A DNA stretch of 64,000 nt from Penicillus capitatus (GCA_965649825.1 OZ287694.1:2073292-2137291); one strand, 5' to 3'; numbered from the stretch's first letter, positions 1 through 64,000 are shown. The notes: generated from the letters alone by a model not told the origin. A program made the numbers and translations.

Positions 1-1271
1 ACTCTCTCGGATGCGTTTGTCTGTCAGGACCTCGACGGCAACACGCGGAGTTTCCAGTAGGCACACAGGTGCTCTCGCGGAAACAGGGCGCGCTCCGGGT
101 CGCCCGAGACGCAGCCCAAACTTCAACCAGCCGTCCGTCACGAAACCGCTATCTGTACTGCCTTGGGAGCAGCGTGGCAGCAAGAACAGAAACCGAATCA
201 CACGCTCGGAACTTCGACTCCCTGCACACACAACATTACTCCATCTTACTGCCCCTCCGCTTACGATCCCTCAGGTGGATCGTTGGTTTGACGCCAGCGA
301 TCAAGCGTCCCTCACATTTCAGGTAGCTCCTCTCTGGAGAGGACGGATGGATAAGCAGCACGCGGCACTCTACCGGAACAGAATCGCCGGACGACAGATC
401 GAGAACATCTAACTCGATGTCACTGCCTCCATTCCCGTGCAACCAAATTCCCCTGTGTACACTCCTAGCGCATCGTCCCGGAGCACATAGGGTGGATACC
501 ATTGCTTTCCGTCGAAGTCAAAAGTGTCCGTCCAAAACGGCGCGTTACCCGGTCGAGGCCGCACTCTCCACTGAACGAAACCAAAGTCAGAAGAACGCGT
601 GTTACGTACAGACCACTCGTGTACCACGCAGCAGATGTCATCACCGCCCTCGCAGACAGTGAAGTCCGCCTCGATGGACGGATACAGTGCGAGTCGGAAA
701 TGGATGGAGATGTATCCGAGATGCGATGCTCGCCATTGGCTCGAATGGAGCGTCCCTCCATAGCGTCCGTTCTGCTCAAGTGAGCTAGATGGACCTGAAC
801 CCTATGTCGGTTGAATAGGGGAATGCGCCCGTGGCCATCGTGACCTGGAATGGAGACGAGATTCGTCATCGACCAGCAGCATCGAAGCGATGTTCTTGCG
901 GCGACGGGACTGCACAGGTGCCAAACTGCTTCGAGGCTTCTGTCCTCCCGGGCCGTCACACAAGCCCTCCTGTACGTCGCTTCAGACACCACACGTTATT
1001 GCGGCTGTTTCACCAATTGTGTCCCAGGAACGCGATCTCTCTCGTTTCGAGCTGTTCCCCTGGTCGCTTCAGGAGACCCTCATGCACGTCGATCTGTCGC
1101 GACGAAGTCGGAGACGGAAATGTAGAAGGTTGAAAGTACGGAGAGTCGGGCGGTGTGTCCAGCGACGTTGGGTTTGCAGATTCGGTACTCGATGCCGTTC
1201 CACTGGCCGCGCTCTTCGAACACGACATCTCGGCTGTCGTCGTTATGCCGTCCGAAGCAACGCACCGGCAT
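1..1271 (-). CDS. Tandem MATH-domain protein, multi-exon; 3' end runs off the window start, 5' end uncertain; paralog of the gene at 33.7-35.8 kb
   Basis: Spliced translation gives GLLKRPGEQLETREIAFLGHNW, FWTDTFDFDGKQW and GFVTDGWLKFGLRL...VAVEVLTDKRI. These align with GLARCPKKTLQTEEIPFLGLTW, YWTKTFSFADKTW and FLHDGWLTFSVCI...VSIDVVTDRRI of the second copy, with shared intron positions. Confidence 0.6.
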
Positions 1272-1902
1272 CGAAGGTCATTTCGTTCACCGGCTGTTGA
1301 CAATCTGACACTCGGTAAAGAGAGACGCGTGTGTCGCGCGCAGACGCAAGAGCAAGCATTCAGGCTGCTGCGACTGTGGACTGAATGTTCGTACTCGAGC
1401 AAACGAAACGATGATGTGACGTTGTCATCATCGACATGCCTCTTAATGTGTAATGACTGACTCCTCTAATACTAAAGGGCGGCGAGATCTCGATTCTCTC
1501 TCCATCTGGAACGCAAGCTCGCAGAGGTCTTGAGCAGCAAAAGGGGAAGGCGGAGTTTTCGTGGCGGCATCACAGGGGTACACGATTTGGACTACTCTCG
1601 CGTTAAATTACCCTCACAAATGTGTCGTTCCTTTGTTTCATTCCCAGGAGACGTTGGTGGAAAATTGTGTGTTGCTCAATCATTTGATAATGAAGGATTT
1701 AGCAAACAATGAAATGATTGGGTACTAGAAATCCCACTGAGAAACTCATCTGAGCCACCATCCATAGGGCAAGATCGGACATGTCAGCGGCAGCTTCCCG
1801 TTAGACGTGCCTCTTAGTAAAGAAAAAACAAAAAGAGAGGGGAGATGTCGTCGCAAAGCAGGTTTGTGTGTATGCTGAACAGTCGCTTATGGCAGAGAAG
1901 GC

Positions 1903-4566
1903 TCAGGGGCCGGCGAGTTTCTGAAGGATCTGGTTAACATCGGTTCTCATCGCGCCCATGGTCTCTTCTACTTTGCGCATTCTGTCGAACATCGCTGCCA
2001 ACTCGTCCTTCACATCCCGACGGATCTCTAAACAAAACATCAATTGAAGGATCATTCGTCTCAGGTAATGGGCGGACGGACCTCCGAGAGCATTGTTGTT
2101 CCTTTCTCCTTCAAACTTGATCGTTTTTTCCAGTGCGGCAAGTTTCCCATGCCATTCTTCATCTGAAGATTCTTCTTCGATGTCTTCGGGAACCAAGTAA
2201 TGAAAATATGTGTCTTCGAAACTATAGAATTCTGCAGTTTTGCGAGTTATCGCGCTGAGTAAAATGCTCAAGCAGCAAGAGCACATCTCGCCGCATGGTT
2301 CGCCCTCAGTGGCCCTGTAGAACAAAAGAGACGGCGCTGCGTGTTTCAATTAATTTGGAGCGATCTTACCAGTTAACAAGTGCACCGACCACATCGCAGT
2401 CAATTGCTGCTTGTAATCGGTGCAACGATTGTTCTGCCTTTTCTTTTGCCCGAACTCTGTCGTGGGTATCGGTCAAGATAGAGACGAGTAAACTCATGAG
2501 GACGATGGGCCCGATATAGACGAAGGAATTGAAGAGTAAAGCCCTCCAGACTGTAAGAAAGTCACTGGACGGGCGAAGCATCTGCATCAGGTAATCTCAG
2601 TCAGAGACGCTAAGAAATGCTATCCTATGCAAGACCCACCTCGGTTTCAAAGTTCCCGAGCCCCGTGTGGAACAGTGTCTCCAGAGCATGTGGAAAGGTA
2701 TTGAAGTAGTCTCCATCGCCGTCTCCAAATCCACCGTCGAAGAGAACCATGAAAGCTGCGGAATAGCCAAGCATCAGTATTAAGCCCATCATCGCGAAAG
2801 GCAGAGAATCATTCACTGCATATCCCACCATCGAAACGAAGGGTCCCAATCGACCAACTGGGCGAAGGGTTCGAAAGAACTGAATCCACAAACATCGCAT
2901 GAGAACAGAGAGTAGGAAAAGGACTTTAAAGAATCTTACCACGACCCAACAGAGGATGCATCCAATAGATGTTGTGAAAGCAGAGAAGGTGGTGCAATGT
3001 TGAATGCAGCACGCGTGGACAAAGAGCACAGCGTCGAGGATGAGCATAATGATCCTATGTACAGACATCAAGGAGACAGATGAATGCGGAACACTGACGA
3101 GACTGCCGTACCTTAGCAGCGAAAAGGAACAGAAAATTCCCATCAGATTCCCAAGACATGGCACCGCTATGAGTGCTATCATAGTTCCATTACTGACTGG
3201 CGCATCATCGTCATTAGCATCGTCTTTATGGCTGTATAGGATGGCAAAGATCGTGAATGCCACAGCAACCACGATATCGAACAGGACGCCCATCAGATAA
3301 GTATTGCGGAAGATGCCATACGTCCAGTCAATGAAGACTCTGATGGTCGTTGATTTAAAAAGCTCTGCGAATTCTGTCGATCCGAGATAGTGAAAGGACA
3401 TCACGCCAGATCCTGACCTAAGCAGAATCACTCAGTCCCGTAAAAACCACATTAAGCAAGCGTACTTTACTACTTCAGAGTCGAAGATGTCCGTAAGCTT
3501 GATGCATGAGAATTTAGCAACGACTCAAATCTGCTCGTCTGTCGTGTCGAAGAGTTCCTCGGTGTACGCACTGTGTTGAATCCAGAGCTGCTTTGCCGCG
3601 TCACTGTCCATACTCCAGTCTTCTAAATAGTGTTCAGTGGACATCCCGACTGGAATCTTTCCATTTCGACCGAAGAGCGATTTTGGAGCGTCAAACCTGG
3701 CGTATTCTATCGTGAACTTCTCTTCCTTTAAGTAACGGAATATAAGCTTCTGAAATCGCGAGACGAGATCCCCAAGGTGCGAATCTAGGATTTCGATGGC
3801 CTCTGCGAATGGCACATATTTCCCTGCGAGTTTGACCAGGACGAAGTCGACATGGACATCAGATCTTTTGTAGATGGCCAAGCCCAAAAGATCGCCATCT
3901 TCACATTTGAATGTCACAGGAATCCCATTGCTCTTCGCATAATCGAGGAGTACGCTCGCGCAGTCAAGTTGGTCTCTCTTCACGGCATTGTAGAAAAGGG
4001 GATTCCCGTGTGCGTCAATAGCATCAATAATGCGAGTCCCGTAATCGGAAATGAGTCTGTCCAGTTCACAAGACAGTTAACGAACCATACAGAGCACGAA
4101 GAGATGCTTACTGTCTGGTGTCCTCCAACGTCCACTCCGACGGAGGCTCGAGGAACCACTTTCTCCTCTCGCCGGAGGCCGAGTCGCCGCCATCTGCAGT
4201 AGCACGCAACCGTCACCTCCGTGACGGAGATTGGAAAGCGGGACGGGAAGTCCACGCACCGTTTGCCGTCTCCTCTTTCGGCTGTTTTCTACTGTCTTCA
4301 GTGCTCGTCGAGAGTCTCGGCTCTTGACGTGGTGCACCATTCTGCTGAAGTTGAGATGAAGACGCTTCCTTTGAGGAATTCATGTGCTCACTGGTAATAA
4401 GCTTTCCATTTCTTCGGCAATCTCTTGAGGGGCTGAAGATATTTTGCTTTCTCGTCTGCCGGTCTGTCGGAGAAAACGTGTCGTCGAGTGCGAGAAAAGA
4501 CGAACAATGAACGCGTTCCGTCGATGAGTCTGACGGACGATGCGGTATTCGTTTAGTCTCCATCAT
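1903..4566 (-). pseudogene. TRP-like cation channel (short ankyrin-like region, 6TM, pore, coiled-coil tail) with one in-frame TGA
   Basis: Spliced ORFs 4213-4566, 3525-3983, 2625-3431, 2366-2587 and 1903-2349 are collinear with the intact paralog at 22087-24565 (shared EWT...QLIS, FTIEYARF, ETLFHTGLGNFE, DTHDRVRAKEKAE, YFHYLVPE). TGA at 3525-3527 lies where the paralog has Thr. Confidence 0.7.
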
Positions 4567-6272
4567 TTCATGTGTACGACCATTACTTCATGTGTCAGTG
4601 TCACTTTGCTTGCTAGTTACTCTCTTGTGAAGCTGACAGAATCTCCCCGCGTCTGAATCTTTATAAAGGTCATACTGAGCTGACTGCTCGTACAGTCAAG
4701 TCCCACTCCACTCATTCTTTTAGCAAGGATATTTGTTCTCCCATCGGCGACACGTAACGAGTATAAATTGACCCTTATTGGCATACATCATCCAAGAGAA
4801 CAAACGGTGTTTGATGTCTGTACACGACGACATCGAATACTGCGATCTCATAAAAAACGACTCACACCGTAGCCAAAGAATCTCCTTCGTTGCACGAAGG
4901 TAAGAAGTATCATCCCAGAACGACAGCCTCGTTGCCGCTTGCCCTGAAAACCACCGCAGAGTCTGGGCTTCGATTGCGATCCTTTCGTCAGATTGTCGCC
5001 TTTCGATGCTGACATTATCATCTTTGCGGCGATAATGTGTCCCACCGCTCATGATCTCTTCACCAGTCGCGATGAGGTACGAAGATTTACGAAAGATCCT
5101 TAAACGCAACGTCCTTGACATTGTCTCCAACGCTGACTGTGTTCCCTCAGCTCCTCCTCATCGATCGTACGACGACGTGTGAATAGACGGTCAATAGGGT
5201 GAACAGTCATGTAATCTGATAACCCTTTTACATTCATCCCTCCAAAACGACTGTTTCCGTATCTGCAGGAACAGATTGGTTGTACTTCAACAGTTTTTTC
5301 GTGTCTCCATCCTTCAACAAATGCTTCGGTCCATTCCTGATCCGTTTGTCACCGTCTCTGTATTGTCTTGTGCTTGGATGCGTTTCGACAACCGAATCCA
5401 TTCAAATGCCTGAGTACAGACCCCTTCGATCTCCTTGTTTCGTTCTTAGAGTTTGGAAAGAGCCGCTGACGGGATAAGCGATGAGAACAATAATCCAAGC
5501 ACGTTGAACGTGCCCAACGCCAATAAGCAGTTGTCGTTAGGGCTCATGATTCCGTCAAAAACGTCCTGATGACATCGAAAGCGACCGCCCTTATGATCGA
5601 GCGTCAGGCAAATGAGCAGCTTCTGAGAGCCGATTGGTCGTTGCTGCCTCTCTGCTTCGATAATGCCTGCCCATCCTGTCCATGACACCGTTCGTTTTGG
5701 GCACGGCTCTTTTCAGATCGGCAGACTGAAATGCAGAGGCCCGGATACTTCACACAGTCTTGACTTGTGACGTGACTGACAGTCGGACTCGGCATCGAGG
5801 CTTCGGCTGTCGAGTCTCCCTGATAATCCGGAATCGTTACTCAGGAAGGATTTCCTGGCCGAGGTTTGCCTAAGCGGGACGGGGGCGTGTCGCCCTGTTG
5901 TTTGACAGACAGGCAGTGTATTGCCAGGAGGTGAATGCGCTGCAAAGGTCGTAAGTGAGCTCCTCTCCATGAGAGGCGTGTCGCGAGGAGAACCGCGACT
6001 GACCGTGACAACAGCAGCAAGAATGAACACCACTTCAGAACGCTTCGAGGTTCCAGTTCGTTCTGAATGTGTGCCAACGGATTCCGAAGACCATTGGACC
6101 CAGACGGACTGGGCTTATGAGACGTCGAGAGTGTTTTCCACTCCCTGCCATTCTCTTCTTCTTATTAATGGCCTTGATTTTGTTGCCTGACTGTCGACTT
6201 CGAAGCGAAGCTTGTCTGAAAATCGCAGAAGGGACGTGATTGCCGCATCTCGCTTCATTAAGGTGTCCGAGA

Positions 6273-7396
6273 ATGAAGTTTTAAGCAGTTTTGCTTTACT
6301 GCGGCGATGCCCGGCGTTTGCATCCCTTGACGTCAGATGATAGGTCAGAGTGCTTGCTGCACGTGGCGACAGAGCCGTTGCTCTGGTATCCGCTCGCGGC
6401 CTTGAAGAAAGCCACAGTCGAAGGCGTCATACTGGTCAGAAGACCTTCGCCGAGCAATCCCCTCGCGCTGTCCTCTTCCAGGTCCTATACAGAAGGTTCC
6501 GCCGTGTCCCACGTGCGATCTTGGCTCGTCAAGGAGCACAACGCGCTTCCTTCGTGCGAGGTAATGCCTCCTGCGTGGAACGTGTTGAAGGTCGTCGATC
6601 AGGTGGCGACGGTCGAAGACGATGCCACAATGGCACCGGCGCTGCGGCGCTGCCTGCCACGCATCTCTTGTCCGATGGTCCTTGTCATGCGGCTGGGCGC
6701 GGTGACCGATTTCTCCTTGAGGGCTGACTCTCTGCTGTCCGTTTACTCGATCGACGGCTATGCTGCTGTCGTCGCCCTGCTGAAGCAGAAGACGAAGACT
6801 GCTGCTCAGACCAAGGCAGTGAAGATACCCAAAGTGTGACACACTGTCTGTTTGGCAGCACCTTCCAAGAGGGACACGCAAACAGGGGTGAACTATGTGG
6901 GTCTCGACGATGAAAAGAAGCTCTTCTACCATTCTAGTCGAGACGCTGTGAAGAGTCTGAGGATGGATTCCCTGCAACGTTTTGAAGGATCGTTCTCGAC
7001 TCCACGTTACAACGGACGACGGTGATGTTGGGGTCTATGTTCTGTCCAAGTCTGTCGTCTCAATTCCTCGTGGGCGCTGTCGATCTGGCGCTGCAGAGAG
7101 ACGTTGGCTTTGTTCGGAGAGAGGCCGTTACGGACTAGCATCTCAACCCACCTGCTTCCGCATCTCATCCAGAAGTCAGGGTGGCGGGGTTTGGGAACAG
7201 TCATTTGTCCCTCATCGCTTATAAAGACTCCTCTGTACGAGCCTTCCTCAATGCGGCAATCCGTCTTGATCAGTGTCTTCCTGTAAGTCTTCCGGTTTCG
7301 GTCGTTCCGCGGGATTCTGACTTGAACGAAGACATCCCTCTGGAGCACCAGAGATCCATCCAGGCCGATGAAGCGTTCCGCGGTTGGCGTAGATGA
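6273..7396 (+). pseudogene. EIF2B3: eIF2B gamma subunit pseudogene (copy 1)
   Basis: High nucleotide similarity to 25781-27494, including introns and 5' flank. It has TAA at codon 4 (CAA in the intact copy), a +1 frameshift in exon 2, a +4 insertion near 6960 and a deletion of several hundred bp between LPHLIQK and the last LbH exons. Confidence 0.9.
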
Positions 7397-8083
7397 TCTG
7401 GATGGCAATGAACAGTCTGGCTTGAGCATTGCTGCCAGTGCAATGGGTGTGTTCGCGGATAATCATTCCATCAGACGGCAAGTTTCCCGGTCTCCGGTGT
7501 CGTCCTGAAGCCCTGGAGTTTGCACCGTAACAGCTACCATGAAGCCCCTGTCCTGACGGCCGCCGCAGTGGGATCCTCAACTGCCAGCACACACGTATTT
7601 GCATGGATCCAACCGAAGCTTGTCAGTGACAGCTCTTGTCAAGTGGTTGAGTATCGACGGCAAGAAAACGACCGTCGGTCTGCCGCAGAAGGGCGAAGCT
7701 CTTCATCTTCTGTTTGCCAGATGCCTGCATCAAGCATCCGGAAGGACAGATCAATACAAGACGCTACTGATTGAGCAGATCATCGGACATCTGCCTGACA
7801 GATTCCGTCACATCGAACCCGTCCATGCGCCATTCGCCGCATCTGTGCTCTCTGATGCGACAGATGGTCTTCCTGACAATCTACAATCTGGCTGCATTCA
7901 TTCGACACTGTCACGGGATTCTCAATTAACGTCATTAGCGCTTAACTGCGTTCCAGACGTCCGATTCGTCATTTGCATTGCGAACTTTACTGTGAACGTT
8001 TCGCAACGCTGAGAACGGTAAGCTTCTTCTGCGCATGCTGTCTGCTTGACGTCAAGGTTTTCGTTTGCACAGGCTGACAAAGC

Positions 8084-11000
8084 ATGCAACCTCAAACTTC
8101 TGTCCAAGGACCAACGGCTGGGGGACCGTCCGCATCGGGAGGTGACGGTCGACCGCACCAGAGCGACTCGGACGTTGAAGAATTAGACAATCCGAAGCTC
8201 CTCCGTGCCGTCGCTAGAAAATGCGGCATAGAGAGCACGAAATCGCTGGTCACAGCGTACAATGCCACGACGGATAAGGACGAGCGTGGCGTGCTCCTGC
8301 GATGGTTACGTCAGTACAATAGGCGAAATCAAGACTGCTCGAGACCCGAGGCGGTTCTCGAGTACGCGGAACTGGCCAAGATAGTTCCTCGCGTAGTCCA
8401 AGAAGAACGTCTTCTCAGGAATTTTGTCTATGCGCTTCGGGGTAGGATCCACGAAGGCGAATTTCTAGATGAGAGAATCGCGAAGGCTCTGTTCACTTCG
8501 CTCACATGGGTCGAAGCATCTGTGTATGACGACCCTGCTCAGCTGGTGGTTCTAGCCACGGATCTTGTGTCCAGTCTATCTTGCAGGCCGAGGCTCACGA
8601 AGAAAAACTTCTCCCAATATGAAGCCACTTTCTTAGCTATCCATCAGACTTTTTTTCTTTTGCACACTATTGGCCGTGGAAGCCTGATCGAAGGAGAGAA
8701 GAAAGATCTGCGCCGAGCGGTAGCGAAGAAGAAGGAAGAAATGAAATACTCCATCACACATTACCCCGTACACTTCAGTTTCGAGCTCATTCGGCAGGCC
8801 GTCGAGCGTCTGGAAATCGAAGACGCTCCGTCGCGCCTTACGAAAGCAAAAAGATACACCGCAACCGGATTATACGGCGGAATGCATCTCTTTCATTTCT
8901 TGAGGAAGCTGGTAGGCGGTGATATCGATCCCATGGCAATTGAAGATGCGTATAGAAAGAGCCAAGAGGCCATTGCAAGTGCTGGAGTATCGGAGCGACA
9001 GTGGTATGACTTGCTCGAGATTCTGACGGCGGCAAGGCTCTGTGCGCTTAAGACAGAGGCAAAGATCGAACTGTTCATAAAATCGTACGAGGTCGTGATG
9101 GAAGGACAAAGCAAAACGAGACAAAAAGAAGAGCAGAAAGCCTTGAGGTACGGCATCATCCAAGAAGTGAAGATTCTAGCAATTCAAGGGTCCTCCGGCG
9201 ATGTCCGCAAAGAAGCGACGACAAAACTGATAGATCTGGCGACGAACTATGCAGTCCTGGAAAGGTGGATGGACGATGCAGATCTCCTCGTTGCTTTCTT
9301 GAATGCTGTACACGAGATCCACTTGATTGGTGAATATAAACCAAGGACGGAAGAAGTACTCCGAGAGATGGTTCGGTTTTGTCGAGATCACGCCAACGAA
9401 ATACTGGTGGAATGGTTGGGTGAAAGAAACCTTGAAGACAAGCTTCAAATGAAACGCCAAAGAGAGACAAAAAAAGAGCGCGAAGAGTTGTTTGTTAGCA
9501 TTGGCAGAGATGTTGGATACCTTCCCACAGCCACGATCCGCGCTAATGTAGAAGACCTCAAGAACACATATCTGCACGACAACTTTGCAAAGGTGAGTGT
9601 CTCTTCGATATCGCTGTAATCGAAAGATGATTGTGTTCGCCTTGAAGGTGCCTTCTTTGTTCGAACCAGAAACCGGTAAGCACGTAAAGGATATGGAACA
9701 TCATGTCGTCATCTATGAAGAAATTATCGAAAAAACAAGAACCGAGGGAAGAAACATATCGCGTGGTGAGAGACGAGGAGAAGAAATGGATGTGGAGGGA
9801 TCCCCTAGTCAACAAAAAGATCATCCGACGGAACACTATGAACAGAGGAAGAAGGTCGCGACAACCGTTTCTATAGAAGACTTGTTCAAACCAAGATCTC
9901 TCGAAGCGGGCATCTCGAAGAGTGAAATCGGAAAAGTGCTTCTTTACGGTAATCCCGGTACTGGGAAGACCTGCATCAGCAAAGCCATTGCACACAAATG
10001 GGCACTCGGGGAGATGTTGCAAGAGTTCAAAGCAGTATACGTAGTACCAATACGACGTCTGAACCTTGCAAAAGCCAAAGGAGTACAAGGAGAGGCGGTC
10101 GAAGAAGTAGTCGCGCAGATGTGTTTCAAGCAAAAGCGAAGCGAAGTCGGATTTGAAGAGTTGAAGACTCAAGTCTACGATGACCTCGACGTGTCTAGCA
10201 CATTGTTAATGTTTGACGGATTGGACGAAGCCGATGACGATGCGAGAGAGCTCCTTGCGGAGTCGGAAAAGGGTCGTTGCAAACTTTTGATACTAACACG
10301 ACCGTACAATCTGCGAGACATGCAAAGAAGAGTGGACTGCCAGTTCGAGTGTCTTGGCTTCAGCGAACAACAGCTGAAAAACTTCATAAACAAAGAATTG
10401 GAAGCAGAAAAAGCTTCGAGACTCGTAGAAGTCTTGCAAGAAACCCCGGCAATGTGGGAGGTGGCGCATATTCCCGTGACGGCGCATATTCTTTGTTGTT
10501 TGTCGAAAGCACACGGTACCACTTTCCAAGAAAAGGCAAAGAGAGCAAGCATGTACAAGATTTACGATGACATGACAAGTTACGTTTGGAAAAGATTCGA
10601 AGAGAAATCTGAAGCAAGAGTGGCAAACAAAGTGACGATCTTTCAAGATCTGGAGAAGATAGCATTCGAATCCATCCGAAACGGTCAAATTCTGATCGAG
10701 CAACAAATCGTCGAAAAATGGGCAGATTCCACATATGCATCAAGGCACTTCAAAGAAAGCGGTTTCCTCTTGCTCGTGTTGGAAGGCCAAGAGTACCAAT
10801 TTCCTCACCTCACGTTTCAGGAGTATTTCGCCGGAAGATACATCGCACGAAGTTTAAAACAGAAGGGATCGGACAAGGAGATAAGGGTGCTTGATTTTAT
10901 TCGTGAAGGGAAGTATAGCGAAAAGCACGCTTTGACACTGTCCTTCGCAATGCACGCATTTGGGGAAGGCCGAAGCAAACATGCCTTGAAAGAGATGCTC

Positions 11001-12827
11001 GCGATCGTCGACAAACAGCCTGTCGAACTTCTCGGGATACAACACTTTTTCTTGAGAATGCAAGTTCTCGAAGCAACAATGGAAGAGGCGGACGATCTGA
11101 AGACTCTTACGAAAGACGAACGAGCAGTTGAGCTGACAGAAGGAGCGCGCCGACTGTTAGAAGGAACGCTTGACAATGCTCCAATCCGTAAAATCGTGGT
11201 CGAGAAATTCCAACGATATGTCCGCGTTTTGGAGCAGTTTCCTATGATACTCGAGAACGCCATTGATGGAACGAAGACACTATTGACAAGTACACGAAAT
11301 CTAACACTGGAAGATCAGGATAAGGTGAATGCTGTGCTGAAGCTTGCAAAACATTCTCCCAAACACGTTGAAGACATTCGATCGCTCTTGCCACTTAATA
11401 ACGAAGTCGAAGACTGGTACCATTCATGCGCCGACTTTGGAAGATTGAAAGACATTGCAACGGAAATACCGGAACTCACGGATGATGTATTGGCGATGCT
11501 ACAGAAGGGGTACAGCGACGAAGACTCCGACGTGCGCAGCAGTGCGATGGGTGCCATTTACAACTTCGTTAGAGCGGCGCCGCACCTCGCCGGCGACCTG
11601 CTGTCGATACCACAGAAGGGGTACAGCGACGAAGACTCCGACGTGCGCAGCAGAGCGATGGATGCCATCGACGGTTTTGCAATTGCGGCGCCGCACTTTG
11701 CCGGCGACCTAATGCCGATGCTACAGAAGGGGTGCGGCGACGAAGACTCCAACGTGCGCAGCAGTGCGATGGAAACCATCTTCAATTTCGTTAAGGCGGC
11801 GCCGCACCTCGCCGGCGACCTGCTGTCGATGCTACAGAAGGGGTACAGCGACGAAGACTCCGACGTGCGCAGGAGAGCGATGGATGCCACCGACGGTTTT
11901 GCAATTGTGGCGCCGCAACTCATGGGCGACATGCTGCCGATGATACAAAAAGGGTGCAGTGACGAAGACTCCGAGGTGCGCAGCAGTGCGATGTATGCCG
12001 TCACCGGCTTCGTTGAGGCGGCGCCGCAACTCATGGGCGACATGCTGCCGATGCTTCAGAAGGGGTGCATCGACGAAGACTCCGACGTGCGTAGCAATAC
12101 GATATTAGCCACCGGCTTCGTTGAGGCGGCGCCGCACCTCGCCGGCGACCTGCTGCCGTTGCTGCAGAAGGGGTGCATCGACGAAGACTCCGACGTGCGT
12201 AGCAATACGTTGTGGGTCATCGTCAGCTTCGTTGAGGCGGCGCCGCACCTCGCCGGCGATCTGCTGGCGATGCTACAGAAGGGATACAGCGACAAAGACT
12301 CTTACGTGCGCTCCATTGCGATTAAGTACATCGTCGATTTCGCTATGAGAGCGCCGCACCTCGCCGGCGACCTGCTGCCGATGTTACAGAAGGGGTGCAT
12401 CGACGAAGACTCCGACGTACGCAGCAGTGCGATGAAGAACATCGCCAGCTTCGCTAAGGTGGCGCCGCACCTTACGGGCGACCTGTTGCCGATGTTACAG
12501 AAGGGGTGCAGCGACGAAGACTCCGACGTACACGAAGAAGCTAAGAAGACGTTACACGGCATTAATGTTGATAAGAATATGCTTTCGACCGTCCTATCCA
12601 CTCCTGCGTGTGAAAAAGGCTGTTGGCTACTTCTTATAAGAAATGCAATTACACTCGACTGTCCTTCTGAGTCCGAAGAAGCTTTTCTTGTCTTCCATAC
12701 AACTTCTTCCAAAAAAATTATACAGTGGGATAAGAAAGATCTTCATAGATTTGTCAGGCGTTTAAAAGAAGATTTTGATGAGAACTTTCCAGAATTGTTA
12801 GTTTATCTAAACAAAAGACTAACGTGA
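8084..12827 (+). CDS. NLR-like STAND protein, ~1562 aa: helical N-terminal domain (~500 aa), NACHT NTPase, ~9.5 HEAT repeats; one intron at 9593-9647
   Basis: Walker A VLLYGNPGTGKT, Walker B LLMFDGLDE, sensor LILTRP, GFS motif and winged-helix YQFPHLTFQEYFAGRYI. A 55-nt GT-AG intron joins NFAK to VPSLFEP in frame. HEAT consensus LQKGxSDEDSDVRxxA. Confidence 0.9.
11496..12531 (+). repeat. Coding tandem repeat, 111-bp unit (37-aa HEAT repeat): 9 full copies (one is 108 bp) plus a partial copy
   Basis: Units start at 11496, 11607 and so on to 12492. The ends of each unit (cagaaggggt...gacgaagactccgacgtgcgc and gcgccgcacctcgccggcgacctgctg) are nearly invariant. Confidence 0.95.
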
Positions 12828-13779
12828 AAGAATGTACTGCGTTGAAGCCTGCACAGGCCCAGTAGTGTTTCGGAAATCGTTTATCGCTTAAATGTATCGT
12901 AGGTGAAAGTTTGCTTTAGTATTGCGGCGTATCTTTATCTTGCACTAACTGTGGGAGGTGATTGAGCGGCCACTTCAGTCATCACACGCTTCACGGACTC
13001 AAATTAATAGAGGATGGCTTGTTTGGTGTGTCGTACTACGAGTTTGATGTGTGCGAACAGACTCAATCATTCGTTTGTTTAGAAGCATCCGACGTTTGTT
13101 CTTACTAAAGGTGCCACTGTCAGCAAAATCGTTTGCCACCAAGAACTCGCACTAAGTCTCTTGCAGAATCACACTCACATTCAGGGCAGCTGGGAAGAGC
13201 GCGTTCCGATGCAGAGATTCGTTGCCCGTGGACACTCCTTACTCCCTTCGAGTTGTTGGCGCGCATTTTTGCTTGATGTGACCGATGAACAACATCTCGT
13301 GTTTACAAAAGGCATCTCGGTCAAGATCAACACTGTGATGAGATTCTTCGCGTGTTACGAAGGAGTTGTTCTGTGTCGGACAGTGTCCTATGTGAGAGTT
13401 GTTTATTTTGGTTAAAGAAATGGCGTCGTTGGAATCGATCGATCGCGCGATTTTGAGGAATCTGCCATCATTCGGCGTTCTTAAACCAGGATGGGCATTT
13501 CTGTGTTCCATTGTTGGAGGCCTCTCTATAGATTCCAGCATGCCACTGGATCTCCTCACTCACGAGAACGACACTTCTACAACAGAACGTATTTCTCCTC
13601 GGGCGTTCATCGACATCACGACAGATAAAGAGTCGTGCTGGCTGCCTTTGCTGTGCTCGGTACATTAGGCGACTCTACGATGCATGCAGAACATCACACT
13701 CTGTATCTGCTTCCCATGACGGTGATCCGCAAGGCGTTACGTGCAATGCAACAAGCGGCCTAAGTCGATTGCTACCTAC

Positions 13780-14510
13780 CTAGCATCGAGTGTTAGGTCT
13801 TATCCAACACCGTCCTCGATTCCATATTGCGATGCCTTTCGACACACGCAACGCTGCGATAAATAAGTCTTCTATCCACACGACTGATCTCCTGCTGTGT
13901 CTGATGTAAATAATGATGATCATTTTCTCCACTGTCCGCGCAATGCTTGCCTCTGTTCGATGCAACGAGTTCTTGAGCAGATCGATCACTTTACAGATTC
14001 TTCGTGTGCTTAAGCCGGTTGACTTTTCCTTAAGCTGAAGTTCACGGCAGTTCCGTAAGAAATATCGCTTGGCTGCAAAATGATTATCTATCTCCATTGT
14101 TTCCCGTATACCTTTCATACTGCATTCACACTGTACAGTCCAGGGTTTGTAAGCAAGAACGTTATGCTCCACAGCAACTACGGTTATCGTTCTCTTTACC
14201 CAGCCTTGTCAATCTGGCGTAATGCATTGCACTGTATAGCATGTCCTGTGAATACACCACTAAGAAGCATAAGGAGGGTGGCCAAAGAGATCCAAAGTAA
14301 ACGATAAATCACTAGTCGTCTAAGTGTACTCGGAATCTGCATTTCCCGCAGAGACTGTCCGTCGTCTAGTCGAGTGAGCAGCTCAAAAGCGGTGATGCTG
14401 TCGAGCAGAGACTTAGGAGACACCAAGACTGCACCGACTGACATGATTAGAGCGTCGATAACAGAAGAGTATAGCTGACCAAATGTCTTCTCGACAATAG
14501 GCTTCGCCAC
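13780..14510 (-). pseudogene. Possible decayed multi-pass membrane protein remnant
   Basis: Stop-broken ORFs 14196-14510 and 13780-14172 have hydrophobic segments (RLLWISLATLLMLLSGVF) and a WIRPNTRC*VG segment. No family could be assigned with confidence. Confidence 0.25.
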
Positions 14511-14924
14511 AGTCTCGATTCTCCTTACACGATGACGGCGACTGCTTTAATGTCGCCAGTCGATGGCCGAGAACACGAAAGCTGCCCGTTGCGTCCGAGA
14601 TCGCCTAGGAGCTGCGGAGAAACGAATAGAGTCTCCATGCATCGTCTGACGCATCGCTTCGCGACAAGTGCCTAGGTGATGAAGAATGACGAGGACACGT
14701 GGTCTTGACACGTGGTCTGAACGAAGCGACAGGACTGCTGCCCGCATCGTCGATGACGTTTGCGACGAACAGGCAGAAGCTGACGTGGGCTGAACATGAC
14801 GTGTCCACGCACACCATTGTTTCTTTGTTTTCCTAGCGCCCTAGCATAAAACAGTGCATTGGCGCATTGGCGCTGTTACCCCAAGCGAACGTTTCGACGC
14901 CGAACCACAACCTTGTCCACCAAA

Positions 14925-17783
14925 ATGTCAGCGAAACTGGCACAGCGATTTCTTGGCGCTCCATTTGAGAAAGGTACGTCTGCCGCTTCGCAATGCCAAA
15001 CGGAGACGCCGACGATTTCGCCGTTTAGTGTTGCTCAAGGACTCCAAGGATTGGAAACTGCATCTGCCGGCCGAGAAAATCGATGACAGAGACGTTGGCA
15101 CGCCCGACGGATGGATTCCGCGTAACCCGGCGCTGCTGCGCCACACGGGACGCCATCCCTTCAACTGCGAACCTCCTCTGGACCAGCTCACGGAATCCGG
15201 ATTCATCACACCCGTCTCCCTGCACTACGTGCGAAACCATGGCGCGGTGCCCAAGCTCGAGTGGAAGAGCCACCGCATCGAGATTAAGGGCCTCGTCGAC
15301 CGACCCATGTCGTTGGCCATGGACGATATTCTGAAGTTCCCGAGCACGACGATTCCCGTTACGCTGGCATGTGCCGGCAACCGGCGCAAGGAGACAAACA
15401 TGGTGAAGAAGACGGTTGGCTTCAACTGGGGTCCAGGAGTGACCTCGTGCTCCTACTGGACAGGTCAGGAATCATCCATACCGAAAAAGTGTGAGATTGA
15501 ATGAGATGTGTTACAGGAGTGCTTCTGCGCGACATCTTGCTGCATGTCCAAACGAAATCGCCTTATGCGGGAGCCACGCATGTCTGCTTCCGTGGACCCA
15601 CTAGCGAAGTGCCCAGGGGAGAGGATGGGTCATACGGGACGTCGATCAACCTGGGCCACGCTCTGGATCCTTCCAACGACGTCATTCTGGCCTACAAACA
15701 GAACGACCGATGGCTGACGCCCGATCACGGCTTTCCCATTCGTCTGATCGTACCGGGCTTCACGGCTGGGCGCATGGTGAAGTGGCTCAGCGAGATCACC
15801 GTGTCCGATAGAGAGAGCAACAACTTCTACCACTACAACGACAACCGCGTCCTGCCTCCCCACGTGGACGAAGCCCTGTCCAAGGAAGAAGGTGAGCAGA
15901 GAAGCGCCCTTTGCGCATGCCTGACATGGACTGCCGCCGCAGGATGGGTCTATAAGCCCGAGTTCATCGTCAATGAGCTCAACATCAACGCCGCCGTCTC
16001 CAGACCGTGTCACGACGAGACGCTGGTGCTCAAGGCAAACAGTCCCTACACCGTGAAGGGATATGCCTACACGGGTGGCGGACGCAAAGTGATCCGAGTG
16101 GAGGTGTCGCTGGACGATGGCAAGACCTGGCGGTTGGCTGAGATCGACCGCATGGATGCGGAGACGCCGTTCGGCAAATCGTGGACGTGGAGTTTCTGGA
16201 AACTGGAAGTGCACCCTTTCGATTTTCTGTACGCGAACGAAATGGTGATCCGCGCCGCCGACTCGGCACAGAACTTCCAGCCGGATCAGTTGACCTGGAA
16301 CATGATGGGAATGATGACGAACTGTCACTTCAGAGTCCGCATCCACAAGAAGATGTGTGACGACGGCACACTCTCCGTCCGATTCCAGCACCCAGCGCCG
16401 CCAGAGGTGGGCGCTCTGGGGAACGTCGGATGGAGAGAGGAGGAATCCAAGGCCCACCAGCAAGAAGCGCCCACCATTGCTGCTCCCCCTGCCGTTCCGC
16501 CTCTGTCCAGACTCTCGAGCCTCTCGGCCACCATACTGACGGCCACTGTGGAGCTGCCAACAGGTGAAGTGTCTTTTCCCGCTCCGTCCGTGCTGAGTAT
16601 CGTCCGTCTAGTGAACGAGACCTACACGATGGCGGAGGTGAAGCAGCACACGACGGACGAGTCCTGTTGGTTTGTGCACGAGGGCAAGGTCTACGATGTG
16701 ACGTCGTACTTGGAGGATCACCCGGGAGGTGCCGAATCCATCCTGCTGGAGGCAGGAGGCGATGCAACTGTCGAGTTCAATGCGATTCATTCTTCCAATG
16801 CCAGATCCATGCTCGACAAGTACTACATCGGGGATCTGGACACGTCGGCGCCCGAGCCTGAAGCTGCACCCAAGGCGGAAGTCCCAGAGATACGCGAACC
16901 CGTCATGCCAGTTCGGCGAAAACCCATGTCTCCAGTACACAGGGAGGCGCCGGTGGCGCTCAACCCAAAGGCCAAAATCCGCTGCACGCTATCGGAAAGG
17001 GTCGAACTGAACCACAACACGCTCCTTCTGCGTTTCGCTCTGCCGTCCTCCGATCAAAAACTGGGACTGCCCGTCGGTCAGCACATGTATCTCTATGCAG
17101 GTAGCCCTGCATCTCCCCTTCCTTCGCCCGGCAGCTGACCGTGTCTTGCAGATATCGAGGGAGAGGTGTGCATGAGAGCGTACACGCCGACAAGCTCCGA
17201 CGAGCTGGGCTTCTTCGACCTGGTCGTCAAGATCTACCGAGCGAACGAGCATCCCGATTTCCCAGAGGGCGGCAAGATGTCCGCCTTCTTGGAAAAGATG
17301 GAGGTCGGCGACGCGATCAGCGTCAAGGGACCCACGGGTCACTTCAAGTACGTCGGCAAGGGAGAGTACGTCAACAACCGACGTCCAGGAAAGGCGAAGC
17401 AGCTGTCCATGATTGCGGCGGGCACGGGCATCACACCGATGTACCAAGTGATCAAGGCCGTCCTCAACGATCCGTTCGACGAGACCAACATCAAGCTTCT
17501 CTACGTCAACCGACACGTTCACGACATTCTCCTCCGCGACGAGCTGGACCAGCTGACGCTCCTGCATCCGAATTTCGATATCTGGTACACACTGACGGCT
17601 CCTCCCGACGGTTGGAGTTTCTCCACGGGGCGCGTCAATCTGGAGATGCTGGAGAGAACGCTCTTCTCTGCATCCGAAGATGGCCTCGTTCTCATGTGTG
17701 GACCGCAGCCCATGTTGGAAAGCGGCTGCAAACCGAATCTGGAGAAGCTGGGATGGGACAAGAGCCAGATGATGGAGTTCTGA
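14925..17783 (+). CDS. NIT1: Assimilatory NAD(P)H nitrate reductase (Moco, dimerization, cytochrome b5, FAD and NAD(P)H domains), ~867 aa; introns 14974-15028, 15464-15516, 15892-15942, 16564-16611, 17101-17151
   Basis: Motifs GRHPFNCEPP, TLACAGNRRKE, DHGFPIRLIVPG, cyt b5 HPGG, LGLPVGQH, RAYTP and MIAAGTGITP. All five GT-AG introns restore the frame and the conserved alignment. Confidence 0.97.
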
Positions 17784-18109
17784 TCGACCCGCTTGCGAGC
17801 GCGTCTCGTTACTATTTCATTCAATTCTTCGTATCTATCTGCCAAACGGTAACCCATTTAGAACGCACCCCTGCCTAGTACCTCTGCCAGAGGTATCCCT
17901 TACATTATATGCCGCTTCGGCTGCACAACCAAACGTTCCTTGTCGTATTTTTTCCACACCGTATCTGCAAAATCCGCAATTGACGCGGATTTCTTCGAAA
18001 GATTCTTGTTCGTGGTTCAGCGCCTGAACCAACTTTTGCGTTCCCCTGTTTCTGATTGTGACGATCGATGCCATCAACATGAATGGTATCTTCTAATGCA
18101 TTTCTATGA

Positions 18110-18900
18110 CTAGGCAATCCGCTTACCGAGAAACGCATTCGATCGCGGTTCGAACGTACGGACGACCACTGAAGTGACTGATACACCAGAGCTCGATTCA
18201 TCAAGCAGTACTCCATTCGATACAAACAGCAGAGTTGAGGGGAATAGAGGAAGTGCCCTGAAATGACGACACTGTGGGGCATGTCTGTGTCGAAGGGAGA
18301 CATGAAGCGCAATCCGCAGCCACGGAAGGCGCTTGGGTACTTGTCTCCTAGTCCACTTCCAGCAAATCAGATCACATATCTGAGAAGATGCGGGCAGGTG
18401 TGCAGTGTGGAGACGAAAGAAGACGCTGAGCGTTTCAGATGACAAGGTCGAAAGTCGTTGGCCGTCGATGACGAACCCTTCACGCACAGGGACTCGTCAC
18501 CCATTACGTAATAATCTTCACGTAATGTTAGCTCAGCGGTAAACGCGTCGTTCCAGATCGCTTCAACGAGGCAACGTCGACGATCTTGAGTATTTTCGCG
18601 TCTGGTATCAAGGTTTGGAAGACTTCCTCACTTGTCTTCCGTGTGGCGGCTCGTAAGATCGACACTTTCGTCAAAAAACGCCGAATCCAGAGAAGTTCTG
18701 CAGATTTGGTGTCTGTCGTTGAAAACAGATCGTTCAGTTTAGCATCTCCTCTGTTAAGTGAGAATTTGACCGCTTCAAAGACCAGCATCTCCTCAGGACA
18801 TTGGCGTCTTTTGCGGAGGAACTGCCGAATGCTCTTCTGCTAGCCAAGGAAAGCTGCCTGGCGCTTCGGCCGGTGATGGAGACCGAAGATGTGGATGCCG
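18110..18900 (-). pseudogene. Degenerate ORF of unknown family
   Basis: ORFs 18528-18788 and 18110-18487 lie in one frame separated by stop codons and have protein-like composition. No recognisable motif. Confidence 0.25.
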
Positions 18901-19381
18901 GCCGAGCTGTCGATGTATAGATGTGATGTGACGTGCGGTTGGCTGTTTCTGTGAGATCGCGAAAGATCAGATCTCCACGAGATGGATGGTCTGTGGATGT
19001 TGGACTCTGGAACAATTGAATAATGTGTGTCTCCTTCGAGTGTCTACAGTCGAGATCTGAGACATCTGTCATCGCTCTATCTTCCCCCGGCACTGGTGCT
19101 GAGCCAATCCATCTTCACCTGACGCTCAGAAGATATGGAAGCTGTGCTTGTAACTCAGTTCTGACCGACGCGTGCAGTTTTCGCAATCGCAGACATACAT
19201 CGCGAGCAGACTTCTTCTGTCGTCAGGAGCTTGTCAAAAAGATGGAAACATCTTAACAGGTAAACATCGACAGGTTACGGACAACACAGACTGCTGGAGG
19301 GCAAAAAGGGGAAACAAACAGAATCCAAATCTTCTGGTGCCGTCATGCATCAGGAAAGAATATGAGGTGGTGAACATCTGT

Positions 19382-20368
19382 TTAGGTTGTCGGGTACATC
19401 TCAGACGCCTCCGCATCCACTTCCTCTACGGATTCGGAGATGAACTTGAGATGTCCAGAAAAGATGATAATGGGCCCGTATTTCCCAACAGCTTCCAGGA
19501 CTTTGAAATACGTGCCCGGTTCAACGGGGACCGAGATTCTTTCCTCACGTCTTTCAAAAAACGAACTTCGTTCCAGAGTCGACCAATCGAACCCAATACT
19601 ACTGCTAAGTTCAACCTGAAAGACGCTTCTAAGACTCGCTGTAGCACCCAAAGACAAAGAGTAAGACCCCGCTCTTGTCGTCTGTTGCTCCAGATTCATG
19701 CCAGTTTTGTAGATGAGTTCGACCTTTATTGGCGATGTGCCGTACCTATTGTCAACCTCCCTGATGGAGACGTACTCATCAGACGCGTCCCATTTTTTAT
19801 CGCCTCCTTTCCATCCGACAAATTGGTTACGGCCAACAATGTATGATTGCGTGGTACCACAGTGCAGGACACCGTCGGTCCACAGATACAGAACATTGCT
19901 CGAATCTATGGCTCTGCGGATGACGAGATTGTCGTCATTCTCGTCGAGGAAAAGATTGAAACGCTCCCAGCCGAGGAGCTCTCCCCTTCCCTCGACCTCG
20001 CCGCCGTTTTCGCAACACAACCATTGTTGGGTTTGGGTGTTTTTCAGGGCAAAGAATCCATCTGCGGTTTTGTGGAGTTCAAACCGATGCGCCTCTTCAC
20101 AGTTTTCTCCGTCGGCGAGGAACCTTCCGTTGATCAACCAATCAGGATCGTGACGCACAAACTTCATGTTTGAGCCGAGGAGGGTAATATATCGCGTTCC
20201 GATGCTGACGCCGTCATTTCCTGGCCCCACTTGGAAACGCCACAGCTGGTCGGCGCTCGTCACTGGGACGGTGGAAGGATTCTTAACACTTTGCGTCGGA
20301 CGCCACACCTCGGTTGCGACTGCTGCTGTAACGAACAACGGCAACAACGCGACGCATGTGAACTGCAT
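19382..20368 (-). CDS. Secreted protein, ~328 aa: signal peptide, fascin/beta-trefoil-like region, C-terminal aerolysin/ETX-MTX2-like beta-pore-forming domain (putative)
   Basis: ATG at 20368 (MQFTCVALLPLFVTAAVA). Fascin-like segments FALKNTQTQQWLCCENGG and GWERFNL. A Ser/Thr-rich amphipathic hairpin SYSLSLGATASLRSVFQVELSSSIGFDWS is followed by ISVPVEPG. Confidence 0.7.
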   Translation of the reverse strand: MQFTCVALLPLFVTAAVATEVWRPTQSVKNPSTVPVTSADQLWRFQVGPGNDGVSIGTRYITLLGSNMKFVRHDPDWLINGRFLADGENCEEAHRFELHKTADGFFALKNTQTQQWLCCENGGEVEGRGELLGWERFNLFLDENDDNLVIRRAIDSSNVLYLWTDGVLHCGTTQSYIVGRNQFVGWKGGDKKWDASDEYVSIREVDNRYGTSPIKVELIYKTGMNLEQQTTRAGSYSLSLGATASLRSVFQVELSSSIGFDWSTLERSSFFERREERISVPVEPGTYFKVLEAVGKYGPIIIFSGHLKFISESVEEVDAEASEMYPTT

Positions 20369-20672
20369 TTCGGAAACGAGCAGCAGGAAATCGAGGGCAA
20401 GGGGAAACGCCGTTAAAAACGTCGGCAGACTATTTGTCACAAAGACCGCCGACCTCCACGTAGGAAATGGTACATCGGTGCCGTCTTTTCCTCGCGAATG
20501 CGTTCTTAGCTAAACATATCGCTTCTACCGAGGTTGCATACTTTACTTAGAGCTAGCTGATATCTTTCGAGGCTCGTGCGTCTGACGTTAAAGACAGTGG
20601 CAAGCCGGAAAGAGGTCTTGCTGTCTCTAAATCTCGAGTCCATCCAAGTCTGAGTTACCAGGGTGTTTATTT

Positions 20673-21700
20673 TTAGTTATTTTGCAGCACGCCTAGGATC
20701 GTCGATGTGACAGTGATGTGGCCCCTCTCGCTGTTCTTGCTACCTTTCATCGAGACAGGAAAAGTTCGCTCTCCGGCATCTTCGACTACAGCCCTGTCGA
20801 TGTCGTGCAGTACAGGGATCGTCCATTCTCCAAATGATCCCTCCAGAATCTCTCTTGTCTTGAAGATGGCAGAATCTATGTCAATAAAGTTGATGTGCAT
20901 TCTCAGATGCATCGATTCATAGAAAGGCTGAAACTGACCCGCAGCAAAAGATAATGCCATTCCCAAGCTAGACACCATTTGATGTGACGTGACACAATCA
21001 GTTGTCCAGGATGAAGGCTGCAGTGCTCTCTGCGAGTTTGGCAGAACCGTCGATGACTCTCCTCGTCATGCTTTTGGGATTCTGTGATCGCCAGAGTGGC
21101 ATGCCAGGAACAAGACACAATGCGCCTTGGCAGGGGTCATGCAAGAGACAACAAAGACCGAGCTGTCACGTCATGTGGAGGAGACGATGCCCAACATCGC
21201 CACTGAAGCCAAAGGTCTCGACAATGCTGAAGACACGAAGAAAGGGAAGAAACAGCAAACGAAGGTGCATTTGTATTGATGCCCTTCTACAGACCTTCCG
21301 CCGACGTCACATCAAGAGAGCCGTCGATGTGAAGGGCCTTGCCGACGAGCGATATAACGCGTTGCTCAGCAGACGTGTTGCGAACGGTAGGAGCAGATCG
21401 ATCGAGCACACTCCCTTGAGCAGTCTTTGAGGAGGTCGGTCGTCTTCGGAACGTTCGACGAGCCAGACTTCAATCTACGATTGCATACGCCTAGGAGAAT
21501 ACGATAGGAAAACGGGACGACCATACGTGTTTGGGTTTGAAGCGCGGGGTGGATACGAGGCCGGAGCTGCGTCGTAAGTGTTGTCGGAGAGGCTCATGCC
21601 CGAATCGAAGGGGGCATCCAAGAACAGGCCGTAGCACTCGACCTGTCCGCCGAACCCAGACCCGTTCTGCAGTTCCTTGAACTTCTCTTCGCACCATGAG
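20673..21700 (-). CDS. Putative multi-exon protein of unknown function; boundaries uncertain
   Basis: Protein-like segments (EEKFKELQNGSGFGGQVECYGLFLD, IEVWLVERSEDD...VISLVGKALHIDGSLD, ORF 20673-20978) are separated by intron-like GT..AG stretches. Confidence 0.3.
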
Positions 21701-22086
21701 GAAATCGACCTCTCAGCAGATATGAAGGCATATAGGCAGCCTTTATCAAGCTCAGTAACGGTGGGTGATTCTTATTCACTGTATGTGAAAGGCTTCTGAT
21801 TCTTCATCCGCGTCTACAAAACCACGAGCTGCAATACAGACAATGCACTCCAAGAGCGGCTTACATCAAGTGACGCGTGGCATAGAGTCGTAAGTCTTAT
21901 CTTTACCTGTGCTCAATCCACTTCGTGTCCATTTAGATGTTACGTCATGCTGCTTCAATGACCATGATGCCGCCGCGTGGTGGAGTGCGCGATAGGTTCC
22001 AAAAAACAATGATCGTGTGTGTCCACGAACACATTTTCGCCTTATATAGCTATCATTCGAGTTTCTTTCTTAGCGACCGCTCTGTG

Positions 22087-24565
22087 ATGGGTTCAGTATT
22101 TTCGACACCGAGTGAAAACGCTTCAAGGGAAGGAAACCGCGAACTGCAGCTGTTTCCTTCGCAGCAACAGATGGGCGAACCGAGTCAGCAGATGGTGCCG
22201 CTGCGGACAACGCAAGCTGCGACCGCAGCAGGTGCGTTGAACATGACTTTTGTCTTTCGATGAAAATTTGAACGACGCCGCGTTGCTCCAGGACAAGGTA
22301 GCGGTTCAACGAGCGCACCTCGAAGACACGATTTCGAACCGCCGTTGGAATGGACGCCGGCGGACGTGAGCCAGTGAGCAACACCCTTTGACGTTTCGAC
22401 CGAGAAAATGCGCGTTCTGTTTGGTGGACAGGCTCATTTCCGAGCACGGAATCCGTGTCTTCGATGTCAGAGACGAAAATGGACAGCCTGTTTATTGGGA
22501 TGCTATCAAGAAAGGTCACTACGACTGCGCAGATATGCTGTTTGCATATGCAAAGAGAAACGAAGAAATTCCCGTGACATTTCGAGGAGAGGATGCAGAT
22601 CTGCTGTTGTGGGCAATCGAGAACAATGCACACGAGACAGTCAGATTCATCTTGGAGAAACTCACGAAGAAATGCGCTTCTGTTGAAGAAACGCGCGACC
22701 TCCTGACGAAACACCTGCGCACCATTGGCGAAAGATGTCCCGAACTGCTGGCAGACCTCCTCAAGAACGACAAGTTCACCATAGAGTACGCCAGATTTCA
22801 GGTACCGAAAGCTGTTTTCGACGCCAAGAGCAAGATTCCTAAAACAATCATCACAACGACGACACCGGACAGCTGGGCAGCAATGGATGGCGAATTCGGA
22901 AAGGGTTTATGGATCGAGCACTGGGAAGAAGAGGGTCGCTTACTGGGCGGCACAGATGCGCAAATCACGGCCATTGCAAAGGTCTTCTGTATCGGCCCTC
23001 CAGTACCCCAGAATAAACTCGACGTCTTTATGACGTTTTTCGTAAGTCGACTCCGCATCATCGGTCATCCTTGGGAGCATCTCTGTGAATATCTCCACAG
23101 TCTGAACCTGCCAGTGGAAGTTTTCGAATCCGAGACGTTGGTGAACTTCGTTGACCACTGGTTTCAAGTTTTTCGCCCCGTCTATCAAATCATCATCATC
23201 CTGAATGGTGCAGCCACTTTGGCATTTACGATCTTCTCCCTGACGTTCGGACCTCCAAATGAGATCGGAAAATCAGGTCGTTGGCTATGGCTGGGCATGC
23301 TATTTGCTTCCTACCTTTTACGAGGTTATGCATCTGTTTACTTCTGGTATTTTCGAAGGTCAGCGACCACTCGATTTCTTGATCTTCCAGCTATTTTTTG
23401 AGATGGATGGATGTAGGAACAACATCTTTTGGATGAAGCTTGTGCTAATAGAGCTATTTGCTATTATGGGATTTAAAGATCATTACTTAAAATACTACGC
23501 CTTTCTCATATCTCTCCTTTGCGTCCTTCAATGGATCGCGGTCTGTACCAAATCGATCCTGCCTGCCCACTTAATGTGTCCGTGCACTCTAGATGTTTTT
23601 CTCGTGGCAGCCATTCGAACGAATCGGGACGCTCGTCTCAATGGTGAATGCAGCCGTCTCAGAGTCCTGGCAATTTCTGCTATTAATGATTCTGTTGATC
23701 GTCGGGTACTCGGCGGCATTTGTGCCAATCTTCAAAATTGGGTCCATGGGAGAAGACGAAGAGAACTTCAATTCTCCTCAGCATGCAATCGAGACCCTTC
23801 TCTACGCCTGCCTTGGGAACTTCGACGTGGAAGTACGTCACTCACTTCTCCTGCTATGTCCTAGATGTTAGATCTGATATGCTGATGCAGATGTTTCGTC
23901 CTTCAAACAGCTTTCTGGCAATTTGGGCCATTCTATTGTTTGCTTCATTCATTTACATTTTACCGATCGTGATGATCAGTGTGCTGATCGCCACTGTACA
24001 AGATATCTACGACAGAGTTCGATTAAAAGAGAAAGCGGAACTGCGAAGACTCCGATCTCAGACAGTTGCCCAACTGGGTCCATGTGTGAGAATTTTGTGC
24101 GAAACGATACGGTAAGTCGCCAAAGCATCATCAGAATCTGAAGCATACTGAAATGTCTGATGGTGCTGCAGTCGCCGTTGGATCGGACGCTACTCCGCTT
24201 TCCTCTGGTCTCGTTATCGAGTCCTTCGAAGACAGCAACGTCCAAAGATGACTGATGAAGCTATTTCAAACGAATTATATGGAGGTTACTTCCATTTTCT
24301 GGTTCCTGAAGTCAATGGACTGGATTCGCATGACGATGAATGGCGTGGCAAACTCGTGGAGATTGAGAGAACCATCAAGTCCGAAGCTCAGAAGAACGAG
24401 AGAAACTTAAAGGAACGACTCGTGGTCCTGGACAAGAGGATTGATGAATTGGATAAGAAAATAACAGAAAACAAACTCCGGGAGGAAAGCTGGAGACGTC
24501 ATATGGAGGAGGGAATGGACCAAATTCTCCAAAAACTGGACGCGAGCGGTCCATCTTCCAGTTGA
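22087..24565 (+). CDS. TRP-like cation channel, apparently intact, multi-exon
   Basis: Splicing GT-AG introns gives an open frame through an ankyrin-like region, S4-S5 (PFERIGTLVSMV), pore (AIETLLYACLGNFD), S6 (IVMISVLIATVQDIYDRV) and a coiled-coil C-terminus. Confidence 0.85.
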
Positions 24566-25780
24566 GCAGTCATGCAGCACATGCAGACTCTCACCTTAAG
24601 CATAAAGCCCCTTAGAAGGTATCATTTTTTGGACGGATAGAGCAAAGGTCGATTGCCATTTGCTCTGGGTCTGTTGACATACTTCTAACCGTAGTAAGGC
24701 ATTCGTTCACGGTGCCTGTGAATCATACGTCTGCCAAGGCGTCTGATCAAATACCGAAAGTGTTCTTGTTGAGCAATCCAATGTTTACGCATCTGCTGTT
24801 ACGCGTTGGGGACAGATCTGTAAGCACCGGGGCATTTGAGACGCGCTCTCTGGACCACACATCGCCTCGACTGCATCCGCAAAGCTTGCCTCTAGCGTCT
24901 TTTAACCCCAGACTTCAATGCGGCTATATGTCGTGCGTGCCTTACGTTACTCTGCTATTGAGAAGAGGAGTCACTGACAGGTGTATCGCCAGAACGATGG
25001 TGGGGCCATCGATGCTATATCTGCCTTCTGTTCCGACAGAAAGGTGATACAAAGCTGTCCATGCATCAGGATTCTTGGCAAAAGAGAAGCTCTCTGCGAG
25101 ACGATTGTGGCCACGTCTCTTCGCGCCGCCTTTCAGATGAAACGACACTAGCTGCAGAGATCACGGATAGACCCACATCACAGGAGGTCGGCAGAAAAGA
25201 ATAGTGCCACCATGAGTGCGAACGTCATGGAAACAAGTGCTGGACAGTGCTCCAGGTAAGAGATCGCCGACCAACTGTCGTCCTCTGCCTCGACGACAAC
25301 GCCTGTGGCGTCAATAGAGACTCAACAAGCAGAGATATCATTTCGATCACCTGATGGAACTGCTCAGAGCACTATTGTGCCAAGGACTCTGTCTTTGATA
25401 CCATCTCCGAGAAGCGACCTATCTTTAAGTACAACAGCAGATAATGGATGATGAAGCATTGAAGATAGCTATGTCTTTAGCGAGGAACACTAGATGTGTT
25501 CTGCAGAATCTATTACTTTATGACAGAGCAGTGTGGCAAGCGAATCCCATAAGTCAGAAACAGTCGAAAATGAAAACAGTGTGGAGAGAAGCTATTCTTG
25601 CAATTGAGTATTCATCAACGGCTTGAATCATAGGTCACGTCATCCTTTTCAGCCAGGCAGAGGCTGCATCGCCCAATGAAGGACGTTTGAACAGCAATTG
25701 AAGTTGAAGGATACGGTACGACGAATGGTTCGTCAGAATGGACGTCATTGCGTCATCTCCCTTCATTTAGGTGCCCGAGA

Positions 25781-27494
25781 ATGGAGTTCCAAGCAGTCGT
25801 GCTTTGCTGCGGCGATGCGCGGCGTCTGCATCCTTTGACGTCGGACGAGAGGTCGGAATGTATGCTGCACGTGGCGACACAGCCGTTGCTCTGGTATCCG
25901 CTCGCGGCCTTGAAGAAAGCCGCCGTCGAAAGCGTCATACTGGTCAGAAGACCTTCGCTGAGCAAACCCACCCCCACTGTCCGCTTTCAGGTCCTGCGAG
26001 AAGGTTCCGCCGTGTCTCACGTACGATCCTGGCTCGTCAAGGAGCACAACGCGCTGCCTTCGTGCGAGGTAACGCCTTCCTCCTGGGTCTAACGTGTTGA
26101 AGGTCGTCGAGAAGGTCGTGACGGTCGAAGCCGATGCCACAACGGCAGAGGCGCTGCGTCTCTGTCTGCCACGCATCTCTTGTTCGACGGTCCTGGTCAT
26201 GCGGCTAGGTGCGGTGACGGATCTCTCATTGAGGACTCTGCTCTCCGTTTACTCCATCGACGGCAATGCTGCCGCCATCGTCCTGATGAAGCGGAAGACG
26301 AGTGCTGCCTTCCAGACAAAGGCAGGGAAGACACCCAAGGTGCGGCGCTCTGTCCTGCAAACACCTCCTTGTGAGAGGCGCGCAAACAGGGGGTGGACTA
26401 TGTGGGTCTCGACGATGAGAAGAAGCGACTGCTCTTCTTCCATTCGAGTCGGGATGCTGCGAAGAGTCTAAAGATTCCTGGCAGCGTCTTGGAGAATCGT
26501 TCTCGAATCCATGTGACGACGGACTACAGTGATGTCGGGATCTACATTCTCTCAAAGTCCACCGTCCGCATCCCCGTGGACGTGATCGATCTGGCACGGC
26601 AGGGAGGCGCTGTCGTTGTTTGGAGAGAGGCCGTTATGGACTGGCATCTCCACTCACCTGCTGCCGCATCTCGTCAGGAGCTCTGTCTCTCCGGTACCAC
26701 CGATGGCAACGAATGGGACGGAGTCTCAGGTGACAGCTCCAGATAGGAACGGACTGCTGTGCATACTGACGGTAGGAGCTGAAGGAGGTCGGGGCACGTC
26801 AGAAGGCTGGCGTGTCCGTCTACTTTCCGACGACGAACGAGCTCCTCTCCGTTGTCCGCTGTCCAAAATCCTTTGCCGAGGTCACTAAAGAGGCGAGGCT
26901 GTCTTCTTTGCAAATCTGTTGTGTGACTTGGAAATGGCATAGTTGATTGGAGTGCGCCTGAGGACGTCGTTGTTGGGACTGCCGGATGCGAGACAGGAGA
27001 ACCTCGTGCTGTCGAATGTCACCCTCTGCAGCAAGGCCACTGCATGCCTTACCGCACAGATCGCCCCGGTCTTGACCTGTCTGCCGTGCTAGGTGTCTGG
27101 GGCGTGCCTGGTCTGCGAGGGAACGAAGGTCGGCGAGAACACGACTGTGAAGAGAAGCTTCGTCGGGCGGAACTGCAGGCGAGTTCAGAACTCGAGAGAT
27201 CGGACAGTGCGTTCTGATTGTGGCATTGTCGCTCCAGTGTTGGCTCTGGATGCAAGATCATCAACTCTGTGCTTATGGATGGCGTCGTCGTTGGAGAGCA
27301 GTGTCACATCCAGAGCTCAGTGGTGGGTTCGGGAGCATCCATCGGTCCTTCATCGCAGATAAAAGACTCTTCTGTACGTGCCTTTGTCTCCAGTGCTGCA
27401 TTCTGTCTCGATCGGCGTCGTCCTGTAGGTGGGTCCGGCCGTGGTCATTCCGCGGGATTCTGACTTGAACGAAAGCATCCTCCCGGAGCAGTAG
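25781..27494 (+). CDS. EIF2B3: Translation initiation factor eIF2B gamma subunit, intact copy; 9 introns, 3 of them GC-AG
   Basis: NTP-transferase-like N-terminus MEFQAVVLCCG...LHPLT...QPLLWYPL and a C-terminal left-handed beta-helix (KVGENTTVKRSFVGRNCSVGSGCKIINSVLMDGV). Ends at TAG 27492-27494. Confidence 0.92.
26893..26942 (+). other. GC-AG intron (50 nt) in eIF2B gamma
   Basis: GAG|GCGAGG...CATAG|TTG. The unspliced frame hits TGA. Splicing gives SFAEVTKELIG, matching the family pattern AFMDVNRDVIG. Confidence 0.75.
27042..27092 (+). other. GC-AG intron (51 nt) in eIF2B gamma
   Basis: ACT|GCATGC...GCTAG|GTG restores the gap-free LbH sequence VTLCSKATVSGACLV. Confidence 0.7.
27179..27237 (+). 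other. GC-AG intron (59 nt) in eIF2B gamma
   Basis: CAG|GCGAGT...TCCAG|T is the only nearby donor that restores the frame (RNCSVGSGC). Confidence 0.85.
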
Positions 27495-27926
27495 AGATCG
27501 ATCGAGGCCGAGTTAAGGGCGCCACAGTTGGCGAGGACTTTCAGCAAGGCAGCGAACAATCAGTTTAGTTTTGAGTGACGTCATTTGCAATTAGCGTCCA
27601 ACGACACTTCGGTTAGAGAACTCAGCCCGACTCCATCCACGTAAGTAGTCGGTTGCCCAAGACGCGTTCCCTTGCGTTAGGACCTGTCATTTGCAATGGC
27701 TTTAGTCACCTTTCCGTTCGGTTCTGTGCTCACCGGAGCGGCATACCAAGCGCAGAACACAACGCGTCTTGGCAGCTGTCACGAATGAACGATAAAAACA
27801 AAGCTATCGCCGCGTCACACAGAGTAAGAAAGCGATGTGCGGCATCGCCGCAGAAACGCAAGATCTCGACGATGCTCGAGACATAAAGGAATCAAAGAAG
27901 CAACATATGAAGGTGCTTTTGTTATG

Positions 27927-28263
27927 TGTGGGAAATGAAGTGTCTTTTCCGTCGTTCGAAGCCGTCGGAAGCGGTTCGGTGTTATAATAACCACCATGGC
28001 GCGCTGACCATCAGCTGCGACGGGTGTTAACCTCCGGGCCAACTTCCTCATAACAATAGAGAGGTGGTTTTCGAACGTGCCTTGAAGTTCACGACAGTTA
28101 GTGCTAAGGTTAGGAAACTCGTAACCATTGTGGGTATTTAAGACCGATATTCCCGTTGTAAATAATCTCGAGTTCCTGTGTTATCGTTCGAGCATTCATT
28201 CGCGCCGTCGTTCGTGCGTTTTCGACTCGGCACTTCTGCGATTCATTACACCGATTCCCAACA
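27927..28263 (+). repeat. 5' LTR
   Basis: tgtgggaaatg...ttcccaaca, a direct repeat of 32849-33185. Confidence 0.97.
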
Positions 28264-28265
28264 TC

Positions 28266-28282
28266 TGGTGGACCTCCGGGGC
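28266..28282 (+). other. Primer-binding site
   Basis: TGGTGGACCTCCGGGG lies 2 nt after the 5' LTR and is complementary to a tRNA ending ...GGUCCACCA. Confidence 0.75.
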
Positions 28283-28317
28283 AACTGTCGAGCATTTTCT
28301 ATCATCTCTGACAAGCC

Positions 28318-31300
28318 ATGCGCATCGAGTCGATCTCCTTTCCGCGTTACGATGGACGCACTGACCCTAGGAGATGGGTCAACAAGATGACTTTGCTCTT
28401 TCGTCTTCAGCAAGTGGATGACCAGCCAGGAACGCGAGCCGAAATTGCGGTCACGTTGCTTGACGGGCCGGCGGCTGACTGGGCCGAACTCCACCATGAC
28501 GCCGACGCTCATTTGAATATCGATTGGGCCGAGTGGAGTCAACTGGTGATTGACCGTTTTGTGCGCGACCAAGACCCTGACCGCGCCAAGGACCAGCTCC
28601 GACACATCTTTCAGAAGCGACGAGAGTCCTTGTTGGCGTACGCTGAACGTTTCGCCTTAATGTGTTCTAGAGCTCGACCTGCCATCGACCCAGACGATTA
28701 TTACAAGTACTGGCTGAGAGGCCTACAAAATGACCGCGCAGCAGAGTACTCGTTCACTCGACTTGCGGCAAGCAATAATGCGCCAACCTTTGAGTATGCC
28801 GTTCGCTATGCGAAGTACGCGACGGAGGCACGCAAGAATGTTCGAGGATACGAGGAGACCGACGAAGAAGAAGACGAACCTGAACATGAAAATCGTAACC
28901 ATCCGACGGTCCTCAGGGAGAACGGAGCTCGTCGCCTTGCGAAGACAGGGCGAAGAACCACAACCATCGTGGCTGAGGAACCGGCGGCGGATGACTCCGA
29001 AGACGAAGAACTCCGTCAACTCATCTCCGGACTGACAGGCCTGCTTGCGAAGAGGCAGGAAAAGCGACGCGCAAGACGCGCAGAAGGCAACGCGTCTCGC
29101 TTCGTTGAGTCTGTGTCCGAGGATGAAGACGAAGATGAGGCTGAAGCAACCGCCAGAATGGCGGATGAAGATGAGCAGCAACCCAGTAAGCGACGCCGAG
29201 GTGCGGCTGGAAAGAAAGCGCGGAAACCGCGTAAGAAGCCCGAGCTCGACCGTGAATGGGCAGATTACGCTGCTCAAGCATGGGCCATCCCGCTGCGTTT
29301 CCTGAAAGGGCGCAGCAAACGTGAAGTCTACTCCCAAGTGATACTGGCGCTGAGAGACGCGTTCGGGTTCACTCCAAAGCCTAAAAAGAAGAAGGGCGAA
29401 GATGAGCCTTCTGCTTCAGCACCACCGCAGCAGACTGACGTATATATGGAACCGGCAGCACAACAACCGCAAGGACCGCAGCCGTACCAAGCCACCCTCG
29501 CACAGAAACGAGGCGGCAGAGACTGGCTCGAGCGATGCAAGGTATTCGTCGCAGGGCAGTTTGTGCCCAGAGTGATTGTAGACCCTGGCTCTTCGAACTC
29601 CATAATGGATGCGGAGTTCGCCCGTCAGTTCCACATCAAGCACACTATGCCCAGCCGAGGAACGTTACTGCTTGCGGATGGTTCTGTCCAGAAGCCGCTA
29701 GGACGCACTGACGAAGTTCGCGTCGAAGTGGGCGGTGTTTGGATACAGCAAGCGTTCAGTGTCCTGCCGACGAAGAACTCATATGACATTCTTCTCGGTA
29801 CGGACTGGCTGCGCACCGTCCGCAGCCGAGCCGACTTCGAAGAAGGAACGTATACCTTCGGTGTGAAAAAGCGCATTACGGTCGTGCCGAAGTGGCGCAA
29901 GCTCTTCTTCGCGAAAAAGCAACCCGCAGCTGTTGAGGACGATACCTCCGATGCCAGCAGCGAATCCGATATGGCCGCTGCACTGGAGGAGTTGGTCGAG
30001 CAATTGCAAGCCCTTGCCAGCGACAGCGAGAGTGAGGACGAGGACGAATGCTTCCTTGCACTGAGTGACCAGGTGCTTGGCGAATTGCACGTCAACCCGA
30101 AATTGAAGCCTGAGGTGCTCTCGGGTGTCCGCTCTCTCGTTAGTGAATACGTAGACTGCTTCGCCCTAACCTTTCAAGACATGGTCAGGACGCCCTTAAT
30201 GCAATTCGAGATCGAGTTGCGTCAAGGGGAAGTCGCGAAGCGCTGTGGCCGGACCCGACGCCTGGCGCCAAAAGAGACTGAGTTCGTCAAGGCACAAATC
30301 GACGAGCTGCTTGGAGCCAAGCTAATCATTCCGTGGGAAGAAGCCGCGAAAAAATACGGCTGCCCAAAACGCAAGAATCGTTGGCTGTCGCCAATAACAA
30401 TCGCACCAAAGAAGGATGGTTCGTTTCGTTTCTGCTGTGCGTACCAAAGGCTGAACGACGCGACCATCCCAGATAAATTCGTTCTACCTCGAGCAGACGA
30501 CTTGCTCGATCGCGTGACGGGTCACGCGTGCTACTCCGCCCTCGATGGATTCAGTGGGTATTATTCCCTTGGGCTGCATCCCGGGTCCGTATTGAAGACG
30601 GCGTTTGCGACGAGCTTTGGCGTCTTCTGTTGGCTCGTCCTACCTTTCGGGGTAACGAATGGTCCCGCTGCCTACTCGCGTTTGGTCGAGCAGGTCTATG
30701 GCGGACTGGACCGAGTCGGCGTCTTCATTGACGACGTCTGCTGCGCACACCAAAGCGAAGCAGGTATCGTGGAAGACTTGCGACGTGTGTTCGCGCGTTG
30801 TCGCGACGGAGGGCTCCGCCTGAAACCGAAGAAGTGCTTTATTGGCTATCGAGAAGTCGATTTCCTTGGCCACCGGCTGTGCCCAGAAGGGATGAGAATG
30901 GATGAAGCCAAAGTCGAGAAGATCTCGAGGATGCCCTCGCCGACGGACAGAAAACAATTGCAATCTCTTTACGGCATGTTCTCTTATTATCGCCGATTCC
31001 TGAAGAACTTCGCGGGCGTAAGTGCGCCGATGTCGAGCCTCCTTTCGACACGACGAGACTTTTTGTGGACCCCCGAAGCCCAGAAGGCACTGGAGGAGTT
31101 GAAGAAGCTCCTTGTCGACGGAGCCGTGTTGACGGCAGTCAACGAAGACCTGCCCTTTCTCGTCGACACGGATGCCAGCGCTTACGGAATCGGGGCCGTC
31201 TTGTCACAAGAACAAGACGGCGAAGAGCGTCCGATCTACTTCTACTCTAGGCTCCTAAAAGATGCTGAGACACGATACTCCGCCACCGAGCGAGAAGGAT

Positions 31301-32742
31301 TGGCATTGGTCGCCGGACTCAAGAAATTCCGCGTCTATGTCTTAGGACGCAAAGTGGTCGCTCGAACCGACCATGCAGCACTGTCACACATGCTGCGCAA
31401 AACAGACCTGACGGGTCGTATTGCCCGTTGGAAGCTTATCTTGTCCGAGTACGACGTCCATTACGTGACGAGGCCCGGAGAAAGACACCGCAACGCTGAT
31501 GGACTGAGTCGCCTGGTCGATGAAGGCTCGGAACCTCGACCAGTCAATAAAGAAGAGGAATGCGATGAGTGTCCAGCGCTCGTGGCCGAGGACGTTGCTG
31601 CCGCTTTCCAAGCCTGCCGCGAATACGCGGAAATCCTCCCCTCGGTCAACGAACAGGACAGTCGATTTCGGTGGGGTGAGCGCAATCTTTTCTTTGAAGA
31701 CTTAGATGGACGGCGCAAGATCTGTCTGCTGCCGAACCAAGTCCGCGCGGTCGTCGGTGAAGAACACTGCGTCGGACACTTTTCTGCCGAAATAACATTA
31801 CAACGAGTAAGGCAAAGATATTGGTTTCCGAAGATGCGCAAGCAAGTGCAAGACCTCGTGAGGACCTGCCAAACCTGTCAGTTGTTCGGTTCCAAGCCCC
31901 CCATCCGTAGCACTATCCCCATTGCCATCGAACAACCATGGGAGCTGGTCGAGTTGGACACGGTCGTCGGCTTACCGACGACGCCGCGGAAGGCAGTAGG
32001 ATTTGTCACGGCGATCGACTGCTTCACAGGGTTCGTAATAACAGATGCATTGACGTCCTTGGGAGCTGCGAAGACCCTCAAGTTCTTTATCAATAAAGTC
32101 GTTTGCGCTTGGGGCGTGCCGCAGAGAATCCTGACGGACAACGGGACGGAGTTCCAAGGTGTTTTTAGTGAGACGGTGAAGAATCTCGGGATCGAGCACC
32201 GATGGTCGACGCCACGATACCCCCGCAGCCATGGCAAAGTCGAGAACGTACAGCGCCTCGTCCTTGACCGCCTGAGGAAGTGCCAGAATCCGAGAAGCTG
32301 GGACGAGAACCTCCCGGCTGCGACGTTTGCTGTGAACGCACGACGAGGCAAGTTCCTGTCGCCACTCGAACTTCTCACAGGGGTCGTGCCGAAAAGCCGC
32401 ACTGAAGTGAATCTGTTAGCCGGCGAGAGCAAAGGGGATGCAGAGCCCTTGCAGACCGCCCTTGCAGACCGTCTGACCGATCTTGCGCTTTGTCGCGAGC
32501 GTTTTCGTGACTCTGCGAAGAAGATCCGCGAGTCCTGGACTGCAGAAGCCGCGATCCCACGCATCGAGCCTGGGAAAGAGGTCCGCGTCTATCGACTTGA
32601 AGACCACGGGAAACTCGAAGCAGCGTTCGAGAAAGGTGTCGTGACGTGGTGGGGTAATCAAGGAGCTTGCAGAGTTCTGGTCGATGGTCGCATGAAGAGA
32701 ATGCCGCAGTTCTGCGTGAAGCCGTGGATCGCTCCCCAATAA
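28318..32742 (+). CDS. Gag-pol polyprotein, 1474 aa (gag, aspartic protease, RT, RNase H, integrase)
   Basis: Protease IVDPGSS, RT VFIDD, RNase H TDASAYGIGAVL...TDHAAL, integrase zinc finger H..H...CQTC and DDE (LDT, TDNGTEF, GKVE). The RT-RH-IN order is gypsy type. Confidence 0.97.
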   Translation: MRIESISFPRYDGRTDPRRWVNKMTLLFRLQQVDDQPGTRAEIAVTLLDGPAADWAELHHDADAHLNIDWAEWSQLVIDRFVRDQDPDRAKDQLRHIFQKRRESLLAYAERFALMCSRARPAIDPDDYYKYWLRGLQNDRAAEYSFTRLAASNNAPTFEYAVRYAKYATEARKNVRGYEETDEEEDEPEHENRNHPTVLRENGARRLAKTGRRTTTIVAEEPAADDSEDEELRQLISGLTGLLAKRQEKRRARRAEGNASRFVESVSEDEDEDEAEATARMADEDEQQPSKRRRGAAGKKARKPRKKPELDREWADYAAQAWAIPLRFLKGRSKREVYSQVILALRDAFGFTPKPKKKKGEDEPSASAPPQQTDVYMEPAAQQPQGPQPYQATLAQKRGGRDWLERCKVFVAGQFVPRVIVDPGSSNSIMDAEFARQFHIKHTMPSRGTLLLADGSVQKPLGRTDEVRVEVGGVWIQQAFSVLPTKNSYDILLGTDWLRTVRSRADFEEGTYTFGVKKRITVVPKWRKLFFAKKQPAAVEDDTSDASSESDMAAALEELVEQLQALASDSESEDEDECFLALSDQVLGELHVNPKLKPEVLSGVRSLVSEYVDCFALTFQDMVRTPLMQFEIELRQGEVAKRCGRTRRLAPKETEFVKAQIDELLGAKLIIPWEEAAKKYGCPKRKNRWLSPITIAPKKDGSFRFCCAYQRLNDATIPDKFVLPRADDLLDRVTGHACYSALDGFSGYYSLGLHPGSVLKTAFATSFGVFCWLVLPFGVTNGPAAYSRLVEQVYGGLDRVGVFIDDVCCAHQSEAGIVEDLRRVFARCRDGGLRLKPKKCFIGYREVDFLGHRLCPEGMRMDEAKVEKISRMPSPTDRKQLQSLYGMFSYYRRFLKNFAGVSAPMSSLLSTRRDFLWTPEAQKALEELKKLLVDGAVLTAVNEDLPFLVDTDASAYGIGAVLSQEQDGEERPIYFYSRLLKDAETRYSATEREGLALVAGLKKFRVYVLGRKVVARTDHAALSHMLRKTDLTGRIARWKLILSEYDVHYVTRPGERHRNADGLSRLVDEGSEPRPVNKEEECDECPALVAEDVAAAFQACREYAEILPSVNEQDSRFRWGERNLFFEDLDGRRKICLLPNQVRAVVGEEHCVGHFSAEITLQRVRQRYWFPKMRKQVQDLVRTCQTCQLFGSKPPIRSTIPIAIEQPWELVELDTVVGLPTTPRKAVGFVTAIDCFTGFVITDALTSLGAAKTLKFFINKVVCAWGVPQRILTDNGTEFQGVFSETVKNLGIEHRWSTPRYPRSHGKVENVQRLVLDRLRKCQNPRSWDENLPAATFAVNARRGKFLSPLELLTGVVPKSRTEVNLLAGESKGDAEPLQTALADRLTDLALCRERFRDSAKKIRESWTAEAAIPRIEPGKEVRVYRLEDHGKLEAAFEKGVVTWWGNQGACRVLVDGRMKRMPQFCVKPWIAPQ

Positions 32743-32831
32743 AAATTTCTTAACGCTCAATGGTTCTCCCTTTTACCTGAGTCGTGTGTTTTCGTTTACT
32801 CTGTCACTTAAACGTCGGGACGTGACGTGTT

Positions 32832-32848
32832 AAGTGAGGAGGAGTCAC
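32832..32848 (+). other. Polypurine tract
   Basis: aagtgaggaggag lies a few nt before the 3' LTR. Confidence 0.65.
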
Positions 32849-33185
32849 TGTGGGAAATGAAGTGTCTTTTCCGTCGTTCGAAGCCGTCGGAAGCGGTTCG
32901 GTGTTATAATAACCACCATGGCGCGCTGACCATCAGCTGCGACGGGTGTTAACCTCCGGGCCAACTTCCTCATAACAATAGAGAGGTGGTTTTCGAACGT
33001 GCCTTGAAGTTCACGACAGTTAGTGCTAAGGTTAGGAAACTCGTAACCATTGTGGGTATTTAAGACCGATATTCCCGTTGTAAATAATCTCGAGTTCCTG
33101 TGTTATCGTTCGAGCATTCATTCGCGCCGTCGTTCGTGCGTTTTCGACTCGGCACTTCTGCGATTCATTACACCGATTCCCAACA
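32849..33185 (+). repeat. 3' LTR
   Basis: Direct repeat of 27927-28263. Confidence 0.97.
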
Positions 33186-33731
33186 TTATGCCCTCCCGCA
33201 ACCCGTCCTGCGCCGCCGCATCGCGCACGGTATCCATCGCTTTAGAGAGCCTTACGGCTGAGCGACGTGGAAGTCGAGGATCTAGACAATCTGAAGCTCT
33301 TGCCTTCTCGCCAATACTTTTAAAATGCGAACTCGAAACGTTTCAAAGCAAACACCCTTTGCAGATTTCTCAGACTCGGTTTCCCCCGGAGGTTTAGGCA
33401 AAAAAGCAATGACGTAACGTGGATGAGAGTGATGACTAATGAACGACAAATCACTCCGCTCGTGCGGAGAACAATCATACGCATCGCATCATCTGAATGC
33501 GCTTCAATCAAAGGCGAAAACGATTATCGAGAGGCGAGGGCACGGCGACGAAGAATGCGGTTGTGTCATCGTGTGTTCGTGCGACCTCAATGCGAGGCAG
33601 TTTCTCGTGGAGACGTCGCCGTGCCCTGGCGAAGAATACAAATCACGTGCTTCTGCGAGTAGTGCGACTTGACATCTGTTCGGATTCCTGTATGGCAAAA
33701 ACCTGGAGAGTCGTCCCAACCGACCGACGTG

Positions 33732-35811
33732 CTAGAGAGAGATGTGCGAGGTCGAGTCGCCGTCGGCGTTCATGTATCCCGCTTCGCTCGGCGTCATCGA
33801 ACGCGTCGTGACGGTGCCGCTGAGCCGAGAGTGACTCCTGTCGATGTCCCGAAGCTCTTGCTGAACCGCCGCCGCGTTCACCGTCTCGTTCGGCGCCGTC
33901 GGACGGATAACGATGACGCTGCCCGACGTCAACCCGATCTGCGCAACGGACACACTCAGGCATCCGTCCATCCGTCGACGTTCGCTCACTTTCCCGACCG
34001 TCTGCTGAAACACCAGGATCTGCGTGAGCTGCTTCGCCGTCTGCTTGACGAAGAAGGTACATGGCGTGTTCTCCAGTCTGTCGTCGAGGTCGCAGAGGTC
34101 GTTGTAACACAGCGCGTGAAGCCTGAGCCTCCCGCTGGCGAACACGCTCCCGACGTACTCCACCGTCCCCTCGACCGGATGCAGGAGCATGCCGAAGAGG
34201 AGGACAGATCCCGAGGGTGGTCGGACGGGCGACGACACCCTCTTCTCTTTGAAGTAGAAAGTCATCGTCAGGTTCTCCTCTTCGTCGCTGTGGTCGCTTA
34301 TCTCGCCGAGGCAGAGATCCATCTCCGCCAGGTCGTCGATGCAGACGGCGACGGAGAAGATCCCCTTTCCCTCCTCCGGGCAGAGCCACGTCGTCGACTG
34401 GAACGCGTGCGAACCGGCGTCTTCCTGAATCTGCAACGGACGTCGCTGTCTTGACGGCGTACACGGTCTCGGCGGGTTACCAGTTTCTTGACGGTCCTCA
34501 GGGACTCGCGCGCAGAGAGGATGTACATTCTGCTCTTCGGGATGTGGAACATCCTCGACAGGCCCTCTCTCTTGACGAACGCCGCGATCCGCCTGTCGGT
34601 TACGACGTCTATGGAGACCTTGGTCCCCTCGAACACCGGCATCCGATCGACGAACTCCGGCGGCGCACCGGCGATGGTGATGCACACGCTGAACGTCAGC
34701 CATCCGTCGTGAAGGAACCGATCTGGGTCGATCTCGACGCTCTGACCGAACTCGGAGATCGGAATCTTGATGCGGCATCCGCCGCCACGCACATCTGAGA
34801 CACAACAGCAGTCAGCCATCCGCCGCCGCCGCCACTGTCCTTACATTCTGTGACGCTTCCCGACGGAATGCTGTGGCTGAAGAGGATGACGCGGCAGTCG
34901 ACGGTACATGACCCCAGATCCGGAGGGAGATGCAGGAAGAACGCCTGGCAGCACGCCTGGCGTTCGACCATCCACAGACCCCTGACAGCGACGCCCGTCA
35001 CTGACCGCGCAGCAAGAGGCAACGCACCAGGTCTTGTCGGCGAAGGAGAACGTCTTCGTCCAGTACGCCACATGCTCGATGTACAGCTCAGGCTTCACCG
35101 CCCACTGCAGACGGCAGAACGCATCACGCGCAGGAGTTTGCCCTAACAGAGTGCCGTGCCTTGCAGCAGGCCGTGGGCCCGTCCGTGCAGATGGTGAAAT
35201 CCTCATCGTGCTGATCGCAGAACTGCATGTGGAAGGTGATGGTGACAGATCCGTCTTCGAGCACCCGCAATCGTTTGTTAGGAATCTTGCCGCCGTACTG
35301 CGTTCCCTGCTCGAGGTAAGACATCTCGCCTGCGCAACAGGTGTCCCGCCCGCACTCGAGAGATGTCACATCAGGAGAATGATGGAGACTTGGCGCGATC
35401 GAAGGATCGTTGATCCACCAGTAGCAACGGCGGACTGGCGGAAATATCTCATCGTGCTGACAGAAGTACGCCTCCAGGCAGCCGTGTGGTGCGATAGACA
35501 CGGAGGCCGTCCTGCAAACCGTAGGTCCAATGCAGACGGCGAGGGAACGTCGACGCACCAGGTGAGTCCGAGGAACGGGATCTCTTCCGTCTGCAGCGTC
35601 TTCTTCGGACAGCGCGCCAGTCCTCTAGGCACTTCGAGCTGTACACAGAGGTCGCCCTGCGTGCGGAACTGGATGTACGCACCAAGACAACGCCTTTCCG
35701 TTCGGCGCACTCCTCCACCTTGTACTCGTATTTCATACCGTGCCACAGTCCGCATCCTCGAGGCACCGTTTTTGGGATGCGCGGTTCACGGCATGGGTGT
35801 CTTTTGCTCAC
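33732..35811 (-). CDS. Protein with two MATH-like domains and a USP7-like ubiquitin-like C-terminal region, multi-exon; may have further upstream exons to ~36440
   Basis: Spliced MATH segments (EIPFLGLTW; KWAVKPE...YWTKTFSFADKTW...FLHDGWLTFSV). The C-terminal VLLFGMLLHPVEGTVEYVGS...LTSGSVIVI resembles USP7/UBP12 Ubl repeats. No USP Cys/His boxes were seen. Confidence 0.6.
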
Positions 35812-36781
35812 CCGATGTCTTACGCATGCCCTTCGCTGCGAACGCTGGAGTCTTGGACAAAACTGTTGGCAAAAGCGCGTCCCTTGTTTAGCGATTTGGA
35901 TGCGGCGAAACGGAAAACGGACTTCACAGCGCGGACTGTACGGACGATGCTGCAGACGACGTCATCTGGATTCGGTCGTAGCATCGAAGGACATGCGGGT
36001 GCCCGAGTTCGACAAGGCGTGTCTTCTCCACGGAAGGCAGGTCTTGCGAACGCCGGGTCAAGGAGACGACGTGCGAAACGACGCAACACACTGGAGTCGC
36101 TCTCTGCCCACCTGCATCTAACGACAAGCGTCGACCAGGCAACAGCACGCTTTGCTGGACGTCGTCAGAGCGACGGGCTGTCGTTCTGCCTCGGCGCCTG
36201 CCATCCATTTTCGGCGCTTCCTTGCGCCGGTATCGTCGACTGCCTCATCGAATGATGCTCTCAGGAGCTGTGGTCTTTGTCGGTGCGTGGACGCGATGCC
36301 GTGCGTGGCTGGTGCACAGAGAACACCCGAAAGAGGTAAAAGCGAACTGATCGTACCTTCTGCGTCAGCGTGGCAACGTCGCGAGACCTTGTTGTCGGAC
36401 AGGACGGACGTCACATCAGTTTTGATCGCATCCCGGCTGACGATTGCCACCTTTAAGATTGCTGAATGGCCACGATACGGAGAAAACGCATCTAAAAGAT
36501 ATCTAAGATACTATTTCTTGCGCATTTTTACGCTTCTTGGATCGCGCAACGGAGCTAAGCTTGACCTAATCGGTCATCAGATCTTCGATGCTGACCCTAA
36601 AGAAAGAATCTTTCTTACACACTGAACAACGAAGTTTCTCTGGTTAGCAGACCGACTGCATCTTCAAAGATTTGTTCACTTCTTCAAACACTACCGTTAA
36701 GGTTTGCAGCAAACAATGTCGCCAGAAAGAATGAGAAACGGCAAAAAGATGTGACGCGTCTGTCTTCGTTCAATCTTTCGA

Positions 36782-38999
36782 TCATTCTGTCTGTGGTAGA
36801 AGTTCCTTGTTGCGTCGAGCATTCGCGGTGGCGACTCCCTGAAAGATCGAGTTCACCAGAGCTTCGTCCGGGCGTTCGTTTTTGCGGCCGCCGCGCCACA
36901 CTGGAGCGTCCACCGATACAGGTTCCGGATAGGGAGGCAATCCCACTCTTGGTCGGTCCTCGTCTGCCACACACACCCGCCCGTCAGAGAAAGGCGGGGG
37001 ATCCAGGAATCGATACCATTGCTGAGGGTGAGGAATTGTCGGAGATAGTGGGCGTCGGTCATGGATTTGTTCTTGGCGTCAATCCCGGGCGAACGACGCA
37101 CTTCGAACGTCTTGGACACGGCTTCGGGTCTCTGAAGGCACTGCAAGATCACCTCAGCCAACTCGACAAATCGCAAACGGCCAGCAGTCGTGTCCCCTAT
37201 ACGCCACCGACCTCACATCCCTCCCTAGCTGTCATTATCTCGGCGTACCCTGGGAGAACTGCAGCAGGTCTGGCGTCAGATCTCCTGTCTCCAGTTCTTC
37301 GCTGATGAACCCTGGTCGTGAAGAAGGCACTCGAGGCAGCACATAGCAAGCAGAGAGTGTTGACTGACCATTGGGACAGACGATGGTGTAGGGCAGAGTG
37401 GAGCAGCGCACGGTGCTGTTGCCTTCGAACTTGTGGTTCAGGACACCTCCAGGATTCAGGCGCATGATCGGCACTGTCTCTTCATTGCGTCGATCTATGT
37501 TCTCACCGATGCGCGCACTGCGCTCTTGGCCAGCCGACGACAAGTGCACCAACTGCAACAGCAGAACCGTCCCCTCGGAGATAAATGTCTGGTGTGACAA
37601 CGACAGGCACCTGTGGCCGCGCAGCTCTGTATGTCGAAACGGAGGCAACTGAGAAGGAGAAGTCCCCGGCGGGGCTCTTTCTGTTCGGAAAACCGTCGAC
37701 CGTTTTCGTACTGCTCATCTGAGAAAGACAGATATGGCGAGATCGTCATCTTGTAGAGAAGGTACCCACCCATCCGAGTCTGGCAGTGGGGGAGGGGGCA
37801 AGGGTGGCAGTCTGGTCCGGAATGCCTTGCTTCACAAGACGGAAGTGATGCAGCGGTAGTTTGACTTCCGTCCATTGCCCGTCCACCTAGACAGCAAGCA
37901 TCATCCATAGATGAGATGACAGCGACGTCTGAGAGGAGGGACCGTGTCGAAGGAAGCTGCAAAGAAACTCTGTTCATGCGATCCTGTTTCGTCCTGCACG
38001 GGGAGACATATTCAATGACTGAGACAGGGAAGAGTGAGCGATGTGACTGACGTTTTGCAGTGTGATGAAGTGTGAGCGTCCGTCGCCTCTGACAGAAAAG
38101 GTTAGCCCGTCTGCTCCTGTGAGATCCAGTGCGCAGCTGTCTGCCCACTGAATCGTCCCTTTCGGCGTCAGGTCTCTCACTCTTTCCTACATGGCGCATC
38201 GTCGCCGCACGCTCGCATGATCGATGTCTCACTCCTTGCTCGAGAGTCCCCTCCATGCGAATCCCGTTTGCGTCCGGCGTGATGCGACTCGTCGATGCAC
38301 CGATCGACGCGTCCGTCCAGGACATGTCCGGCACGAGATCGACCGAATTCAGAATCGTCATGTCAGCCACCGGCGTCAGATGACGTTCCGCTGCAGCGAC
38401 GACGTTCATGACGCCGACGGAGTCAACGGAATAGGCAAAGACTGTCGCTGGGTCGTACGGATCGGTCACTGTGTCCGGGTTTGTGTTTCTCCATGCCGGA
38501 CCCGAGCAGAGGACCACCTGTTGGACGCCCGAAAACAACGCAGCTGTCAACGTCTCAGGCTTCATCATGTCCACGCCGTCCACCACACGCAATCCCTCGC
38601 CACCGAATCCCATCCCCTCCAGTTTCGCGGCCGAGCGGACGGCGGCGACCACTGGGCGCCCCGTTTCCAAAAGCTGCACACCACGATCTTAGCCGCTCAT
38701 CCCACGACGCCGGCTGGACGGACCTGTTGTAGCACGGCGCGGCCGATGCGTCCCGTCGCGCCGAAGAGTAAAACGGCGCCGCTGTCGGACGCTACCGTCG
38801 ACGCGGCAGCGACGACAATGTTTCGGTCGCGACGCGGTTCGTCGCACAGCGTCACCCTCCAGTCCTTCACGCCACATCCACGCCGCGCTCTGCCTTTCCA
38901 AACCGTCCCGGCGGTCGTCTGTCGTGTGGCATTCCTCGGCAGCGCCACACCGCAGCGAACAACGGGCGTCACGGCCCACCTCGTCACACGCGTCGCCAT
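36782..38999 (-). CDS. NAD(P)-binding Rossmann protein with an inserted CIA30-like domain, plastid-type transit peptide, multi-exon
   Basis: VLLFGATGRIGRAV, AAVRSAAK and VVLCSGP; CIA30-like LDLTGADGLTFSVRGDG and WTEVKLPL; C-terminal SQGDTTAGRL...PEAVSKTFEV. Confidence 0.8.
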
Positions 39000-39335
39000 G
39001 CTCTAACGTTGACGTTGCTGCTCAGAATGTTGTGTCAACGTATGTAGCCGTATACGTAAAGCGTACGTGAAGGTGAGGTCATCAAGCGAAGGGCGGTGTT
39101 ACGTGCTCGTCACGTCGTGTCGCGGTATCTTATCACTTGTCCTCGTCAGCTTTACGTTTTTGTCGAATCCACCGCTGTTCACATCTGGCAAGTAGTATTT
39201 AGAACAACCCTGACGCCAGGAATATCGCTTCACTATTCTGAACGTTTCCATCGAGAACTTTTCCCGAACGTCGAACGGACGGTGCCAAGACCGGAGACCT
39301 CATCTTTGAGAGAACTGAAGACCCTACCCCAGACG

Positions 39336-40535
39336 ATGCCTCAGGATCGACTCGAGCAGAAATTGCGCCAGTTGGGGCTCAGTCATTGCTCCCACGCCAA
39401 CGCCAGGCGTCTGACGTTTCGTGTCTACTTTCCTCGGCCACCGTACGGCCCCGTGGAGTATTTGGCAGCGAAGCAGGGAGACGGTCTAAATTTCGTTGGA
39501 CAGTTACTCGGACATGGAGGGTGCACGTTAAAGAAGATTCAGACGGATTCAGGGGCGCGAGTGGAGGTCCACGACGGCAAGGGAAACCTAAACGGCACGC
39601 ATCCTTCCTACACCGACCCCTCCATCCACGCCGTCGTGTTCGCCGAGACGCGCGAGAAGCTCAGTCGCGCGGCGAAGATGATTGCCGAGGTGCTGCAGCC
39701 CGTCGATGCTGTCTTCGAGCGATTTGACGTGACCCCTGGAGCCTCCGTTGTGCTGAAGCCCGTCATCACTCGAAAAGCTGGAAGCCCGCAGTCGGAAGCA
39801 TCGAGCCACAGTCGAGGCATATGGTGTGGAGCATCGTCGCCTACCTCAGAAAAGGATTCCTGTCTGACCCGGGACATCGACTCTGCCTATATCCATCCGT
39901 CACATCCGATCAACGCGCAGCATGATGCCGTGCATCGTCCATGGAAAAGAGTGAGCTCGTTGACGTCCGAGAAGAGAGAGACGTCATTTCATGTACCGCC
40001 GCCGCCGCCGTCAGAGAATAAGCCGAGCGAGAAGGAGAATGCTCTGGGCGGCCTGAAGGAGTGGAAGACGTGGGGAAGCGGCAATTCAGACTGCTACAGT
40101 CAGTTCACGACTCTGACACAGAACTTCGTTTCGCAGTACGCCCATCGTCCGCCAACCGAACTGCCAGCCATCGATCGACCATCATACTTCGAACCGTTCC
40201 GCTCATCCTCTGTCTGGAATCCTGTCGTCTGCCGCACCAGCGCGGCGAATCAGAATGGATCGTCCTCCTGTGCGCAGTTTCGTCCCTCGCCCAGTGTCGA
40301 GTTTCCGCAGCGACTGGGAAGATGGGGAAAAGATAAATCGATGCCGGAGACGGAGGCTCTTCTCCTATCCAATGTGTATGCAAATCTCATCGGCAGTACT
40401 GTATCTCCGGCGACGGGAGCATTTCCCGCAGTGAAGGAATCGAGATTAACCAGTGCTTACCGCATAACGGTCGAACCCGAACAAACAAATTCAAAAATTA
40501 CTCATCAACGCATTGTTTTGCCTCACGATCTTTAG
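39336..40535 (+). CDS. STAR/SF1-like KH-domain RNA-binding protein with a disordered C-terminus
   Basis: NFVGQLLGHGGCTLKKIQTDSGARVEV...IHAVVFAETREKLSRAAKMIAEVLQP is a KH fold with a GxxG loop. Confidence 0.8.
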   Translation: MPQDRLEQKLRQLGLSHCSHANARRLTFRVYFPRPPYGPVEYLAAKQGDGLNFVGQLLGHGGCTLKKIQTDSGARVEVHDGKGNLNGTHPSYTDPSIHAVVFAETREKLSRAAKMIAEVLQPVDAVFERFDVTPGASVVLKPVITRKAGSPQSEASSHSRGIWCGASSPTSEKDSCLTRDIDSAYIHPSHPINAQHDAVHRPWKRVSSLTSEKRETSFHVPPPPPSENKPSEKENALGGLKEWKTWGSGNSDCYSQFTTLTQNFVSQYAHRPPTELPAIDRPSYFEPFRSSSVWNPVVCRTSAANQNGSSSCAQFRPSPSVEFPQRLGRWGKDKSMPETEALLLSNVYANLIGSTVSPATGAFPAVKESRLTSAYRITVEPEQTNSKITHQRIVLPHDL

Positions 40536-40972
40536 CATTTGGGTGTCCTTGGTTGACTCCTGTTTACTAGAGTGTGAGAAGGAGCCTGATTGACGATGTC
40601 AATTGTTGTTGTTATCCTTTCCTATGTTTTCCTGATGTAATCGTTTGTGCATATACTAACTGTCCTTTCCTGTTGTTTGATGTGTGAGAAAGTGTGTGAG
40701 TGAAAGGGGCGATTTCTAGTGAATGGAACGAAACAGCCATAATAACAATGATCATGCATGCTACAAGCCAAAATAATCTTCCCTTTCACTGTCCTAAGAA
40801 CTGACGCCCGCGAAGACTGAAGATTGAACTGAAGGCATTCTGCCTTGTGTCCATTTGGTTCTGTGTTTGTGTGTTTGTTCGTCGCCTGCGTGCGTGTGGG
40901 GTGAGAAGAGAGTTTGTCCAGAGACATTTCGTTGGGTGTGAATGACAGACAGCCACATAAATAGAAATACTG

Positions 40973-41803
40973 TTAAATCTCACTCTTGTTCACATAGATC
41001 TGCGTCATCTCACACTTCACGCGACGCTGTACAAACAGATGCTCGTCCTCCGAATCCCACAGCCCCTCTAGCGCGACACCTTCGACTTCGGACCACTCCA
41101 CGGCCAGCTCCAACAGACCCTTGGCCAACTGCAGACGCGAATGGGCGAGGAGTGAGAGGGGTGGTGAGGAGTGACCTGGATGGGCGAAAGTGTGAGGGAG
41201 AGTGTGGTGTAGGCGCTGTCGTTTGCCAGCGCCCATGCGACTTGATGCAGCAGGTACTGTTTCGGTCCTTCCACCGAATACCGACTCATCACCTGGGCCA
41301 AGTCCGAGTGCGGGCCCTGAATCAGCTGCACAGCACAGAAGAGTGAGATCGTCTGACCAAGAGAGTGAGAAGCCAGACGTCGAAGTCGAAGTGGATGATG
41401 TCGAGGAGCAGAATCTGTTCGATGTCGTGGATCTTCCGTCGGAGGGCCAAGACCGACGTTTCCTGAAAACGCTCTGCGTTGCGCTCCCTGTCGTAGCGCT
41501 CGTCCAGGCAGCTCATGACCAGGTCCCGCAGACTCATGGAGCGGAATCCCACCTGAAGAGGAGAGCGTCACCGCGCGCGGAAGACGTTCCTCCGTCCGGT
41601 CGCACCTTCGCTGCCAGACAGCAGCAGGCGACGGCGACGTGAAATCGGTCGTACTGTCCGAAGGTGAAGCTCCCGTAGAAGCGATGAAAGAGTATGCTGC
41701 CGGTCGCCGCGACGGGCAGCGGAAGGCTCTGCCGCTCGACGACGCGAAAGATGAGCTGAACGCATTGGGCCGTCGCCTTTCGTCGCAGCGCCTCTGACGA
41801 CAT
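40973..41803 (-). CDS. Cyclin (transcription-type, cyclin T/K/L-like), 3 introns
   Basis: Cyclin box LPVAATGSILFHRFY...VAVACCCLAAKV, IEQILLLDIIHFDF and QVAWALANDSAYTTLSL. Confidence 0.8.
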
Positions 41804-42119
41804 CGTCGAATCTGGGACCGAAGGAAGGGAGACGGGCGTCGTGGTCGTACGACGCGATGGGACAGGTACGACAGACTGACTGCAAGATGAGAATGAAATC
41901 TTAGGTACTCAGTTTCTATGAGTTTCTACTTGACACCCTTGCCTCCCGGCAAACACGAATGTCCATCGTCTGTACGAGAGCGTCCGATTTACAAGGCGAG
42001 AAAAGGCTCAGCAAAATCAGGTCAGAAGATGCGGCGACTTCAGCGGTGTCAGATTCTGGTTTCGTCTCGACATCCGTCCGTACGTGAACAGGTTGTGCAA
42101 GAGCGTGAGAGAGCGATAA

Positions 42120-42970
42120 TCAGGACGAAGAAAGAGAGGAGAGAGCGGGCAGGACTTCTTGCCAAGAGGAGAGGACGTCGTACTGGACCGTCATTCGGCA
42201 GATGAGGTTCGATCGACTCCAGAGTTCCATCTCCGCCTGAGCGTCGTGCGCCTGCAGTCGCATCACTCTCACACATCCTGCATCGCACAAGCCTGTCACA
42301 TCAAGAAGAGTGAGGATATCGTCTGACCCGTGAGCGTCGAGGAAAGTGGCGGCGTGCCGTGTGCGTGGAACTCTTCCATCGAGGCCCCCGTCGCGACGTA
42401 GAACATGTCGCCGCGTCTTCGATCGCAGGCGCTGATGGCCACGAGTCCAAGCTGACTCAGCTGACGTCCCATCTCGTCCAGACACAATCCCGAGCCCTCC
42501 AGGAGACGGACAGTCGGAATGTGCGCCGAAATGATGACGTCTCCATTCTCCGTCTCCCCCTTGACGAGATCCGTGAAGTGAAAACCATCGAACGGAATGC
42601 AGAGGCGTTCGAGAAGGGGCTTTGGCGAGAGGACTTCGAGGTCGTCCCCGTCGACGTAGGGCACGACGTTGCCGTCGATGCGACGGCGTATCGAGGCAAC
42701 GTCGACGGGATGGGCCACGAGCGTCTCGACCGTCACCGACGGCGCCTCGCCCACTTCCGGTTGCTGGAGAGCACGCGAGAGGCGTAAGGCCCTTTGGCGT
42801 CGGCGCCTGTCCGGGGGAGGCGAGGAGACGAGTGGCCCAGCAAAACGGCAGAGAGAGTAGAAAGTGCGCAGACGGAGGGCTTCGAGGATTCGGGTCAAAA
42901 CGGCGAGACTCGAACGGTGTCTGACGGCGCCGTTGTGAATCCCAGGACGCAATGCTCCGCCCAGTGCCAT
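42120..42970 (-). CDS. Uncharacterised protein, probable organellar transit peptide
   Basis: ATG at 42970 opens a long GC3-rich ORF with an Arg/Ser/Ala-rich N-terminus. One intron near 42300-42360 links to a terminal exon ending at 42120. Confidence 0.5.
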
Positions 42971-43045
42971 GAGAAGAACGGAATAGGGATGGATGAGTAG
43001 ATGGAGCACAAACGGCTGCGGCGTACGACAGGCACGTGCTCCACG

Positions 43046-44464
43046 ATGGGCGATCGAGCAATGCCTACGGCGAAGACCACGCGGCCAGTGACGGTCGTGC
43101 CGTCGCCTGCGTTGCGACCAGCGAAAGCGCGTCTTTTGAGCGCCACACCATCGGCGACCGATGTCGCTCGCTGCTCCACTTTGAAGAGGGAACGAGTGTG
43201 ACGTGCATCAGGGTGTGCAGTGGCGCCGGAGGAGGCTCGTGGGAGTGGGATTGATGTCGGGCTTGGCTGGATTCCTGTCACAGGAAGAGGCTTCAGACGC
43301 CGGACCGTTTCTTCTGGAGACAGGTGTGAGCCTCTCTTCTCCACGCATATGATGTGACGTGGGAGGACGTGTTGTGTGAGGTGGACGGGGGCCGCTGGCA
43401 GAAGAGGAAGCGAGACTGATCGAGATCCGCGCGCAGAAGGAGAAAGAGTTCGACGAAGAGGTCACTCTTTTGCTGTTCGAAAGAAACTGCAGAGGCGTGC
43501 GTGCAGGTGACCAACTCCAAAGAAGGAAAGTTCTGCGCGACGCCGTTTGGAGTCGATGTCGTCGGCATCACGGAACTGGTGGCGCTGGTCGGTGCCCTCG
43601 TCGGAGGTCTGTCGTCCGAGAGTGGCCCGGAGGGTCGAAGTGCGATTTATGATATCCCAGGGATCACGGCTCGGCGCCGAAAAAAGGAACTCGAACGGCT
43701 CAACGAACGACTGCGCAAGATCAACATGTCGCTGCGACAGAACGCTCGATTTGGCATTGTCTACGCGCCAGGTCGCGCAACTAGCTTCTCGCTCCTCGAC
43801 TGGAACAGGTCTGTGTGAGATCAGGTCTCACCTACGCGCCGACAGGAAACGCCGCCAGCTCCGCTCCCCCTGCATCTTCCGAAAGTGAGGGGGTACTTGA
43901 CGTGACTACCGTTGCGACCGCCCCTGTGCAGCGATGGAGACTCGGCCCCTGCGTTCGGCCGCCGCGCTGACGGGCAGCGTCGATGAAGATCTCTCCGAGG
44001 AGCACGTCGACTGCCGGTGCGTGGATGTCTTTGATCGCCGTCCAGTCCCATCACGGGTGCCTCCAGGGATGCGCTGAAGACGGGGAAGAAACTCCTCAAG
44101 GAGAAGAACGCCGCGGCAGCCATGGTGCGATTCGAGAAGGCGCTCATGCTTGCCAAGGGACTGCGCGATCGGACACAGGAAAGACGAGCCGTGCGCGGTC
44201 TGGCGGCCTGTGCCCGGCTCCTGGTCACCCATCCGTCACATCACTCAGACATCTCACTCTTCTGGCGTCTAGGGCGAGTACCGAACGGCCATCAAGCACC
44301 TCGAACGCGTCCTGCAGATCTCGGACGAGGTCGACGACCACGTCGGCGATTCCGACGCCTACGGCACCATCGCCGATATCTACGCCGACATGGGCGAGTT
44401 CGAGAAGGCGGCAGAGTACTACGACAAGTACATCTCAAGAATGAACACCGAGGGACCCGTTTGA
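43046..44464 (+). CDS. FLU: FLU/FLP TPR protein (regulator of tetrapyrrole synthesis), multi-exon; start codon uncertain (43001, 43046 or 43061)
   Basis: GKFCATPFGVDVVGITELVALVGALVGG, ARRRKKELERLNERLRKIN, and TPRs ending AYGTIADIYADMGEFEKAAEYYDKYI. Confidence 0.9.
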
Positions 44465-44534
44465 GAGGAGACGACCAAGTGTACACGAGCACAGTCACTT
44501 CGTCGCATTTTTGAATCATCGTCTCCTCTGCGGT

Positions 44535-45287
44535 ATGGCCCTGGCTATCACGCGTGCTCTGGGACGCATCTGTCTCGTCCCTTCCACACCGCGGCTCCTG
44601 CGATCCACAGTCGTGTCCACCGCCGCACCTCGACCGAGTTTCTCGTTCGTCCAGAGCGTCGGCGGCCGGCCCCTTCAACGTCGTCCGCCTTCAGGTGCGC
44701 CGACGTCCGCGTCTACTGAAATGCGTCTGTGCAGCGTCGTCCGAGCTTCGGCCCGTTGCCGCTGTCGCGTTCGCCACCACGACGCGCTGCTCCAAGAGCG
44801 CCGAAAAGCGTCACCGTCAGTCGGAGAAGCGTCGGGCGCAGAACAAAAGTCGCAAAACCACAGTCAAGAAGCGAATGAAGAAGGCATTCGCATTCCCGCG
44901 TCCTCGCACCTCTTCTCACTGCTTTGCTTTCAGGTCCTCAAGGAGTTCGACGCCTTTCGCAAGGAACCCCCCAGAGCCGAGTCCGAGCTCGACCATGTCA
45001 AGCCTCTCATGAGCGACGCCTTCAAGGCCATCGACAAGGCCGTGCAGAAAGGCACGCTGCACCGCAACACCGGCGCGCGGCGCAAATCGCGTCTGTCCCG
45101 CGCCCGCCGCCGTTTGCTCGTGCAGGCCGGTCTCGCAGAGCCGCTTCCCAAACCGAATCCGAAGTCTCTCGTCGAAGAGTACGAGGCGAAGCAGCGCGCA
45201 CGTCGAGCGGCGGTGAAGAAGAGGATTCAGGAACAGCTGGAGGCGGAGAGGGCGGAGGAGGAGAGAGAGGCGTCCGAATTAGCGTGA
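44535..45287 (+). CDS. PRPS20: Plastid ribosomal protein S20 with transit peptide, 2 introns (the second is GC-AG)
   Basis: [21 protein letters not shown]...[26 protein letters not shown]. Confidence 0.93.
44884..44933 (+). other. GC-AG intron (50 nt) in PRPS20
   Basis: AAG|GCATTC...TTCAG|GTC is required to join KRMKK to VLKEF in frame. Confidence 0.9.
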
Positions 45288-45314
45288 CGGATCGGGGGAG
45301 GACGCGAACACTGT

Positions 45315-47749
45315 TTAACGTGTTTTGTTTGTGGCGGGCTGTTCGAGCACCTCCCGAATCTGAGTGCCCGTCAGCGTCTCCCTGTCGAGCAGCGCCTTGG
45401 CCAGGACGTGCAGTTCGTCCTTCTTGGACTCGAGAAGGGTCTTGACCCGCTGGTAGGCGTGCGTCATCAGCTTCTTCACCTCCTCTTCGATCGCGGCACG
45501 CGTCTCGGTGCTGATGCTGTTGCCCTGGTCGTCGTAGTTCACGGAAACGGGCCCGATCTTGTCGCTGAAGCCGTAGCGAGTGACCATGGCTCGGGCCAAG
45601 CGGGTGGCCTGTTCCAGGTCGTTCGAGGCGCCCGTGGTGACGTCGTCCGTTCCGAAGATGAGCTCCTCCGCCACGCGGCCTCCCATGCACACGTCCAGCC
45701 GGGCCAGAAGCTCGCGACGGGTGACGCTGAGCTGATCGTCCTCCGGCAGCTGCGAGACCAAACCCAACGCCGACCCTGGAGACACACTCCGCCTCGCCCG
45801 GGATCCCACTCATCCGCGACGCGCACCTCGCGGGACGATCGTCGCCTTGTGCACCGGCATGGCGCCTCGCGTGTGGATGGCCACCAGGGCGTGGCCGCCC
45901 TCGTGGTAGGCCGTCAGTCGTCGGTTCTTCTCCGTGATGACGGCGCTCTTGCGCTCGGCGCCCATCATGATCCGGTCCTTGGCGTACTCCAGCGCCGCCA
46001 TGTCGACGGCCTTGCGATCGTCGGTCGCCGCCTTTAGCGCCGCCACGTTGACGAGGTTCGCCAGGTCGGCTCCGGAGAACCCAGGCGTCCCTCGTGCGAT
46101 CACCTACATCCATCCCGTCATCCCGACGCGATGTGGCGGAACGGCGAGCGGAGGGATGGATGCCTTGAGGTCGACGTCCTTGTGCTGAGGGACCTTGCGG
46201 AAGTGCGCCTCCAGAATCTGCCGGCGACCCTCGACGTCCGGATTGGGCACGTTGACGTGCCGATCGAAGCGTCCCGGTCGGACCAGCGCCCTGTCCAACG
46301 ACTCCGGAAAGTTCGTCGCCGCCAGAACGATGACCCCTTCGTTCGCCTCGCATCCACACGGCCCTCGGCCACTCACTCCCATCGGCAGCGTCGCTCACTT
46401 TGAAGCCGTCGAGCTCGACCAGCAGCTGATTGAGCGTCATCTTCATGTACATCTGGTCCTTGGGATTCCGGCTGCCGCCGATGGCGTCGATCTCGTCGAG
46501 GAAGACGATGCAGGGCGAGTGCTTCTTGGCGGCCGAGAAGAGGTCCCGAACACGCCGTGCGCCCACGCCGACGAACATCTCTTCGAATTCCGACCCGGAG
46601 CAGTAGAAGAACGGCACGTCTGCCTCTCCGGCGATCGCTCTGGCCAGCATCGTCTTGCCCGTCCCCGGAGGACCCACCAACAACACCCCCTACTCCACTC
46701 CCCCCGTCACCGGACATCCGATCTCCGGTCCTCACCTTGGGCAGCTTGCCTCCCAGGGCCGTGAACTTGTCTGGGTCTCTCAGGTAGTGCACGATCTCCT
46801 CCAGCTCCGCCTGCGCCGTCGAAAGAGCGAGTGAATGCCGACGGCTGCACGAGTGCGAGAGTCCCGACCTTCGCCTCGTCGACGCCTTTGACGTCTTCAA
46901 ACCGCGTGGAGGAGTGCACGAGGGGTTTCACGTCTGGATTGTTCAGCACGCCTCGTGGCATCGCCTTGTCCTCCAGCAGCGCGCCCAGTCCAGAGAGCAC
47001 CACGAACGTCAGCAGCAACGTCCGGATGGTCCTCCACAGCTGCGTCTTGAACGTTGGCTCCGCCTAGAAGCGCGCACGCATTCGGACGCCACGCGTCTGC
47101 CTCCCGCCCCTCCGCACTTGCAGAATGTGGATCGGGTTCTTCGAGGAGCCCAGTGTCGATCCCACCGCCCGGGTCATGACCTCCGCTCCCGACGGCGGCG
47201 GAATCTGTCCGATGCGACTGGCCCTCGACACGCCGTCCCGAATCGACCGATACCCTTCCGATCCGCCCCTGTCCGCACCTCGCTGACATCTCAGCGATCA
47301 AACAGCGCCCTCAACTCCCAGAGCTGCTCACTCTCAGCGTCGTCATCAGCGACGAACCGTCCAGCCGGTCGAGCTTCACCAGCGCCTTGACGTACTCCCC
47401 CAGCGTCGCCTCGGTCGTCGCCATGCTCCCGCTCTCGAAGTGGCTGACGACGTCCTCGTAGCGTCCCCGGGCGTTGAGGTCTCTCAAGTGCTCTGCCTAG
47501 GGTCACGCCCTTCCGAATACCCCCGACCCGTTCGTCGCGATGCCTGTTGCTGCGGATGCTGTCTCGTGTAGGCGCTGAATCCTCGACGCGTGGCGCCACG
47601 TGCCCATCCGACGCCCTTTCCGGCCACGGAGTAGAGATACTCCCGCGTCACGTACGCCGTAACCTGTCGTCCCGTCCGACCTCGAATGAGTGCGATCGTG
47701 GGCGGCGCACCTGTCGCAGCAGGGCGTTCTGCTTTCGCAGGTGGTTCAT
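45315..47749 (-). CDS. FTSH4: Mitochondrial i-AAA FtsH protease (FtsH4/YME1-like), 9 introns, 2 of them GC-AG
   Basis: [26 protein letters not shown] motif LVRPGRFD and zinc motif HEGGH. The N-terminal [14 protein letters not shown] and LWRTIRT segments are typical of FtsH4. Confidence 0.95.
46104..46163 (-). other. GC-AG intron (60 nt) in FTSH4
   Basis: AAG|GCATCC...TGTAG|GTG contains an in-frame stop. Splicing restores [19 protein letters not shown]. Confidence 0.9.
47497..47543 (-). other. GC-AG intron (47 nt) in FTSH4
   Basis: CAG|GCATCG...CCTAG|GCA joins HPQQQ to AEHLRDL in frame. Confidence 0.75.
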
Positions 47750-47881
47750 CTTTGCCTATCGCGGACCGTGTGATGTACCTATCTATTTCATCATCTCCTG
47801 CCCGGCCCGACTCTCTCCTGCTTTGCCGCGTTTATCGCCACCGCTGCGGTGCGCCTGAATTCCGAAGCGTGAACGTTCGCT
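47750..47881. promoter_or_regulatory. Probable bidirectional promoter between FTSH4 and the MFS transporter
   Basis: Only 132 bp separate the divergent start codons. Confidence 0.5.
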
Positions 47882-49907
47882 ATGGTACGTCCGAGCGAAG
47901 GCATCAGCGTTGACGATGCCTTCCAGCAATACATCGGCGAGTTCGGACGCGAACAGAAACGACTCTATTTCATTGTGAGCCAAAGGGCCCCAGTGCAGAG
48001 GACTCCGTGACTGTGTGTGCCTGTCTGTTCTCAGTTCAACCAAGTTATGGTTTTGACGATGATGCAAATATATGCCATGACGTTTGCCGAGTTAAACCCC
48101 CTGGACCACGACAGCTGGACATGTGTCGACCCCGTCAGGGACCGGAACTGCATGAAGCTCATGAGATCGAAGGACCAGATGAAGCTCGAAGAATTCACGC
48201 ACGAGTTCTGTCAGCTGAAACGGGATGCCTGGAACTGGACACGGCCGTGAGAAATCTTTAAAGCGTGAGACGGACGGCGGCTGAAAGAGTGACATGTGTG
48301 CCTAGAGAGATGAGCATCGTATCGGAGTTCGATCTGCAGTGCAGCAAGTGGAAGGTGAGCATCGTCGACGGGATGTTCTTCGCGGGGATCCTCGTCGGCG
48401 CCTCGCTCTTCGGATACCTGTCGGACAGAATGGGTCGGTCCCCAGTCGCCGTCTCGCGCACGCTCTCACTCTTCCCCTCAGGTCGGCGAACGATCATGTA
48501 CACGACGGTGGCGCTCAGCGGCTTTGCCTGTATTTCCACCTCCGTCGCCACGTCCTACTGGTGGTATTTGATTTTCAGAACAGTCATCGGTCACCCTCCC
48601 GTCGCATCTCTGTCTGCGGTCGCGCACTCGAGCGTTCAGGTGTCGGGTCCGGCGGCGCGGCGTTGACGTCCTTCGTCATCGCCTCTGAGTTTTTGGGACC
48701 GTCGAAGCGCGGCCGGCTGCTCATCGCTCTGCAGATCTTCGCATCACGTTCGTCCTTCCGCGTCGGCGCGGTCTCCCGAGGCGCTCTGCTGTGCAGTGGG
48801 TTCGTGTCTGCTGGCCGCCCTGGGGTATCTGCTGCCGTACTGGCGAATGATTTTCCTCGTGATCGGGACGCTGACGCTGGTGTACATCGTCACCTGGGAC
48901 CTCACGATGGAATCGCCCCGATGGCTGCTCATCAAGGGACGCAAAGGTGCGCTCCGGCGTCCGATGGCGTGATCGGCTGTCATTCGACCTGCCGCAGGGG
49001 AGGCGACGGCCGTCCTGGCCGCACTTGCATCCGGGAACAACACGAAGCTCCCAGAGAAACCGCTGCACGACATGATCACCATTCCGTCCGTCGGCAACAC
49101 GTTCGCGCAGATTCTGAGGCATCCCGTCCTGAGAGGCTGGCTCCTCATCACCCTGCTGTCCTGGTTGGCGCCCCTCCGCGTCTGTTTATCTCTCGACGCG
49201 ACGGATGCAGGTCTGCGGTGTCGCTGGTCTACTACGGCCTGTCGATGGCGATTCAATTCATTCCCGGATCTCTCTACACGAAATTCCTGTACACGATTGC
49301 GATCGAGTTTCCGGCCATCATCTTCTACATGCTCATGGTGGACCGAGTCGGAAGGAAGCCGCTCTTCGCCTGGGGCTTCGTTCTGGGTGGGTTTCTGGAC
49401 GATCCGGAGAACGCGAGACCTGACGGCGGCTGTGGATGTGCAGGTGGTTTCGCCTGTTCGCTGATCGCCGTCGCACCCGACTGGCTGAGTCTCGTCCTGG
49501 TCGTCGTCTGCCGATTCGCCATCTCGGGCGTCTACGCTGTCGCCTTTCTCTACTCTTCCGAGATCTTCCCGACGGTACTCCGGAGAGGACTGCCCTGCGA
49601 TCCTCCCCTGTTCTGCGTGCAGGTGGTGCGGAACGTCACGATCGGTTACGCGAGCAGCGCGGCCCGCGTGGGCGGCATACTGTCGTCGTTCGTCCCCGTC
49701 ATGGCCCGCTCCTTCGGGTCCTACTTCTCGTTCCTGGTGCTGGGAGGCGTCTGCATCTGCACGGGAGCGGCCTGCGCCTTCCTGCCGGAGACCCTGGGGA
49801 TGGCCACGCCGGAGACGGTCGAGGACATGGACCAGATGGTGACGCGACAGGCACGCGCTCTCAACAGCCGCTACGAGCAGGTGGCCGCGGACGAGTCCAG
49901 AGTGTGA
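47882..49907 (+). CDS. MFS organic cation/carnitine transporter-like protein (SLC22/OCT family), ~9 introns
   Basis: DDAFQQYIGEFG, SIVSEFDLQC, FGYLSDRMGRR, MESPRWLL, VDRVGRK, YSSEIFPTVVRN and FLPETLG. Confidence 0.9.
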
Positions 49908-49995
49908 CCGATGGCGATCTTAACCGTTACAGCAGTTGGCAAACAGACAGCGTGATACGTGTACTTTAATAATCCACACAGAGCTGATCGTACAC

Positions 49996-51230
49996 TCAAG
50001 ATGGAGCGGTGGGCGGCGGACCGGGAGGCGGCCTGGGCACCGGCATCGCCGCTGCCCTCGCCCTCGCTCCGCCCCCCGATGCCGTCTTGCGCTTTTTGCT
50101 CTCGGACGTGACAGCGACCTCCGATCCGCGTTTCAGGGGCAGGCAGCTTCCCATGGCAGAGGGATCCATGGAGGGATACGGCGTCTCGGACGTCGCCTCC
50201 GGAGCGGAAGCGGCGTCGACGACGGAACGCTGCGGGGCATTGGGCCTGCTCCACATCAGCTTGCAGGGGACGCCCTTGACGGAGAGCTTCATCGACAGGG
50301 CCTCGGCCGCCCGTTCGGCGTCCGATCTGGCGACGTACTTGACGAATCCGCACCTCTTGTCCCCGATAACCCTGATGGACTCGATCTCGCCGTAGGCGTA
50401 GAAGCGGTCCCTCAGGTCCTCCTCTCCGGCGTCGTCCGGCAGTCCGCCCACGTAGAGCGTCGTGACGGAGGGATCCTCCGGAGGCGTCAGCTTCGGCAGC
50501 TGCTCCATCTTCTCCAGCAGCTTCGCCGCGACGGGATCGTTCACGCCGTAGTACCGATCCTTGATGTTCTGCTCCGTCAGCTCCGCGTCGGTCGGAAGCT
50601 CGTGGCGGTAAGGGCACTCCGTCCCCCGGTTGCACTCGCCCCGGATGAAGAACGTGCACACCGGTGCCAGGTTGCGCCGGTAGAACGGCGCCATGCGCTG
50701 CATCTTGGTCAGCGTCTCGTTCCTGGGCATCTGCTTGTACTGCTGGCCCAGCTCTCCGGTCTGCTTGTGCATTTCCAGCATGTACTCCTTGTTGACGTCG
50801 CTGTTGGGAACGTCCTCGACCTCCAGCCCCGATGCCTTGTCGCGCACTTGGACCGGCAGACCGTAGTCCAGATCCAACAGACACACCTGACAGACGTTCT
50901 TCGCCTTGGCCACCTCCTGACAGACGATCGTCTTCTTGTAGCTGAAAGACACAGGTGTGGGTGGTGGTGTGCCTCGGACGGCCGTGCATTACCGGGCGTC
51001 GCTGCCGGGGCGCCAGCGGAAGACGGTGTAGGGTCGGCCCGAGATGTGGCACGTCCCGCCGTACTCTATCTACACAGCGTCCGTCGGTCGGTCCGGAGAG
51101 GGAGAGACGGTGGACGGGCCCGTTGCATTCGGACGTATGGATTGGGACCGAGACATGTTTCGCAGACGATGGGGAAGTCGGAACGCTCCCAGCCGTCCTC
51201 GTCCGGGTCGTAGAGGAGACGATGCGCCAT
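49996..51230 (-). CDS. RBM22: Pre-mRNA splicing factor RBM22/Slt11 (zinc fingers and RRM), 2 introns (the first is GC-AG)
   Basis: [57 protein letters not shown], a CCCH finger and [11 protein letters not shown]. Confidence 0.96.
51070..51119 (-). other. GC-AG intron (50 nt) in RBM22
   Basis: CGG|GCCCGT...TGTAG|ATA restores [18 protein letters not shown]. The nearby GT is out of phase. Confidence 0.88.
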
Positions 51231-51299
51231 GACGACAACGCCTTCGCAGCAAGAGCACGTAATGAATGGAATTGATGATGACGCACGCGGTCTTCGTTC
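51231..51299. promoter_or_regulatory. Very short divergent intergenic region between RBM22 and LTO1
   Basis: 69 bp separate the divergent ATGs. Confidence 0.4.
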
Positions 51300-52543
51300 A
51301 TGAGGTGCACGATGTCGTCGGCGTCTGCTCGGACGCGAGGGATGTCTCCCGGCGCCGTCTCCCGGCGCCGAACGCCGACGCCCGTCTCGAGGCGTCTCCG
51401 GCGCCACTGCGCGACGACGGATGACGTGGCCTCGTCGCACCCCTTCCTCTTCGAAGCGCTCTGTGTCGAAGGCGGTGCTGCAGAAGACGTGCAAGGCGCT
51501 GATGGGACTGGCGGCTGCGGGCGCAGCGGAGACGCTCTACCTCACTGCGGTCGTCTTCGCGACATCTGCGTGCTCTCTCTGACGGGTTCCCGTTCCGCAG
51601 TCGAGGTTTCTCCACGTGCCGCTGGCGTGTCTCGACGCCGGATGCGATCTCGTGGCGAACAGCGCCTACTCCGAGGTCTACGGCGTCCCCCTTTCGCTTC
51701 TGGGTGCGAAGCCCCGGCTCGTCACGGCGACGTCGACGGTGTCGTGCGGATTAGGGTTCTTCGGATACGGCGCGGTGGGTCTCTGCGCGTGGGACTGTCT
51801 CGGCCAGGATGCGACGGCCGCCTCCAAGGCAATGCTGCTGAGCGGCGCGGCCGTCATGGCATCGTCTTCCGCGGTGCTGGTGTACACGCTGCTGACGAAG
51901 CTGGACGGCGCTGTCTGTTCGTGGTGCTATCTCTCGGCCGCGCTCTCCTTCGCGATGTTCGGACTGGCGTCGACGATTCCGCGGCGAGAGGAGCTTACGA
52001 CGGCCTGGGTGCCGAGCTCGGCTCTGGCCGGCGTCGTTGCCGTGTCTCTGCTGACGGTTTTCAACACAGTCGACGACGCAGCCGTCGCCAGAGACATCGT
52101 CATTGACTACAGCGTATGGTCCACGGGCGGCGTCGACGCGATGGGGCGTGTGTTTGTGCAGGACCCGGTGGTGACAGCCGAGGCCAGTGGCGAGACGATC
52201 GCCCTGGCCAAGAGACTGAGAGAGGCGGGCGTGCGGATGTTTGGCGCGTTTTGGTGCGATCACTGCTACGACCAGAAGCAGAGCTTCGGCAAAGGGGCGA
52301 TGGAGTTCTTTCCCTACGTCGAATGCTATCCAGACGGCTACCGAAAGGTGAGAAGCTTTGTTGGCGGGCTGGAGAGGGGTCGACTTGTGCGTGGTCCAGG
52401 GCGTGAAACGCGCATCGGCGTGCGAAGACGCCGACGTCAAGGGATATCCGACGTGGATGTTCGGTCGGAAACAGATCGCGGGAGAACAGTCTATCGAGTT
52501 CCTGGAACAAGAATTGAATGACCTGCAGAATCAAAAAGAATGA
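51300..52543 (+). CDS. LTO1: Thylakoid thiol-disulfide oxidoreductase LTO1 (VKOR plus thioredoxin-like domain), multi-exon
   Basis: ETLYLT...C...[29 protein letters not shown], Trx [18 protein letters not shown]...YVEC and GYPTW. Confidence 0.92.
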
Positions 52544-52680
52544 TGTGTGTAATCGCCGAGACGGGAAGGCACGATCCGTCAGAAAGTTGCTTGAACGACT
52601 GGAAGGTTTCCTTCAACGAGACTGACGCGACGTTTGTCCAGACCGACAACAATGTATCGCGACGATGCGACGCAGACGCA

Positions 52681-53169
52681 GAAGGGTACGCTGTGTCTAC
52701 GTGCAATTTTGGCGCGTCAAGGAGCACAAGGCACTTTCTTCGTACAAGCCAATCCTCTCCTTCTGTGTATGTAACGTCGAGGACGCCGAGCAGGTGGTGT
52801 CGGTCGAAGCACGAGCCACAACGGCAGAGATGCTGGGTCTCTGTCTGCCGCACATCTGTCCGACAATCCTAGTCATGCGACTGGGTTCAGTGACGATTTC
52901 CTTCTGACGACTCTGCTCCCTTGGCCGGCAGCAATGCTACTGCCGTCGTCCTGCTGAAACGGAAGACGAGCGTTGTTCCTCAGACCAAGGCGCGGAAAAC
53001 CTAGGTGGCGGCGCTCTGTCTTACAGACACCCCTTCTCGAGGGACACGCAAAGAGGCGGTGGTGTATGTGAGTATCGACGATGAGAAGACTCTGAAGATC
53101 TCTGGCAGTGTTTTGGAGAATCGTGCTCGACCGAATACACGTCACAATGGACTACAGTGATGTCGGGAG
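52681..53169 (+). pseudogene. EIF2B3: eIF2B gamma fragment (copy 3), truncated at the LINE junction
   Basis: Aligns to exons 2-4 of 25781-27494 (gtcaaggagcacaa, gccacaacggcagag, gactacagtgatgtcggga) with indels and stops. Confidence 0.85.
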
Positions 53170-56100
53170 AGAGAAGTTTGTGGGGTTTACACGGGCTTTT
53201 GAATAACAAATCAGCCCGGAGCGATACAGTATTCGGTTTCCATGCAGACTTTGTTTAATCTCAGGGTGCACGAACCCAACCCACACAGATAGATTCAAGA
53301 AATTTGACAAATGAGAGCCAGTTGTGTTCAAAGATCTCTTTCCAATTCAATTTCTGAACTTCAAGGTCCAGATCATCGCAAAGCTGTTTTCTTTCTTTTC
53401 TGTATCTAGGGCATTTCAATACAAGATGATCCCGGTCGTCTGGTTCGTGATCACAGACACAGATCTTGCCTTTGTGGGGAATTTGAAATCCGTTCGAATA
53501 ACAACGAGATGGAAAATGATTTGAGAGAACCTGAGAAACTAAACTTCCTTCCCACTTCAGCAAATTCTTGACCAGAAAAGCACCATCGACAATTGGAGCT
53601 GAATGTCTGTAAGCGGTCTGCCGGTTGTGAATTCCTCAAGATAGGAGGCAACACGTTTGTCTAAGTGGGTTTTCACTTTCTTCTTCGCCCAAATCTCATC
53701 TGTGCCGATCTCTTCGCAAACCGACTATCCATCGTACTGTTTGGCAGAGAGCTTCAGGCTCATTACAGGGACAAAGTCTCCTGTGGCTGTTAACTGGATC
53801 CAGCAAGCATTCATGGACGAAAGCAGAGCCTGGCACTTTGCAGTCTCGTCAGAGATGTACGTCCACCTTTTCAATTGCTTTCGCATTCTCGTGTGAGTGG
53901 AGATGGTGGCAAGATTATCTCCAGACTTGCAGAAGTCTTGGGCTCTTTCGAGGGCTACTCTGAGTGCTCTCATTTCAATCTCTGATTTGTCTCTTTCTGA
54001 GCCAAGCCTGAGATGAAACTTACACAGCTCGTCTCCTGATGGGAATCTTATGGTTGATACTACACTAATCGTCCCTTGTGACCTAATCGACACCACATAA
54101 ACTTTGTATGCGAGTTGAACCTCCAGGGACTCACATCCTCTTAATGGGATAAGATCAGATCGCTCCATTGGCGCCAGAAGGTGGCAAATTCTTTTAGTAC
54201 CCTCAAGGAAATTCATTCTAGTCTCTCTACTCACTCGTCTGGACTCTACTAGCAAAGACTGATAAAAAGAAGAACCTCGTTTATTCCAATCATTCTCTCC
54301 AGCCGTAATGTGTGATTTCTGCAAGCCATCCTGCGTCCGCATCTCAGTATTCGCGAGGATATCTCCACATGAGCTGGCGAAATGCCTGAGGGTCGATAAA
54401 TAGATGGGTAGGGAATGGTCTTAAGACAGCCGGATGTCAGAAGGCCGCACCTGCGGAACACTTGGTCGTACAACTCTAGATCTTTTAGGACACATGTAAA
54501 GCCTTCATATGCGTCTACCCCGTAAAATAGGACTGGCCAATTAGCTCCTTTGACAATCTCATCCACGATTCCTGGAGGGAGTCCCCCACGGTTTGCCGCA
54601 CATTCTTTGAAGCGTCTGAGTTGTGAGAAGTGCCTTTCTGAAGGTTCCTTGAATGTTCTTTCCATTCAAGCTTTCAGTCCGGCTGTAAACCAAGGTACTT
54701 TACGACATCTGTTTTCTCCAATGTACACGAATCCAGACTGATCCCTATAGGGTCTTGGTGGCTTTGTTTCTTCTTCACAAATGTCATAGTTTTGCATTTT
54801 TTGGGGCTGAGAAGTAGGCCCATCTGAGAAAGATCATGGTTGACGCGTTCCACTCCCTTCTGTAGCTTCTCTGTGACCGAAATCATGTTGTACCTGGTTG
54901 CTGGAATTACCATGTCGTCAGCATAAGCCTGCGCCTTAACCTCGCCCCCTTTGACAACCGATTGAATGACTGGGTCAAGGTATAATATGAAGAGCAGCGG
55001 ACTGAGGGGGAGCCTTGTGGGGTTCCACCCATTGGTTCAAAAGTCTTTTTTTCGCCGACCTGTAGGACGGCTTCCCTTCCTTTGGTGAATGAGGTTACGA
55101 ATCGCCTGATGTATGTTGGCACTCCGATCCCTTCTAGCCTCTCCGCGAGTAAACACGCCGGAACCGAATCAAATGCCGCTTTTATGTCGATAAAACAGCA
55201 TCTCGATATCTTCCTTTCTCTTCTGGGCATCTCGATGTCCCCAACTACCTTAAGGAGCGCACCCGAAGTGGATCTTCCGCTTCTGAATCCAAACTGGAAG
55301 TAACTGAGCTTTTGCTCAGTCTCCGCCCAAAAAGATAATCTCCTTGTCACTAGTTTAACTTCTGAGTTTGGGTTAGGCCTTTTGGAACTGGGATGATACA
55401 TGTCTTCTTCCAGGTCTTTGCCAACCACCCTTCTTCGTCTAGTTTTCGTGGGAGGACTTCTTCCAGAGCTTCCCAATCACAACGCCTCCAATTGATTGTT
55501 GGCTCCTCAAATGCAGTTGGGAATGCGATCCCATCGTAAATTCAATCATGCGATGATCCGAGAACTCCGCAGGTTTCTCCTCCACTGACCAGTCATGAAT
55601 CCACTTCAGCATTGCATCTCTGGAAAGCGTCAGATCGATCCAGCTTCGAGAGTTTCTGAAGCCAGTGTGAGTCGGAGAGGATGGGAATTCGTTTATTATT
55701 TGTATGTTGTCTTCTGTCATCCAATTCATCACAGAGTGGCCTGTCTTGTCAGGTTGAATGGTATCCGGTCCCCACAGGTAGGATTTTGCGTTAAATTCTC
55801 CCCCAATCACTATACGTTTCGTCCCTTGCGGCTTGATTCTTCTGTAAAGACTGATGGTTTCTCCCAAACCTCCTCCATTCCAGGACGGCAGTATGTCGCG
55901 ATAATGGTGATTTGATCCTTCTCTAGGGGTATCTTCACCGAACAAACCCGAGGACTGCTAGAAGGGACTAGAGAGTGAGGAATGTCAGAACGTAGGATAA
56001 TAGCAACAAGACGGTCATCTTTATTAGAGTCCGAAAGATTCGGCATAACTACACTGAATCCCGGCACAGAAACTCCTCTTCTTATGGCGAAAGGAGGGTC

Positions 56101-58200
56101 AGAAACGATCATCAAATCAAGTCTATTAGTCATCATCCTGTGTGTTAACAAATCAAACGCACTTCTGCTTGCCCTCGTATTACACTGAAGAACTCTGAGG
56201 TTCTTCATGTCTAAGGTTTCGATGGCACCCTGGACTCAAAGCCAGGGGCTTTTCCCTTGGAGTTTGATGAGGTTATGAGATCCGCTTGATCTTCCCACGA
56301 AAGTTCACCCGTGTTCATATCGTCGTCATCGTCCTGTCTTCTCAATGCGCTCCTACGTCTGGGAGACTCTTCTCTCTCGGTAAACGTAGGTTCCCTCATA
56401 TAGGAATGTCTGGGTTTTGTGGGCACCATACATTCAGCAAATCCCTCCATTCCACTCGAGGCTCTCGGAGTAGTATTCCCTTCCCTTTCTGAGCACATCA
56501 TCAAGGGGTGATTTCCTCCACAACGGCAGCAGAGAGGCTTGTTTTAGCAGGTTGCTGCTATATGGGTTCCTCGTTGTCCACAATGGAAACAAGTCTTTTC
56601 GGCTCTGTTAAAGCGGGCCACCGTGTGGTAGCGGTACCCTATTCTTCGCGTGGCGCCGTCTTCCTTAATGATTCTTATCAGCTCTGGGATGAGCCAGATC
56701 TTCACCGATTTCGAGTTGATGTATTCCTCACCTGAGAAACTAGATGGATCTCTCTTCTTCATTTGAAGTCTTTGACAAACAACAATATGGTCCTTCACAG
56801 AATCGGATTCCGGCAATTTCTAGTAATGGCGGTTGCTTAACCAGATCGCTGTCACAATTTGATCCATTGTCAGGGGTAGATCTACTCCCTTGACTACTAC
56901 CGGTTCTTTGCCCTTTACTTCGGAGACTGAAAGGTCAAACATTTTGAATTCTCCGATACCATCAAGGAGGTTCGTACTATCTGCTGACATCTTGGCTTTT
57001 AGTTTATTTCTGACACCTTCGAAGTCTTTTTCGTTCACTTGTACATAATATGTCCCAAAACGGTCGGTACGTACGTCAGTGATCGGTAATCGATATTGGT
57101 CTTCGCTATGGCCTTGAGGTCTTCGCCACCGATGGAGCAATTAAGTGATTAGCCACAGCTCCTCCGGCAGATACCGCTCGGAATCATAAGGCCAAGTGGT
57201 CTTTTCTCAGAGCTTCACGGCGTTCAGCGATCTTCTTCATTGCGATTTTTCTTCCAACCATAAAAGAATGCCTTTCTACCTGTGCCTGTGTGGCAACCGA
57301 GTTCCTTCCACGAGTCAAACCTTTCTTTACTGCTTGAACGTACGTCGAACCAAGAGGAATAGGTCCAATATTTGACCCCATTTCACCAGATACATCGCCA
57401 ATACTACTATTGGTTTCCGCTAGGTCCAAAATCCTCCAGGCTTGGTAAGGAGGCTCCCATCCCCGCTTGTAGCCCCCTTATCTTCGAAGCAACCATCTTC
57501 AGTCTCTCTAGGGCTTCTAAAGCGTCGGACTTCTCAATGCATATTCCTTCACTTGCCGACTGAATCGCGCCTCGAGCTGCAGAGATTGCTGACTGCACTC
57601 TGTCCGTTACGCTTACCACTCCCAGCATCATTTCTCCTATTGAACCTTCCCTGAACACTTGTTCACCTTCAGATTCCGAAGACTGTGTCGGTCTTCGATT
57701 TCCGACCACAGGCGCATTTTCAGGCGGTCTTTCCTTGGGAACTCCTTTCGGCAGAGTCCGTGTTGAGCTCGGACCTTTATTATTCTCATCTGGCTGATGA
57801 TTTGACACGACGTTTGGAGCGACAGATTCCCTTGGCGTCCTTTCGGCCCTGGCGAGGAGTGCAGCGCATGCAGCTTGTGTTGTCTTTGCACGGCCAGTTG
57901 AAGCGTTGCACTTTCCGAGCACGGTCAGAAGAGTGCTCCGGTTCAATCTTTCAACGAATTTGATGTTCTGCTTTACCACAAGTCGAATATCAGCCGAGCC
58001 CTCAGCAAGCGCCACAAAACGAGCGACCTCCGGGTCTCTGCCAGATCCCGGGTCGGGTGGAATTGCTTTCTTGTCCATTGGTGGTGCAGAAGAGTTGGTT
58101 AGAGAGACGCACGTCAAGCACAGAAGTGGCGCGAGACGCAAATGCGTAAACGGAACAAATTAAAACATCTCAACAGAGCTTAGCTAACGCTTAAAGTCTT
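53170..58200 (-). mobile_element. Degenerate non-LTR retrotransposon (LINE): gag-like ORF1 with CCHC knuckle; ORF2 with APE endonuclease, RT, RNase H-like region and C-terminal zinc finger
   Basis: ORF1 CFHCGQRGTHIAATC. Endonuclease LRVLQCNT...VSDPP, IGGEFNA and SWIDLTL...SDHRMI. RT QFGFRSGRST, FIDIKAAFDSV, GTPQGSP, ADDMVI and KYLGL. C-terminal CVC...DRDHLVLKCP. Many frameshifts and stops; a short (CT)n 3' end. Confidence 0.9.
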
Positions 58201-59390
58201 TTTCTTTTGGCTGATCTAGAGTCCATTAAGAGACGAGGAGCCTTTCAACGATTGCTAAGGACAAGATGAAACAGAATGTAAAGGATATTGATAACTCGCT
58301 CTGTGGATGTGGCGGAGCAGTACTAAATGGAGAGACAAATTTCAAACAGTATCACAGCCAGCGTCTTTATCAATGAGTTAGAGAGGCTTAAGGAAGTAGT
58401 GGTCAAGAGATGCGTAAAATGCTGCGCAAAGACAAGTATTTGTCATTCCTGCCCAGACAGAAACGGCAGAGTCTGCAGATCTGCGAACTGAAGATAACAA
58501 ACAGTAAGGCAGCATCCTGGTGCAGTCTGTATAATGCCAGCGTCATCTACGATTTCTGGTCCAGCCTCAACTCAGAAGCGCTAAGGCAGGAGAAGACAGA
58601 AGTCTCAATCCTTTTGATGCACGAAGGAGGACAGGTAGTCAGTTGCTGGATGGTTCGGCGGTCGGGGACACAACTTCGTGTCAGCTTCTCGAGGCAGAAG
58701 AGGCGTCTATCTGCTCACCTCCAGTCCGCGTTGCTTGCAGTCCGACCACCGCTGGTTCTCGGCCATTCGGCCCTGGCAACGTCATCTCCTTCAATGCACA
58801 TCCACATGAGGGAAGGAATCGATAAGTTTGACGCCGATGGGTTCAGATGCCTGTGTCCCCAGCTTCAAACACAACCTCCCCGTCCTGCACTTTACATATC
58901 GCCCTTAAGTAAGTCTGTCTTGCAATACCTTTAAGCATCGTTGTGGCGGCAGACGGATGGTGGTGTCTGTGGTGGCCGGCATCGTGACGGGATTGCTTTG
59001 GATCACGGGGTTGAAGGAATTCATGATGTAAGTTGTTGTTTCTTGGACTGGTGCTTGACGGAATACCGCCATCTGTGTAACAAACGTGTGACGGGTATGC
59101 TGGGTTTCGTGTTCGGAAGTACCATTGTGCATGGAAAGTGCCGCTGAAATCGACATGATAGGAGCTCGATTCGAATGCAGCTGCATCACGTCGCGTTTCG
59201 TCTGGACGAGTTCCCTGGAGAGAATGCGAACGGAGTTTGTATCTCCACGCTTCGCCGCTTCGGCACCGACTGTTCGGTTTTTTCTGCTGACGCTTGAGTC
59301 CAGAATACGTCTTCATGCGTCGTCGCGATGAAGCGCCGCGTTCATTTTCGCCCGAGATGCGACTCATTTGATCCGTAGCTGCAATCATCG

Positions 59391-61262
59391 ATGGACGTCG
59401 CGCGCAAAGTGGCAGAGGTTTTCTCGGCGATGGAAGCCGCGACGAAGGTGGCGATCTTTGCGCAGCCTGACGGAGCGGACTCGATCGCCGCCTACGGAAT
59501 CCTGAAGGTGCGCATCGCTCGCTGTGCGTGCGGCAATGAAATGGGACGTCGTAGATGCTGCTGTTCTACTGCTGCCGCGACGTGGAAGCGTACACGGACT
59601 GCACTTCGGCCGAGATCGTCCACCACCGTCTCACGGCCGCGGAAGACAAGGCAGCTTCGCTCTGGTTTCAGAGACGATGTGTGAGATGGTGTGGTCAGGA
59701 GATTGGGATGCTGTTTCTGGTGAACTGCTACCACGAGACGGTGAAGGAAGCTGTGAGGCAGCTGCCTCGACTCTCTGAGGCCGCGATCGTCGTTCTCGAC
59801 AGCCGGTGGCGCGAAGGAGGCAGACGGAGGGTGGAGACGCTCCGTTGCTCTTCCTCGGCGGCACCGGTGCGATCCCGATCAGCTCTGTGTCGCGACGAGG
59901 CGACGGGAGTACAGAGGAGGACGTCCTGCGTCGAGTCCACGAGCGCAGCCAGCGACTGGAGCTGCCGTGCTACAGGTACCAAGGCACGCCTGCCGCGCTC
60001 TGCGCCTACCACCTATGCATCTCCATGATGCCGAGCTTCCGGCATCCCAGTGTTCTCTGGTCTCCACCTGAACTCGAAGTCGTATGGTGCGACGAAGTGT
60101 GAGATGCAGGAGAGCGATGGTGGGCTGCGCGGACCTCTACCAGCAGAAACGGATACACCGGGACCAGTACATCCACCTCCACGAGTACCTGATGCAGGAG
60201 GTGTGACCGGTCACTCTTCTACTCTTTCCTCCCTCGCCTGTGACTGCAGGTGGAGTCCAGCACCGAGCAGATGGGCATCGAGTAGCACTCTCTTGTGATC
60301 TCGCCTGTGTGAGTCGGGTGATGCGGTGCAGGGAATCCCACGAGACCTGCCTGCACTTCTTCCAGCAGTCGAATCTGTGGGACGCCCTGCACATGAGTCC
60401 GCATCTCTATGAGAAGTTCGACGCCTCGGGATTCGAAGACTTCATCGCCAACGCGCTAGGATTCCCGCAGCACATAGCCGAGTACGCCTACTGTCCGATC
60501 TCACTATACGCTGGGTAGCTGCCCTGAAACTGTGCCCTGCAGACCAGTTTGTGACCGGACCTGGAAGAGAGATCTGGAGCGAGCTGCAGACGGCCGGCAA
60601 CCTCGTCGGCGTGCAGGACCTCGTGCTGCCCGGCTTCCAGAAGACGTTTCAGGACGGATACCTCGTCCACGCGATGGACCACGCCCTGGCCGTCAACCGT
60701 GAGTCAGCGCAGCAATAGCGCGACCTGAACGAGAGCGAGGTGCAATGCAGTGGCGCTGTGGCATCTGAGGGCGAAGCAGCACTGGCAGGAGACGATCTGC
60801 ATCCACGACATCTTCTGGTCCGTCGGGCATCGCGTCCTGAATTCGAGCCTTGCAGAGAATGAGGGTTGTCTGGATGTGTGAGGGGCGGGGAGGAAGCCAT
60901 AGGGAAGCCGCAGGACATGATCCCGCGCTACGTCGAGATCCTCAAATCGGACTGCGATTCCAGACGCCAAAAGTGTGACCCACGACGTCACGCATCTTTA
61001 CCTGATATGTTCTCTGCCGGTTCGAGGACGCGGAGGAAGGAGTCTCTGGAGTGAGAACATCCCTTCTGCCTCACTGGACACTCCCGCATCGGCAGTGCTG
61101 AATGTTTGCTTGCTGAAGACAGTAGCTTCGTTTAGTCAAAAGCAGATATTCTCCAAAGCATGTCGCCCGCGTACTTACTTGGTTGGCAGCGTCTCTCCGT
61201 CCGACGAGCGCATCTTTTGCCATGCAGGATTCGTTGCGCTGCAGAGACAGTTCAGGGCATGA
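59391..61262 (+). CDS. CDC45: Divergent CDC45-like replication factor, multi-exon; 3' end uncertain
   Basis: VAIFAQPDGADSIAAYGILK, MLFLVNC, IVVLDS, GTPAALCAYHL...LWRAMVGCADLYQQKRI, SNLWDALHMS and DLVLPGFQK...HAMD follow the CDC45 motif order. Confidence 0.7.
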
Positions 61263-61362
61263 TGCCTGTCTTTTCAGCCACTGTCTCGATCATTTAATAA
61301 TGACCGCGTTGGATCGGACCACACATTCTGCACGTTTTCATTCGGCATTTCTCGTTCACACG

Positions 61363-64000
61363 ATGCTACGATCTCTCTGTTATCTGAAACTCTGCATTCT
61401 GTGCGCTGCACTCGCACGAGGCGTTGCCATACCATTCGCAGCTGAAAGGGCGACCATGCGTCCGCCAGACGCCGGGTCGACGCACAACGGTTTAGTGCAT
61501 ACACTCTGTCGCAACTTCTAACCGTGCTGTCTGGCGTTTAGATCAAGCAGTCGGAAAACACCCACTAACGTTGACTGCGACGTCTACGGACTTCTCGGCG
61601 GAGCCCGTTCAAGACGTATGTTTGCGTTCGGTTGAGTTCGGCACTGAACACACATTCTCTGCTTCTAGACAGTAAACGCCGAGCGCCGTCTGCTTCAGTC
61701 TGACGCGTCAGGATACGACGGCATATCAGATGAGGGTACTTTCTCTCTCGCGCAGAGTTCGGTAGTCGAGTTGTTTCTGCTATGCTGTAGGTTTCAAATG
61801 CAACTTGACAAGCGAAGCCAGAGACAGGTACAAATTGGCAGATAACCAACCATGGCTCGTCGACGACGAAGTCCTCGAAGAGGTGAACAATGACTTGCAG
61901 TTGATTGTGAACTGCACCCGAGAAGGCGATGAAATTGCTTTTGACGTGACTGATGTCATCCAGCCACAATCCCTCGTCATTATCCCATGGCGGCTGACCT
62001 TGTCTTCACACGTCGAGGACGCCTCTGGCAGCGAAGACGCCTCGACCTCCAAGACGAAGACAAGATTCACATGTCCTCGAGAAAACACTGGCATCTTTGT
62101 CGTGCAGTAAGACCGCCTCGACTGATACACTTCTCTCACTCCTTGATACAGGGCCATGAGCATCACCTTTTCTGATCTTATCTTCGAGGGCTGCACAACT
62201 GACGGAAAGAATGAATCCGAGCCAATTGTCAGGGTCATGGGATGCAACAACCGAAACGTCTCCGGGATCGTTTCTCTGCTTCGCGTGACCTTTAGGAATA
62301 ACACACTCGTTGGTGCGTCGGGACTGCGTATGTCCGAGTCGTCGTGTTCCGAGTTGGAGATGGTGGACGTCGAAATTGCGGACAACGAGTGCTCGAGCGA
62401 CGGATGCGGCGTCTTCCTTGCGATGAACAGCAGTCTGGAGAACTGCGCCGCGTCTGGAAACAGAGTGGTCAAATCCGACGAGCAGATGTCGTCCTTGTTG
62501 TACGCTCCGGCGTCATCCAATACCACGATCCAAGGATTCGCGGCTTCCAGAAACAACATCACCGTCGTTCGACTTCGAGATGGCCTCCTTTCTCTGTCCA
62601 ACGCGTCGTTCATGTGGAATTCTCTGGACAATAAACACGGCAGCGAGATGAATGCCTCGTGTGTTCATTTGGACAGCTCGTATGTCGAAATCAGCAACTG
62701 CAGTTTCATCGCGAACGAAGGCTACAACAAATCAGCTATCTTTGCTGGAAAGTCAAACATATTTGTGTCTGGTTCAGAGTTCCGAAACAACGTCGGTTCT
62801 TGGAATGGCGGATTCATGTACGCGCAGAACACAAAAGTGACGCTGGAAAGCTCCTTTGCGACAAACAACAGCGCAGGCGCAAGAGGCGGATTCATTTACA
62901 CGTGGAACTCGACTGTGAAGTTGGAAAACACCACGGCGACAAACAACAATGCAATGGATAGTGGCGGATTCATCGCCGCGATTCGATCGACTGTGAAGCT
63001 GGAAAACACCTCGGCGAAAGACAACAGCGCACGAACAAGAGGCGGATTCATTTACACGCGGACTTCTAAAAACGTGACGCTAAAAAACACTGCTGCGACA
63101 AACAACAGTGCAGGGGGACTAGGCGGATTCATCACCGCGTTTCAATCGAACGTGACGCTGGAGAACACCACTTCGACGAACAGCAACGCACGGCGTGATG
63201 GCGGATTTATGTACGCGGGGAACTCGACTGTGAAGCTGGAGAACACCACTTCGACGAACAGCAACGCACGGCGTGATGGCGGATTTATGTACGCGGGGAA
63301 CTCGACTGTGAAGCTGGAGAACACCACTTCGACGAACAGCAACGCACAGCGTGATGGCGGATTTATGTACGCGGGGAACTCGACTGTGAAGCTGGAGAAC
63401 ACCACTTCGACGAACAGCAACGCACAGCGTGATGGCGGATTTATGTACGCGGGGAACTCGAACGTGACGCTGGAGAACACCACTTCGACGAACAGCAGCG
63501 TGGGGGTAGATGGTGGTCTTGTGTATGGAATCTCTTCAGAGCTGAGAATCACACTGTCACAATTCTCTTCGAGCAACTCTATCTCTGGAGGCTTTGTCGC
63601 ATTAGACAACAGCTCGATCTTCATGAATGACTCTGAGATTGTTGGAGGAAGATCCAAGAATGGCGGAGCAATTTGGATGGAAGCGTCCAACATGAAGGCG
63701 CGCAATCTCACTATAACTCACTGTCGCGCCGACAACTCCGGCGGTGGTGTGATGAGCCTTACACACTCGACGTTTCTTTGTGTCGACTGCAAGTTTGAAA
63801 ACAACTCGGCGGAGAAGGGGAACGGCGGTGCGGTTTTCTTCGATTCGCACCCCGATCAGAATCTGGCGCTGCAGATCGTCCAAAGCCGATTTGAAAACAA
63901 TGAGGCAGAACTCGGAGGTAGGACTTGCGAGAACGATAGGGGGACACTCTTGATACGTACATTTAGGCGGAGTCTTCTTCGAGTGTAGCGAGATAAGAGA
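61363..64000 (+). CDS. Secreted/surface parallel beta-helix protein with Pmp-like GG(F/A)I and FxxN repeats; continues beyond the window
   Basis: Signal peptide MLRSLCYLKLCILCAALARGVA, four short GT-AG introns, then a large exon 62151-63919 rich in N/S/T with GGFMYA and GGAVFF motifs. Confidence 0.8.
62786..63490 (+). repeat. Coding tandem repeat, 78-bp unit (26 aa): five diverged units then four near-identical units (63179-63490)
   Basis: Unit aacagcaacgcacggcgtgatggcggatttatgtacgcggggaactcgactgtgaagctggagaacaccacttcgacg encodes NSNARRDGGFMYAGNSTVKLENTTST. Confidence 0.93.

Follow-up and report, generated by a model that had tools for sequence, protein, structure and literature searches.

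An excess of GC-AG introns, carrying no compensating signal around their donors, has been confirmed by sequence prediction in the window, a stretch of 64,000 nucleotides of Penicillus capitatus DNA in which about one predicted intron in seven has a GC donor instead of GT. All nine segments claimed in a preliminary description begin with GC and end with AG on the strand assigned to them, with lengths of 47-60 nt, and the exact border is independently supported at eight of these nine predicted sites, the remaining one being 59651-59698. The predicted introns are of the U2 type (major spliceosome) and interchangeable with GT-AG introns at the same position, as indicated by the orthologous introns of relatives, by a GT donor at one FtsH site in a related genome, and by a GT intron in a paralog of the MATH-like gene. 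The predicted genes and introns are as follows, with exon letters in lower case and ^ marking the splice border.

25783-27494, plus strand: eIF2B-gamma gene, 9 introns (6 GT-AG and 3 GC-AG)
26893-26942, plus strand: GC-AG intron, gag^GCGAGG...CATAG, 50 nt, phase 0
27042-27092, plus strand: GC-AG intron, act^GCATGC...GCTAG, 51 nt, phase 0, with a terminal in-frame TAG
27179-27237, plus strand: GC-AG intron, cag^GCGAGT...TCCAG, 59 nt, phase 2
35105-35159, minus strand: probable GC-AG intron, aag^GCACGG...CTGCAG, 55 nt, in a MATH-like gene (name from the preliminary description)
44884-44933, plus strand: GC-AG intron in a plastid-type ribosomal protein S20 gene, aag^GCATTC...TTTCAG, 50 nt
45285-47760, minus strand: FtsH4-like gene, 9 introns (7 GT-AG and 2 GC-AG)
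46104-46163, minus strand: GC-AG intron, aag^GCATCC...ATGTAG, 60 nt, phase 0
47497-47543, minus strand: GC-AG intron, cag^GCATCG...CCCTAG, 47 nt, phase 0
49999-51230, minus strand: coding region of RBM22 (pre-mRNA splicing factor), first two introns modelled (1 GC-AG and 1 GT-AG)
51070-51119, minus strand: GC-AG intron, cgg^GCCCGT...GTGTAG, 50 nt, phase 0
59651-59698, plus strand: candidate intron, aag^GCAGCT...GGTCAG, 48 nt, in frame and stop-free

Support for the intron borders

Genes of the window were subjected to spliced alignment against homolog sets using our own aligner with GC donors allowed, and, as a decoy control, the remaining 15 donor dinucleotides were added to GT one at a time. 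Across the 16 dinucleotides compared, GC produced the largest gain in all three named genes (59.5 versus 38.7 for the runner-up in eIF2B-gamma, 40.8 versus 33.2 in FtsH, and 7.8 versus 1.7 in RBM22), and only GC gave consistent best-fit introns, while nitrate reductase, the control gene, yielded no consistent non-GT intron in the same test. For the four genes that had homolog sets, complete homolog-guided models required no acceptor other than AG. Two further assemblies bear on the donors: a second haplotype contig from the same sample (22x versus 34x coverage), in which GC is kept at all eight sites covered, and L006, a third genome from an independent sample with 82% nucleotide identity to the window, which has GC at three of the four sites compared and GT at the fourth (FtsH 46163). 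Between the two haplotype contigs, all donors are conserved and SNPs are denser in introns (2.4%) than in the flanking exons (0.8%; p = 1e-7), and indels of non-3n length between the window and L006 fall only inside introns. In a tree of RBM22, the protein of the window is sister to that of Caulerpa (Bryopsidales). Six of the GC introns share codon and phase with introns of annotated relatives, namely three in eIF2B-gamma of Ostreobium, two in FtsH and one in RBM22 of Bryopsis; since five of these six orthologous introns begin with GT and one with GC, the GC state would be mostly derived.

For eIF2B-gamma, spliced alignments with the closest homolog, P0361 (53% identity, positions 1-412 of 417), and with P0362 from Ostreobium both give nine introns, and P0361 with GC donors allowed picks exactly the three GC-AG introns listed above, its score rising from 1001 to 1117. 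The Ostreobium gene also contains nine introns, of which the seven with alignable flanks match in codon and phase, and the other two lie in weakly conserved stretches. The intron at 26893-26942 was picked with four of eight homologs, the two closest among them, and is, given the weak conservation of the flanking protein, the least securely placed of the three; its Ostreobium ortholog (...MNKE^LASP) has the same place and phase and is itself GC-AG (gag^GCAAGT), and the segment is identical in the second haplotype. Seven of eight homologs, and six of six in the decoy test, support 27042-27092, at whose position Ostreobium carries an intron (...NKAT^IASS) beginning with GTGAGG. The third intron, 27179-27237, was again picked with seven of the eight homologs; its acceptor is forced, since the downstream frame, as far as it stays open, contains no other AG, a search for a GT in the required phase found none, and the Ostreobium intron at this position (...KKCR^IGNN, phase 2) begins with GTCAGT.

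The FtsH model derives from spliced alignments with six FtsH homologs, its frames agree across species, and most of its intron positions are common to Bryopsis FtsH. The intron 46163-46104 was picked with all six homologs, GC being the best of the 16 donor dinucleotides; L006 has GT at this base (aag^GTATCC) and indels of 1 and 4 nt within the intron, and Bryopsis has a GT intron at this position (...DVDLK^ITARGTPG). At 47543, where the border is ambiguous by protein homology alone, the L006 donor is cag^GCACCG and the intron differs by four indels of 2, 1, 3, and 4 nt, and the nearest GT alternative, 47527, falls 17 nt past the exon end in L006 versus 16 and is therefore out of phase there; the Bryopsis intron ...HQQ^VEFLKDLN (GT) corresponds to ...QQQ^AEHLRDLN in the window. 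In RBM22, all eight homologs selected 51119-51070, whose removal gives VRMQR^IEYGG, identical in Caulerpa, Bryopsis, and Ostreobium-like proteins. Bryopsis has a phase 0 GT intron exactly at VRMQR^IEFGG, and L006 keeps GCCCGT. A GT alternative of equal length shifted by 4 nt (51115-51066), which yields RAQY, was rejected. In the S20 gene, the L006 donor at this position is aag^GCATTT; a 6-nt deletion and closely spaced substitutions lie within the intron, the 21 nt upstream contain three changes, two of them synonymous, and the Pfam S20 score is 76.7 bits for the GC model versus 68.6 with the GT alternative at 44863.

Homology, decoys, orthologous introns, and L006 together uphold the seven introns that the preliminary description had called well supported (in eIF2B gamma, PRPS20, FTSH4, and RBM22), while the two it had called probable part ways. 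For the MATH-like site 35105-35159, a paralog at 571-624 on the minus strand has an intron at the same CC[K/V]^W.V.P position, as had been claimed, but its donor is gtg^GTACAC and the GTACGT originally cited lies further inside; the second haplotype retains the GC donor and shows a single SNP within the intron, and the flanking exons returned no Pfam match. The CDC45 site, 59651-59698, fares worse, as the segment can be read straight through and several GC or GT boundaries are equally good. It lies outside the coverage of the second haplotype and L006, and the N-terminal fragment, with or without the segment, gave no Pfam or PDB match. Neither the name CDC45 nor the name MATH received Pfam or PDB support on the fragments tried.

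Frequency and context of the GC donors

The fully modelled genes contain 6 GC-AG introns among 40 (15%, Wilson CI 7-29%), and the overall count is 8 of 43, with GT chosen wherever both donors fitted, as at 48941/48947 and 41605/41611. In plants, GC-AG introns account for about 1.2% of the total; the binomial probability of at least 6 in 40 is 8e-6 at that rate and 5e-3 at 4%. The GC introns seem to be concentrated in a few genes, with 6 of 20 introns in the three named genes and 0 of 20 in genes without claimed sites.

Such a distribution would also be expected if the introns were real, the genome-wide share only mildly raised (approximately 2-4%), and the genes of the window rich in them by chance, a reading further favoured by the fact that the window was picked for this very feature. 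We regard this as unlikely, however, since even the 4% rate gives the low probability stated above, GC introns are spread across 25 kb in five or six unrelated genes, three of the four GC donors compared persist in the sister genome L006, the census favoured GT at ambiguous sites, and Ostreobium has GC-AG at 3 of 13 introns in the two genes read.

GC-AG introns elsewhere typically, although not by strict definition, compensate with an AG^GCAAGT context. None of the eight GC donors here reads GCAAG, and matches to the donor consensus amount to 3.75 of 7 positions for GC donors versus 3.31 of 7 for GT donors, in agreement with the earlier statement that a near-perfect U1 match is lacking. The GT donors are themselves degenerate (+3 being G13/C11/A5/T2 and +5 being G in 21 of 31), and between the window and L006, positions +3 to +6 turn over freely while G at +1 and the pyrimidine at +2 are kept. 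These two features lend partial support to the relaxed 5' splice-site recognition proposed earlier, and the uniform intron length, 46-60 nt in 42 of 43 introns versus 140-820 nt in relatives, fits recognition of the intron as a whole. A simple pattern detected a branch-site-like motif in only four of the eight GC introns, and an Rfam search of the whole window gave no match, to U1 or U6 snRNA or otherwise. GC content ranges from 47% to 65% across the window (mean approximately 54%), with the GC-intron genes located in stretches of 55-65%.

Origin of the GC donors

It is probable that these are ordinary major-spliceosome introns whose donors have changed from GT to GC in a compact and fairly GC-rich genome in which the 5' site approximates G-pyrimidine. 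In this siphonous bryopsidalean alga, introns would have been reduced to some 50 nt, and the donor would carry hardly any information apart from G at +1, a pyrimidine at +2, and a tendency towards AG just ahead of the site and towards G at +5. With so little of the U1/U6 pairing then under selection, a T-to-C change at +2 should cost little, and GC donors could therefore persist or drift, their persistence probably being aided by a bias of mutation or gene conversion towards GC in a gene space of 55-65% GC. We infer further that length, branch site, and 3' site may together allow the short intron to be recognised as a unit, that GC bias may have driven the direction of change, and that the rate of about 15% may be valid genome-wide. 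GC-biased mutation, which was absent from the preliminary description and has been proposed in the literature for Emiliania and pelagophytes, would be a simpler contributing cause. The GC content of splice sites is known to correlate with genome GC; the window, at about 54%, is far below the 65% of E. huxleyi, so GC pressure alone would be a weaker explanation here.

More tentatively, the 5' site could have been reduced to G-pyrimidine and be read mainly by a length-measured, whole-intron definition of introns of about 50 nt, possibly with changed U1/U6 pairing rules, which the common occurrence of C at +3 makes conceivable. If true, this would constitute a natural, nearly U1-consensus-independent choice of donor in a green alga, and it would differ from the simple account by which a GC-rich genome explains the haptophyte and pelagophyte cases.

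That one particular alteration of the splicing machinery makes C at +2 as good as U, instead of general relaxation with GC drift, seems doubtful; the candidates would be the U1 snRNA 5' end, the U6 ACAGAGA box, U5 loop 1, U1C, Prp8, and Prp28. The frequency of C at +3, one third of GT donors, is out of the ordinary and could be a sign of changed pairing rules, and for the GA donors of Eurytemora and Oikopleura a variant U1 isoform has been suggested, but around 85% of donors in the window are still GT, and the N-terminus of RBM22, which belongs to the catalytic core, has 100% identity with the Caulerpa protein over 63 residues. There is very little chance that the borders are misplaced and that nearby GT donors or other acceptors are used to give slightly different proteins. 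In-phase GT alternatives do exist within about 30 nt of most sites, and homology alone gives no decision for FtsH 47543; however, use of the alternatives would remove or add 4-8 conserved residues or put others in place of the invariant IE, the GC positions coincide exactly with the orthologous introns of Ostreobium and Bryopsis, and the alternative at 47527 loses phase in L006. An even smaller probability attaches to minor-spliceosome (U12-type) introns: four of the eight begin with GCAT, and FtsH 46163, GCATCC here and GTATCC in L006, resembles a U12 5' site, but on inspection none of the eight combines an RTATCCTY donor with a branch site like TCCTTAAC lying 10-15 nt ahead of the 3' end, the closest donor (GCATCC at 46163) comes without the branch motif, and the six orthologs in relatives carry U2-type donors (GTGAGG, GTCAGT, GTGAGA, GTGCAG, GTGCTC, and GCAAGT). 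A sequencing or assembly error at the +2 base, which the metagenomic source of the assembly might suggest, is negligibly probable against the repetition of GC in the second contig (8 of 8 covered sites) and in an independent sample (3 of 4 sites).

Comparison with known systems

In Emiliania huxleyi, 56% of 241 curated junctions are GC-AG (about 60/40 GC/GT), some of them verified by RT-PCR, and the high genomic GC (65%) has been proposed as the cause. The window resembles this haptophyte, a member of another supergroup, in that GC donors appear to be in routine use by a normal spliceosome while the acceptor is still AG, and differs from it in share (about 15% versus 56-60%), in GC content, and in its uniform introns of about 50 nt. 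Gene predictors set for GT-AG mis-annotate E. huxleyi genes, and it is plausible that standard predictors would likewise mis-annotate the GC-AG genes of the window. Predicted GC-AG shares nearly equal to that of the window occur in the pelagophytes Aureococcus anophagefferens (about 14-17%) and Pelagomonas calceolata (about 14%), where they are attributed to high GC, and the 0.32% of Aureoumbra, a lower-GC relative, parallels the 0 of 17 introns found in two genes of Bryopsis relative to the alga of the window. These stramenopiles, however, possess 0.1-0.9 introns per gene of 103-177 nt, whereas the window is intron-rich (nine each in eIF2B-gamma and FtsH) with tiny introns. Many uncompensated GC-AG introns are known in a few GC-rich microalgae, and we found no report of the pattern for green algae. 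The contrast originally drawn with a rate of about 1 percent in most eukaryotes holds in that the excess is real, but Emiliania and the pelagophytes make it less unprecedented.

GC-AG introns of plants and animals share with those of the window the dinucleotides, the major spliceosome, and the interchange of GC and GT at orthologous sites; those of the window are roughly ten times commoner than in plants and animals and show no GCAAG in eight donors. A resemblance in gene structure, with matching positions and phases at seven of nine eIF2B-gamma introns and a GC-AG intron at ...KE^L... in both, is to Ostreobium quekettii, whose three GC donors all have the compensated form GCAAG[GT] and whose introns measure 150-820 nt. 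Given the strong consensus of the GC donors in Ostreobium (3 of 13 introns) and the absence of GC-AG from the Bryopsis genes, the distribution across the lineage looks patchy, in tiny samples of two genes each, and speaks somewhat against the proposed reading. A relaxed second donor base is also found in Eurytemora affinis, Oikopleura dioica, and dinoflagellates, lineages that use GA or GG as well, whereas only GC stood out in the 16-dinucleotide decoys here. Against the mark of at least 10% GC-AG set by high-share lineages, the window gives 6 of 40 (CI 7-29%) or 8 of 43, both figures referring to the window only, and, as in those lineages, its acceptor AG is canonical and other donor variants are not similarly enriched.

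Frequency and placement of GC-AG introns

The excess of GC-AG introns in the window is real and strong. A total of 43 introns were placed under a census rule that took GT wherever GT and GC both fitted, and in the fully modelled genes the GC-AG share was 6/40, or 15% (Wilson CI 7-29%), a rate covering this window only. Such a count has a probability of 8e-6 at 1.2%, the average GC-AG share in plants, and of 5e-3 even at 4%. At least one GC intron is present in 5 of roughly a dozen modelled genes, and all 20 introns in genes outside those highlighted in the preliminary description are of the GT type. That description had counted 7-9 GC introns among about 55, which agrees with the share in fully modelled genes.

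Introns placed in the window, by gene and donor dinucleotide
eIF2B-gamma: GT 6, GC 3
FtsH: GT 7, GC 2
RBM22: GT 1, GC 1
Nitrate reductase: GT 4, GC 0
Transporter-like gene, 48.3-49.9 kb: GT 7, GC 0
Cyclin-like gene: GT 3, GC 0
Gene G3, 42.1-43.0 kb, minus strand: GT 1, GC 0
Gene G4, 43.2-43.8 kb, plus strand: GT 3, GC 0
VKOR: GT 2, GC 0
Single introns (S20, MATH, MATH paralog): GT 1, GC 2

GC..AG segments considered, with donors of the eight supported sites (^ marks a border)
26893-26942, 27042-27092 and 27179-27237, eIF2B-gamma: gag^GCGAGG, act^GCATGC, cag^GCGAGT
35105-35159, 'MATH' (putative name): aag^GCACGG
44884-44933, S20: aag^GCATTC
46104-46163, minus strand, FtsH: aag^GCATCC
47497-47543, minus strand, FtsH: cag^GCATCG
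51070-51119, minus strand, RBM22: cgg^GCCCGT
59651-59698, 'CDC45' (putative name): candidate

All nine segments, 47-60 nt in length, begin with GC and end with AG on the strand originally assigned to them. Because in-phase GT alternatives lie near most of them, the borders needed testing, for which a purpose-written protein-to-genome spliced aligner was run with sets of homologs. Over all lines of evidence, the GC borders were supported at eight of the nine sites, with 'CDC45' remaining a candidate. With the closest eIF2B-gamma homolog, permitting GC donors raised the score from 1001 to 1117 and exactly the three proposed introns were chosen, the second and third being selected with 7/8 homologs and the first with 4/8. 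The FtsH intron 46163-46104 was chosen with 6/6 homologs, and for S20 the GC model exceeded the GT alternative by 8 bits in Pfam score. In RBM22, the GC border yields ...VRMQR^IEYGG..., matching Caulerpa, Bryopsis, and other chlorophytes exactly, while a GT alternative of the same length shifted by 4 nt (51115) yields RAQY. The Arabidopsis RBM22 sequence ('RANY') initially favoured the GT alternative, a preference overturned by the chlorophyte homologs and by the intron position in Bryopsis. As a decoy control, all alignments were redone allowing, besides GT, each of the remaining 15 dinucleotides in turn as a donor: the gain was largest with GC for eIF2B-gamma, FtsH, and RBM22 alike, the runners-up being the same junction moved by one codon, and no consistent non-GT intron emerged in nitrate reductase, the control gene.

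Several other approaches were discarded. A long-ORF search for FtsH returned a 554-aa open frame that was mostly GC-rich non-coding sequence and matched over 17-18% only, but it nonetheless yielded homologs. A first comparative intron caller, requiring conserved GT/GC..AG in both species and open frames, was too permissive, producing thousands of candidates, because many reading frames stay open in GC-rich sequence; a block-anchored version remained ambiguous, and a depth-first chain search over blocks was unsuccessful for S20 and the transporter-like gene (48300-49880). Comparative placement relied instead on amino-acid identity between species to set the frame in which each conserved block is read, after which the possible borders from one block to the next were enumerated.

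Source of the sequence and orthologous introns

Chlorophyte protein matches and the placement of RBM22 indicate from sequence that the source is a siphonous green alga of the Bryopsidales. Protein identities are 54% to Ostreobium and Volvox and 61% to Caulerpa for nitrate reductase, 71% to Bryopsis for the FtsH4-like protein, 76% to Caulerpa lentillifera for RBM22, and 38% to Ostreobium for eIF2B-gamma; in the RBM22 tree the window pairs with a metagenome protein and Caulerpa joins next (support 100/100). The window is 100% identical to a section of ctg340529_34x, a 1.84-Mb contig of the ENA metagenome assembly ERZ25074695, and the databases searched returned prokaryote-style ORF calls only for this region, with no spliced gene models or transcripts. 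Two close comparators were obtained by walking along public contigs. One, ctg338854 (85 kb, 22x, same sample), is colinear with window 6195-54231 at 93-99% identity and represents a second haplotype or strain; the other, L006 (ERZ26696514 ctg303793, another sample), is 82% identical to window 40049-52554 and represents a sister species. A 2.6-kb block (window 36672-39263) is inverted in L006 and found there beyond the opposite end of the 40-52.5 kb syntenic segment, and synteny also breaks at 52554, adjoining repeats common to window ~7850-8930 and to the LTRs.

Introns of more distant relatives were read from annotated genes against their own proteins. Ostreobium eIF2B-gamma contains nine introns, and the seven with alignable flanks match the window in position and phase, including all three GC sites. 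In Bryopsis, the first RBM22 intron falls at VRMQR^IEFGG, and FtsH introns at ...DVDLK^ITARGTPG and ...HQQ^VEFLKDLN correspond to the window introns with donor ends at 46163 and 47543.

Ostreobium donors at the three eIF2B-gamma sites
...MNKE^LASP: GCAAGT
...NKAT^IASS: GTGAGG
...KKCR^IGNN, phase 2: GTCAGT

With five of six orthologs being GT, the GC state appears to be mostly derived in the lineage of the window. Between the sister genomes, the S20 donor (with a 6-nt indel within the intron) and the RBM22 and FtsH-47543 donors are GC in both, suggesting that GC is stably tolerated. At FtsH-46163 the window carries GC against GT in L006, the intron differing also by indels of 1 and 4 nt, which suggests ongoing turnover. 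For the FtsH GT alternative at 47527, the distance to the exon end is one base greater in L006, placing that alternative out of phase there. The second haplotype retains every GC donor that it covers, with SNPs at 2.4% in curated introns vs 0.8% in flanking exons (threefold; p = 1e-7). For 'MATH', the GC candidate is supported by a paralog at 571-624 (minus strand), in which the intron at the corresponding CC[K/V]^W position has a GT donor. The 'CDC45' candidate intron is in frame, stop-free, and outside the coverage of the relatives. The 'CDC45' N-terminal fragment and the 'MATH' exon fragments gave zero Pfam/PDB matches.

Donor context, intron type, and possible mechanism

The weak donor context noted in the preliminary description is borne out, as none of the eight GC donors has the compensated GCAAG form, in contrast to Ostreobium quekettii, where GC-AG occurs in 3/13 annotated introns (in eIF2B-gamma and nitrate reductase, the latter at L010:10001-13839) and all three donors are GCAAG[GT], a strong consensus. 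GC donors match the consensus at 3.75 of 7 positions vs 3.31 for GT donors, which are as weak (+3, G13/C11/A5/T2; +5, G in 21/31). C at +3, found in 11/31 GT donors (e.g., GTCACC, GTCCCC, and GTCTGG), is unusual among eukaryotes. At orthologous introns, positions +3 to +6 vary freely between the window and L006. Intron length is 46-60 nt in 42/43 cases (window 571-52441), with a median of 50, and orthologous introns of Ostreobium and Bryopsis span 140-820 nt. A TAG 3' end was observed in 5/8 GC introns (26940-26942, 27090-27092, 46104-46106, 47497-47499, and 51070-51072) vs 6/35 GT introns (Fisher p = 0.017), an excess that may be a small-sample chance effect or may reflect a connection of weak donors with acceptor choice. 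In the S20 transit-peptide region (44683-44762, plus strand), a likely intron with donor cag^GTGCGC aligns with cat^GAGCAC in L006, where the donor would be GA unless the border differs there.

The GC-AG introns are assigned to the U2 type, since relatives have orthologous U2-type GT introns and none of the GC-AG introns combines a U12 donor with a branch motif. A U12-type reading, prompted by the GCAT/GCATCC donors, was rejected on these two grounds. The donor of FtsH intron 46104-46163 (minus strand) reads GCATCC here and GTATCC in L006, resembling a U12-type 5' splice site, but the intron lacks a U12 branch motif and its Bryopsis ortholog starts GTGCAG.

In the simplest mechanism, constraint on the 5' splice site would have been relaxed in a genome whose introns are minimal; recognition is probably carried by the whole intron (length, branch site, and 3' site), and GC-biased substitution may contribute further in gene space of 55-65% GC. 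The interpretation given in the preliminary description is partly supported: relaxed 5' splice-site recognition fits the data, GT donors being equally degenerate and +3 to +6 turning over freely, and the variant U1 or U6 or altered proteins that it suggested are hypothetical causes. The window contains two genes for splicing factors, RBM22 (49999-51230, minus strand) and a KH-domain BBP/KHDC4-like protein (39096-40535, plus strand). Over its first 63 residues RBM22, a core spliceosome protein, is identical to that of Caulerpa and thus shows no lineage-specific change in this part. An Rfam search of the whole window at the gathering threshold detected no snRNA or other RNA family.

Known systems, implications, and other features of the window

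High GC-AG shares are known from Emiliania huxleyi (about 56-60%), Aureococcus (about 14-17%), and Pelagomonas (about 14%), where they have been put down to high GC content; the low-GC relative Aureoumbra has 0.32%, and across kingdoms the GC content of splice sites tracks genome GC. Frequent GC-AG was not found reported for green algae, being unmentioned in the top-ranked literature on Bryopsidales, Caulerpa, Ostreobium, Bryopsis, and Ulva, but given these lineages it is not categorically new. A raised share may extend more widely in Bryopsidales than recognised, as in Ostreobium, in contrast to 0/17 introns in Bryopsis RBM22 and FtsH. Gene finders expecting GT-AG, or GC in strong consensus only, would break or distort approximately one gene in 3 to 4 here, so annotation of metagenome-derived genomes of siphonous algae needs to allow for GC donors and to draw on protein or transcript evidence. 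Biologically, interest lies in an alga whose introns are tiny and uniform and whose donor is degenerate. The second haplotype and the sister genome, together with the larger-intron relatives Caulerpa, Bryopsis, and Ostreobium, form a natural series in which to ask what amount of information at the 5' splice site a spliceosome requires and whether turnover from GT to GC is neutral.

Approximately 430 nt downstream of eIF2B-gamma lies an intact Ty3/gypsy LTR retrotransposon (27927-33185) with a 1474-aa gag-pol ORF (28318-32742); its 338-bp LTRs are identical, it has a target duplication of 5 bp (TTATG), and the site is empty in the second haplotype contig, suggesting a recent, polymorphic insertion. 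eIF2B-gamma is also present as a second, partial copy at ~6223-7166 (82% nucleotide identity to 25734-26675) and ~7170-7420 (matching 27304-27561); this copy is without the stretch bearing the three GC introns and probably represents a pseudogene or a truncated paralog. A very large, apparently intronless NACHT/NB-ARC ATPase gene (8084-12827, plus strand) contains a long HEAT repeat array, whose tandem units of ~111 nt (11491-12531) differ in copy number between the haplotype contigs.
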